NCBI GenBank assembly: GCA_009103225.1
Contig: RHPI01002368.1
Location: 74,841-138,840, forward strand
Direction: 5' to 3'
DNA length: 64,000 nt
Origin: Chlorokybus atmophyticus
Lineage: Eukaryota; Plantae; Mesostigma and Chlorokybus algae
Shown here in pieces: positions 1-64,000 of the stretch (positions are counted from its first letter, which is position 1; each line of letters opens with the position of its first letter). The notes below the pieces were generated by a model. It made no database searches. It was not told the DNA's origin and saw nothing but the letters and a program-made list of their open reading frames with translations. The position numbers and the translations under genes are program-made.

Positions 1-597
1 TGTGTCGAGAACACGAGCTTGCCTACAGGGCAAAAAGAAATGGAGGTCAAGATGTATATTTAAGAGCGGATGCACTGTCCCATCTGCCAGTCAGCGCTGG
101 CGGCGACTGTGCCAGTGACTATCCAGCAGCAAGCGCTCTGGCTCAATGCGTCACGTCACGACTTGGATGTTCATGCCTGTGTTCGACAACGAATTGTACG
201 GCACAACTTGTGCCATGCAATGCGGCATCACTAAGTCCACATTCCATTGAGATAATGGCCACACATGTTACAAGGATGACTCAATGGGCTTGCGGTCATG
301 TGCTTGACATTTGCCTGCTTGGTGGTTTTAGAGTTCACATCATTGCATGCATCTTTATGACTGCAGGAGTAGTAGGCTAACTGTAGGCGGGCATGAAAGT
401 GTGCTATGGATGTAATCTGCCTGCAATAAACTACAAGAGTCCGAGAATGTTACGCATTAGTATCTAGGTAATATCACAACAACGAGAGCGTGACCCTTCA
501 GCCCTAATCACCCCTGCTTATACACCCACGTGCGCGGTCCAGCACCAGACCAGACCGCTTCATCAAGTGCAGCATCCACTTCCACTGCAACAGGGCT

Positions 598-1472
598 CTA
601 AAAACAAGGAATGGTGGGGTCGTCGTAGCTGCACGCTCGCTGGAACTCGTATACGCAGGTTGCCAAGCAAGGGTCGTAGCCGTCGGTTCCAGGTGAACAC
701 GTGAAGCTGCTTATGATGCCATACTCGCATCGAATGAACTCTCTGCAGGGGGGAAGATCATTCATCACAATGTGCCAAGGCAAAGATGTGAGTGGGATGT
801 CCAGCTTACACACAGTGCCATGGTTGAGCTTGAGCTCGTGATCAGGCTGCATGTGTGATATCTGTGTATATGCTCTCACTCTGCTGTTTGGTTGCTTTGC
901 CATGTAGATAACAGAAGCAGCAAGGGNNNNNNNNNNNNNNNNNNNNNNNNNNNNNNNNNNNNNNNNNNNNNNNNNNNNNNNNNNNNNNNNNNNNNNNNNN
1001 NNNNNNNNNNNNNNNNNNNNNNNNNNNNNNNNNNNNNNNNNNNNNNNNNNNNNNNNNNNNNNNNNNNNNNNNNNNNNNNNNNNNNNNNNNNNNNNNNNNN
1101 NNNNNNNNNNNNNNNNNNNNNNNNNNNNNNNNNNNNNNNNNNNNNNNNNNNNNNNNNNNNNNNNNNNNNNNNNNNNNNNNNNNNNNNNNGGGGGGGGGGC
1201 GGCTATGACAATAGCATTGCACCGCGATTGACTTACTTGTCTGAAAATGGCAAGCATTTGGGAAAGAAGCCGTCTATTCCTTCACAGCTCGCAAGCGTTC
1301 TATTGGCGTAGGGACTCTCTGGATCAGACTGAAGCAGCCTCCTGCGGCCTTGCTGCTGCTGCACATTGATAACATTGTCGCTGGCGAAAGCGTTGGCGCC
1401 CACCATCATCATCATCACGACGACGACAAGCAGGGCAAACGCCATTGCATGGAAGGGTGTGCTGCGGGCCAT
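598..1472 (-). CDS. Secreted protein with chitin-binding CBM14 (peritrophin-A)-like module(s); interrupted by an assembly gap
   Basis: Signal peptide MARSTPFHAMAFALLVVVV and GRRRLLQ motif; GTAAGT donor near 1232; 3' exon reads C..LPPCREFIRCEYGIISSFTCSPGTDGYDPCLATC, matching the CBM14 cysteine spacing. The middle is an N gap. Confidence 0.6.
927..1189. other. Assembly gap next to a poly-G/Pro-codon tract
   Basis: Run of N flanked by G runs. Confidence 0.99.
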
Positions 1473-2661
1473 GACTGCTGTGCGGACTGTCCTGCACACA
1501 TGCACGCGGGGGGCACATCAACGTTTTCGTTTACCCTCACAGGGACAGAAGCTGGCAAGCACATAGGGCAGACTGGCACACAGGTGAGCGAAGCCATAGA
1601 AGTCACAGCGGCCGTTGACAAAGTGGCACATTATGATGCAGCAAGATGCACACGTGGGGACAGGCACCCAACAAACGCACAGTGTGTGTGTCCATTGCAC
1701 GCACACACGCACCTACGGCCGCGCACAGGTGCAGACGCCGATGCTGGGGTGGGTGGCCCCACAGGGTGGGGTGTGCGCACGAGGTACAATGTTGTTGCCG
1801 CCCACAACTACAGGACGCAGCGCACGAGGTCTCTCGCACACACTTTGCCTCTTCTATCCCCGCTATCACCTTAGGTTCCTTCAAGCTTCCCACACGCACT
1901 TCTTCCAGTAGTCGGGCGACAACAACATCCGCGAGGCAGGCAGGCCTGGGTCACGCCTTGCCTTGGCGTGACCGCGGCCGTGTTTCCAATGATAGAGGGC
2001 ACGCATGGGGTCCCCCATGATGGGAAGGAAGCGTGAAGCAAGCAAGCCCGTGACATTCCCCCCATGCCCCGTGTCGCCGCCCGCAGCTCTGGGGGTAAGG
2101 CAGGGTTGGGTACTACCCTACCCTACCCTAAGTCAGACTCAGGCAACTAGCTAAGCGTCTGACGTGACACAGCGCGTGCATCTGACTAGAGGAGAGGCTC
2201 CGTTCTTCTTGGCCTAGAGCTTCAAGGCGTACGGTAGCATCTTGGCGCGAATTGCAATTGCCTGCGCGTGTCGGGTGGGCGTGTGGGGTGGGGTNNNNNN
2301 NNNNNNNNNGAGGTATTGTTGCACAGCGCAGCAGCGCCGGAGTTTGACCGTGCTTTGACGCTGACTGTGCGTCATAGGTAAGGTTCGCACAGCGAGAGGG
2401 TAAGAGAGAGCGAGAGAGAAAGTGTCCTGACGGGTAGTCAACCTTGCGTGCAACAATTGCGGGTGGGGTGCCTGCGCTGCTCACCGCTCAGCAGGTTGGT
2501 TTATGCAACAACAATCGCATGCTTGCCTACCTAACGTGCACGGCGCAGTGCTAGTGCATGTGCGTCATTGTGTTAAATCCTTGCCNGTAAGAATGCCTCC
2601 TCCTTCCAACCATGTACTCTCCCCTGCCCTTACACTAACCTTTGAGCATGCGGCTGCAGCC

Positions 2662-5196
2662 ATGGCGGCATTCCTGAATGTGAATCGCTTTCAGCCAGCG
2701 CTGCTCCTGGTCACCATCCTGTTGGCTCTCCTGCTGCTGGTCGGGTCAGCTGCGGGCCACAACACCCCCCCGCCACCGCCCTTTACACGCTCCACCTCCA
2801 CGTACTACTGCCTCCGCAAGCCCACCGGGTTCTACTCCGACCCCAACAACATCAGGTTCACTACCTTGCATGCATGCGTGTGTTCTGAAGCAGTGGATAT
2901 GTTGTTACACCCCGCATGTTGATGATACTTATACTGTCGCTGACATGCTGGCAGGAGGTTTGTGATCTGCGTGGGAGGGTATGCGAACGGGGTGAAGTGC
3001 CCACACAAGTACTGCTGGAACACAACTCTGGCTGCGTGCGCATCTTGTCCACGTTGGAATTGAGGGGCCATGTATAGGGATTTCTGTGCCAGCTACAATT
3101 GCATACTAGCTATGATTTGCAAGCGCACAAACCTGCAACACTTGAGTCACAGACAGACGTCTTGCATTTGTTTCGGCTGTTATAATTGGTTGGCTTGGGT
3201 GCGGGTATCTGATGCATGCTTTAACCGTAATCCTGTCCTTGAGAGAGATTTGGAATCGGTGATGTTGCTCCTAAACTTCCCTCGCCTTTCCGCAAACATG
3301 AGCTGCAAGCGAATACATGTGAATGTGTGACCATTTGCTTGTAAATGGTGTACAGCAAAGGGAGCCTTGTGCAGCCAGATTTTGCAACACTCCACTAACT
3401 GATATAAACCAAGGCTGCGACACTTGCCTCGCCAAGCAATAAGTCATCTCTTATACTTTGGAGATGTGCTGGAGTGAATCTTTCACACGCAACAAGCACT
3501 GCATTTGAGTGTTGTGCTCGCTGTCATGGTTGTCATTGTGTGTGACCTCAAGCCCCAGGAATAGTAGCATGAACTTATGCTACTACTACTAGCGCCCTCT
3601 TGCTCAATGCGGTTGCCTTCTTGCAAGTCACTGTCCCTACAATCGCATTGTTGTTGTTCTTGGCCTGCTCATCGCATCAGTCCCTCTTGTTGGGTCTGTG
3701 GACAGCCATACGCGTATGCATAGAGAACTGCACACGTAGCATATGCAATTACACGCTTGATGTTGAGCTTTCTATCAGATACAAAGCCAGCGGTGCAGAG
3801 CGCTGCGGTGTTGATTATTATCATTTGCTAGGCTTTCGATGTGATACGCTGCTAGTGAGTGCGTTCTGCAAAGATGGAAATGCAGTCAGCAGCCCTGGTG
3901 TTTGCAGTGAGCCCCTTACATGCATGCGCATGCATATGTCCATGCGGCTCTTACAAGTGTGGCTTCAACTTCTTGGGGGCCACACTGAAAGCGAGGAAGC
4001 CGTCTATTATATCGCCCCGGTACACGCATGCTCGCACACGCGCATGGGCATGCGCACGCACAGAAGCATACAGGCTAGGCTTCAAGTTGGTTGTGCACGC
4101 GTGCATGCATATCAGTTACTGTGGTTTCGATTAACGAAGCAACGGTTATTGCTGCTGCTGGTGTACTTATGCCTGCAGCGTGAACATGTTGCATGCAGAA
4201 GAAGCGGAAGTAGCCTATAGGCTACTTCTACTGTTAGCTGACAGTTGAGGGCTGTCAGTAGTCCTTACGTTCGACACCCCTCGACGGCGTAGCTGGTTGT
4301 GGCTGGCTTGCCGACTAGACGCTGAGGAGCACTGAAAGCAGAAAACAAAACCGCCAGCAAGGTCTGGATGGCACTCGCCACTTTCCTCTCACCTGCACGC
4401 GCACGCATACGACGACAGGTCAGTAGGTACCTGATGCTGCTGTCGCTGCTGCACCTGCGCATGCTACCGCCGCACATAGATGCATGCCTTTGCCCTGTAG
4501 CCAGGCCCTAGATGGGTAGTGTACATGCGAGGCTAGTTGATGTAAGTGTTGATCGAGGTTGGAGTGGGGGTCTGTGAGCTTGCTTTGGTCAATCAAGCGC
4601 ACTAGTATGTACGCTTTTGCGCACGCACCACAGTTGCATGTATACTAGACAGTCGCACGTACATGCGCTCCAAATAGTCGTTATTGATATGACCGTGCTA
4701 TAAGCGCTGACAGTCAGCTGCAAACAACCGTTTTTGTCTGAACCGTGCTATAAGCGCTACTCTCTCTGTTCCAATAAGCGTTCAATATGAGATTGGCATG
4801 CAAAGCATGCAGGGTGCATCCTAATGCTTGGCGACACGCATGCGTGGAAGGGCGACATGCACTCGCACATGTGGCGGACTTGCCCGCTGCTGCAGACGGA
4901 GTGAGGTGCACGGTGCACGGCTTTCGCATGTGAGGGCTGCCCGTGCTCTCCACCATCTTCACGTGCGTTGTGTGTCTGAACCTACATGCCGTTGTATCAG
5001 AGCGAGCACTACGGCAACAATCTTATGTACGTGCTTAAGCTCACGCCACCAGGGTGGGACGATGTCACGCTGAACTTCGCCGAGTTCTACTGGACTCAGG
5101 TATGGTTTGGTTGGACACAAGTATACACGCACACAGACATGTATGTGCACATATGCACGCACACGGACAGGCATGCGGGCATGCACACGCACACGT

Positions 5197-5248
<52 letters not shown>

Positions 5249-6233
5249 ACTGTGGCATCAGGACTGACACCCTCTTGTTGTTTGTTTTAGTCCCCCTCCT
5301 TCACTCCATTGGCTGTGTCCCCTCCTCCTCGCCCACCTCCACCACCCTCTCCACCCTCACTTCCATCACCTCCAGTAGCTGGTGCGTGTGTGTGTGTGTG
5401 GAGGTGTGCGTAGGCATATGCGCGCGCGCGCGTGCACATTTGTGCATATGCGCACAAGCGCGTCCGTGCGTCTGTGCACGCACATATGCAGCCGTGCCGT
5501 GCCGTGCATGTGCATGTATGCAAGCGCGTGGGTGCTGCATGCAGGTGTGTGTATCTAACCCTTCACACTCTGTATCACCGGGCAGTACCTCCATTTCCAT
5601 CGCTTACTGTTCCATTGCCAACTTTATCGACTCCTCCGGACTCACTCTGCTCAAGGACATCTACTTCACGGGCGGTTCTAGCGCGGGCACCAACAAGCGC
5701 GTCCGACAACCGCATGCCGATCTAACAGAGGGAGAGATACGGGAACTTTTATTACAAGGTGCCGGTGACGAATGGGAGTTACTTTGTGAGCTTGAATTGG
5801 ACGGACTCCGTCCACTTCGGAAGTGGGGCAGAGGACTATGCATGTGGCCATCAATGGAGCGAGTGTAAGTGGCAGTGTGCGTGCGGGTGTGCGGGTGTGT
5901 GCGCACGCGCTTGTGCATGCGCGTGCGCCCACACACTCGCACACGCACACACATAAGCACACATTCGCATACGTGGTCGTATGCATGCGGGTGCATGTGT
6001 GTAGTTGTGTTCGTGGTTGCGGGTGTATTTACAATTGTTCTAGATGACCCACACCTGCCTTTCTTTCTCAGGTAGAGAACACCTTTGACATCGTCGCTGC
6101 CGCCGGCGGCGCCCTCAAGGCTTACGTGCGTCAGTACACTGTGTGGGTCACCAATGAATTCATTCAGGTCCAGGTGACGAGCGTGAAGGACAACGCCAAG
6201 CTGAGCGCAATACAGGTCCAGCCTGCCAGATAG
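2662..6233 (+). pseudogene. Secreted CBM14 + two malectin domain protein, probably pseudogenised
   Basis: Signal peptide MAAFLNVNRFQPALLLVTILLALLLLVGSAAG; spliced CLRKPTGFYSDPNNIR/RFVICVGGYANGVKCPHKYCWNTTLAAC (CBM14-like). Malectin 1: MPLYQSEHYGNNLMYVLKLTPPGWDDVTLNFAEFY. Malectin 2: FIDSSGLTLLKDIYFTGG...ERYGNFYYKVPVTNGSYFVSL...FDIVAAAGGALKAYV...DNAKLSAIQV. Malectin 2 has an in-frame TAA (5723-5725) and two apparent frameshifts. Confidence 0.8.
5198..5244. repeat. (CA)n microsatellite in an intron
   Basis: Directly visible. Confidence 0.98.
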
Positions 6234-6379
6234 CAATTTTTAACTTGTATGTGCCATGCTGTAGAGAGATCATTCACTTGTTGGGTTGTTTACATTTGTG
6301 GTCCCGCCTCGACTCCGATTTGTAGTGTACGCAAGCTCGCGCAGTTCTGTTCTGTCAAATTAGGTGCAGTGCTGTACAC

Positions 6380-6384
<5 letters not shown>

Positions 6385-6436
<52 letters not shown>

Positions 6437-6437
6437 N

Positions 6438-6509
<72 letters not shown>
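6385..6509. repeat. (GA)n microsatellite
   Basis: Directly visible, with one N inside. Confidence 0.98.
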
Positions 6510-6510
<1 letters not shown>

Positions 6511-8504
6511 ATTATCATTCATTCGTTTAGCTTGGGCATAGGCATTTATTTACATTGCTACAAAGGACATTCATGTAGAGTTAGAGAGAGACGAATTGTA
6601 TGTAGCCATTGTACAGGCAAGCGTAGCACACATTGCCGTGATTGGACCAGTTTGTGCAACATGCAATTCTGTCTTGTGCGTGTTCACCTCAAACTTCATG
6701 GATACTTAGCATGCAGCTAGCAGCTGCACGAGACACGGCCTTGCAAAGATCAAAAACTACTCACAGTAAGAGGTCATAAATGCACATCCGCAAGGTCGTG
6801 TAGCCACATACCACTGCAACTTTAACTACAGGCAACTCAAGCCCACACGTGCGGATGACACATGCACACCCGCACACGCCCGCACACGTATCCGCGCCAT
6901 CATACGTACATAAAGGCCACACAATGCTTGTTGACTGTTGCCATGTATGTAAGGTAACAAGTGTGTGCTTTTGGCAAGCTGCATTCCCAAGTGCCGCTTG
7001 TCATTCCAGCTCAGATGATGATGTTAGTGGCCACTCTGTCTACGAGTGTGAGTGCTGTCTCGCTTGCTGGCGGCGCTGGTTCAGTGTCAGTCAATGACAA
7101 GCGTCGTGAAGGACAAGAAGGAGGAGGAGGAGGAGGAGGAGGAGGGGCTGGCGCTGGAGGTATCCTGCTGCAGCCAAGCGTGCTATGTAAAAACCACACA
7201 ATATTACCTCAACAAAGAGTGCATGCATTGGTACAATCTGTGCATGTGTACATCTTGCGTGAGTTCTCCAAGCGCTCTGGCACTCCAATGCTCGGACATG
7301 CATACATGTGACTGGGCCCCATGTGGTGTGGCAATGCCTCGTTTAGCGGACAACTCGGTCTATGCAAGGCTCACCCGCGTGCGTGTGCGCGTGCTCGCGC
7401 GCATGATGACTATGTTACTCTGTTTGAGCTACAAGCGGTGAAATAGCTCTCCATTACCAGCAAGGGCTGTTGCTCTGTACAGTTGTCGGCAGCTACACAT
7501 TGAGGGCACATGGGTGCCGCTACCAAAGATGATTGCCTGCGAGCAAGCCAAAACCAACATGAAGAACGTTCTCATGTTGGTTCCTCCTCAGCATAGAGCA
7601 GGAGAGTGAAAGCTCCGTTTGGAGAAGACTGTGTGAGATGGTGTGGAGGAGCAATGTTATGGTTGAAGACGCGGCTTACCATGTCGGGTGGACCAGCAGC
7701 GAGGTGTTTGTTTCCTGGTGTCATCTGAAACCTGCAACACATGAAGTGCGTGCCTGCGCATGTTTGCCTCAACGCAGATGCACGCGTGTGCGCGTGGGCA
7801 TGCGTCTCTGTTTGTTTGTGCGGGCATGCGGACGCCTTGACTGCCCACACGCGTGAACACCACCAACCCAGGCGAGGCTAATGTTGGTAGTGACGAGGAG
7901 GAGGTGCCTTCCCAGTTGCAATCACTCGAAGGGGCAATTGAGAGATGTCGCCACGTTGTCTCATCTCTAAGCTGCTATGCTGTGGTGTATGGTGCGTGTT
8001 ACGAGGCGTGTGCGCGCTCGAAAGCACATATGCAAAGGAAGCACGGAAGAAGAGGAGGAGGAGGAGGAGGAGGAAGCGGCGGTGTGGACGAGAATTGGAG
8101 ACAGACCATTGCATCCGACATGTCGCTCATCCACATCCACACGCACACACGCAAATACGGACGCACGTGCGCACCCATGCGTGCGCACGTCTTTGTCGTG
8201 TCGATGTCTCTCTCTCACCTCGACAACAGCTGCTGGCTTATGGTACAGTGATGCCTGACAAACGCAGGACGCTGAGAACGCTCTCTGAGTCACAGCATCA
8301 GACAAACTGAAGAGTCGTGTAAGTAAAAACGAGATGATTGCAATGCATGCTGCACGTGTAAATGATAGTTTAGACTACCGGCAGACCGGCAAGTCATGCG
8401 TGTGCGTGCACGCACCGTTTGGGGAGCACCTGTGTGCACGCACACAGGTGCTCCCCAAACGTGCAAACTTATGCATGCACACAAACATGTCATGCGAGTA
8501 AAGG

Positions 8505-8736
8505 ACTTGAGCTAGGTTGTTTCGGGATATAATTACATGCAGGGCAATAACAGACTGTGGGCTGGTTGTAGTCATTAGGTAGTTAGATATGCTTGTAGAA
8601 GCATACTCGGACAATAAGATCTGTTGGGTTTAATGATGGGAAGGTAGATGAGGACCTTATTGAGTGAGAGGAAGTTTCTTTGGTGAGTTACAGCAAGTGT
8701 AATCGGATCAGCGTAACCCAGATCTGATGGGTGTAA
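8505..8736 (+). repeat. Left part of an approx. 750 bp repeat split by the large transposon; continues at 31135-31650
   Basis: 8505-8736 joined to 31138-31650 aligns along its length with the uninterrupted copy at about 31779-32520. Confidence 0.9.
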
Positions 8737-9420
8737 CATTGGTAATTCTGGACCCCCCGAATTTCTGAAAAATCAGCGCATTTGCCCTGAATACTCATCT
8801 GTTTTATGTGTGAACTCGCCACTTTGCGTGGCTGCAGAGGTCGCTGTTACGATTGCTGATTATTCAGGCCAAATGCCCTGAATACAAGCAATGAATATTC
8901 ACACGTTTTGGTCATGAATAATTGTAGTTGTCCATCTCGCACACAACCTCCTACATGTGAGTAGTTATTCACTCGCAACAGAACTGCATATTCAGTCTTC
9001 TTAGGTATACATGGTCCTAGACTTGTACCATGGTACCAAGTGATTATTCATACTTTGTGTGCGTAAATATTTACAGCGCCTGCCCTCACACTAGGTCCTC
9101 CTTATAGGTAATTATTCACACGCATATTGGCTTAATGTTCACACATACTAAAGCTGTTTCAACAGCACATGTACCATACTAGCGAGTGATTATTCATACG
9201 ATTTGTGATTGAATAATACAGCATATTTGCTCTCACACATAGTCCTATACATGAGTGGTTATTCACCCATCGTATGGTTGAACACTGCTGCCTTTGGTTG
9301 ATTTTTCACGCGAATTATAATTGAATAATACAGCACTTCTGCTCACACACACAGTCCTACATATAAGTGGTTATTCACTCACAGTTTGGTTGAATAATCA
9401 CTGAATCTTGCTATCGTCAA
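8737..9420. repeat. Left TIR and subterminal repeat field (RANTATTCA-like motif in both orientations)
   Basis: Repeated gaatattcac, gttattcac, gattattca and gaataat in an AT-richer tract. Confidence 0.85.
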
Positions 9421-9780
9421 CAGCTGTGACATAGCATAGCTGTGACATAGCACATAGCAATCAGTCCAGCCGGTGAATTTGGACAGCAATGTCAGCTGAA
9501 TGGCAGCTGACTCGAACAACAAATTCACTGATGTCTACAATGTATCTCTGCTACCTACTTCTTGCTGCCTCGACCACGCCCACCGCGCCCACCCCGCCCA
9601 CCCCGGCTGCCCTTCCCACGGCCCCTCCCGCGCTGTGTGGTTGTGCCTTCCTTTGCTGGCTCCCTCACCTTGATACTCTTCAGCAACCCAACAGGCCAAA
9701 GTAGCAACAAACCGGGCTCGCACTCTGCGCATACATCAACCACACATGAACTCAGCTGACTTGCACAATGTTGAAACTGT

Positions 9781-12700
9781 TCATGCAATCGCATGCACAC
9801 AAACGCGTTCACCTTTCAAGTGGGTCACTTGCACTCCAACCCCATCACGCTTGAAGCTGATTGGCAGAGGCACAACCTCTTCTTCCCCTGGTCCGGGACG
9901 TCTGGTCCTAGTGATGGGAAGACTGCGGCTGAACTGGACCACCATGTTGCCCTCTCCAATCTTCTTGCCATGAAACTTGTTGACAGGATTGATGTCGCTT
10001 ACGTGCGCCTCCCCTACTGGTTCTTTGCGCCCGTTAATGAACAGTTGGACTTCACTGCCAACCTTCATCGTCGGTGCGGTGTCGTCCTTGTCGCTCAGCT
10101 CTTCCTGCGCATGCAAGTGACAAACACATCAAGAGGTACACACATACACAGATGTGATCTCTCATACAGCGCTTGCGAAGCGACCTGCCTTCTGCGAGTC
10201 GTTGTCGCTGTTGTTGGGGCTGTCCCCCTCGCTGTCCGGGGCGCTGTCCTTGGCGCCATCTTCACCGCTGTTCTCGCTTCAATCTGTCTCAGGCATTTCT
10301 GAATACGTTAGCTCATCCTGCGCGACAAGGTGACACGACGTGTTAACAAGCTTACAACCGTCACGCAACGAATGCGTGCCTGCCGCAGGTGACAGTTTGT
10401 GTGCAGCCAGAAGAACGCAAGAAGCCCATAAGATCAAGTACATGGTGCTTTCATACCTCCTTTTGCTTGCCGCTCTTCTTCTCCAACACCGTCTCCTGCT
10501 TGCCAGTCGAGTGGCCTGCCTCCTGAGACTTGTAGGGAGCCGGTATCGAGCGAACAGTTTTGTTTGTTTTCTTTTTGGGGGGGCTTGACACCTCATCCTC
10601 CTGCCAACAGCATGAAGTCAGATGGTGAGCCACAACTCAGTGCATTGCCGCTCTATCAGGTCCAATGCTGCGTACCTCACCAGCGACAGTACTCGTAGCA
10701 AATCCGGCCTTTATCGGCCAGCTTGGTGACCTTGCGACGATCACGGGCATGATGCTTCCCACGCCAATGTAGGACCTTCAGTGCCTGCATAGTTTACATT
10801 GGTGCACTAGTACAACATGGGACGAAACAGACTTCGGCAGCAAGGTCTGACATTGATTGCAGATGCTTGATGCATAAGCTCACTTTTAAAGAGACCATTG
10901 CTGTGGTCTCAAGGTCACGCAAGTGAACGGTCGCCTCACTGGTGTCCCACTCATGCTGCAGCTGCTCATCAGAAGAACCACCAGCATTCTTCCCCCATAT
11001 CTCTTCGTCCAAATTCTCCCATCCTTCGCTGCAGTTGCTGGACCGCCCACCCGACGCGGTGCCTGACATGATGATGCCCTCCTGTAGATATATCAAGCTT
11101 GCTTTACAAGTTAGTTGCAACCGCAACCCTAATCTACCTCAAGTCTTGGTTGACTCAAGTGACTGCAGGTTGTAAGCCATGTGGACTTGCTTGTTGACTT
11201 GTCACAGCAAGCAAACCATGTACCTTGCAAAAGAAGTGTCTCTAAGCTGCTTGCACAAAGGCGTGCTTGTGAACTTGTCAAACAGGCACCCAGCAAACCA
11301 AACACCCAGTACCTTGTAGAGTAGAAGCTTCTTCAGCTTCTTTCCAGCTAAACACGAGAAAGGTAAGCCTAACAGCAAGCTAGCAGGCAAATGGCATGTG
11401 CATGCACAACATGTGCTTGTGAACTTGTCAAACAGGCACCCAGCAAGCCAAACACCCAGTACCTTGTAGAGTAGAAGCTGCTTCAGCTTCTTGCCAGCTG
11501 AACACGACAAAGGTAAGCCTAACAGCAAGCTAGCAGGCAAATGGCAGTCCAAAATGCTAGCGGCACAACACCATGCTGTATTTGCTAATTGCAACGAAGT
11601 GACAACGCAACCACTAGAAAAGCAGTGCGACAAGACAGCTGACAACGCTCGCTCACCTCGCCACAGCACCGCCGCCGCCAACACAACCAGCAAGTACGCC
11701 GGTGCTGTGGGACAATCAGTGCAATTCCCGGTGCGGAAACCCTTGCAATCAATGGAATGCAGTGATCGTTCGGAAAATTCACATCAGCAATTGTGCTGGT
11801 CGGACACCAGTCGCGTCTCCGCTTGCTCCGACTGCAATAGGCCGCACGAGCAATTGCCGTGGAAATTGCCTTTTGTCGAAACTTTGATTGCCAAATGAAC
11901 TCTATGTTTATTGGTCGATACAAACCAAGCGAAATTACATTCTCTATTTCCGATGAAATCGTCCATGTCCGAGGACGGTGTCTGTGTGGCTTACCCCAAA
12001 CTATAAGTAACCCTAACCCAAACATCCAATGCATGCTGGTAATTGTGCTGCAACAATGGACCCCCCTGTACCCATGCGCACCATGAATGAGGCTCTAACG
12101 CAGGCGCTCCTCGCAGTCGGGCGGCGATTAGTGGGACTAGGTCAGGTCTTGACACAACCGTGGAACGGCTATGTGGACTCTGGCGATGCTCGCTATCATC
12201 AGGTATCTTTCTCGCTATTCATGGTGTGAGTTGCGTGCGCTATGTCACTCTGCATGCTGCTGACTATGCATGCCACTATGCATGTGCCATACTGTTGCGC
12301 ATTGTTTGTACATGCGTATGCCTTGTGTGCGATTTGGGTTGAGTTTGCCTGTGTAGTGTGCATATGTTTGTCCTGCTATGATAGGAACGCCTATATATAT
12401 GCACAGCTCTGATTGCTACCATGCAACACCCTTGCGCGTTACATGCCGTGCATGTCATGCCATGCTACTGCCTGAATGCGTGTCCAGTTCATGTCCATAA
12501 CAATAGAGGCGCTGCCTATGCATTTGCATCAACTTCTGGCGCACGTTTATGAATGAATGCGATGCAACATGCGATTTAACCTGTAAACTTGTTTGGCAGG
12601 TCCAATTATGCAATTGAGAGCTTTCAACTCGTGGAATTGTTCATCAGGCACCCATTGCGATTGCAGCTACTATACAAACCGGTGTGTATGTGGCAGTCTC

Positions 12701-12960
12701 CGTGCATGAGAACACTCCCTCGCCTCCTGATGCGCCTCTTCCTGCTCGCACTATCATTGACTCGGGCACCTATGGCGCTGCTGGCCTGCGCGTTGTCATC
12801 GAGTGCGACAACAATATTGCTGCACGCTGGAGTGTGTTTACTGGCTCTGAAGTCCCTGCACCTGGTGCAACGCCCGGTACCAGTCTCACACCAACTTGTA
12901 ATGGAATTTTCCCCACTCGCGACCCTCCTAGTGAACCTAGTGACTCTAGTGACTCGTCGC
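9781..12960 (-). pseudogene. Degenerate TnpA-like accessory gene of the CACTA element (Transposase_23/DUF8039-like C-terminus); 5' extent uncertain, probably reaches about 15100
   Basis: Last exon KVGSEVQLFINGRKEPVGEAHVSDINPVNKFHGKKIGEGNMVVQF...VPLPI resembles the V.G.V...P...HG..LG motif of En/Spm TnpA C-terminal domains. Upstream exons are full of TAA/TAG/TGA. Confidence 0.5.
11262..11547. repeat. Tandem direct duplication of about 135 bp
   Basis: gtgcttgtgaacttgtcaaacaggcacccagc...gcaggcaaatggca occurs at about 11262 and about 11412. Confidence 0.92.
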
Positions 12961-13954
12961 AATGACCATTGCTCTACACACACTTTGTTTGCCCTTTACA
13001 CTCTGGTTACCGCTGAGCTGCTCTGCTGGTAATTCTCCAAGTGTGGCTGTTGCATGTGCAATTACTGATAACAGTGGGGTGTGTGCCTTTGTGCAACTTG
13101 GAGATCTAGCAGCAGATCAGCTCAGGCACAACCGCCACAATTGTGTTCACAACAACATAGTGACTAGCAGATTAGTTACATTACAACTATACTACACAAC
13201 AACTACCAAACTACCACCAAACTATACAACTACACAACAACAACAACTACACAACAACTATACAACTACCAAACTACCACCAAACTATAGGCCTTGTGCA
13301 AGGATGACGCAAAGATCTGACCTTGTACTTTGTATTACCTCATGGCCGTAGCACAGCCTGCAAGGCAAAGCGGGTTGCGCTCAAAACTGTTGGACACAAA
13401 TCAGGCATGCAAGCGCCTAACACTGGCAGTAGAATTGCCCAAACATGCTGTTGGAAAACCCCCTCACAACTGCACTCACATATGCACAAATACAAGGTAT
13501 GTTTGCGCAGCAGAAGAAGTGAACACGGACTTTTGCGACACACACGCGCATACACACACATGAGAGCTTACAATCAACTGCCCCAGCTGACTGGACACCA
13601 TACACACACATGCACATTCATGTGATACGCATGCAAGGATGCATTTATCTGTCCCTGCCGTTGCTAGAGCTCTTGCCAACTTCTTGGGCACCGTGACTGG
13701 CGGTGTCCTGCAAACATGCTGCAGGCAATGCTCAACCTGTTGATAGCAGCTGTAAGAATGCCAAGACACCCAAAACACAGAGCCAAATACTCTGACCTGA
13801 GTCTCATCCACAAACACACCATGCCTGGCATGCGAGCTCTGGTTTACCTGCTGTCTTGGAAGCAGCCGGCTGGATCATCATACCCTCTGTTGATGCATGC
13901 AAGCATCTGAGTCAACCAAATACCTACCTCATGTTCGACGAGATCAACTACACT

Positions 13955-14470
13955 GGACCTAAAGCGACCGGCCATCGCTGAATGGTAGCTGTTTACCTGT
14001 GGATCACACACCGTAGTTAACCAGCAGTAGAGTCAGACATAGAGCAGGGAAATAACTTTTGAGAGACACAATGCTAGCGCAAGCACACACAGAAAGAACA
14101 CCCTTTTGCCGCAAGGCCACTGAGGGGTTATGCCCAAGGCTGCCCCAGCGGCTTGCAGCAAACACCTTTTGTGCCGCAGCACCGGTAAGGCCACTGAGGG
14201 GTTATGCACAAGGCTGCCCCAGCGGCTTGCAGCAAACACCTTTTTGCTGCAGCACAGGCAAGGCCATTGAGGGGTTATGCACAAGGCTGCCCCAGCGGCT
14301 TGCAGCAAACACCTTTTTGCCGCAGCACAGGCAAGGCCACTGAGGGGTTATGCCCAAGGCTGCCCCAGCGGCTTGCAGCAAACAACTTTTGTGCCGCAGC
14401 ACAGGTAAGGCCACTGAGGGGTTATGCACAAGGCTGCCCCAGCGGCTTGCAGCAAACACAGCACGCACAG

Positions 14471-14512
<42 letters not shown>

Positions 14513-15100
14513 CATGGCATGCGCAAGGAAGCACGGCATGCACGTATCTGCTGTGTAGCCGCTAGCGCTTCAGCATCGCCGCCGCCGCCGCCGCCGACGA
14601 TGACCTTGCCTGCGCCGGCGCCGCCGCCGCCGACCTTGACTAAAATCTGCATGCGAAATGGCTGCTGTAACTTCAAAACCCTAAGTCCATGACCTAAGTC
14701 CATGGACCTAAAGCGACCGGCCATCGCTGAATGGTAGCTGTTTACCTGTAGATCACACACCGTAGTTAACCAACAGTAGAGTCAGAAATGGAGCAGGGAA
14801 ATGACTCTTGAAAGACACAATGCTAGCGCAAGCACACACAGAAAGAACACCTTTTTGCCGCAAGGCCACTGAGGGGTTATGCACAAGGCTGCCCCAGCGG
14901 CTTGCAGCGAACACAGCACGCACAGCACGCACACACACACACACGCATGCATGGAATGCGCAAGGAAGCACGGCATGCACGTATATGCTGTGTAGCCGCT
15001 AGCGCTCCAGCATCGCCGCCGCCGACGACGACGACGATGACCTTGCATGCGCCGGCGCCGCCGCCGCCGACCTTGACCAAAATCTGCATGCGACGTATCT
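13955..15100. repeat. Tandem segmental duplication containing an approx. 73 bp minisatellite (5 units at 14090-14455, 1 unit near 14864)
   Basis: ggacctaaagcgaccggccatcgctgaatgg at about 13955 and about 14705; unit ccactgaggggttatgcacaaggctgccccagcggcttgcagcaaacac recurs every 73-74 bp. Confidence 0.92.
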
Positions 15101-15223
15101 GCCTGAGATTCTTGCTAGGAGCTCAAAATCGCTGGCGCCGTCGCCACCGACCTCAAAGACTTCGCCGCCAACCACGGCAACCTCGCCGCCTCCCGGCCAC
15201 AACCTACAACAACATGTCCGGGC

Positions 15224-15886
15224 GGTTAGGGTTAGGGTTATGACATATGGCGAAACAGAGTCACAAAAACATTCACCCAGTCCACACCACAGGGCCGGTC
15301 TGAGGTCTTACAGACCGCCCCAGCTCCTCACCAACACATTCACACAAAAACAAAACCACAAGGCAGGACACTGAGGTCTTACAGACCGCCCCAGCGACTC
15401 ACCAGCACACATGCACAGAAACACAAAATTAAGGCAGGTCACTGAGGTCTTACAGACCGCCCCAGTGAATCACCAACAAAATCACAGAAACAAAACCACA
15501 AGGCAGGTCACTGAGGGCTTACATGCCGCCCCAGTGAATCACCAACACATGCACATAACGGAAACCACAAGGCAGGACACTGAGGGCTTACATGCCGCCC
15601 CAGTGAATGACCAGCACACATACACACATGCACGCGCACAAACAAAACATGCAGGCAGGCAGGCTTGCACGTATCTGCCTAAGTAGCTCTGCATCAACCA
15701 AGGATGGCTGCCGCCGTCGCCGCCAACCTCAAGGACCTCGCCGCCGACCACGCCGCCCACAACCTTTATAACTAAAGACGCTGCCGCGGCCGACTCAGAC
15801 AACCTCGCCGCCGACCACAACAACCTCCCCGCCACCAACCTTGCAAACTACAACAACTTACAAAAACGTTAGGGTTAGGGTTAGGG
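15224..15886. promoter_or_regulatory. Putative bidirectional promoter region with short TTAGGG tracts (15224-15240, 15869-15886) bracketing an approx. 70 bp minisatellite (15290-15610)
   Basis: GGTTAGGGTTAGGGTTA and (TTAGGG)3; five units of cactgaggtcttacagaccgccccag; lies between divergent element genes. Confidence 0.55.
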
Positions 15887-16489
15887 ATGCCGGCTATGGC
15901 GTCAAAGGTGATAGCCCATCACCGATGGACCATCACTAATTTGCTTAGGGTTTTGGTGTAGCGATCGAGCAGACAACTTGCAACTGGCAAGGCTGGGCGG
16001 CAAGGGCGGCGTTGTTGGCGAGGTCGGCGGCGGCGTTGGCTTCATTGCTGAAGTGCAAGTGTTGTGTTTTTGCTTGGTTGTTGTAGTCACTTCATTGGGT
16101 CCGAGAACCCTGGCGAGGTGGTTTCTTGCAGCTTCGGGTGGGCTTGCTGGAGGGTTTTGGCACTGCTTCCAACAAGGTGCAGCACATGCCGTGCTTGTCT
16201 TTGTTTGCATGCATGCTCGTTTGATCATTTCGCTAACTGGCAAAAGTGCATGTTGTCTATGTTGTTAGCCACCACTTGATGCTAACCAGAGGGGCGGCCT
16301 CGTGCGTAAGACCACCTCTTGCTCAGTTTTCAAGCTGTTTTATAGTTTTCATTGTGGCTGAGGCTAAAGTGTGCATGCTCAGGCTTGTCTGCATGCTCAA
16401 ATAGGCAGCCGTGTGTGTGTGTGCATGCTCATGTTGCTCAACTATGTGTGCTTGTTTTTGGCTGTGAGGCTTTCCTCAGGTCGTTCATC

Positions 16490-19400
16490 ATGTCCAAGCG
16501 AAATCTCGTTCCCCTTGGCCAGTTTAAGCCTGCAGGTAATAAGTAATATATGCTTGTTCAGCATGAGTATCGTTAACATGTGGTAACACTGGTCATGCAC
16601 ACAGACAAGAAGCACAAGGGTCCAGCGCACAAGAAGGAACCTGCTAAGAAGGAAGCTGTCCTGCAGAAACCCTGCAAGAAATCAAGTAATGTAGCGCTGT
16701 TCCAGCTGACCATACTAACGCATGCTCACTGCGGTTGTTTGCCACCATTGTTGCAATAACACTGTCTATTGCAGACCTTTTTGACACCACAAAGGCTCAG
16801 TTGTTGGAGGGGTTCAATAATTGGCGGAAACTAAGGGAGGAGGAGAAGGCTGGGAAGGCGAAAATGTCCACAAAATACAGTTGGGATGTCGTGGTTGAAG
16901 TAATGCAGAAGAACCTGAATGAAGATCCTCGCTTGATTGAGCTCGACAAGAACTTGCAGATCTGCCTATGGAAGTTCGTGGAGGACCAGCTCAGGCTTTG
17001 TGATCCGGAGGCAGCTGCTAGGGGTATGGACCTCGGGCATTTTGGCCTTGAAGATGTTGTTACCGATAATGACATCCATGAAGAAACGAAGACAAAGTGG
17101 GGAAAGAAATTCTCTGACTGGAGGAAAGCGAAGGCGAAGAGCAAGAACCTCATGTCATGGGGTGAGCTGGTGGTCTTTATCAAGAAAGCGCTGTGCAAAC
17201 CAGACTTGGCTTCCCTCAATCGAGAATGGAGGCTCAAGCTACGGCAGTATGTGGAGGAAGAGCTAAGGCTATGTGATCCAGAGGCAGCTGCTATGGGCAT
17301 CGACATCGGGGAATACGGTCTTGACTACGAAACAGAGGCGCTCAAGCAGCAAGTGGAGGCCCAAGCCAAGCAGCAAGCGGATGCTGAGTCCAAGCAGCAA
17401 GCGGATGCTGAGGCCAAGCAGCAAGCTGACGCGGAGGCCCAGCAGAAAGCTGAGGCCCCATCCAAGTCCCAGACTGCACAAATGCAGAAAGGGCCTCGAC
17501 CTGAAGCCGGTACCTCTGCTTCTGCTGTTGAACCAGAAGACGGTCTACCTCCAGCAGAAACGGAGGGCAGGGTTAGAGCTGGTTGGGCTGTTGCATGATA
17601 AACACCGGCTTCGGCTTTTCGATGCCTATGCAGATTGGAATTGCTTCTATGCCTGCCTTGCCCAATCGCGCCCTCGCGTGAACGCTGCGTGCTTGACACG
17701 CGCGAACGCAGCGGACAACGGGTCTTTCTGGCGAAGCATTGTGCTGGACAATGGCAAACAGCTGCCAACAAGAGAGCAAGCGCAAAAGCTTCGGAAGATC
17801 TGTGCTGAGCAGGTCAACCTTTATTGGTTGCTGGAGTATCGCAATTACGGGGCCTGTGGTGACATGGGCCAGGATTACAAAAAGATGGCCAGGAAATATG
17901 GCGTAACCAGGGCACTTAACAAAAAGCAACTCAAGCCTAAGCAAGATGAAGACAACGCTATAGAGGCTCTGCAGAAAGTGATCGCTGAAGAGAGCGTTTA
18001 TGCCGATCAACTGCAAGTGGCGATCATGGCGCACGCTCTTGGCATTCACATCGATATTGTGCAGCTCACTGAGGTTGCCGACGAGAAGCAGTACTGCTGA
18101 GAAGCAGAGCATAAGGGCGGCCTCATTGAAGGCGATGACGGGAGGTACTACACAGTGGATGCCAAGGGAGAGAAGCATTCCGTCAAACCTGTAGTGGTGG
18201 TTGGCGAGGATGTTATCGATGTGGCTAGCCATATAATCATTGGCAACACGGATCCAAGCAAGCCCAGCGCGCATTACATGTCTGTTGGTGATGCAAATGG
18301 TATACTCTCTTGGCAGCGCAGCGACATGCCACCGAAAGTCCTGCGCTGCATGTACCCTGCAGATGCCGAGCCCCAGCCCCAGCCCCAGCCCCAGCCCCAG
18401 CCCCAGCAGCAAGCCCAGCCCCAGCCCGAGCCGAGGCCCAGCCCCAGCCCAAGCAGCAAGCCGAGCCCCAGCCCAAGCAGCAAGCTGATGCCGAGGCCAA
18501 GCAGGAGGCCAAGCAGCAGGCCAAGCAGCGGGAGGAGGCGGAGGCCAAGACCAAGCTGGATGAGGACAATGCCAAGCAGCGGCAGGAGGAGGCCGAGGCC
18601 AAGCAGAGGCAGGAGGCGGAAGCCAAGGCCAAGCTGGGTGAGGCCAATGCCAAGGCCAAGCAGAGGTTGGAGGCCGAGGCCAAGCAGCAGCAGGAGGAGG
18701 CCAAGGCCAAGCAGGATGAGGCCAATGCTAAGGCCAAGCAGGAGGAGGCCGAGGCCAAGCAGAGGCAGGAGGCGGAGGCTAAGGCCAACGAGGCTAAAGA
18801 CCAGCAAAGGCAGGAGGCTGAGGCCAGGAGCCAGCAGGAGGCTGGCGCTATGCAGGTTGATGCCGCTGTTGAGGAGGAGGCTGATGCTATCAGTGATATG
18901 TCAGTTGACATCAGCACCGCAGCAACCAGTGACACCAGTGACATCAAGAAACGCAGACGCCGCCCGTCACGCCGCCAGCGAGCTGCTTTGCAAAGGGACA
19001 ACACGCCTTCCGGTGCTTTCCAGAAGCTGCATTGTGTGCAACAGGGGGAGCGCACCGTGGACGAATATCACGCGCAGTTTGCACAATTGTGCGGGGTGGC
19101 AAACACCTGCGTTGAGCTGGTGCCTAAGGCCCTTAAACTACAACTGTTTCTCCAGGGACTCAGGAAAGTAGTGCGCATTGGCGTGCCCAAGGGTCCTTGC
19201 AACCAAGATTGGAATGCTGATCAGTTCGATTTGCTTGTGTCGGCTGCCAAGACTTATGAACGGACCTTGCTTGTTAAACAGCAAGCACACCTCTTAGATC
19301 GTTCAAAGTTTGAGTTCGGCAAAGCAAGGCCAAGCAGGTTGCAGAAATTGGAACGACTGGAACAAATCAGCAGTCGTCGGGAGGGCAAGAAGCTGGCACA

Positions 19401-19608
19401 TCAAGCTGCATATCAACGTGAGCAGGAGATGATAGCTGCACAGGAGACCCTTGAGCAGCAGGAGCAGCTGCGTAAGCAGCTGAAGCGGCAGAAGGAGGAG
19501 GAGAGCCAACAAATAAAGCGAATGGCTCAGCAGGGAAAGGAGCAGCGGAAGCAGCGGCGGGAGCAGAAGGAAATACAGCAGCAGCAGCATCCGCAGCAGC
19601 AGAGGTAA
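16490..19608 (+). pseudogene. Element cargo gene: duplicated N-terminal helical repeat + OTU-like cysteine protease + EAK/Q-rich coiled coil + retrotransposon Gag-like domain
   Basis: Spliced start MSKRNLVPLGQFKPA. OTU motifs D.ADWNCFYACLA (17633-17650), YADQLQVAIMAHALGIHIDIVQ, HYMSV (18272). Gag-like AFQKLHCVQQGERTVDEYHAQFAQL...FLQGLR (about 19015-19170). Frameshift near 17550, in-frame TGA 18098-18100, frameshift in the QP repeat near 18425. Confidence 0.8.
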
Positions 19609-20733
19609 ATGTAACAGCAACCTCGAGGTTGTTCACTTCACGACTACCAGCTTTGCAGGTTGGAACACGCATGGACACTGCTTGTACAATAGCAAAAGTT
19701 GCAAGTATTGCTCTCGTTAACATCTGCTGCTGTTGTGTTTGCAGGAGCCTCTGCTACCTCACCATGCCTGTGCAGAATCTATCGTTCTCACAGCGTAGGG
19801 CCAACCTCATGTGTAAATGTATATATTAATTCAAGCTGAACACAGAGGCATCTTCTAGATTTAGCCCTCTGTTTTCTCATTCTCGATTCGGGTCTGAGCT
19901 CATGCTGAATGCAGAGGCATCCTCGTGAATAAGCCCTCTGCTTGCTCATTCTGTCTTTGTATGCAGAGCGTAGGAGCATCACCCTGTGATTAAGCCCCCT
20001 TCTTGCTCACTTTCTTGCCCCCTTCTTGCCTGTGCCACCTGCTTTCGCTGCTAACCAGCAGGAAGTGGAGGTGTTCTTCCAGGTGACATGACAGGAGCTT
20101 GACATGACAGGTTAGAGGAAAGACAATCTCGTGGTCTTTGTACAGGATAAAGTGTGTTAGCTTTAGCTGCCTGTCTGTGTGTGTTGAAGGATTGCAGCAA
20201 AATGCAATCACCCACATCTGCCTGTCCTTGTATGCTTAAAATCATCCCGACTGCACGCGGGTTCACTGCGAACGCACCGCCTTAGGAGCCTTGCTGGCTG
20301 CTGTTTGTATGCAGTCACGGCGCACAGGTAAGTGTGACAGCACTTGTAGAGTGGAGGTGGTAACAGAAGTCAGCAGTAAGTCATGAGGTATGCATCGCTC
20401 TCGTGCATATACTACCTATGATTGCATTTCACCTTCTCAACCACCTCCAGCCTCTGCATGGAACTTGTTGGTCGCGATCTGCTCCAGGGCTTTTTGATGG
20501 ACGGCGGTTGTACCTGCCGCTGGGGTTGGGTTGCTGTTTGTGATATGGCAACTCAGGCTGGCAGTCCTTCTCCCCCCACCCACCTGAGAGAACACCTCTT
20601 GCTGCTGTTGACATGCCGCCCTCGTATTGGCACGCCCTCGTACTCGCCCCGACAACCGCTGAAAACCGGGCATGTGTCCAAAGATTGCACGCAACCACAG
20701 GCATGCGCACAGCAACCTAGAAGTTCTCCTTCT

Positions 20734-20940
20734 CCGCCCACCCACCTGACACAAAACCTCCTGCGGGTTTACTGCGAACGCAGGATGTGGTCCTGCAGAG
20801 CCGTCTCGCGCAAGTCACGTACTGTAGACTTTGTGCACATGCTCAGAGCCTCTGGTTCATGACTTTCGCGAGTCAGCTTTGGTTGGACCATACCCTGCGT
20901 TCGCAGTGAACCCGCAGAAGGTCTGGTCTCGGGTGGGCGG
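20734..20940. repeat. Imperfect inverted repeat (arms about 57-60 bp, spacer about 90 bp) between convergent element genes
   Basis: cctcctgcgggtttactgcgaacgcaggatgtggtcc versus reverse complement of ggaccataccctgcgttcgcagtgaacccgcagaagg. Confidence 0.85.
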
Positions 20941-21128
20941 ACGGCGCAACAGGGCTTGAAGGCGCTCTGGAAGAGACCCTGCCCAGCAGGTCAGTCTTTC
21001 CCGTGCTGGCAAACACAGGCATCCTCATGATTAAGACCTCTTGCTGACTTTATTGGGTCGCTCATTCTGTTGTTGAGTTTGAGTTCAGGCTAACAAAGTG
21101 GCCAGCAATCAAGAGCTACCTCTACCTT

Positions 21129-22874
21129 TCAGTAAAAAGGAGGGTAATCAACAGTGAAGCCTATTGCTTCCAGCAACAGCCTGCCTACATGTTCAGAGTA
21201 AGTTGGTGGAATGGCATTCTTGACTTCCGATTCCGCATCCATCCACTCCACCTGCATGGCAGACTGCCACCCTGCAATCGTGCCACGGCAGGATGCTTGG
21301 CCGTACACCGGGTAAATTTGCCTCTCCCCAGGTAGCAACTGCCGGCGCTGCTCCGGGTGGGTGGCCAGCTCTCCAAGTGCACAACTTGTGTGGTTGCATT
21401 TCAAGTCTCAGTGCAGTGGAGGGTTTGTCTCGAAGATGCGATGACGATACACATCCAACTTGAACATGGTGCCACACAGCTTCAGGTGAGTTGTCAGGTG
21501 TCCTGATGCGCCTGCGACATTCTCTATCACCCATGGCTTGCCGCTCAACTGCAACTTGGCTCTTATGGGGTCAATCAGGTTGACGTGCTCCCATCGATTG
21601 CCGTACGCGGAGCGCTGTGTAGTGGGAATGGCCCCACTTAGAGCTTGACATGGAGGACTTGCCCACACCGCAGCGTATGCTGTCGGGTCAGCGTCCATTG
21701 CATCCATCTGGCAGAACTTGAATGGGTATGACGGTTGTGGCTTGTCGATGCCCTCAACATCAAACCCTGCGCTGTACAGACCCATGGCTACACCACCAGC
21801 GCCGCAAAAGAGATCCAGTGCGCGCGGCCTGCAACGTCTTCCGATTGAGTCTATTGGTGTGCGTGTGATCAGAAGGGGTGGGGGCTTGGGCCATCGATCG
21901 AGCTCTCGACCAGGCAAGTCTTGCAGTTTCAGACAGCTTTGACCACCAACACGAACCATTACGTCGTAACCCTCACGCACAGCTGCCATGTTCCAGTTCT
22001 TTATCAAGATGTGGTGCAGCCGTGGGTCCTCAACGAAATCGTCGTACTTGATGGTATGTTTTCCTGAGCCACATGTTTGCCTGAGCCGGTGCTTGCATGA
22101 GCGTGCGCATGTAAATACTCTGCAGTATACCTGTGTTGGCATCAAAAGTGATGATGTGGCCTGCATACCAGGAGCTCATTCCTGGCCAGTACACCACAAC
22201 GCGGCATGCTACCAAAGACTGCCCCTCATCAACAATCTCCTTCCGCCAAGCAGCCAGTGTCGCGACATCATCGACAACCGCATTCCCCTTTGGCATTCAA
22301 GAGTAAGTTGGTCATGCATGCAAGCGCTGTTTTGCTGTTTGCAAGGACAGTTCAACTCAACAACCGCCAAGCAGCCAGTGTCGCGACATCGTCGACAACC
22401 GCGTTCCCCTTTGGCATTCAAGAGTAAGTTGGTCATGCATGCAAGCGCTGTTTTGCTGTTTGCAAGGACAGTTCAACTCACCCTGTTGTTGACATCGTCT
22501 TCGATTACAGTGGACTTGCCGCGACCGTTGCGCACGAGCTGACGTCGAACCACATTGCACATCTGCCCATCGTGATATGCTCCAGGTCGTGCCCAAGGCA
22601 GGTAATTCATGGGCTCGCCGTCCCACTCAAACTTGGAAAGCGAGCACTGCAGGCAAGTGCACTCCTCCCAAAAGAAATCTGGCCTCATGCATTGTGCCAG
22701 CAGTCTGCATTGCCTCACATTGTCCCCCCTTGCCTTGTGGTGCCAGCAGGCTTCATAGAAGCCATACTGCTCACTGTACAGCTTGCACTTCTCTTCATGC
22801 TGTTGCAGACGTCTGTTGTTGCCATTCCTAACCAAGTATGCTTTGCAGAAGCTACACACTTTGACGCCGCGCAT
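21129..22874 (-). pseudogene. Cys/His-rich + Tudor-like + C5 cytosine DNA methyltransferase fusion gene; one in-frame TGA in this copy
   Basis: Motif I LDLFCGAGG, IV ASPPCQ, VI VIENV, VIII YRHRIFE, terminal AMQVEWM..EVKNAIPPTYSEHVG. Tudor-like LVACRVVVYWPGMSSWYAGHIITFDANTG/KHTIKYDD joined across a phase-1 GT-AG intron (about 22130-22064). TGA at 21408-21410 continues in the same frame into ORF 21129-21404. Confidence 0.9.
22243..22480. repeat. Tandem duplication of about 120 bp (intron plus exon start) inside the methyltransferase gene
   Basis: ccgccaagcagccagtgtcgcgacatc...gttcaactca occurs twice; the duplicated donor is broken (ttgagt), so splicing from the first donor to the second acceptor keeps the frame. 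Confidence 0.88.
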
Positions 22875-23164
22875 GCTGGCGCCACGCTACCTGGCACACA
22901 AACCCTAGAAGCTAATGCACTGGACGGAAGAAGAAAAGGAGCATGTACGCAAATTGTGGAGCATATCCGGATTGACTTTCTGGCTTGTTTTGAATCGGGA
23001 TTGGATGTGTCCTAAACCCTTAATTTACAGTAGGCAGTCATGACGGTGGCGACGGCGGCGGTGTTTGCGGCGGCAGCGTGCCTGCAGGTCTTTGCTTTGG
23101 CTGTATGGAAGTTGATTGGAAGTTGCTTGCAGTATGTTGGCTGACTGCTTTTGATGTTTGTAGC
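22875..23164. promoter_or_regulatory. Short (about 290 bp) putative bidirectional promoter shared by the methyltransferase and transposase genes
   Basis: Head-to-head ATGs at 22874 (-) and 23165 (+); telo-box-like AAACCCTA/AAACCCT at about 22902 and about 23014. Confidence 0.55.
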
Positions 23165-26100
23165 ATGAGCTACTTTCGCAGGTGTTTTTGCCGCGACTGC
23201 AAAGGGAGCAAAGTGTTCACACACAACCACATTAGAAGGGCTGAATATCATGAAAACTTTGGCAAAAACATGTGGTGTGGCACTCCAGAAGCTGTTGCTC
23301 CTGAATACCGTGATCGACTACAACCCCATGAACTTGAAGAAGCTGATGCTGCTGTTGCTGCTGCATCCTTACACATGTCGTCAGGTACGAGAGAAACTTC
23401 TCTACAGCTTTGAATCTATACAACAGGCTGTCTGATCATTGATCTGGCTTGCCCCAGGTGAAGCTCTCCATGACACCGAACAATTGCTAGTTGGGAACGA
23501 CGCTACTGAACATGTTGACACAGGCACGCCGTTGCAACCGAGTGTTGAATCTCCTTTCAATGTTGCAGCCAACTTGCAACCAGCAGGTACGACCTGACTT
23601 GCGTGGCATGTTGACATTGCTGATGCTGTGCCTCTCATTGTTCATGTGCCACTAGACTCATTGCAGCTGGCAGGTTGTGATCCGTGTGCTCATGAAGGAC
23701 AATGTGCTTATGGAGAACAACGCGGATCTCACCCAGCATTTTGTGGAATTGAGAATGCTACATTGCAAGAGCATCAAGGTGCCAGAACCAAATCCACAAA
23801 TGGACAAGTAGAGCCTGAGACGCCAGTGCACTGCACCTCCACTGCTGAGCAAGTCGATGCGGAGCAAGGTGATGCGGAGCAAGGTGATGTTGCCGGCGAA
23901 GACCAAGACTATGAAACCGATGTGGAATCGCAGCCGGACGAGGCTAAATGCGTTGATGATGCCATGCTACTTGACAAGGTGAATGCTGCGTTGCTGGATA
24001 ATNAGCAACCCTGGTGATGCGGATCAAGGTGATGTTGCCGGCGAAGACCAAGACTATGAAACCGACCGTGGAATCGCAGCCGGACGAGGCTAAATGCGTT
24101 GATGATGCCATGCTACTTGACAAGGTGAATGCTGCATTGCTGGATAATGCAAGCAACCCTGTTGTTTTCAGCTCTCGTACAACCCCTCTAGGCATTTCCA
24201 TGCTGCTATTGGTTCTGGCGCAGCTACATCGAATACCCTTCAATTGCATGAATCAACTGCTCAGGTTGGTGGGCAGATTACACAGCTGACTGCTGAAACA
24301 TCAGCCTGTTCAGAACTGATGTGTTTCTGTGTGCCAGGTTGTTGCGTGGCATCCTCTTGCCTAAGGAGAATAAGATGCCAGGCAGCATGCACGAGCTATT
24401 GAAATGCCTTGAAGGCCTCAACATGGGCTTCCACACATATGATGCCTGTCGCTGTGATCACATGTTGTATTGTGGCCGACATGCCAACATGATACTTTGC
24501 AAAGGTGAGCAATTGTTGCAAATGTTCACTACAATGGGATTTAATTAGCATGTCCCATCAGCATACGACTTGCTTATGCAGTCTGCAAGGCCCCTCGCTA
24601 CCGCAACATAGGAGGTAGACAAGTTGCATGGAAGATTGGGCGTTACTTTGACGTGCCTGCTGCGCTGAGGGCTCTGTACCTAAAACCTAGTGTTGCTGCG
24701 GAGATGATGGCGCACACAAATCGAAGTCAGGATGGGATTATGCGATCTATACACGGTAACATTGCCAAGTTCAGTGGTATATGAGGCACGACTGTGTGCA
24801 TGATTGTGTTGGTAAGCGGCTGGGGCAGTCCAATGCAAGCCCTCAGTGTCCGTGCCTTGTGCTTTTGTGTGCGTGGCGCTGAGGCAGCATGTAAGACCTC
24901 GGTGTCCTTGCCTGTGTTTGTTTGTGTGTCGGCGTGGCGCTGAGGCGGCATGTAAGACCTCGGTGTCCTTGCCTGTGTTTGTTTGTGTGTCGGCGAGGTG
25001 CTGGGGCGGTATGTAAGACCTCAGTATCCAGCCTTGCGATTGTATGCATGTTTGAATGTGTTGTGGGGCTGGGGCAGTTGGTCGTAAGCCCTTGGTGTAC
25101 TTGCTGCTGTCAGACTCGCCAATGTTCAAGGACACTGAACAACGCTACAGCCGATTTGCCAAAGAACCACGCAATGTGCGCCTAGCGATGTTCATCGACG
25201 GGATGAGCCCGTTCAAAGATCCGCACAAAGGTATAAAAGAGCATTTTTCTTCCTGTATGCTCGTTGCAGTGTAACTGTACGAATGGCAGCTAAGGGTTTG
25301 TTGAGTTGCAAGGGACTATGAGTTTTGGGTTGTCACAATCTCAGTGTTGAACCTGCCCATTGCCAAGATGCACAAGACAGACACTACATTTCTAGCTGCT
25401 GTAATTCCTGGACCCAAACAGCCAGAGAATCTACAGGCTTATCTCAAGCCAATTATTGACCAGTTGGGAGATCTCTGGGAAGGTATGGTTTCAACGCAGC
25501 TAGGATAAGCAGCTTCCATTACTGCAGTCATGCCTGACAAATGCGCACGACTAAGGCATGTAATCTGCTGGCATTTGTTATAGGTATAGACATATATGAC
25601 AGCCACCGCGACGCAGTTTTTCGTTGCAGATCTATTCTGCAGATTGTAATCCATGATTACCCAGGTACTCAAGCAGCAGCAGTGTTTGCACTTACTGTTA
25701 CCAGTGTCTGACTGTATCTGTATATTGGACTGTCTTTGCAACCATGGTTGTGGCTACTGAAGTACATTTTGTTGGTTGCGCAGCTCTGGCAAATTCTGCC
25801 TTGCAGATGGCGCATGGAGCCATCTTTGGCTGTTCAAAGTGCGAGTGCAGTGGAGAACATGTGGAACTTCTCAAAAAGGTGATCTATCAAGGCCACCGCC
25901 GGTACCTACCGGATGACCATCCTTACAGAGTTGATGAGCGTTGGCCGCATCCAGAACACAGACCTCCACCACCCATGCGGACTGCAGAGAGCGTGTACAC
26001 GTGAGCAATCTCAATTGATTGCGCATTCGGTTGCAGAACATAGGTATGTCAGCAATGGATGCCATGTGATCAGGTATGCTATGACATCTCGCAACAGCAA

Positions 26101-29100
26101 GCGTCCACTGCACTCCAAGAGACATCCTTCAAAGACCTCCGGCATCCTTGGACTGAGCTGTTTTCACGACCTTCCATATTGGCTACCGTTACAAAAATCT
26201 GTCAAAGGTCATGTGGTTGGCCCTATGCACATTTTTGCCAACCTGGCAACCAACTTTGCAAATCTCCTAGCTGGCTTGCGCGACAGCATCGAATCACGAG
26301 AAAATCTGCAGCAGCAAGGCCGCATGCCTGCACTCTGGCTAGAGGTACGTATGTAGTCCGCCTCGTTGACATGTGCCATAGTTGGATTTAACTAAGGACT
26401 TGAACCTATGTGCTGCAGACAGAGATGAAGATGAAGGATGGAAAGGAAGTCGCAGTCAAGGTAAAACCCCAGGCTCCATGGACAATCACAGATGTAGGAC
26501 TGGTTGAGCAATTGCTCTCCGGCGTGAGGGTTTCAAGCACTTTCGGCTCGAAACTGCAGTCTTTCACAAAGCATTTAGGTGAGATAGCCGTTATATGTTT
26601 TGTGTTTACGCTAAAGCAATGATTCTCCATGCATGGACAACTTTTGACATGGAGCATGCAGGCTCGATGAAATCGCACGACAAGCACAACTTATGGTCGG
26701 TCGTTTTTCAGTACGTGCTGCGCTCTGCACACGACATTGGAGAAGATCAGAAGAGAACCATCTTCAAACTATGCGACATCTATCAACGGCTGACTGCATT
26801 GGAAGTAAAGCAGTCACACCTCGAAGAATTGAAGGTTGGCTTTAATAACACTTTACTCTGCATGCCCAGCTCATATGGCATGCATAGCTTATTACTTAGT
26901 GCAGGTGCTAGTGCATGAGGCACAGTCTGAAGTGGAGCTGTTCTTCCCGCGAACTTCTTTCACAATGATGCTGCACCTCCTTGGCCATCTACCAGAGCAG
27001 TGCATGTGGCTTGGTCCGACGCGTGACCACTGGGAGTGGGCACATGAACGCTTTATGCAGTGGGTGAAGCGCATGATATTTGCAAGGCAGCATGTGGAAG
27101 CAAGCATCTGCAAAAGGCAAGTTTTGTGTGAGCCCACTGAGAGTTACGTGCAAACTTTCCACATTGTTTGCCTTGTTCAAGTGCCAGTTGCATCTGCAGA
27201 TACTCTATCCAGCTCATGCTGAACACTTACATGGACACCTTGAAGCGACTTTTCTCCGACATCAGTTTGCGATCGGGCAAGCAACGAGATGATGACGACT
27301 ATGTGCTCTGCGGACGGAGACACCGTATTGAGGTTGGGGATAAAGATAGTAAGACAAGGCAGGAGCTCGAGTGGTGGTTGGCTGAGAATGACGATGAATA
27401 CAGGCTGTTAAAAGAGTAAGTTGCTTTGGGAGTTGCTGTTTTGTACGTGATGTCCAACGCGCAGACAGTATGATTTATTTATGGGTTGCTGCTACACAGA
27501 GAGTTCAGTCGGGAGGTGAACAAACGCAGGATGGCAAGGGAAAGGGCTCAAAAACAAGGACATGTCGTGGCAAAGGACATGGAGCATATGACTGAGCTGC
27601 ATCACTGGCGTGGACCTGCTAGGGAGCTTACAAAGCACGAGATGGAGCTGTTGAGCGGTCCAATCTTTCCAAAGTACATCAAGCGATACTTCAGAGCACG
27701 CTACAAGGACATCGGTCAGTTCAGAGCAGAGGAAATGGAGAAGAAACTCCGCACCATGGACTGTGGCGTGTTTACCGTTGGGCGTGACTCAGATGACCCA
27801 ACCAAGAAGATCCATTGGTATGGCAGGGTGCAATCTTTTGATGTTGTGGTGATAGCTGGTCGGGAGCACCAGCTGCTCAGAGCTAGGTGGTACATGAGCA
27901 ACCAAGTCCAGCACAGTGGAGGATTTGCAATCCTAAGAAAAGACAAGCCCCGCTTTGCAGAACAAACCTACCTTGATTGCAACCTGGTAAGTGGCTGTGT
28001 TGCAATCGTTTTGGCGTGTGCTTGGTGTGATGATAGTAAATTGAAATAGTAGTTTGAAAATGGCTGATGAATATTTTTTTCCTTCTTGCTGGCAGGTCAA
28101 GGGCCAGTGGTTTGAGGGAATTGATCCCCATGACAACAAAGTAACAGTAGTGCTTGTTAAAGACATGCGCAGTCTCATGCGTCGAGGCATGCACCGGGAC
28201 ACTCCGGTAAGAGGAGAGTTAACAACGTTGTCCATTAGAATCTGGATGTCCTCATATATCCTGGGTTTTTGCATCACATACAGCCATCTTGTGTAATTGG
28301 TGCAGGGTGCCCAAAGCGAAACCAATAGCGCCTCGAGCGAGGTGTCATGGACCACACGCCGCGACTGGCATTTTGAGTACAAGAGGTACTGTTTGCGATT
28401 GTGATGCCTCATATCCCTACTGTGAGACTGTAGACCTGGCCACTGAACCTTTGTTCACAGGATGAGACCGAGACTGGAGCTGGATGCGTTGGAACATCGG
28501 GAACATGAAGACTACTGCTTTGTCTGCAAGGATGGGGGCACCATATCTGGCTGCGATGTGGAAGGTTGCTGGAAAAGCTACCACGCGCACTGTGTCTCTA
28601 TGCCACCTGTGGAGGATGAATATTGGGAGTGCCCAAGGCATGAGTAAGTGGACTTCATTGCAGCAAATGCTTGGCATCTTGTTGTGAGGAACTTCACTCC
28701 TAGAACCATCATCACTTGTACTGAACCAAAACACAGGTGCCATGTGAGGAACTGCAACGAAGCAGCTTTTCAAGTCTGCGAGACGTGTCCAAACAGCCTC
28801 TGTCAACGGCACGCTGTGGGTAGCATGGTTGAGGTTACGTGCTCGCGATGCACTGCGTACGAAGAAGGTGGTGCTCCAGCGCAGCTCCCAAGGGAGAGCC
28901 TTGCTCGTCGTTCTCTGCCGGGCAATTGCGGTAGGGTTTCACAACCTGTGCAGAGTGGGGTTCAACACGTTGAAGAGAGTGGGGATGAGGCTAACAATGG
29001 TAAGCTGCTGTGTGCTTGAGCTTGTTGATTTGCGTTGTGGTTCTTGCCCAATTGAACCATTTATGGCTGCAGAGGCAGTCACGATGGAAGTTGACGAAGA

Positions 29101-30336
29101 AGACAAAGAGGGCTGTAATCAGCAACCCACGACGGCTGCGGCAATTGTGGACCTCGTGGGCAGCGATGATGATATCATGGTGCTGGACGATCCAGTCAGC
29201 AACCCGCAGCCGTCAACACCGCAGCCACTGTTCATTTACCCTAGTGCAAGTGCACGTGATGCGGTGCCAGTGCTTGAAACGGACAGGAGGTTGCTGGATG
29301 GCAGACAAGAGCTCAATGACACCATCCTCCACTTCTTTTGCAGGTATGTGATTTGTTGCGTCTGTGTTATTCGTGTATCTCATATGTACGTGGGATGCAC
29401 ATGCAGATACAAGGAAGAGGAAATCTTAGGCAGAGCAGATGGCATTCAGGTGAAGCTGTTCCACCCGCATTTCTACACCAAGATCGTGCGCTGCCATAGA
29501 CAAAATGACTGGCACACGAGCAATCACAGGATAGACAGGTGGGAGAGTGATCCGTTTGCCAAGGACTTGCTGGGAGTGATTGTCAACCCAGACACGCGGT
29601 GAGAATAAGCGCCAAGAATATCTTGCTGAATTGCTGCTGTATTTGCAAACTGGAATTATTTTGATTGTTCACAGGACTCACTGGAGTCTGCTGCTTGTGT
29701 GCAATCCTGGAGGCCAACTTGGAAGTGACACGCCGCCTTTACTCGTCCATCTCGACTCCCTTGGCCTGCATCGCAACGTTGATGGACCTATGCGCGCTTA
29801 CCTTGACTACATGTGGGGCAGAAAGCATGGAAGTGACTCACAACAACGGTTCTCTCCCGAAAACGTACAGCTTCTTGTACCACAGGTAGCACACGTTGCA
29901 TTGCACTAGTGATGAGTTTGCATGCATTCTGTCACAAGCACTGATTCAATGCATGCACATGCATTTGGTTTGCAAGCATTGACACATGTTTGTGCAGGTC
30001 CCTCAGCAGAAGGATGGAGTTGCGTGCGGGTTGTTTGTCATGCTTTATCTTGACAAGTTTATAGATGGGGTACAAGCTGGTCCAATTGACCCAAACGCAC
30101 GGATATTTCAACAGGTACAGTTCATGCATGTGCACTGCAATGTTTACAAGTGGAAGGTGCTTCAATGGCACTGTCGTGTAGGCCGACACGTGCTTAGTAA
30201 CCACATGTTATTGCTGTGTGGTTGTGTGCAGATGCAAAGGAGTTGGTTTCATCCTCAAGTGGCAGACAGGTTGAGAAGACGATTGCGAACACTCATGAAC
30301 AGTATGTTAGCGCAGCAAAGACATGAGTTGAGCTAG
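23165..30336 (+). CDS. Multi-exon CACTA transposase (Transposase-associated Zn domain, Transposase_21, DUF4218, DUF4216-like) predicted to be fused to PHD-C5HCH and Ulp1/C48 SUMO protease
   Basis: CFCRDC..H; TYDACRCDHMLY; FAKEPRNVRLAMFIDGMSPF; VIPGPKQPENLQAYLKPIIDQLGDLW; VIHDYPG; YQGHRRYLPDDHPYR; GSMKSHDKH; FFPRTSFTMMLHLLGHL..WEWAHERFM; WYGRVQSF..LLRARWY; CFVCKDGG..C..C..YHAHC..WECPRH-C..C..C..CP..LC..H; ELNDTILHFF, HWSLLLV, LDSL, PQQKDGVACG. Splice phases checked from 27987 to 30336 are compatible. The D.MH motif reads GPMH (26219-26221). Confidence 0.9.
23865..24160. repeat. Near-identical tandem copy of about 140 bp with an N at the junction; likely assembly overlap
   Basis: gcaaggtgatgttgccggcgaagaccaagac...ttgctggataat twice, N at 24003. 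Confidence 0.7.
24810..25095 (-). repeat. About 61 bp minisatellite in a transposase intron, inverted relative to the related 15290-15610 array
   Basis: Reverse complement unit gacaccgaggtcttacatgccgcctcagcg matches gacactgaggtcttacagaccgccccagcg. Confidence 0.88.
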
Positions 30337-30529
30337 TAGTAGCAGGTGGTGTGTAGCATAGCAATGCTGTAGTCCATATCAGAGCTGTCCCCCACCATCA
30401 ACTCAAACCAGCTGTGTAGAATTGCTGAGCAACTCTGGCTTTGACATATACTAGACTGTATATTAGAATTAGCAGTGCAATCTACTTGGTTTTCAATCAC
30501 ATTCGGGACTTGGCCAAAATGAGAGTATA

Positions 30530-31134
30530 TGTTTATTCGTGTGGGGTTGAATATTCACTCACAGCTAGGAGTTACTGCACAACGTATTGCTTGGTTTTGG
30601 AATGGTGTTGAAAATTCACTCAAAGCTAGGACTTAGTGTGAATCGTATTGCGTAGTTTTAGATGGGTGTTGAATGTTCACTCACATCTGTGGCATGAAAC
30701 TGATGAAGGTTATGAATATACATGTGTGACAAGCTGATCAATTGATTATTCACGGGCAGTTGGGACTTGGTGAGTTTAAGCTGTCTGTTATAGCCACAAG
30801 CTTATGCCCCTTCATGAATGTTCAGGCAATGTGTAGCTGAATATTTAGCAGAGCACATGCTGTGTCCATTCACAATTGCATGCCCTTGAACATTCAATCG
30901 GTTTCAACTGAATATACGAGGTATATGGGTTTTGAAAGGTGGCATTGATTTATCGTGTGGATATTCACGCGATTTATAGGTGAATGTCGCGATTTCGTTT
31001 TGGCAGGGATTGCACAAAATGTACGAAAACACTTGAATATTCACTCGATAAAAAGCTGAGACGGTAAATCCAACGATTATTCAGTGCGTTTGCCATGAAT
31101 TTTCAAAAATTCGGGGGTCTCATAATTACCGGTG
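30530..31134. repeat. Right subterminal repeat field and TIR
   Basis: Repeated gaatattcac/gattattcac motifs ending in AATTACCGGTG. Confidence 0.87.
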
Positions 31135-31778
31135 TAATCGGGGCTATTTTGGGAGTTGTGTGGAGTGGAGAAGGACTAGTGGAAGGAGTGGGCATCCATG
31201 TGGCAGTCAAAGAGCTGGTCATGGAAACGGTCTACTCATCATTAAAGGCGTGGATTAGAGGTGGAGCTGGAGGAGAGCAAGTCCAAGTAGCTTTGACCAT
31301 GTTCTAGTGTGCATTTTTAATTGGTTGTGCTAGATAAAGACATGTGTCATTGACTTGTTCATTGTACAAGTAGTGTGATCCAACAGATATAGCTATCCAA
31401 TCAGCAAGTTACCATACCATACCAAGTTGCAAGTGCCATACAAGTGCCATAACGCTAGTGCAATACATCTTCTTGTGTTGTATGCGATTGGTGCCTTAGC
31501 TGAGACTGTTGTTGAGAGTGTGTGACACTAGCACATACCATCGTGCCCTGCTCAACAAGGAAATCTACAAGAAGGACGCGGACGTCATCATCACCCTCGT
31601 GTAGCTTGTTCACCATACATGTAGCTAGACATGCTAGTGTGTAAGTTACGGGAGCATACATTGCATGAAGTTGCAGTGTTGTGTATGAGTAGCAGCATGG
31701 TGGACATGTGCTGGTGGGTGCATTGAGGTAACATGGCAGTCAAGGAGACGTGGCGCTACAGCTGTCATGCTGGTGAAG

Positions 31779-32520
31779 GTCTTGAGCTAGGTTGTTGCGG
31801 GATATGACTACATGCAGGGCAATAACAGACTGTGGGCTGGTTGTAGGCATGAGGTAGTTAGATATGCTTGTAAGAGCATATATAGACAATGATGTCTGTT
31901 GGGTTCAATGATGGGAAGGTAGATGAGGAAGTTATTGAGTGGGGGGAAGTGCATTTGGCGAGTTACAATCAATGTAACCGGACATCAGCGGACCCAGATT
32001 TGATGTGTGTAATCGGGGCTATTTCCGGAGTTGTAAGTGGAGAAGGACTGGTGGAAGGAGTGGGCATCCATGTGGCAGTCAAGAGCTGGTCATGGAGACG
32101 ATCTACTATTATTGAAGGCGTGGATCAGAGCTGGAGCTGGAGGAGAGCAAGTCCAAGTGGCTTTGACTATGGTCTAGTGCATACCTGGTTGGTTGTGCTA
32201 GATTCGGACATGAGAGTTGTGTTGTTGACTTGTTCATTGTATGAGTAGTGTGAGAACAGATGTAGCTATCTGGTCAGCAAGTTACCATACCAAGTTACAA
32301 GTGCCATACATGTGCCACTAGTGCAATACATCTTTGTGTGTTGTATGCAATTGGTGCCTTAGCTGAGACTGTTGTTGTGTGAGTGTGTGACACTGGCGCA
32401 TACCATCGTGCCCTGCTCAGCAAGTACATCTACAAGAAGGAGGTCATCATCATCATCACCCTCGTTTAGACTGTTCACTACACATGTAGCTAGACATGGT
32501 AGTGTATAAGTAAAAGGAGC
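31779..32520 (+). repeat. Uninterrupted second copy of the repeat that served as the transposon target
   Basis: Contains gatgtgtgTAAtcggggcta with a single TAA at about 32008. Confidence 0.9.
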
Positions 32521-33256
32521 ATATATTAAAGCCTTCTCATGCTTCTTTCACCAGTCATGCAGCTCCACCTTTAACACCACCGTAATGGTCCAACAACATC
32601 TTCATCCTTCATGTCATTGTTGTCCAAATCCAAAGGCTCCACGGTACACTTGTCGTAGTTGGTTGCCATCTTCCAGGACTCACCCAACCTCATCAGACTC
32701 AGCTAGCACTCGCTGAGCCTACTACCGCTATCACGCCTCCAGACACTTGCTTGACCAGCGTAGTGTGGGCCCATAACCTGTTAAGATTCGGACAAGCTAC
32801 TACACATGCAAGGAGCTGGTGCAAGCATGAGAACAAGCATGCTCACGCGACATCTTGAGCATGCACATAAGGTTGATTAAAAAGGCTTTTCAAGGATTAC
32901 ATCAAAGTAATACCGCGGGCTTTTATACCCGCCAGTCACACACCTGTCTACTTTAGGCGTCACCACAACTTCTACACTTAACCAACTCCTGCACTCCAAG
33001 TTGCGCCACGTAGCTACATTTAAGAGCTTTCCAACAAGCCCTGCCACGCGGCATATAATGACGCAACTACGAAGTTACAAGACTTCTACCGCTACGCCCA
33101 GAACCTTCAAGACTCGAGATCATGTCTGCGCCTGGACCATCTCAATTGAAGTCCGCGCCTGGACCCTTCTCGACTGGAACCTTCTCGCGCCTGAATCTTC
33201 TCGCGCTTATTTTCATTCATGGGGCAAGCTGACCGGATACAAGAATATTTTCAACA
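32520..33256 (-). mobile_element. Truncated Ty1/copia 5' end: LTR (32779-33256), PBS and decayed gag start
   Basis: TGTTAA...TTCAACA termini; minus strand reads AACA-GGTTATGGGCCC (copia-type internal iMet tRNA PBS); downstream MATNYDKCTVEPLDLDN..RMKMLLDHYG resembles the copia gag N-terminus. Confidence 0.72.
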
Positions 33257-33544
33257 GAATTGCACTGCGTGATCTACCCTCCATTTGCCGTAATAAGCAT
33301 GTATGCTGCACAAACATCCAAACAACGCTTAAAGGCTTGGAAAAACTTCTTACATACAAGCGTTTAACTATACCAACGACCCTACTGGTACAAGCACAGT
33401 TACGGGTGCGGCTACATGTATCGCCGTGTGAGCAACTGCTGTTGCAATACCGTTTGCTTGAGGCTATTAAGGTGATAATGAATGTGCTTAAAATATGCCC
33501 TGCACACCGTGTCCCACGTGCAGTGCTTGGGCAATTAGTAGTCC

Positions 33545-36165
33545 TTATAGACACTGGTTTCTATTGGTGATGGGGAGGGCTCTTGCAATGCAGCGGTGGA
33601 GCCTTCCGACGAGAAGGTGATGGCTTCTGATGGGGGGGAGGCCTGTGGTGAATCGGAGGAGGCTTATGATGCGGAGGGGGCCTGTGGTGAGGGGGGAAAG
33701 GCCTATGGTGAGGAGGGGACTGGTGGGGAGTTGGCTTGCAATGGGGGGGAGGGGCCCTCTGGTGGGGGGGAGGGGGCGTGTGGTGAGGAGGGGACAAGTG
33801 GGGAGTTGGCTTGTGCGAGCGAGAGGGGCCCTATGGTGAGGAGGGGACTGGTGGGGAGTTGGCTTGTCGTGCGGGGGAGGGGGCCTATGGTGCGGGGGAG
33901 GGGGACGATGGTAAGGAGGAGGGGACTGCTGGGGAGTTGGCTTGTGGTGCGGGGGAGGGGGCCTGGGCTGAGGAGGAGGGGGCGGATGCGGTGGAGACGG
34001 AGAGGGAGGAGGAGGTGGAGGGGGCGGAGAGGGAGGAGGAGGTGAAGGTGAAGGCATAAGCTGACTCCAACCTGGCTGTACGGGCCAGCTCATTTGAAAA
34101 TTTATCTGGCAGAAGCTGTTGGAGCGCAGTATGCGCATATAGCTGTCCTCTCCCCACCAAGTGCCCCATTGGTTTTAGTTAAGTCGGTAAGGTAAGCCAC
34201 TTGACTGATTAGTGCCGAAGCCGACAACGTAAACCGCATGGTTAAGGTCACCAATCTGACAATCATTGTCGCCGATGTACACGCCACTGGCATGATATTG
34301 CAAGCTGTCCGTCACTCTTATTGTAATACTTGTTGGCTGCTTGCACACGGACTGCGCACACCGCAAGTGGCGACAGCGCCCAAACACCCAATATGACGTG
34401 TGCCACAGTAGCAATGTCACTAGCCAACCAGGGAGCGCTACTTAGTCAACAACAACACGCAAAGGTGTGGCAAACCTGTAACAAGAAGTCACCCGAAAAG
34501 ACCCCGGGGAAGATATTACTAAAATAACTGTTGTATAACTAAAATCCCAAAATACTAACAAAGTTAGAGTGGGTCTCACAAGCGCCTATCAGAGTAATAG
34601 GCAAGTTACTAGCGGTCTTCTCTAATCCAATGAGTAATTTGGTAGACATCATGTACGACCGGCTGAGGGGTTGTTTGAGGGGAACGGAATTGGTACCTTG
34701 CTGTGCCACGTATGGGTAGCTGTCCTCCTTAGCCAAACCGCCATTTACGAGCATCCATTGGTAGGTACCACAATCAGACTCACCATGGCAACCATTTGTC
34801 AAAAAGAAGTTGTCGTAGTCTACCAACTGCTATTCCCTGAGAGACACGAGCTCCTCTGTGGTATTAAAGTTGATGGCTTTGACTGCTCCCATCGCCGCCA
34901 AGGCCCAGCAGCTTCCACACTGAAAAAGAGTTGCATATGAAGGTAAGCTACACATCACACATCAGAAGAGAATATGCCCACGCAGCCGTGCACAGACAAA
35001 TGCATGCGAACAACACGTATGCACGTACACGTGCCTCTTCCTAGCCCGTGACAGTAGTAACGGCGCCATATTAACACCAGTTCATCCCGTCAGGGGTAGG
35101 GCATATACCATAGTATATTAGTAGTCGGCGGGCAGCTCGACCATATTGATGACCTGCAAATGACATTTGTCAAATGAATGTCCCATAAATGTTATCCCAC
35201 AATTAAAAACGGAAGCATGCTGTACCTGTGCCCGAACACCCCCGGCTGCACGGGTAGCATTTGTGTTGATAGTATGGGTTCCCACTCATGCGTCCAGAGG
35301 CTTGGGTGGAGGGAAGCATGCATGTCTGCACGGGCCTTTACGAGCAAGCAACAACTGCACAAAAACAAGACTGCACAGGTCTAACCCTTAGCAGTTATGA
35401 AACACAGGACGCTTAAGACTTGACACTCGAGATACACTTGATAGCACTGCTGAGCAGCAGTCACAACAGCAGTAGCACAAAATGTTGCAACTGCTCACCC
35501 AATACGAGGCATTCGCGCTCTGGTTGTGCTTCATCACGCGCTCCACCGACCACTTCCATGTGGTAAATACTGCTTTGCGCTCCCGTTGACCATAAGGCAT
35601 GCCATTAGCAGCACACAAACATCACCACCAGCTAAAGCAGTGCACTTGGCACGCAAGCGTGCAGATGTTATACGCACGTGCACACCAATCTGCAAGCGAG
35701 CACCATCCACCATAGTGCACCACTGTGGCAGTTGCTACACCAAGTTGCATACCTCAACGCTGGCATACGATTTGCCGTACTTTACGCACTAGGTGGCAAA
35801 AGATTCCTCTGAGTTGGCCTGTCAAGGGACAGTAGACAGAATAACAATTTAGGGTCTTGCCATGCGACTTTGATATGCATGCTGCTGCTAGCATGCAGGT
35901 AGCTATGCCGTGCATGTTGCAAGCCTGCACGCTCGCAGGCATGCCTCTGCGCCATGCATAAGCAACAATGACAACGACAGTTGCAAGCCGGCAGTTGCAT
36001 GCACAGTGTCACCGTCACTCGAGCCTTAATGGCATAGCGGAGGGCTTGGATGCGGCCTTCGTGGAAGGAGGGCGCCGTTGCGGCGCACGCGGACGGCGCC
36101 ACCTAGCAAATTGCTGCTACCACTAAGGCGGCCAGCAGCACGGGCACTGGCTTGGCCGCCGTCAT
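33545..36165 (-). pseudogene. Papain-family (C1A) cysteine protease with I29 prodomain and Pro/His-rich extensin-like tail
   Basis: MTAAKPVPVLLAALVV signal; KYGKSYASVE and VMKHNQSANASYW (I29); CGSCWALAA; ELVSLRE*QLVDY; GGLAKEDSYPY; LNHAVYVVGFG; *NQWGTWWGEDSYMRI; SWPV followed by SPPPP/PPPHHKP repeats; several in-frame stops. Confidence 0.92.
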
Positions 36166-38739
36166 CGTAGGTTCCTCACTCAACCGCACTCAGCTGCCTC
36201 GATCAGCTCTGTGATGTACTGCGCCGACAGGCGCGGCACGCAGTGCATCTCGCGGGCCGCGCTTGTTGGGCGTGCGGCCCCAGGACGTCTCACATCATTC
36301 TAGCAAGTACCGGTAGTGTACAGCTACAGTCAAGACGCAAATGGGCTTTCCCCCTGCCAAAGCTTATGCCGGCCCGGTCAGCGCTGAGAACGGTGGAATG
36401 GCCGTCAGGTTGCGGTGGTCTGCCGGTAGACGAGTGAGAATATGTGTAGCCATACTGCGGTTGTTGACGTTGATGTGGTTGTAAGACATGATGGTTCCGA
36501 TGGCGATATAGCGCGGTGGATCAGTGTTCGACGCTATCATCCGCTGTCTTAGCGAAATTGTACGATATCTGTTGTCTTTAATAACGGTCGCTGCTCAATT
36601 ACTATCGTCACAACGTAAGTCACGGTACTAACACCGCCAACCGGCACTGAACTCGCAATGATTAGCGTGCGTTCACACAAGGTTCGCCACATTATACGGC
36701 CTACCTACGTCGCCATGCTCCATCGCAACCGTCCGTGTGCTTCACTCGTAGACTACCGGCATAAGCTTCTTCCCATTGGCGCCTTAACTAGCTAATCCAA
36801 GCGCACCCGGCATCGCCCCGTCGCCGAGGGCAAGTTGCCGAGGAAGCTGTTTCATCATAGAGGGGGCTATAGATCTAGACCTCGAACCAACGTCCGTTAC
36901 GTCACAGCAGGAAGTTCCGCGGGCCTGCCCCGGATCAGCTCGGCCCGCGGCGCGGCGTTGTCCTAGTGGCTCGTACAGGTAGGCCAAGTGATAAACGGCT
37001 TAGCGTTATAACCGCTGTCCATGGCATGCCCCGTTGTAGAAAACATGTTTTGTCCTGGCACATTTTACTTCAATGATAGGGTTATAACTAGCATATATTA
37101 GCGCATGTCGTTTTTGTAAATGATATGAGCATAGCTATGCTACTACTAGGGCCTTGCATGACATGGCATGATCAAGTCACTTAAACTCTTGGTAATAACA
37201 TTCTTAAATGATGTATTGCACACCCGATGAGGTTACGAGCATATTAGCCGCTGCTGCCTATAAATGCCGCAAAAGGGGCTGTTACGTCGACATGGAACGC
37301 TCTCATTCGCATGGGGCCTGCGGGGCGTGCAAGTACTGGCACAAACCGTTTGTGCCTGTATTGGCACGTGCCTTTTGAGGCTAGACCCAAACGGCCCCCA
37401 AACTGGCACAAAACCGCTTGCGCCAGAATGGATGCTAATTTACCTATTGGTTAGTGGCACAAGCGGTTTATAACTAGTACAAGCACTAATTGCAAAGCCA
37501 AGATGAGCACGATTGCAAACCAATGCATTGCTTGGTCTAAAGCTAGGTGTGCCAGCATTGGCAAATAAAAACCATGTGCCTTGACTGGCATATGCACTAA
37601 ATCTGGTATTAGCATGTGCCGGTGTTGACACCAATGTTCATCATGCTATTAAATTTACCCAATGTATCTTAAATCTTCATTCATGTACTTGTATGTTGCT
37701 GAGGGAACACCCTCAGCTTGGCTTCGAAGGTAGATACTTTTGCCTGCCTGCCTACCGATGCACCCGCCAGCTTGCCATTGCCGTGCCCTGCGTCGTTGTC
37801 AAGTTGTGGAACATCAAGTTCACAGTGTTAGCGCTGAGCGAAACCCCCCTGCGTGGTAGCATGTTTCATTCACCATGATACAGCAAAACCAAAAAGGGCA
37901 TTTCACGCAACGCATTTCAAGTACACAATTAAAGCTGCATCGACACCACTATCAGCAACTATTGACAGCTACATCTGCAGCTATAACTACAACTACACCT
38001 ACAACCGCAACTGCTGCTGCTACTGCAACTGTCAGCATTTCTCCCTGCACAAGCTGCAACTTCTATGCAGCGTTGCGACAACGTGAGGATTAGCACACCA
38101 GCATCAGACTGGCAGACCCATAGTCCCAGCCTATCAGGTCTACAACAAGCAAGTCCACTCAGTGGGTCTAGACCCAGTCTTGGGCTAAATCAGACCAAGT
38201 CGTCCAGCCAATATTCAACTCGCCCACTAGCAAGACCTACAAAGCAAATGCAGACTAGATTGAAGGTTTAACATACTGGTCTGCTAAGCTAGACCATCAG
38301 AGGGTTTAAAGGGGACATAAGGCAAATGGTAGCAAGCTACATTGGACAAACTTAAGTGTCAATAACCCCGATAGACCTTTCTTGCAGCTTGCACTGTTGA
38401 GATGGACGATGACAAGCACACACATGCATATACGTGCATACCACAACAACACTAATGTCAAGGATATGATGCACTATAGGACCTTAGCATGCGCATATGC
38501 TACGTCGTGACCAGTGACTCTGCTCCAACAAGAGAGTTCTACAGGGTTCCACAGAGTACTTGTCTGCTACAAGTCCGCGGGCTTTGATACTTGCCAGCTA
38601 CACATGCTTTATATTAGAAGCCACTGTGTCTAGCATACTCCATCAAATGCTGCACGCTACGTTGCACCACATAGCCAACTTCAAGAGCTTTTCAATAAGC
38701 CGCCATCAGTTTTGCTGGAGAGGTTGCAAACCTGGAGGA

Positions 38740-39559
38740 CTATTGTAATGCAGACTTTGCAGCAGATGTTGACAAGCGCAAGTCCACATCTGGGTGTGCG
38801 TTCTTGCTAAATGAAAGTTTGGTGAGCTGGAATTCGAAGCTTCAAGCTACTGTGGCAGTTTATATTGCTGAGGTTCAGTACATGTACTCAACCGTGTATA
38901 CATTGCGGCATCACATGCTTTGAAGGAGGCTTTATGGCTAAGAAATTTGATGGCTAATGTGGGCTACGAGGAGAGCTGTGTGAAGCTCCACTATGATAAT
39001 CAAAGTGCCATCAAGCTGACGAAGCACCCGGTTGCTTTAGTCCGGGCCAAGCACATAGATGTGGTTCATTATTTTGTGCGCGAGAGGGCTGCAAAGAAGG
39101 AGGTCACATTTATATACTGCAAGACCGCTGGCATGCTGGCTGACATCATAATCAAGGCTCTTCCTTTGCAAAGTTCAAGACATGTTGCTCGCGTCTTGAC
39201 ACTTCCTGACTGCCTGCATGGGAGTGTTGAACTTAGACCTACCTGGTCTATTCTACTAATTTAGACCTGTTTATGACTTATTCAATCATGAAAATGCTTG
39301 GTTTTGAACTCGGTGTATGTGATAGCATAGACTAATATGGTTAGTCGACATTGATGTTACTTGTTTGCATGTTTTGTACAGCACATATCGAGCCTAGACT
39401 TATTAAGTTTAAATGTGCTGCTGTACTGAGCTTGGAACTGGAGAGAGACCTCACTTGTAAGTCTGGAGTCTGGCACACTTCTTCGGCAGCTAGGATTTGT
39501 ATGCTGTGCATGGTTGCATGCAAGGGTGCAACTAGATGTGTATGAGCTTGCACGTTACA
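38740..39559 (+). mobile_element. Ty1/copia RNase H remnant with PPT and probable 3' LTR
   Basis: YCNADFAADVDKRKSTSG, WLRNLM, DNQSAIKL, AKHIDVVHYFVRE, MLADIIIKAL; CATGGGAG followed by TGTTGAA at 39225. Confidence 0.85.
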
Positions 39560-39639
39560 GCTGTCACGCCTCCTGAGTTGCATACACTTGATAGACCCGT
39601 CTGAACTTGTTTGGACCCACTACGCCAGCCTGAGTGCTC

Positions 39640-41057
39640 AAGCTTTTCCGATCAGAGTTTGAAGGTTGTGACGGGCTCCGCCTTACTCTTCACACAAGGT
39701 GCTGAAGAAACAAGGCTTTAATGCAAATTTGGCTGATGTGAGCTTGTTTTTTACAAGACCAAAAGGATGTGGTTGTTGTTGTATGTGGATGACATCCTGA
39801 TTGCGGCATCAGGAATGTCCGATGTTCAGCGAGCAAAGACTTGGGTGAAGGCTGCATTTGATTGTTAAAATCTCGCGAGACCACATACTTTCTCAGTATG
39901 ATTGTCACAAGGAGTTGAGCTTTAGGAGCTGCAGTCATCAATATCATCCAGTAGTAGATGGGGAGGCAGCTGGTGGCACAGTTTGTTTTGGACCACGCCA
40001 AGATGAGAGAAGTACCCCTGAATGTGGGAGCTCACTTGGATAGAGCCAGAAATAGTGATGAGGAGTTAGACAAGCAGAAGTATTCCTATTGTGAGCTTGT
40101 TGGCAGCCTTCTTTACTTGTCAATGGCATTAACACCAGACATCGCACATGCTGTATGACATGTAGCGTGCTCTTGCAGGCTACAGTGTCAGCCTTTGGTT
40201 GGCAGTAAAGGGAGTGCTGCGCTACTTGTTGACAACAGCGGCAACGGGCATCAAGTATGGCCAGGGCAGTGTGGAACTGCAAGGCTACTGTGATGCGGAC
40301 TATGCTGGTGTTGTTGATACCGAAGGTCAACTACTGGCTATGTGTACAAGCTTGGTGGTGGCGTAATCAGCAAGTTACATCCTACTGTGGCTGCATCCAC
40401 TACAAAAACAGAGTACATGGCATGTGCTTCAGCTGCAAAGGAAGCACTTTGGCTTACGACATAAATGGCGGATCATGGACACCCTTTGGAGAGCGTGAAG
40501 ATCTACCGCAACTATTAGGAAGCTGTGAAGTTGTTAAAGAACCCAATTCTCTCAGCAAGGAGCAAGCACACCAATGTGCATCATCACTTTGTGAGAGACG
40601 GAGTGGGGAGAGGAATGTTGAAGTGTAGCTACCGCAGGACCGAAGACATGCTGGATGACTTCCTGACTAAGACATTGTCTATTTAGAAATCCAAAACATG
40701 CTATAAAGGGCTAGGCATTTTAAGTTGAAGCGAAGGCTTGAAGACTTGGAACGAGAAGCTAGCCAAGCTGCTTGCATGGGAGTGTTGAGAATACATCATG
40801 TTATGTATGGTTTATGACTCTCATAACTTGCATGCAGTCAGCTTGTCTATTAGGACTCTAAGTAGTTTATGTAGTGACATTAGATAAGCTACTCGACACT
40901 GCGGTTGTGTATAGCTTGTTGGCAGTTAGGAGTGATCTAGTCCGGGCTGGACTTGCGGTAGGACCCACAGTCAGGGCTTGGAGCCGACACAGCCCGCGTC
41001 CTTTCAGTGTAGTCTACTCTCGGGTCAGTTCTCTGTGCAACGCAGTATAAGCTCAAC
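39640..41057 (+). mobile_element. Second Ty1/copia RT/RNase H remnant with PPT and probable 3' LTR
   Basis: LLYVDDILIA, YCELVGSLLYL..PDIAHAV, VLRYL, GYCDADYAG, EYMA..AAKEALWL, SKHTNVHHHFVRD; CATGGGAG-TGTTGAG at 40783; many stops and frameshifts. Confidence 0.9.
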
Positions 41058-41059
41058 CA

Positions 41060-42060
41060 TTGCGTTTGTATGTTGTATGCTGTGCATGGTTGCATGCAAT
41101 CGCTCCGGTCAACATGCCTTTGACCATGTCTTCAGCCAGCAAACGTTTGAGGTTGTTGTCGCCAAGATGCCTGAACTTTACATGCCATAGTTCAGCCGTT
41201 TCCTTCTCCTTCACCACGTTGGCGTTAATGCTATGAGGACGGCTCCACGGTGTAGAGCCCTCCTGGCGCGATGCCAACCATATCTACAACCCCATCCATG
41301 AGCACAAAGCATCGACCCTCTCGGATCATAATCTCAGCGCCCACGCGCTCAGCAATTCTCACAGAGATAAGACTAGTAGCACCCGCAGGAACTTGTAGAC
41401 ACTCTCTCAGCAAGACCTCTCTCACACTTACACAGTACCTCAACCTTGCGGTTGAGCCGCACTTCACCCACGCCTACAGCTTCTAGCATGTGACCACCAA
41501 AGCCCTCCACTGTCGTTGCGGTTTGCAGCTTTCTGTAGTTCTCCATGACCTCCACATGTGGTGTCAGGTGCTCGTTGCATCCAAAGTCTATTGCCCATGA
41601 CGTGGTGGACATCTTTTTAAATGTAGTGAAGGTTACGCTCTTTCCTTGCGTTGGTCGCTGTTGTTGATGCTAATGCTGGCTTTTCGTTGACGCTTGTAAC
41701 AGTCTTCAAAAATGTGACCCTTCACGTTAGTAGTTGCATGTGAGGTTCTCGTGCCTGATGTTGTTGTTGCCGCTTTTGCCTTTGTTCTTCTCTTGATGGT
41801 TGTAGGGTTTCTTGTTGTTTGCGTGGAAGGCGACAGCGTCTGTGTGCTCGTCCTTCTTCACTACACATTGCTCCACCGTCAACAACTTGAGCAACACATC
41901 GTCCATGGTCAGCTTCGATCACGATGTTCGCGGCCGCAACCCGATTCCTCGCGACATTGTTCACGGCAACAATGTGGTTTGTGGTGAACATCATCGCTGG
42001 TTTAATAAAATCTTAATGTTAAGTTTTAAGTTAGCATTACTTTTCAAGTCGTAACCCTTG
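41060..42060 (-). mobile_element. Ty1/copia gag-protease-pre-integrase remnant in opposite orientation
   Basis: Zn knuckle C..C.VKGHIFEDC, protease WAIDFGCNEHLT, GAG-pre-integrase LWHVKFRHLG. Confidence 0.85.
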
Positions 42061-43772
42061 CGTTATTCATTGAATATCTCTGCACGTAACGTGGCAGAAT
42101 TGTCAGTAATTAATCTACTACCTTAATGAGTGTATTACATGCCCATATTATGGGCATTATAATATGAAACAATATGCAGCCATTTGTGCACCATGGTGTG
42201 CTCACATTCAATATCTATTCGCTTATACTTTGAGCAGCATAAAGTGAGGATGTGCTCTGGACGGTCGAGATCTCTTTTCAACAGATCGAACGGCCGATAG
42301 CTGATGAGTCGCCGCCTAGCCAATGAGAGGTGGGCGAGCAGCGCATACCACGCAGCCCTGCAGTCGCGGGTGCCGTCTGTGATTGCCACTGATGGCCCTT
42401 GACCCTAGTGTGATGCGCGTGTGATGTGTTTGTGGGCCCTAATGCCGGCCGGCCCAATCGCCCCAGCCGCACCGCGTGGTTTGCATACTTGACTGCCATG
42501 TGATAAAGGCGCTTGCCTGAGTGCCAGCGTGGGACGTGTGTAGCCGACTGTGCCCATTCCACCCCTGCCGCTCCGAACACGAGCCTTTCGGCCGGAAGAT
42601 GGGTCTTGGACCACGACGAGCCCGATCCCGGGCTCGGTGCCTCGTGAGTCGCGACCGACACGCCCTGCCCGGCAGGCGTTACGGCCCTTCATACGGCGGG
42701 GGCCGCGCGCGCGTCCGCTCGCGGTGCATAACTGCGCAAGCCTTGTGCGGCCTTTGCAAGCAGCATTTCTGCTTGACACGGGCTTAGTCAGCCTGCTGAC
42801 AGATGCTGCGCAGCTCAGAGCAGCTCGCCGACGACGACGAGAGTCGCTTGCTTCCTGTGGCTGCGTGTGCATGTGGCTGGCCGCCGGACGTCATCCCCAG
42901 CACAGCATGACGATGTCTCCGGCCTGGCGGCTGTCTCTGCTGCTGCTGCTGCTGCTGCTGCTGGGCTCAGGTGAGAATAGCCTGCTGTTGAGCGCTTGCG
43001 TGTGGGGCAAGTAGACTGCCTACAATATTCATGCCTGCCTTTACCAGTTGCAATGCTCTCTATTCTTGGGCTCTCACATCGTGTTGATGTGCCTGCGCTA
43101 ATGTTTCTAAATGCACGCAGCCCGCCAGGCGTCTGCTGTATCCAATCAGGAAGGTAAGTCGTAGTCTGCTACAACATAGCCACTTGCGTGCAGCACCAGC
43201 CTTGACATGGACTGCGATGTACGCTCACACTTACTGGCACCATGCATGGGCAGTTGCGGCTCTCCGTTTGCTACAGGACAATCTATCCTACCACGATTAC
43301 CAATGCAACAAGGAGGTGAAGGGGATCCCTGGCTGGCCATCTAACCTGACAGGCTATGACGTCTGCACCCTGCCTGAAATTCGTTTCGACGATGGAGTTA
43401 TCAGAGCCTGTGAGTGACAACACGTTACGGTGCTCATTCTCTGAAACCCCCCTACCTGCTGTTATCGCTGAGTCAATCAGTCTTGATGCATTGCATGTTT
43501 ATCAGGAGGTTGGATAGGATGAATCTCCACAACAACAATCGTTGTTTTAACCGCGCTCAATGACCTCGTCAATCCACAGCAAATGTAAGTGTGCTGCACA
43601 AACATATTCAACGTGCTTTGCAAGTTGATTTGAAACACGGCTATAGGCTGCTAGATTCAGCCCAACCCACACGCAAAAGTCGTTCCAAAACACAATCCAA
43701 TATTCACAGATGCGTTGTGTTGCGCAGATTCCTCTCATACAATGCGTTCAGTAGACCATTTACATCGCTTCC

Positions 43773-43809
43773 AGGCCGGAGACACCACCCGAGGTGGTGT
43801 CTCCGGCCT
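43773..43809. repeat. Perfect hairpin, 17 bp arms and 3 nt loop, inside an LRR exon
   Basis: AGGCCGGAGACACCACC-CGA-GGTGGTGTCTCCGGCCT. Confidence 0.97.
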
Positions 43810-44718
43810 AGAAGCGATGTAAGTCTCTGTTGAGTGTTATGCGAGAGCTCTGTGTGCGCTCCAAGAAGCTACTACATGCATCGGTTGCGTATTTGCTCAC
43901 GCGCAAACCTTCCAACCTTTGCATTGCTATGGTTGTCATGTCAGCGATGTTACGACTGACGTATGCATCCTTGTGGATGTGCAGGTATTCTGAAACCAAT
44001 CAATTCTTCGGTGCGATACCGTCTGACACTACAAAATCAGGGCGGTATTCAGACGTTGAGAAATCAGCTGTAAGTAGCTTACAATCAGTCACAAAGGTCT
44101 CCTACCACTACGACTTTGAATGTCAGTCCTAATGTCAGACGTTTGCACCTGACAGTCATGCTTACATTAGCTCCTCACCGTTGATACCAGTGAAACTGAA
44201 AGTCAGCGTTTTGTGACTGACTGTCATGCACTTCGTTATGCTAGAATTTAGTCATTATGACTTGAATTTGTGTTATGCATTGCACACATGCAACGGCTTG
44301 CATTCGCACTTGAAGTGCTGGCATTCAGCACCCAACATGTACAAGCAATGCGCTTGTATTTATACTTGCATTGCTGCTAATCAGCGCCCAATGTTTGAAC
44401 GCAGCAACTGCACCACCAAGTGCTATTCACGAACGCTACGACTCAAGTGCTGGTGATCAGCTCTTGAGCGCTAACTACAAGGATGTATCAGGTAGCTATC
44501 AAGCCGCTACACACACGTAACCAGCTAGTCAAAAACTGTCAGACGTTCATGCGCGTCACCGGCCTGCGCGCGCGGGGCCCCACCTTCTGCACCACCTTGG
44601 CCTCGCTGCAAAAGCCATTCTCGCACACCGCGCAGCCCTGACCATCACACGCTTTGTGGCGCACCATGTCAACCGGTGCTGCGGTGCACAAACTGTTGGT
44701 GAACATCTTGGCGCATAA

Positions 44719-46811
44719 TTAACACACATACAGCTTCAAGCACTTTTGTCTTAACTTACCAATATATGCTTCCGGCCATGCGATGCGGGATCCTATCTCC
44801 ACATCCTTGATCTTTGTCCACGAGTTGGTCTTGATGGGCAGATTGGCATTGCCCAGCAGCGCCTCATCAAACCACACTGCAATCTCACCTAGTGGACAAA
44901 CAATTCTCAATATCAACCCAGTCATAAGCCAATACCCACCCACCCACCCACGCATGCACGCACGTGTGTGCGCGTGCACGCATGCGTGCGCGCACACACA
45001 CGAACAGCCTGTTCTGAGACGCTACCTGTCTGCAGCACGTGGTTGTGGACATTACCACTCCCCTCAGTGCAGCGCCGCGCCTTACCCACTGGCTTTGCAC
45101 CTCGGCTCAACCACATGTGCACTTGTGAGAATGACTGATCGTTCTCCTTGTCACCAGTCCGCCGAGCTTTCCCAATCACTGTGATTACCAACACCGTGTG
45201 ATTGTACAGAGTGCGTGCTGAGTTGTGACGTTCTCTAACTTACATCAAGAAGCTGGTCGTCCAAGGAGATGTTCGTTGCTTGGCTACATGCAACGGGTTG
45301 AGGCCCTGGGCAGCTGCTTGCCGCGGCACTCTTGTTCAACTGTTCCTGCAATGGGACCCTTGCTGGTTTTTGAGTCGGTTGTGGAGCTGGTTTTTGGGCT
45401 GTCTGAGCGCGCCCGTTATCTTGTGGTTTCTTTGCTTTGCTTGTCACTTTGCCTGCAGCCTGCGCTCAATAATATAAACCACAAGCAGCCATGCAACATG
45501 ACAGCAAGTTAGCGTAAGCATCAAGCTCACCTTGCGCTTCCTGTAATGAGCACGGTTTGACATTGTGCGCCGCAGGATGTACTTGAGCTCCTTGTCATCA
45601 TAGTCCGGGAACTCGATGTTCAGAACTCTGTAGTCGATCATTCAATGAATCTATGATGTGCAAGACAAGCACATACCTTACCTACCTCATGATCGCGTCA
45701 ACTATGCCTTGCTTCTGGTGCTGAAGGCGTATGCCTTTCTCAAGGAAGGCATCACGCAAAGCTTTGGCACGCTCCTGTCGCAGGGTCATGCGGCATGGGC
45801 ATCACGCAAAGCTTTGCACGCTCTAATGAATGTGAGAGAAACGTAGCTGCAAAGTTGCAAGCTGTGCCACATTCTCACCCTAGCCGCATGCTTGTACACG
45901 TCCTCACCGCATAGATGGCGTGGCTCGTGTGGCTGCGAAAGAGCCATGAGGTTCACCAGATTCCCACGTTTCTGTACACACAGCCATGTACACTGCTGAA
46001 ACATAAGGCAACATAGAACAACATAAAACATCATAGTCAACATGGATCTACACTTGCAGTCACCACCTCAGCAGCTCTCCAAGCCTCGTCTTTGTGCTCA
46101 TCAAGCTGCCCAGCTTCCTGGTGCTCACCAGTTGTTGCCGTCGGTGCTGCAATTGGCAAACCATTGGTGAGCGAAGCATGCTGTAGCTGCGGATAAGCAT
46201 GTACATCAACTTGACAATGTTGTTGCTGCTTGCTACTTGAAGTAGCAAGCAACATTGTCACTCTTATGTCTGATAGTGTAGGCAGCAAACAGTGCAAGAA
46301 GCATACAATCGGTACCAATGGACAAAGCTAGCAAGCAACTCCACCAAGTTGGCTACGTAGCTAATGTACAAGGTTAGCTATTCACACTGGTGGCACCAAC
46401 AGACCCAAGCTAGCTAGCACTTCATCAACAACATTAGTGTCGGGCAGTTACTGCTTAGCAAGCAGTCACTTAATGGTTAACAGTGTGTTCAGCGGTTAGT
46501 GCTCAAGATCAGCATGCTGCTTGGATAATGCACTGCATCTTGCCTGACATTGCTGAGCATGAAGCCTAGGCCTGTTCACCTGTTTCGTGACGAGTAACTG
46601 GAGCAACACGGTACGAGGAGCTTGCAGGCTGCCGCTCAGCACGATGTTGCTCAGCTAGCTGTGCGTCTAGCTGAAGCACTTGCGCAGCTTGCTTTCTCCT
46701 TCTCTCATCTTCTGCTGCAACCACTCGTCTGGCCTCCTCTACTTTCTCAGGGCTGATTGCCTGAAACTCTGACAGATTGTTTATCACAAATCTGGCTAGC
46801 ACTAACTGCAT
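44719..46811 (-). pseudogene. TnpA-like gene remnant of the second CACTA element
   Basis: Terminal exon AVWFDEALLGNANLPIKTNSWTKIKDVEIGSRIAWP matches the LP....IG..IAWP pattern of En/Spm TnpA C-terminal domains; spliced upstream exons. Confidence 0.6.
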
Positions 46812-47099
46812 TCTGACTAGCTCTCGTACAAGTATGCCCCCTTGCCAGTGTCACCTTTGGTTTCTACTGCTGCTTGCTACTACTGTCGCCTTGCTACTAG
46901 TGCCGCCTGCTGTTAGCAACTTCTGTGGAGCTTGCTACTCGTAGAGCAACTGCCGTCTGCTGGCTAGTGCCGCCTGCTCTTGCCTGCCAGCTGAAACTGT
47001 TGTTCTCTATGCTGTTCTGTATGCTGCCTTGGGCGCTGGGCTCTTCCCATGCATGTGTAGCCGGCCATGCACTGCAGAGAGTTTTTTGCTAACAGTATT

Positions 47100-47150
47100 A
47101 CCTAAGTATATAGCCCCTTTTATAGCCCCTTTTATGGCCCTAGGGTTTGC
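47100..47150. promoter_or_regulatory. TATA-like and telo-box-like motifs at the centre of the second CACTA element
   Basis: gtatatagccccttttatagccccttttatggccctagggtttg between divergent remnants. Confidence 0.35.
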
Positions 47151-47749
47151 TACAACAACAGCGGCGGCATGCATGCGGTACGCAGGGTTCGCCGGCGGCG
47201 AGGCATAGAGGGGAGTGGTTGAATAGGCGTAGACAGTGAGGTTGCGCGGGTCTCGGAGAGCAAGGGAGAGAACAGCCAGCGGGGGGAGCAGCGAGGCATA
47301 AAGAACAGTCCCATCACAAGCCATGCATGGCATGCAATGTAGTATCGATAAACATGCTGGGTCTGCTGGCGGCAGCGGGAGTGGCGGTGAGAGGCATAGA
47401 GAATTATGCGGAGAGAGGACAGGTGGAAGACACTGGTGGGTAGCGTGTTGATTGCTCTGGTGTTGTCATTTTGAGTATGTTTTTGCTATGCTAGTATACT
47501 AGTACATGACTATTACTGCTGACTGTGGCATATTACTATGCTGCACAGCATAATCAGTGACATTATGCAAATGTATATGCACCCGCAAGCATGCTGCTGA
47601 ATGTGCGCACGCACAAGCGCACACACATGCTTATGCGTGCACAAGCGCACGCACACAGGTGCTGGCCGTGATCAACTCAGGGGTTAAACATGTTTGGCAT
47701 GTACTGGTGTGTGGCAAAACATAAGACTGTACATGTATGTTGCCAGGTT

Positions 47750-48688
47750 ACTGGATGAAGTGAACAGATTGCGTCAACAGAGTCAAGTCAAGCAGCGCGG
47801 TAGGCACGGCAAGCACATGCGCAATGGGTCGGAAAAGGATGATGTTGATGCTGCCACGATGTTGCAACAACAGTCGGATCTCTTGCACAAGTATAGCCAC
47901 AAGGCCCGTGCCATGTTCTTGGGTTGCCCGGCTGAGTGCAGCGCGTACTCACACATGACAGTTGAGGGCAAGCACTACATGGACAGCACAGAAGGACAAA
48001 GACAAGGTGACTTTTGACTGTGGTGTGGAGGCGGGTTTTCAATGCGAGTATGTGAGTCGCCGCAGTGATAACCATCCTGTTCGAGCGATCCTACCTTTTT
48101 GGGGCGTTTTGCTCAACATATTCCACATTGACTATCTCGGAGCTGAGGTGAGCAGTGTTGCATGTAACTTCCAACCTTCACGCACATGGTACTTTGTGTT
48201 GAGGTGCGTTATTAATGCAGCTGTTACTTTGCCGCGTGAAGTGGTTCAAGAAGCAATCTGAAAACCAACAACCCTCAGTCACAGACACGGGGAGGTTCTG
48301 GGTGCATCGAAACCAGTTTTTCAAGGAGAAAGAGGAGCCCTACATTGAGGCGGATCGCCTCACAGGGCAAGTGTTCTTTGCCATGCCGACTGTGGCAGAC
48401 TGTGACAGGCTGATAGTGCTTGAGAAGGAGGTGGCCACGAGAGTGGCATCCCTCAAGTCGGTGAGGCCTCGCATGGAGGATCCACCTCCTCCTGCTGATG
48501 CGGAGGAGAGGCGCTCTTCAATGTCTGCTTGCGCACGTGATGAACTACTGCGACAAGCGCGTGAAGCCTTCAAGGTGGGAGATGCAGCAGCTGTCGGCGA
48601 AGGTGAAGAAGAGATGGAGGAGGACAGCGACACAGGTACATGGTTGAACGCCATGACTGGTTGGTTGTACAACCAATTACACACATGA
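47750..48688 (+). pseudogene. C-terminal (DUF4216-like) remnant of a CACTA transposase; DDE core absent
   Basis: FWGVLLNIFHIDY and LLCRVKWFK..EEPYIEAD..QVFF; no Transposase_21 motifs upstream within the element. Confidence 0.65.
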
Positions 48689-50204
48689 ATGTTCTGTGCA
48701 TTCACACAAGTCATTGACACGCTTGACTAGTCACAAGAGCGCACAGGCAAACTAACTGTCCGCTAATTAGGTGACGAACTTGACGACGACAGCAACTGAG
48801 TGGAGTCGTGTGGGATGGTGTTGGTAGCGCTGTTAGTACATGCAGCGCATTGCGACAAGATACTGTCAACAGCAGGCCAGTTGATAGCAACAGCAAGGGC
48901 AAGGACAACACGTGTACTTGCAATCGAGCATCAACGAGTGATTGATCATTGTTTATTATGGGCCTTGTGCTGAAATTCACGCGCTATGTATGCGCTTAAT
49001 TCGCAATCACAACTTGCATTCAGTTGCTAGTTGTTAACAACTTACATTCAAACGTTTGTGCATCGAATATTCAGCTGCGCAGCTGAATGTGACTACCAAA
49101 AGTCTGATCTGAGTCAAGGCCAGGTGACAAGGTCAGTCCCTAGCAACTCAAGTTCAGCTGCGCCTTCAGTCGTTAATGTCTGACTGCTACCAATGTGCTG
49201 CAATTCAGTTCCGTGACAACTGAATGTCAGCTGCACACAGCTGAAATTCTAACGTCTGAAACAGGCAATATTTTTGTAGTGTGAGCGGGGCAGCTTAGTT
49301 AACCTTAACGTTATGTAAGTGGTGGTCGTCATTCGTACGGGCTTGTCTCGTGAGTTAATTTGCTTCGTCTTACACGCTGCTGAAAGCGTCCTTGATTGTC
49401 AGCATGTAATGACATGCGGACATTTGTATCCATGAGCAGATCTCTTGCAGAAAATAATCTTTCCGGACCTTTGCCGAGCACCTCGAGCAACCTGGCCAAT
49501 CTTTACATCTTGTAAGTTGCAACTTTGCTCAACCCGGCGGTTTCTTGCAAAAGTTGTGTCATTGCCAATTGCGGCAGCCGGCGTGATGCATCTGCAACTC
49601 TTGCTCTTGTACTCTTGCTCTTGCTCTTGACTTCGTTGATACTAATATTGGCTCACCCTGCCCATCATCACCCTCTCCGCCTCCTCCACCATCGCCTCCT
49701 CCTTCACCTCCTCAATCAGTTTGCAACAAACAGCCAGCGGCAGGGCAATGGAAGTGCGGGGGCAAACACAACAACCGCTCTCTCACTTTCATATGCGGTT
49801 TGAAAAGAGGTTCGAGCGCCGCCTGCAGCTGCAAGTGCCAGCGCACAGACCATTGCCAGTTCAGTTGGTGTTTCAATGAAAGACAGCGCGCCTGCAACTT
49901 GTACGCGTAGGCTGATGCGCCCGATTGCCTCGCTTATGATGGCAACCTCCGCGCGAGGAAGTCTGAGTGGGTGTCCGGCAACCTGTGCAACTAAAGCTTC
50001 TTTCGAAACAGTACTAGTTGCGCCACAAATAGGGTGGCGTGATAGCTTGTAGCGTTGACTCCACCCGTATACTGCCCTTCCTTGAACTGCTCTCTTGCGG
50101 TTTGTTGTGGTTATAGTTACAATGCTGGTCACACTCATTACAAGGCTTGCCAAAGCTGCCAGTGGACAGCTGATCCCACCATGCTACGTATTGGCAGTCT
50201 CAAC

Positions 50205-50770
50205 TATGGTTGCGCTCTCCCGCCCCCCCGCTCCCGCCCCCCCGCTCCCGCCCCCCCGCTCTCGCCCCCCCGCTCTCGNNNNNNNNNNNNNNNNNNNNNN
50301 NNNNNNNNNNNNNNNNNNNNNNNNNNNNNNNNNNNNNNNNNNNNNNNNNNNNNNNNNNNNNNNNNNNNNNNNNNNNNNNNNNNNNNNNNNNNNNNNNNNN
50401 NNNNNNNNNNNNNNNNNNNNNNNNNNNNNNNNNNNNNNNNNNNNNNNNNNNNNNNNNNNNNNNNNNNNNNNNNNNNNNNNNNNNNNNNNNNNNNNNNNNN
50501 NNNNNNNNNNNNNNNNNNNNNNNNNNNNNNNNNNNNNNNNNNNNNNNNNNNNNNNNNNNNNNNNNNNNNNNNNNNNNNNNNNNNNNNNNNNNNNNNNNNN
50601 NNNNNNNNNNNNNNNNNNNNNNNNNNNNNNNNNNNNNNNNNNNNNNNNNNNNNNNNNNNNNNNNNNNNNNNNNNNNNNNNNNNNCTCTCGCTCTCTCTCT
50701 CTCGCTCGCTCTCTCTCTCTCGCTCTCTCTCTCTCTCTCGCTCTCTCGGTGGGTGGGTGGGTGGGTGGGC
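50205..50770. repeat. C-rich/CT low-complexity repeats flanking an assembly gap (N 50279-50684)
   Basis: Directly visible. Confidence 0.97.
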
Positions 50771-52769
50771 GTGTGTGGGCGTGTGCATGTGTGCGCTAAG
50801 CCCTTCCAAAGTAGGTGCCAAAACTTGAGTGCCAAAGCACTTCAAGTGCTTGTGTGTGTAACTTTCAAGTCGAAAGATACACACAAAGTATATTGATCGT
50901 TCCGATTGCTTGAGAAGGTAGTAAGCAATGTCAGATGCGTGTGCTGCAGAAGTGTAACTTAAAGCTTGTGAGAGTATGCGTTTAAGAGTGAAGGAGTGGG
51001 CGAGTTTGGTGTGTGCGTGCTAAGCACTCACAGCCAACGCAATGCATGCACAATCAGTCGCAGTTTCATGTACAGCGATAACTACAGATTCAGTCAAGTT
51101 GCAATTTGACCATGTGTACGCTAGCGTTGAAGCCATCAGTACGTCCGTACAGCAGAGCCAAAGGACTCCGGCGTCCTTTGGCTCTACTGGATCCCCCCAC
51201 TGTTGTGTGTATGCTTGCGCGTCATGCTGGTCATGGGCATGTGGTTGTCTAAAGCTATGTACAAGCAAGCTTGCAGGTGCGTGTGCGGTTGGGTATGTGC
51301 GTGCGCGCATGCGCTTGTGCATGAGTGTACATGCGTACCTACGCATGTCTGCGTGTGTGCGCAGACACGTGCGCTCCCAAGTCAGTGTGCACTTGCGCAC
51401 GCACATGCATTATCGATTGCTGGTGCTCGCACAGGACTGTATTCAAGGTCTACAAACCGATCTGTTTACCAAGGAGCCCAGCGCATTTTGCGTCTGCTGC
51501 CGTGTTTTTGCGGTAGTCCAAAAGTCCAGCATGTTTGTGCACTTGGTGCATGCAGATAGGAAAGCTAACGAAAGCAGAGAGCGGTTAGGTATGCAGCTCC
51601 AAGGGCTGGCCCGATTTGTGTGCAGTACTCAGGGTCGTCCCCGTACACAACTCTTCTGCTGGCCAGCAGCGCCGCCACAACGTGCGGGAGTATGCAAGGA
51701 GCGGTTGAGGTGAGGAAGAGAATAGGATGTGAGGCAGGACTCGGAGGGTGTATGCGTGTACATGGGTGTGCGTGTGAATGTGGTCGAGCGACATCATCGA
51801 TGTTGATGTCAGTGCTCTGGCTGCTCTTCAGCATGTCACGAGTCACCACGCGTCTCCTCATGCTCTCCTCCCCTTCTCTGTACTGTCTGCGAGTCTCATT
51901 TAGCAGCCGATAGTAAGTGCGATTGCGAAGGCACCTCCTCATCACCACTATCATCAACCGATTGCAAGCCTGGGTTGGTGCACGTGGTGTTCGTGGTTGG
52001 GTGGAGGTGCGTGTGGTTAGTCAAGGCGTCCGCATGCATGTGCCCGCAGATCGCACATGAGTGCGGGACAAGCCTTTCGTGTACGCAAACAGAGACACAC
52101 ACCCGCGCACCCATGCATGCATGCACGCATGCGCACACTCACGCATGCATGACGTAATGTGCAGGCACTGCATGTGCCATAGCGATTGACTAATGAGTAC
52201 ACCTCACTGTTGGTCAACAGTTACGCTCAAGTCGCGTCCTCAACTGTCACTTTCGCTTCTCTTCCTGCACCTAGCGGTCGTCGCTCTCCCTCCAAGTCGC
52301 TCCTGCTCTGTGGAGGAGGAGGAGGAGGAGGAGGAGGAACGTCCTTAATGTTGTGTTGCGTGTACTTGTGGGCGTGTGCCACATGCCTGCCCAGCACTGG
52401 GTCAGGCATGCGGCACACCCACTTAAATCAGCGGTACCTGCGTGCACTCAGTACTTGGCTGCGTTGCATCAACACTACGCAGAGCAACAGTGGCTGCAGT
52501 TGGGGAAGGGGCGTGTTTCATCCCTCATACTGGTTTGCGCATCTACTGCACCCCATAAAGCATAGCATGTGTACAGAAAATGCGCAACACGTATGCACAT
52601 GCACGACACATGAAATGGACCAAGCATCATGTCCACATGCAGTCAACACCGTTCATGTAGACCACCGGGCTACTATCATATAGTTATAGTTAACTTCACT
52701 ACCTACTCTACCAACACCCCGTTAGCCATAGCAGTCAGTACATGTATGTAGTACCTGGCCACATGGGCT

Positions 52770-52920
52770 TTGTGCGCTCAGCATTAATGTTAGATCCAAG
52801 TTCAGTGATAAGCACACGCAAGGTTGCGTGTCCATGAGGTGATTGCGAATACGGGCAGCAGCACCAATCATGTTGCAAAAGACTCAGGGCAGTGGTGCCG
52901 TCAGCGTTTTCTGTCCTTTT
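52770..52920 (-). pseudogene. Ankyrin-repeat-like fragment
   Basis: ADGTTALSL...HGHATLRVLITELGSNINA fits G.TAL..A...GH...V..Ll..GA.iNA with an insertion. Confidence 0.4.
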
Positions 52921-53378
52921 ACAACAGGACAGAACAGCAGCAGCAGGGCGATTACCCCAGCCTAACTGAGTACCCTTGTTGCTCCGAGAGTTGATCTGAG
53001 AGACGCTCAGAAGCAAGAGGGTAACATAACGACAGCCACGGGCAGTTCGCGCGCACGCGCACAAAGAGGCATGCAGCGTTGGCAGCCATGACTTCAAGGG
53101 ACCAGCACTGGCAACCATCACAGAAGGTTCTCGTGCGCTTGGTGACGCGTGCCATAGCTCGCATGTTACGCAGCGCATACATTTAGACTGCAAAGCAGCT
53201 GGGGGGAAGCTGCTACCAAACTGCTAGTGAGTGTGACTAGCACTGCAACTTTTACTACGACACCACCTATAGGTGAAAGCTTGAACCTCTGTCAAAAGGG
53301 ACATACTTTGCGCATACACTAGTCAACTCTATCACAACCTCCATTGGCCCCATGTGCTGCGCAACTGTTTTGTGTGCT

Positions 53379-56014
53379 TTAGGTCACATGAACTGTGCGG
53401 CACAGTTTATCAGATACCCAGCCGGTCTAGGCGCGGAGGTTGCCGCCGTACGAAAGGCAGACAGGACGCTTGCAAGCCGAGGCATACAGGTTGCATGCAC
53501 GCATTGCCCCATTGAAAAGGACCAGTACTGGCAACGGGCTGTGCTTTGACAAGAATCGCAGCAAGCCTCCGCGCTTGCGACGCACGGGCCTCCAGTCAGG
53601 TGGCGAAGGAGACGAAGAGTGTGCTTGCTTCCGCTCCAACGCTTCCATATCCCGTCAGCTGGCTGCCTGTTGCAGACTGACAGGGGAGGGGGAGGAGGCG
53701 GTGGGGGTGATGGAGAAGGAGAAGAAGGGGGAGGACTCGGGGATGGAGGAGGTGGGGAGGGAGGGGAAGGAGGGGGAGGACTCGGGAATGGAGGAGGTGG
53801 GGAAGGAGTGGAAGGAGTGGAAGGAGTGGGAGGACTCGGGGATGGAGGAGGTGGGAAAGGAGTGGAAGGAGGGAGAGGACTCGGGGATGGAGGAGGTGGG
53901 GAAGGGAGGGGAAGGAGGAGGAGGACTCGGGGATGGAGGAGGGGGTGGTGGAGGCGGAGGGGATGGTGGAGGTGGAGGGGGCGATGGGCAGGGGCTGCCA
54001 ATGCTGGTCTCTCTGTAATCAATTTATGCTAATGGATCAACCTCGGGAAAGACACCACAAAGCTTGGCGTTGCCACGTACATCGCTGCGCGCGATGCAAG
54101 ATGTCATTGAAGATGCAGGCAGTAGCAAGAGTCGCACATGCATCACGCGGACGACTGCTGCAACACAACATGTTGGCTAAGCAAACGTCACGACTTACAA
54201 GAAACGTAGGAAGTCCCAGTTGTCCAATGAGGGCGGCAAAGGTGAGCACGGCGGGCCGTATACAACAAACCTGTTTACAAACGTAAGTTGGCTGATAATT
54301 TGGCTATTGCCTAGTCGGTAGAAGGTGGTCTTAAGAACTAGACCAATATACTCTTATCATTACTTGAAGGGTAAGACACCCGTGCCCTTGACCACCATCA
54401 CTTACCACTGGTCAATGTCAACCCAGTCGACATTTAAGTATCCTTCGATATCTTCTGAAAGAATTTGTTGAATTCCACATATCCGCACACCAAGCGTATG
54501 TATCAGACATCTCTTGTGTCACAAAAAGCAACACATATTATGTTAGCAGAAATGAGGGCAAGCACAACAGATGCATCATGTCATGGTATTCATACCCATA
54601 TCATGATAACGTGCATAGCTTGCAACTTACGCGTCTTGTAAGTTAACGAAATTATCCCCATGTTGGCGGCAGCGGCCCCTCAAGCTGGTTATTCCGAAGA
54701 GCTCTGCATGTGTGCATGCTTGTTAGCGTCAACTTGGGCACTACAATGACTTGGCCAAGGGATGGACAGAAGCAGTTGACCAACTCCATATGCAAAGGGT
54801 AACACATACATAACCCCCACCATGCACTTACAGTACTCCTAGGCTCGGTAAGCTACTCCACTCCAGCGGTATTGCTCCAGAAAAGTCGTTTCCAGAGAAA
54901 ATCTACACTTACATGCAAATAGGTAACATTAAACATTGGACTTTAGCTATGCATTGCGGTCATGACAACTATACCAATGTAAATGTGACAATGTGCGTAG
55001 GCAAAGCTACATGCAAAGGATACTGGTATCTTTAACGGCCTTTCCCATTACAGCTAGCAAAAACTTACATGGCAAGCAAGCTGGCGAGACCACCTAGCTC
55101 GGGTAACACTCCAGTAAAGTGATTGCCTACAAGGTCTCTGCGCAACGCAACATAGCTGTAGTTGAGGGTTTGCATGAGGGCTGACCCCGACCCGAAGATA
55201 AGCATGCGCAGCCTCTAGCATGTGGCAAGTCTATTGCACAGCACGGTTGGTACATATTTGCAGTATACTCACATGTGTTGTAGGTTGATGAGATCGTTGA
55301 GTGCGTTCAAGGGCTTGTTGTTGTAGAGGTTCTTCCCATGTAACAACCTGAGTGACATGCATTGACGCCGTATGGCGTCAGGACTCTGAGTGACTCGAAT
55401 TGGGAACAAGGGCAGGTGGGTACTTGAGCAAAAGTGTTGTCGTGCTTCTTGTAGCGCACGTGTTTCACACTCACAGGTCAGTAATGTTTCCGCTCGTGCA
55501 ACCAATCTCAGGCAGGTTGCAGACGCTGTAGCCTGCCATATCAGAAGGCCAGCCGGGGATCCCCTGCACCTCGTTGCCATTGCCATCTATGTAGTATATG
55601 GCCTCCTGCAGCGACTGGAGAGCAGCGGCTGCCAATGGTGCGATAAGAGCGAGTCAATGCGAGCATGAATGCACGCCCCTGTGTCTCTCAGACCATGCAA
55701 AGGCTTTTGCTGTACGCAAGCAGCTAAGCTGTGGCATATCGCTTGCTAAACTACTACTTACATTCCTGGTCGGATGCAGCAAACGCCTGAGGGGCTGCGT
55801 GCAGACAAAGACATAAGCGTAGGCACGATTACAAGCCTCTTGCAAGAACCTTGAAATAAAAAGCAGCTCTTGCAACTGGCGAAGGCAGGAGATATGCATA
55901 CAGTTTACTTGCCGTCGGCTACATGCAAGCGCTCAAACGCAGCTCCGTCCTACCTGAGCCCAACAGCAGCAGTGGCAGCAGCACAGACAGCCGCCAGGCC
56001 GGCGCCAATATCAT
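53379..56014 (-). pseudogene. Secreted LRR + Ser/Pro-rich + PAN-like protein, copy 2 (inverted paralogue of 42907-49994)
   Basis: MILAPAWRLSVLLPLLLLGS; GIPGWPSDMAGYSVCNLPEI; LRR exons DLVGNHFTGVLPELGGLASL, DFSGNDFSGAIPLEWSSLPSL, NNQLEGPLPPTW; SPPPP tract; CCDSCQSTARCQYWSF; frameshift and TAG near the 3' end. Confidence 0.85.
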
Positions 56015-57014
56015 GCTTGGTGATGCCGTCCGACAAGCCACCATACATAGAAAAGAAAGGATGTCTCTGCAGCCTGAGCGCTGCAGCCGCACCATACGCT
56101 GCGCCTTAAGCGCAATCTGTGAGCAGGCAGGCTGAGCCGCGAGGCTTGCGTGTCCGCTCAGCTGGCCGGCTGAAGTACGCTGACGGGTCACGCAAGTCTG
56201 GTGCTGATATGAATTATGAATTATGAACATAGTGTGTCGTGCCCGTTCGGAGAACTTCTCCACACCGGGGTCATTAGAGTGGCCTAGGGGTCCCAGACGT
56301 TCTCCAAAAATGTTTACGCGTTTCTCTCCGCCAACGGGAAAACATTAATGTTCTCGATCGGCCACTGCCAAAACTCTTGGCAACGTTCTTGCGCCGACGT
56401 CGGTGGCCCTTCCTCGCACAAGTTAACGCCGTTGGTCACTTAACTTCACGGACGAAAGCTGACCGCACCTATTAACTCGTTAGCCCTAACAACCATAAAT
56501 ATAAGTGTTTATGACGCTGAGTTTGTTAGCCTTGTGATTGGGTGTATCATCCAGCAGTATTGCATTCGCATACAAGTTGTGAACCACACTTTATGCACAA
56601 GTGCCGTATTCACGATGATAAAAGATGCACGCTATTGCCAGCATGCTTGGAAACTGTGCATAAAGCTGAAGGCATGTGCAATTATATATTGTCTTTATAA
56701 TCATTAATAAATGGATAGTGAGACATTCGCAAAATAGTTGTACATGAGTACATAGTTAGCTATATTACATAGCGGAGGAGGGGGACGGGTAGTTATAGTA
56801 TTATGCATATATATAAGCCTAAGCATTATACTTGTAACATATTACAGAAAAAACGTGCGAAATATGTGTGTATACATATATGAATGTGTATACACATTCA
56901 GTTACGTAACTTTACGTTATTACATATTATTGTAACGCATTAAAGTCGGTAGTTAAACTCAAAGCTTACTTGGGTTATTATATATATATACTGCATAAGC
57001 ACGCTCGATTACTT

Positions 57015-57051
<37 letters not shown>

Positions 57052-57118
57052 TGCATAAGCACGCTCATAACATGCCATGTTATGGTTGCATGCATACAAA
57101 TGTACCATGTTCAACGAN

Positions 57119-57220
57119 CATTGGCAGCCCCTGCCCATCGCCCCCTCCACCTCCACCATCCCCTCCGCCTCCACCACCCCCTCCTCCATCCCCGAGTCCT
57201 CCTCCTCCTTCCCCTCCTGG
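57119..57220 (+). repeat. About 100 bp inverted copy of 53906-54003 next to an N
   Basis: Exact reverse complement of the start of the Pro-rich exon. Confidence 0.85.
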
Positions 57221-57964
57221 GGTAAGGGGCTCTTACCTGCTCATTGAGTGAAAAACTTACATATGACCCCAACAAATTTATAAACATGAAGCTTAATCAG
57301 ATGTGCATTCCTACTCTACCACTTGCAACATGTGTGCGGGGCGTGAATAATTGTTAAGGGTTTCTTGCCATCCTATGTGGGAGGGAGTGTGCGAGTGGGT
57401 GTGCATATGAGTGTTGAGATTTAAAGGTGAGCGCGCGGTTGCCTTAAGGTTCATTTCTAAAATGATCAGTTACGAGGGTGTGATAATTTAATGTCTACAC
57501 TTATTGTAGCATGTTACGTGAAATTCACAACGATACATATAAACTACACCACGATGCGCGATAGGTCTAGCGTTGGGAATGATAATAATAATTTACCCTA
57601 CCTCTTATAATCCCGTGTTGTGAGTGTGCCACATACGTTGCATGCATGTATGTGACTAAAATAACATTGTGTGCAACTTGAATGTATATGTATAAGGCTT
57701 CTGAATTCATGTATCCCCTAAATGTCGGTTACTACAAATATACGATGGTTACGCAAATAAATGCATACTTGTTAATCGTATTCATTATTGATTGCAAGCT
57801 ACCACGTCGCAATATGTTTTCCCTGCCGGCCGACTAAATATTGGCAACGGCCGTGCACCTGACGACATTGATGTAGACTGTTGTGGCTCAGTCCACCTGT
57901 AATCTTAATACAGGGACTTAATAATAACTTCCGTTATTATTAGGCCCTTTTTGTTACAATTTAG

Positions 57965-58230
57965 TCTTTAACAGTTGACTATCATAATTAACAGGCGCCT
58001 GTTGGTTACCTATCAGGCCTTAACAGGTGACTTTGTATAATTTACAGGCACCTGTTAGTTACACATCAGGCCTTACTAGGTGACTACAACTAATCAACGG
58101 GCACTTGTAAGTTACACATCAGGCCTTAACAGGTGACTACACCTAATTAGCAGGCACTTGCAAATTACACATCAGTCTTACTTAGGTGACTCAGCCTATG
58201 TGACAGGCACCTGTAGGTTACACACCAGTC
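57965..58230. repeat. 53 bp tandem repeat, about 5 copies
   Basis: Units start at 57986, 58039, 58092, 58145 and 58198 (aatt.acaggcac.tg..agttacacatcaggccttaacaggtgact). Confidence 0.93.
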
Positions 58231-58687
58231 CAGCGCAGGCGATTAAGCTTAATTCACAAGCACCAACTAGGTAATTATCGACAAAATAAGGCATTCTTTA
58301 ACAACTGAAGGTGACGAATGCCTAACTGTCGTTATATGTATTTGCATAGCTTGACTACACGCGACTGTCACTGACTGCCAGCATTGTTATGTGCCTGTGC
58401 TGTGTACATGTACCTGAAATGTGTACAGTGTCTCTCAGTCACTTGCCAAGGCTTATAGTTCGATTATGTGACTCGAATGCAGTTTTGTTGTATATCATAG
58501 GGATGCAAGCATTGACATGCATGAGCATAATGACGATCGACTGAGCTGGTTTAAGATGCACAACACTTAGTCACAAGAGCCTTGTAGCTATGTACACTAC
58601 CAGCTGAATGGATTACCAACTGCGCTACAGCTTCTCTCCATCATCGCTTTGCTTGTCATCATGGAACAAAGCACCACGCGCTAGGGC

Positions 58688-60450
58688 CTATGGAGGAGAC
58701 GCCGGAGCTTGCTCTTCCTCCTCAAACGGTTGTGCCAGCCAATCAAATGCCGCTTCGACCTCAGCGAGCGGGTCACGAGCTGCTGTCTCTTGCGGCCGGC
58801 GCCGATTGGGATCTTTCAGGTATTTGACACAAGATGCAGTGCGGCGTTTCACAAGGGTGAATGGCTGGAGGGCTGCGTACCGTTGCCTCATCTCCCGTTT
58901 CATTGATATGATCATGGTGTTGATTTCGCTGAGGTACTCTTCATGTGTGTCTATGCTGGCAGCTAGGAGAAGGTCTCCATCCCTGCCCTTTAGGATGCGC
59001 TCCACCTGCGTAGTTTACATGCATGTCTTAGTGGCATCGAAAGCCACCATTCACTGCAACGCGTCTGCAAGCCTGTAGTTTGGGGCTACAGCATTCCTGA
59101 ATTGCTAATGATAGAGTTCAGAGTGCTTACCGTAAGCAACAGGTATGCGAGGTGGTCGACTGTCAGCTGCCGGCAACCAGGTGTAGTGTCGGCGTAAGAC
59201 CAGCAATGCACGATCATTTGCAAGATTATGGGATTGCCCCATTCATAAATGTATCTCCTCCGCTCCGGGTCTGCAGTGTCGGTCACCTCAGATTTCCGCC
59301 ATGACTTGTCTGCGACAGTCATACCAACAAGGCATTAGTCACGATATAGATAGTTCAAGTTGAGCCTGCACCAGGCTAGAATAGTGCCATTGACTTACTG
59401 TGGAGCGCGTTGCGCATCTGGGCTTTTTGGGTCTCGAGTTCCATTAGGGCGTCAATGTGCCTGATTGAATCGGTTACAATAGGCGAGATGAGTACGTGTG
59501 TATGGAGGCTGCGTAAGAAGGCAATGTTGCATAGCAGACATGGTGGTGAGGGACCCAACTCACTTGCGCTTGTTGCTGTTAAACAGTGTCCATGTGTACT
59601 CCTTCTCAAGGACATGCTTGATCTTGATGACGTTCTCAGACCGGACCTGCGTAGCTTTCTTCAAGGCGACACTCCAGTGGAAGGGGCACTCCTTGGGAGT
59701 CCGGTACACCTCATAGAACTTGGCCGCATCGGCCTCGTCGTCATGGTCGAAGCCAACTACTTGTCACGGGCAGGTTGGTCAGTGTCACGGTGCAGTGCGG
59801 TCATGAAGCATTCACAGCACCTGACACATGACGTTACGAATAGTGTCCTCCTTGGGATAAACGTGGCTCTCTACCCAGTGGCCATTTATGATTTCAACGA
59901 CGGCATCTTGCAAATGCTTTCTACAAAAGAACAATCTGTTACACACATACACACAGTGTCACAGTGTCACACAGTGCTTACCTTGTTGCCAATCTTCCAC
60001 GTGCTTGGGGAAGGGTTGCTGACGGCCGAGGTTGCCACGTCACGGCTAAATGCGTTTGGGTTGGGGGTTCCAATCGACCCTCTGCAAGCACAACCACATG
60101 AGCCATGCTGCCAGCCATTAAAGATGCAACCCTCACAATTGCGAAAGAAGAACGTGCACAGTGTATGCAGAACGCATGCAGTGAGTCACTGTGCTAGTCA
60201 TGAAAGAAGCAAGCATCCAAGTTAGAAGTTGAGCAAGAAGCAACGTGCACAGTGCATCAAGAACGCATGCAGTCTAGCTTGCCCTTGCGACTGCGGCGTC
60301 AGGTGGAGTTGTTGTGATGTGCTGGGCGTTAGCGCGGGGTCTTGCTGCGATTGGTTGGCGACGGTTGCCTGGTTGAACACTGGGGGCAATGTGGACAACA
60401 AGCGCCGACCTCCACGACGAGGTGCACCTACGGATGGACCACAAGGCATC
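58688..60450 (-). CDS. Unassigned multi-exon gene
   Basis: Protein-like exons with GT-AG borders: KHLQDAVVEIINGHWVESHVYPKEDTIRNVMCQ / VVGFDHDDEADAAKFYEVYRTPKECPFHWSVALKKATQVRSENVIKIKHVLEKEY / RRYIYEWGNPIILQMIVHCW..TVDHLAYLL / MERILKGRDG..; no family recognised. Confidence 0.5.
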
Positions 60451-63400
60451 TCTCCAATTGATAGTCGAGTGCCGCCTATTTAGCTGATAGTGGCGCTGCC
60501 GCCTCTAACGCTGCCGCCGCCGGTTGGCCCGCCCGAATGTACGAGGCGCGAGAACGAAAATGAATCGGTTTTGAACGTCTAGTGTCCCGCACTAGAGTCG
60601 CACTTGTAGTGCGTCCTTGCTCCTATGGTTGATGGTACGACGTATGCATTCGTGCCATCCATGCTTCGTACAACCATTGGTAACAATGGTTGTGTCGTAA
60701 CATTTATGGTACGACAGAGGCATCTCTCGTCCAACCCCAGCCATTGCCGTACAATGGCTCTGTCGTACCATCCATGGTACGACAGAGGCATTGCTCGATC
60801 AGCCCATATGGGAGGTAGCGTGCACTCACCTAAACACGCTTCATTGATGGCCGGATGATGGCACGCAGGGGCATCAGGTCGATGACGGGTCGAGTGTCAG
60901 GCATAGTGGGCCTGGGTTCGACTAGGAGGCGAAGGACCAGGAGTCGGAGGCGGCGGCGGCGGCGGCGGCGTGGCACATCTTGCGAGAAGTTGTGGTCATA
61001 AGAGTTCAAGCAGCGAAGCCAGCTACTACCGGGCGCCACGTTATGGATCATGTCAGACGTCAGCAATGGGGCTGTCCAACATGCATCACCAACATTGGAC
61101 AAACCAGCAGGCAAGCCATTAAAGACCATCTGCACACAAAGAGCTGCTTGGTGGCGCGCTTTCTGCAACAAAGAGTGGATCATGAGCTGCAGTCCTTGGA
61201 GCCCCTTGTCAGAACCATGCGGGACCAATTGCGGCTGTGAGAACAAGCACAAAGGAATGCAGAGGTACGCTCAACACTCACATTGCATTTCCTTGCAAGA
61301 GCAATTTGCTTCTTAGCGCACTCCATGTGATATATGTAGCGTGGCTGCAGGCCTCCACTATTCACCCATACCCACCCTACAGTCAAGCCGACATTGCGGA
61401 AGCCAGAGCACATAGACAGAGCTGGGCAGCGGTATGTTGTTGCCAATCTCGCTGCATGTTGACTGCATGCACCTCCTATGCATGCCTACCTTTACATGCT
61501 AGGATGTGCGTGAGCGTGCGAAGTCGCGCGCGCGTGCCGAACGAAGTAGGTTGGGTTTTAGCACACGAGCGCGTGGCCATTTCTCCGGCATTCAACAAAA
61601 AGCGCGTCAACCAGCAATGACGCGGTCCATGCAATCATTCGTGCTTCCACCAGCAATGCCGCAGGTGACTGCTCGAAGCAACCAACTAATGACGGTGTGA
61701 CGCAGTTGACTATTGCAATTGCAGTGTCGCAAGCATGCAGCTAACCCACATGTGATTGGTTGACAGCACCACAGTGCACTAGGTCCTGTTGGAGCTCCTA
61801 TGCAAGCCTGGATTCAATCCCATCAACTGGTCCTTCAATCCCACTTGCTGATGGGCGCGGCGGCAATGCGGCATTAGTTTAACATGCATGTTGGCCTGTT
61901 GAATCCCGACATGTCCATTGGGGCAGTGGCGCATAATGTGCCCATGGCTCACGAGCTCCGTAACGAGTCTGCGATCGAGGGTGGCGGGGAGAGTGCACCC
62001 AATACCACCTTGTCAGCCCCCATGGCTTCCCCTGCTCCATGCAGCCCATTGAGGTAAGTCGCTGTCTTTTATGCTCGTGCCTTGGTAGCAATGCGTCAGG
62101 CACTGCATAAGCTTATATTCGTCCTTTGCAACATTGTGAGCCATCTTATCCTGGGTCCTGTATACAGCCCCCCTTGCTGCATGCACAAGTGGTCTCACCT
62201 GCCGCTCCTGCTCCCCTCGCAGCCAGAGCGCAACCACCTTCCGCGGCACCAGTCCTTCATGCACTGCCATCTCCTCCAGGAGCAGCACCGGTGATTGGGG
62301 GGCAACAATCCTTCTTGCCGCCACCGGCGAGACCACAGCACAATGCAACAACCGATGTGGCTTCTGCACCTACCTTACCCCACCCGCTGCAAGTTGAAGC
62401 CGGCAGTCTGCCCCATACTCAGGTACTTTATGAGTCACTGTGACTCTTGCCGTCCACAGTTAAACACACCATTTCACATGGCTTTTTACGCGCGGACCAG
62501 TCGTACGCGGCGCGCAGACCATGTCTGGTACGTCGTTGCGTTGCAGTGCCGCAACTGGTCCAGCGTAATCAAACCACCGGTGGTCCGGCCCCTGAGCCCG
62601 CCGGCATGGTCCGATTAACCGGACCAGGGCTGATCGCTCGCCTCTCGGTCTGCAAACCAGTGAACCACTGGTGCAGCCGGAGTCCGTACGGCAGGACCAG
62701 GGCTGGTCGCGGCCCCCGCGGCTTGCGAATCAGAGCAGCACCGGTCCGGTACCATGGCGGTCGCTAGCGCATCAGGTATGGTACGTTGACCGGGCATTGC
62801 AATCTGCAACTCACTACAAACTGCACCGCTGACTCAGATTGGATTGAGCGTACGTCAGCAAAATGCGCAAGCAGCTTGCGCACTCTGCTAGCATTGTAGT
62901 TATCCGCGCTTGCGGACATACCATTGGATTTTGATGAGCTGTCGTTGTTGGTGCTGCGGTCCAGCTAGGGGCGGCGGCGGCGGCGGCGGCGGTGGTGCGG
63001 GCGAGAGCGGTGGGTTGTTTGTTGAGGCTTGATGCGCTGCTTCTAGCAGCCAAAGCGATTATAAAACGTAGCATTGCTGCTGTAGTCTTTCTGCAAGCAT
63101 GCGCAATGTTGCAGCGGCCGCTGCTACTGCTGGCTCTGTTGTTGATGTTGCGGCTGTTTTGGCTTGCTAACAATGAGGTTGAAATGGGTGAAGCTCTTGT
63201 TTGACATCTCTTGTGTGACCGTCAGCAATTGTTCTTGCTGTTGTAAGTGCTGCTTCTTCAAATGTCCCGTGCATGAGGTGTTGCTTTGGCATGCGTTTGC
63301 TTTGGCATGCGTTTGCTTTGTGAATAATTGATGAATTTGCTGGTGCACTACTATGGTTGTGGTTGTGAAGCATACATGTCTTTCAGCTTGTACAGCTAGA

Positions 63401-64000
63401 CCAAGTCAGTAGCTAGTCGCTGCTAGTTTGGTCACGAGTTCTTAGTTAGTGCAACCGCGCATGCATGTTAATTTACAAGCAGAAGCTGCGTGCCTTGTGC
63501 TCGCAGCTGTGCATTGCCCAAATCAACTGGTCCTTGCCGCAATTTTGAAGGCTTGCATGATCGCTACAGTGCAAGCTGATATGCGAATTCATGCAAGTGG
63601 TTGCTCAAGTGAAGTGCTGCCAACCAGAAGCTGCTTGGTGGAGAAGGCATGGATGGTGCCTTCACCGAGCAGCTGGCATGCAACGCCTGCTTGAAGGTGC
63701 CGTGAGAGTAAACATGTGTGCTTGAAATACACCCACACAAAGCTTGCTGGCGTGCATGTGTGTGCGCATGGTTATACGTGTGTATGCATGTATGCTTGGT
63801 TCGTTCATGTGTGTGCATGCGCGTGCCTATGCGTGTGTACACATGACTGTTTGAGCACGTACACACACATGTGGTTAAGACAGTCACAGGTGATCCGGGG
63901 CGTTACTGTTGGCGGGTGGAGCCCAATGCTGCTCTGCTCAGGGCGCGGGACTGGGGGCGCTGCAAGTAGGTGCACCTGCTGGACCTAAGGTGAGCGGAGG

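Follow-up and report, generated by a model that had tools for sequence, protein, structure and literature searches.

A 22.4-kb EnSpm/CACTA insertion in the alga Chlorokybus atmophyticus with a broken, predicted giant-virus-type cytosine methyltransferase gene between its ends

Few transposons carry enzymes of the DNA-methylation pathway, and those that do bear on the way in which silencing is negotiated between genomes and mobile elements. Some retrotransposons in Symbiodinium and Klebsormidium encode a DNA methyltransferase (DNMT); these retroelements are of the LINE, DIRS or Copia type, their DNMT lies in ORF1 or in Pol, and some of the enzymes are derived from DNMT3 (de Mendoza et al. 2018, PMC5890265). 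A TET/JBP dioxygenase is encoded by DNA transposons, among them EnSpm/Plavaka elements of fungi (Kojima 2025, PMC12730594). Mariner-1_OLpv, borne by an Ostreococcus virus, encodes a C5 DNA methylase which is paired, within the viral genome, with an EcoRII-like endonuclease, thus forming a module that resembles restriction-modification (Bao and Jurka 2013, PMC3627910). Fusions with Ulp1, OTU or PHD domains are found in Ginger1, in Mutator-like KI-MULEs and in animal Helitrons: Ginger1 transposases carry OTU or Ulp1, and Ginger1-9_HM has a PHD as well (Bao et al. 2010, PMC2836005).

We analysed a stretch of 64,000 nucleotides of C. atmophyticus (hereafter the window), in which an initial annotation had described a giant CACTA transposon carrying a set of chromatin-related genes. 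With the TET/JBP-bearing EnSpm elements of fungi, the element in the window shares a Transposase_21-type DDE transposase, a 3-bp target site duplication (TSD), CA..TG termini, subterminal repeats and a separate gene for an enzyme of the 5mC pathway; it differs from them in that its cargo is a predicted 5mC writer (a C5-DNMT) in an alga and not a TET/JBP eraser in a fungus, that its tips are CATTG/CACCG and not CACTA, that it is unusually large and that it has three extra genes. Like the retrotransposons of de Mendoza et al., it bears a C5 methyltransferase with conserved catalytic motifs, but it is a cut-and-paste element that has terminal inverted repeats (TIRs) as well as a TSD, and its DNMT gene is separate, spliced, apparently of bacterial/giant-virus type and broken in this copy. 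Mariner-1_OLpv has in common with it the cut-and-paste mode, the C5 DNA methylase and a connection with algal giant viruses; unlike our element, it belongs to a different superfamily and has no introns, Tudor or PHD. Finally, a C-terminal Ulp1-like domain on the transposase (with a PHD in Ginger1-9_HM) and an element-encoded OTU-like region recall Ginger1, the KI-MULEs and the Helitrons, whereas here the superfamily is another one, the PHD is an NSD-type PHD-C5HCH and the OTU-like domain, of marginal score, lies in a separate gene. The initial annotation knew of no such combination in a cut-and-paste element, a statement that has to be qualified. Taken singly, the cargo types all have a transposon precedent (C5 methylase in Mariner, OTU/Ulp1 in Ginger1, TET/JBP in EnSpm), and what appears to be new is their combination in a cellular CACTA element.

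The unit extends over 22,398 bp (22.4 kb), from 8737 to 31134. An inverted-repeat search returned imperfect TIRs, with arms of 71 nt at 8736-8806 and 31065-31135 which are 73% complementary, 31 of the first 39 bases being identical at the tips. The left TIR (8737-8806, plus strand) begins with CATTGGTAATTCTGGACCCCCCGAATTTCTGAAAA, and the right TIR (31065-31134), which closes a subterminal repeat zone starting at 30500, ends with AATTACCGGTG. The window also contains a paralog of the insertion site which no element interrupts (31763-32527, plus strand): the flank 8488-8736 matches 31763-32012 and the flank 31132-31662 matches 32007-32527, both at 84-85%, so that the empty site falls at about 32007-32012. 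It reads gatgtgtgTAAtcggggc, while the filled site reads gatgggtgTAA(element)TAAtcggggc; a single TAA of the empty site corresponds to the two copies at 8734-8736 and 31135-31137. The 3-bp TSD, TAA/TAA, is therefore clean and is proved by the uninterrupted paralog. Since this empty-site paralog exists, the whole 22.4 kb came as an insertion. Hence, we concluded that the unit, announced as bounded by TIRs and a TSD and confirmed here as such, is a single cut-and-paste insertion of the EnSpm/CACTA superfamily at a TAA target, within tandemly duplicated host sequence. The element is known here from this one copy.

Elements of the EnSpm/CACTA (CMC) superfamily have termini 5'-CACTA...TAGTG-3', or more broadly CA..TG, and a TSD of 2-3 bp; they encode a DDE transposase of the Transposase_21/TNP2 type, and they have short repeats arrayed inside either end and a second gene of the TnpA/TNP1 type. 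The present element begins with CATTG and closes with CGGTG, which reads CACCG on the opposite strand: CA..TG is present and the canonical CACTA pentamer is absent. The Transposase_21/TNP2 DDE transposase, a TSD within the 2-3 bp range and the subterminal repeat arrays were all found. Among the repeats, the 8-mer TGAATAAT is strongly enriched, with ten copies in the terminal 1.8 kb and none in the 20.6-kb body, and TGAATA(A/T)T motifs are dense near both ends. In the left subterminal zone (8737-9500) these motifs number 8 and 8 per 500 bp against 0.41 expected, and the zone also contains a 112-bp tandem unit at 9187-9394.

We inferred the gene models by hand from the sequence. Four genes, A to D, follow one another on the minus, plus, minus and plus strands, which is the layout initially described. 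Gene D (plus strand, approximately 23598-30336) is interrupted by many short introns. Its catalytic core, at 25110-25998, is made of four consecutive exon pieces which match Transposase_21 (PF02992) at model positions 8-44, 48-109, 104-137 and 134-207 (E = 5e-7, 1.6e-10, 4e-3 and 1e-6) and together span positions 8-207 of the model; it is followed at 26911-27132 by the CACTA transposase-associated DUF4218 (E=1.3e-10, 41.5 bits for a cut-off of 27). These matches establish the CACTA transposase that had been announced. Further downstream, an NSD-type PHD finger and a C5HCH domain (28510-28833) are separated by a 93-nt intron, GTAAGT..CAG, at 28644-28736, whose removal joins the two exactly and gives WECPRHECHVRNC...CETCPNSLCQRH (WECPRHEC...CETCPNSLCQRH). 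The scores are 29.1 bits for PHD_NSD (cut-off 23.9), 30 bits for zf-HC5HC2H and 26.3 bits for C5HCH (cut-off 26.3), so that the PHD-C5HCH holds good on both its profile matches and its splice. The last domain, at 29270-30078 over at least three to four exons, is Ulp1/Peptidase_C48-like. Two of its exons match consecutive parts of the model, positions 87-140 and 161-188, and the residues H, D, Q and C can be recognised by eye in the translation (HW, DS, Q..DG..CG); the two exons score 17.8 and 17.4 bits, below the cut-off of 20.7.

At the other end of the element, putative gene A (minus strand, 9558-13874, extent approximate) consists of ORF pieces with an RGG-rich C-terminus. Its identification as TnpA could not be upheld: the pieces tested match no Pfam family at E<=1, the likeness to TnpA/TNP1 is a resemblance of motifs seen by eye, and the AF2 model of the piece 9784-10128 is unusable (pLDDT 38). 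A block of tandem repeats (13954-15626), including a 73-bp array at 14111-14459 and a 69-bp array at 15286-15626, separates it from gene B (plus strand, 16690-19605). In the latter, an N-terminal region with internal repeats is accompanied by coiled-coil repeats, by an OTU-like region and by a stretch that weakly resembles gag. In the OTU-like region (about 17640-18290), which had been read as a deubiquitinase, a Cys box (DWNCFY) and a His box (SAHY) were recognised by eye in the translation, but the Pfam OTU match (PF02338, E=0.051) reaches 14.5 bits for a cut-off of 23.3 and an in-frame TGA (18098-18100) lies between the two boxes. This codon can be removed only by weak GT..AG introns, for example one of 54 nt at 18091-18144. 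The region has no match in the PDB and its AF2 model has a pLDDT of 39.8. The gag-like stretch, at 19015-19164, matches Retrotrans_gag with E=2.5e-4 and 21.6 bits (cut-off 24.1); apart from it, the ORF pieces scanned contain neither RT nor integrase domains.

Gene C, on the minus strand, contains the methyltransferase. The C5 cytosine DNMT domain (21132-21863) shows motifs I, IV, VI, VIII and X in order (DLFCGAGG, SPPCQ, ENV, RHRIFE, NAIPP), aligned with those of its homologues, and ends in TVDYPPFY. As a single exon it scores 19.7 bits against Pfam PF00145, below the cut-off of 22, while phmmer returned 3470 matches, the best at 3e-50; homology and motif set together confirm the C5 methyltransferase gene of the initial annotation. 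N-terminal to this domain is a Tudor-like barrel (21985-22218), split by a 67-nt intron, GTATAC..CAG, at 22064-22130. Removing the intron restores a Tudor-like motif, ...WYAGHIITFDANTGKHTIKYDDFVEDPRLHHILIKNW; the profile matches, obtained with the first exon and thus with half a domain, are marginal (Tudor_KDM3B E=0.062, LBR_tudor E=0.12). In the upstream exons (22243-23317), where a 121-bp stretch spanning an intron/exon junction is duplicated in tandem at 22243-22480, no domain was found.

An in-frame TGA at 21408-21410 cuts the DNMT after motif VIII and before the target-recognition region. It cannot be removed as part of an intron, as no GT occurs from the RHRIFE codons to this stop, and the site aligns collinearly with the homologues (H*DLKCNH in the window, TVDLKCNH in P0008). 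The 92 codons beyond it stay open, and conservation is 46% upstream and 48% downstream. Because conservation is equal on both sides, the TGA must be recent. Because it follows motif VIII, the DNMT of this copy cannot form a complete enzyme.

Where does this methyltransferase come from? The best 150 of the 3470 matches are mostly short proteins (145-453 aa), and those which we looked up are encoded on phage or giant-virus-like contigs. On this ground the DNMT1, DNMT3 and DNMT5 classes were rejected, and from sequence comparison we assign the DNMT to the bacterial/giant-virus type. In the tree it falls in a small clade of nine tips (SH-aLRT 99) with P0004, P0005, P0008, P0041, P0167, P0168, P0022 and P0284, which are 46-59% identical to the window protein. 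The five members of the clade whose contigs were read all lie on compact, mostly giant-virus-like contigs, and the giant-virus-like neighbourhoods of clade members and of their neighbouring gene contain topoisomerase II, mRNA triphosphatase, TBP, D5 primase-helicase and capping enzyme. Besides their common clade, these relatives and the window protein share the order of the motifs and a C-terminal xDYPPxxY. The relatives, however, carry an MBD-like insert between motifs VIII and IX which the window protein lacks, and those whose contigs were read stand in compact, mostly virus-like gene arrays, whereas the DNMT of the window lies in a transposon, is split by introns and is extended at its N-terminus by the Tudor-like part.

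The account that we prefer, to which we give a probability of roughly 0.55, is that of a CACTA insertion which carried a viral-type DNMT and is now decaying in this copy. Since all the sequence from TIR to TIR is an addition to the locus and we saw no nested-element boundary, it is simplest to suppose that the element has taken the DNMT gene along in at least one move. The gene would have been taken up from a giant virus or from an endogenised viral fragment and would then have become eukaryote-style, gaining introns and the Tudor-like N-terminus and losing the MBD insert. At the level of the family, the PHD-C5HCH may anchor the transposase on the tails of histone H3, the C48 protease, possibly joined by the OTU protease, could strip SUMO or ubiquitin, either while the element transposes or in order to weaken silencing, and the Tudor-DNMT would write 5mC. 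Given the TGA codons of the DNMT and of the OTU-like region, the present copy can be no more than a member in decay of a family of this kind. The earlier suggestion of a self-contained control by the element of its own epigenetic state is not borne out here: in this copy a stop beyond motif VIII cuts the writer short. It seems unlikely, if worth stating, that a CACTA family active now or recently in the algal genome spreads a Tudor-guided, giant-virus-derived C5-DNMT together with PHD-C5HCH and deSUMOylating and deubiquitinating proteases, managing its own chromatin or that of its competitors, and that it also serves as a route for viral DNMTs into eukaryotes. Three cases are on record: the DNMTs of retrotransposons, the TET/JBP enzymes of fungal DNA transposons and the restriction-modification-like methylase of the Mariner element borne by a virus. 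A spliced giant-virus-type DNMT, fused to a reader-like domain and carried by a cellular CACTA element, would be a fourth, and one locus would bring together a transposon, a giant virus and the methylation system of the host. If intact copies exist, methylation of the element itself or of its targets and the effect on its spread are directly testable. As the evidence is one broken copy, the value of the locus is that of a lead and not of a demonstrated system.

A different account, which we find possible but doubtful, is that a host or endogenous-viral DNMT and OTU/gag-like fragments were passively transduplicated, in the manner of Pack-type elements, that they were never useful and are decaying, and that only the transposase-PHD-Ulp1 gene is the element's own. 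The two in-frame TGA codons would fit this account, as would the mosaic nature of the cargo (low-complexity coiled-coil, a weak gag-like piece, a marginal OTU) and the fact that our searches brought up no second cargo-bearing copy; moreover, it has been argued that TET/JBP genes often move passively between transposon lineages (Kojima 2025, PMC12730594). Against it, the DNMT gene is not a fragment: it is a complete gene which has introns of its own and to which a reader-like domain has been added, and its catalytic motifs are all intact apart from the one stop. Beyond this stop the tail is open and no less conserved than the part upstream, a sign that it was under constraint until recently.

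It is still less probable that the element is a composite, in which the block of genes B and C entered an earlier CACTA element and the DNMT was never mobilised by the CACTA transposase. What suggests it is that the 61-69-nt minisatellite of 15286-15626 returns in inverted orientation at 24833-25029 (to 25063 on a wider reading), so that the two arrays bracket about 9.5 kb; a palindromic MITE-like unit of 247 bp (20716-20962) and several recent tandem duplications also lie inside the element. The inverted arrays leave some chance of a later internal rearrangement as well. The right array, however, sits in an intron of the transposase gene, and the exon pieces at 24002-24781, which have no Pfam match, resemble by eye the plant TNP2-type region preceding Transposase_21; should they indeed be that region, part of the transposase itself would have to lie within the bracketed block. 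Between the TIRs we found no nested-element boundary, internal TSD, LTR, long direct repeat or second transposase. Lastly, we hardly believe that scaffolding has joined unrelated contigs into a chimeric unit. The window does contain 688 N, and on both sides of the N at 24003 lies a duplication of 146 bp which looks like an unmerged contig overlap and is probably a scaffolding artefact; but this single N is the only one inside 8737-31134, and collapsing the junction gives back a continuous ORF, which means that its two sides belong together. The TIRs, the TSD, the subterminal repeats and the empty-site paralog concur on both ends of the element.

The boundaries of the element are best seen at its insertion site. 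When the window is compared with itself, the left flank (8488-8736) aligns with 31763-32012 and the right flank (31132-31662) with 32007-32527, each at 84-85% identity. Hence the target is tandemly duplicated downstream (31763-32527) and its second copy, which reads gatgtgtgTAAtcggggc, is uninterrupted, while the filled site reads gatgggtgTAA[8737...31134]TAAtcggggc. This is a clean insertion of 22,398 bp with a 3-bp TAA duplication, and the match between the flanks and the empty site is the strongest evidence for its boundaries, being independent of repeats. The target itself is one unit of about 780 bp of tandemly duplicated host sequence (8488-8736 plus 31135-31662 versus 31763-32527, 84-85% identity), within which an ORF piece (31886-32245) reads SVGFNDGKVDEEVIEWGEVHLASYNQCNR...

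A repeat search of the window gave inverted arms of 71 nt, 73% complementary, at 8736-8806 and 31065-31135; in a direct alignment, 31 of the first 39 bases of the tips are identical (CATTGGTAATTCTGGACCCCCCGAATTTCTGAAAA versus CACCGGTAATTATGAGACCCCCGAATTTTTGAAAA). The tips, CATTG and CACCG, are of the CA..TG type and differ from the canonical CACTA. Ten copies of the subterminal 8-mer TGAATAAT lie within the terminal 1.8 kb and none in the 20.6-kb body, and TGAATA/TATTCA is found 7-8 times per 500 bp at the ends of the element versus 0.41 expected. Terminal inverted repeats (TIRs), a 3-bp target site duplication (TSD), CA..TG tips and subterminal arrays make up the anatomy of EnSpm/CACTA elements, and their presence at 8737-31134 shows that the unit is built in this way. 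The initial annotation had placed the ends at 8737 and 31134, with TIRs and a TSD, and this is borne out by the inverted repeats, the empty site and the TAA duplication. The structural observation is therefore real, and better supported than a reading of the sequence alone could make it.

Domain scans were run on stop-free ORF pieces and the gene models were built by hand. The order of the four genes, A to D, is minus, plus, minus, plus, as had been proposed. Gene D (about 23598-30336, plus strand) was delimited from ORF pieces and Pfam matches. Transposase_21 is found on four consecutive pieces, at model positions 8-44, 48-109, 104-137 and 134-207 (E = 5e-7, 1.6e-10, 4e-3 and 1e-6, in model order), and is followed by DUF4218 (E = 1.3e-10). 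Then come a PHD finger (PHD_NSD, 29.1 bits; zf-HC5HC2H, 30 bits) and a C5HCH finger, whose 26.3 bits are exactly the Pfam cut-off. The TAA between the two fingers falls in a 93-nt intron (28644-28736) with the consensus ends GTAAGT...CAG; the splice product is WECPRHECHVRNCNEAAFQVCETCPNSLCQRH, which we take to be the PHD5-C5HCH arrangement of NSD proteins. These Pfam matches (Transposase_21, DUF4218, PHD_NSD and C5HCH) confirm that the element contains a transposase and a PHD-C5HCH pair, as claimed. Peptidase_C48 matches two later exons with consecutive parts of its model, at 17.8 and 17.4 bits versus a cut-off of 20.7, and the catalytic HW, DS and Q..DG..CG are seen in the translation.

The upstream pieces of gene D (24002-24781) have no match in Pfam; by eye, they resemble the part of plant TNP2-type proteins that comes before Transposase_21. 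On that reading, an intron of the transposase would contain the 61-nt minisatellite at 24833-25029. A tandem duplication of 146 bp (23868-24161, 95% identity) flanks the only N of the element, at 24003, and collapsing one copy gives a continuous ORF of 181 codons. For these two reasons we rejected a true frameshift; the duplication is probably an overlap between contigs left unmerged by scaffolding.

Gene C (21132 to about 23317, minus strand; ORF pieces and phmmer) contains an exon of 255 codons with DNA methyltransferase (DNMT) motifs I (DLFCGAGG), IV (SPPCQ), VI (ENV) and VIII (RHRIFE). In the same frame, a further 92 codons contain the motifs YPVYG, AMQVEWM and NAIPPTYSEHVG and end in TVDYPPFY. 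Taken by itself, the 255-codon exon matches the Pfam DNMT model weakly (19.7 bits), and an exhaustive phmmer search returned 3470 homologues, the best at 3e-50; among PDB sequences, phmmer found no match for its DNMT pieces. The motifs and this best match substantiate the DNMT that had been announced inside the element. Upstream, a 67-nt intron (22064-22130, GTATAC...CAG) joins ...WYAGHIITFDANT to GKHTIKYDDFVEDPRLHHILIKNW, and the spliced N-terminal part reads like a Tudor-type barrel, the first half of which matches a Tudor-type Pfam model at E = 0.06-0.12, below the curated threshold. A tandem duplication (22243-22480, 121 bp twice, 98%), also young, copies an intron/exon junction of this gene.

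A TGA at 21408-21410 interrupts the DNMT directly after motif VIII. The stretch from the RHRIFE codons to this stop contains no GT, and the residues around it are collinear with homologues (FETNPPLH*DLKCNH in the window, FETNVPITVDLKCNH in P0008 and FESNLPLTATRCCNH in P0167; P-numbers denote the DNMT homologues and the proteins of neighbouring genes). Hence we rejected an intronic stop. Taking the assembly at face value, the TGA reads as a nonsense mutation. Identity to the homologue P0041 is 73/157 (46%) before the stop and 32/67 (48%) after it, and the 92 codons past it are still open. With equal conservation and an open frame, the lesion must be recent, and the gene was probably still constrained not long before it arose. 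In the present copy of the element the writer is dead.

The other two genes are less clear. Gene A (about 9558-13874, minus strand) was drawn from ORF pieces; those tested have no domain match in Pfam, its naming as TnpA comes down to a resemblance, and single-sequence AlphaFold gave one piece a pLDDT of 38.2. The N-terminal region of gene B (16690-19605, plus strand; ORF pieces, Pfam and translation) is internally repeated, and the gene also encodes long coiled-coil repeats. Its OTU-like stretch has a Pfam E-value of 0.051, below the curated threshold, with DWNCFY and SAHY boxes seen by eye, a pLDDT of 39.8 (single-sequence AlphaFold) and no phmmer match among PDB sequences. Gene B also matches Retrotrans_gag weakly (21.6 bits versus a cut-off of 24.1). 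An in-frame TGA (18098-18100) lies within the OTU-like region; it could be spliced out with one of a few GT..AG pairs, for instance as a 54-nt intron at 18091-18144, with signals poorer than those of the 67-nt and 93-nt introns.

The giant-virus affinity of the DNMT is a new point of interest. Most of the best 150 of the 3470 hits are short (145-453 aa), and those looked up among them come from phage-like or giant-virus-like contigs, unlike DNMT1/3/5-type genes; some hits sit in phage genomes. The best matches, P0167 (59%) and P0168, carry an MBD-like insert between motifs VIII and IX and share with the window protein the C-terminus xDYPPxxY. A maximum-likelihood tree of 98 sequences places the window protein in a clade of nine tips (SH-aLRT 99), the other eight being P0004, P0005, P0008, P0019, P0022, P0041, P0167 and P0168. 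The contigs of clade members which we examined are compact and intron-poor, and most have giant-virus hallmark genes. Topoisomerase II, mRNA triphosphatase, TBP and kinases are found on the contigs of P0168 and its neighbour P0003, a D5-type primase-helicase on that of P0284, and mRNA capping enzyme and UCH on that of P0022, a model from an unplaced scaffold of Chromochloris zofingiensis; the contig of P0004 is a compact gene array without Pfam hits. The clade and these contigs together indicate a DNMT of an algal giant-virus type. Compared with its clade, it has lost the MBD-like insert and acquired both spliceosomal introns and a Tudor-like N-terminus, which argues for a long residence in eukaryotic genomes rather than for a fresh viral fragment. 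At three metagenome/Logan loci (L007, L009 and L012), the closest DNMT relatives have the MBD-like insert or adjoin a separate MBD gene, and the genes beside them are those for topoisomerase II, D5 primase-helicase and mRNA capping; they seem to represent a giant-virus clade, as yet uncharacterised, whose DNMT itself carries an MBD-like reader.

At this locus a CACTA-type element has inserted; it carries a transposase-PHD-C5HCH-C48 gene and, separate from it, a DNMT gene. The empty site proves that the entire sequence from TIR to TIR was added to the target locus, and we consider it very improbable that 8737-31134 is a chimera of the assembly. We found no LTRs, second transposase or internal TSD-bounded unit inside the element; hence the DNMT most simply moved with it, and would have been co-mobilised at least once. 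A later insertion of the block of genes B and C is an unlikely alternative, for which the only hint is a minisatellite of 61-69 nt forming two arrays of opposite orientation about 9.2 kb apart (15286-15626 and 24833-25063; up to 95 nt at 76% complementarity). The left array lies between genes A and B, but the right one apparently lies within the transposase intron, which speaks against such a block.

Judging from what is known of the families, the PHD-C5HCH pair may tether the transposase to H3 tails. SUMO or ubiquitin would be the targets of the C48 protease, perhaps also of the OTU protease, either while the element transposes or to counter silencing, as Bao et al. proposed for Ginger1, Mutator and Helitron proteins (PMC2836005), and the Tudor-DNMT would deposit 5mC, as has been argued for retrotransposon DNMTs (PMC5890265). 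The initial annotation went further and saw a self-contained system by which the element controls its own epigenetic state. This is unproven, and the nonsense codon in the DNMT contradicts it for the present copy; it is at best a hypothesis about the family. That the cargo was captured as a passive passenger is somewhat doubtful, though the most serious of the rival explanations.

Each component of the element has a precedent. Ginger1 transposases are fused to Ulp1 (with PHD) or to OTU, and Ulp1 is found in Mutator and OTU in Helitrons (PMC2836005); fusions of transposon proteins with PHD and Chromo are known across eukaryotes (bioRxiv 10.1101/2021.11.30.470311). TET/JBP genes occur in fungal EnSpm, Plavaka, KDZ, hAT, Harbinger and Helitron elements (PMC12730594), and a Mariner element of an Ostreococcus virus encodes a C5-MTase and an EcoRII-like nuclease (PMC3627910). 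C5-DNMTs are known in LINE, DIRS and Copia retrotransposons, whereas the one described here is a spliced gene in a cut-and-paste element; a full-text literature search on DNMT-encoding transposons returned only this retrotransposon work of 2018 (PMC5890265), and no cellular cut-and-paste element with a spliced C5-DNMT gene came up.

Protein, profile and DNA-pattern searches for a second copy of the element all came back negative. Among 5.8 billion proteins none exceeds 59% identity to the 255-aa DNMT exon, and a protein search with the 157-aa transposase exon, restricted by length, returned no scored match; a profile search with the DNMT clade returned only environmental proteins. The TIR pattern has no match in JGI metagenome contigs or viral contigs, nor does the DUF4218 exon in metagenome contigs, and tblastn of 22 exon pieces found no hit in the rest of the window. 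Rfam gave 0 hits over the whole window. The CpG observed/expected ratio of the element, 0.62, differs from that of the flanks, 0.71-0.75, by too little to show an element-specific methylation decay.

Several minor repeats lie inside the element: a young tandem duplication (11263-11546; 150 bp, 1.9 copies, 96%); two telomere-like tracts of opposite orientation about 3.2 kb apart, at 12008-12023 (TAACCCTAACCC) and 15224-15240 (GGTTAGGGTTAGGGTTA); and, between the convergent genes B and C, a palindromic unit of 247 bp (20716-20962; 78-nt arms, 77% complementary, 91-nt spacer), which is MITE-like or a hairpin. Outside the element, only two pieces matched Pfam. One is a papain-family cysteine protease exon (Peptidase_C1; 33548-34174, minus strand; E = 2e-5 among the flank pieces) continuing into a long (SP)n/polyproline tail; taken with TTAGGG tracts and the algal-virus affinity of the DNMT, this tail may hint at a green-algal host. 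The other is a Copia-type pol piece: a flank ORF piece matched Pol_BBD at 8e-8, and a Copia-type remnant, ...YDNQSAIKLTKHPV..., was recognised by eye at 38872-39261 (plus strand). The rest of the window is gene-poor and rich in low-complexity sequence, with 688 N. Two inverted pairs, one of about 800 bp at 66% identity (42885-43651 and 55208-56032) and one of 104 bp at 98% (53905-54008 and 57114-57217) which adjoins N at 57118, probably represent further repeat families or joins in the assembly.
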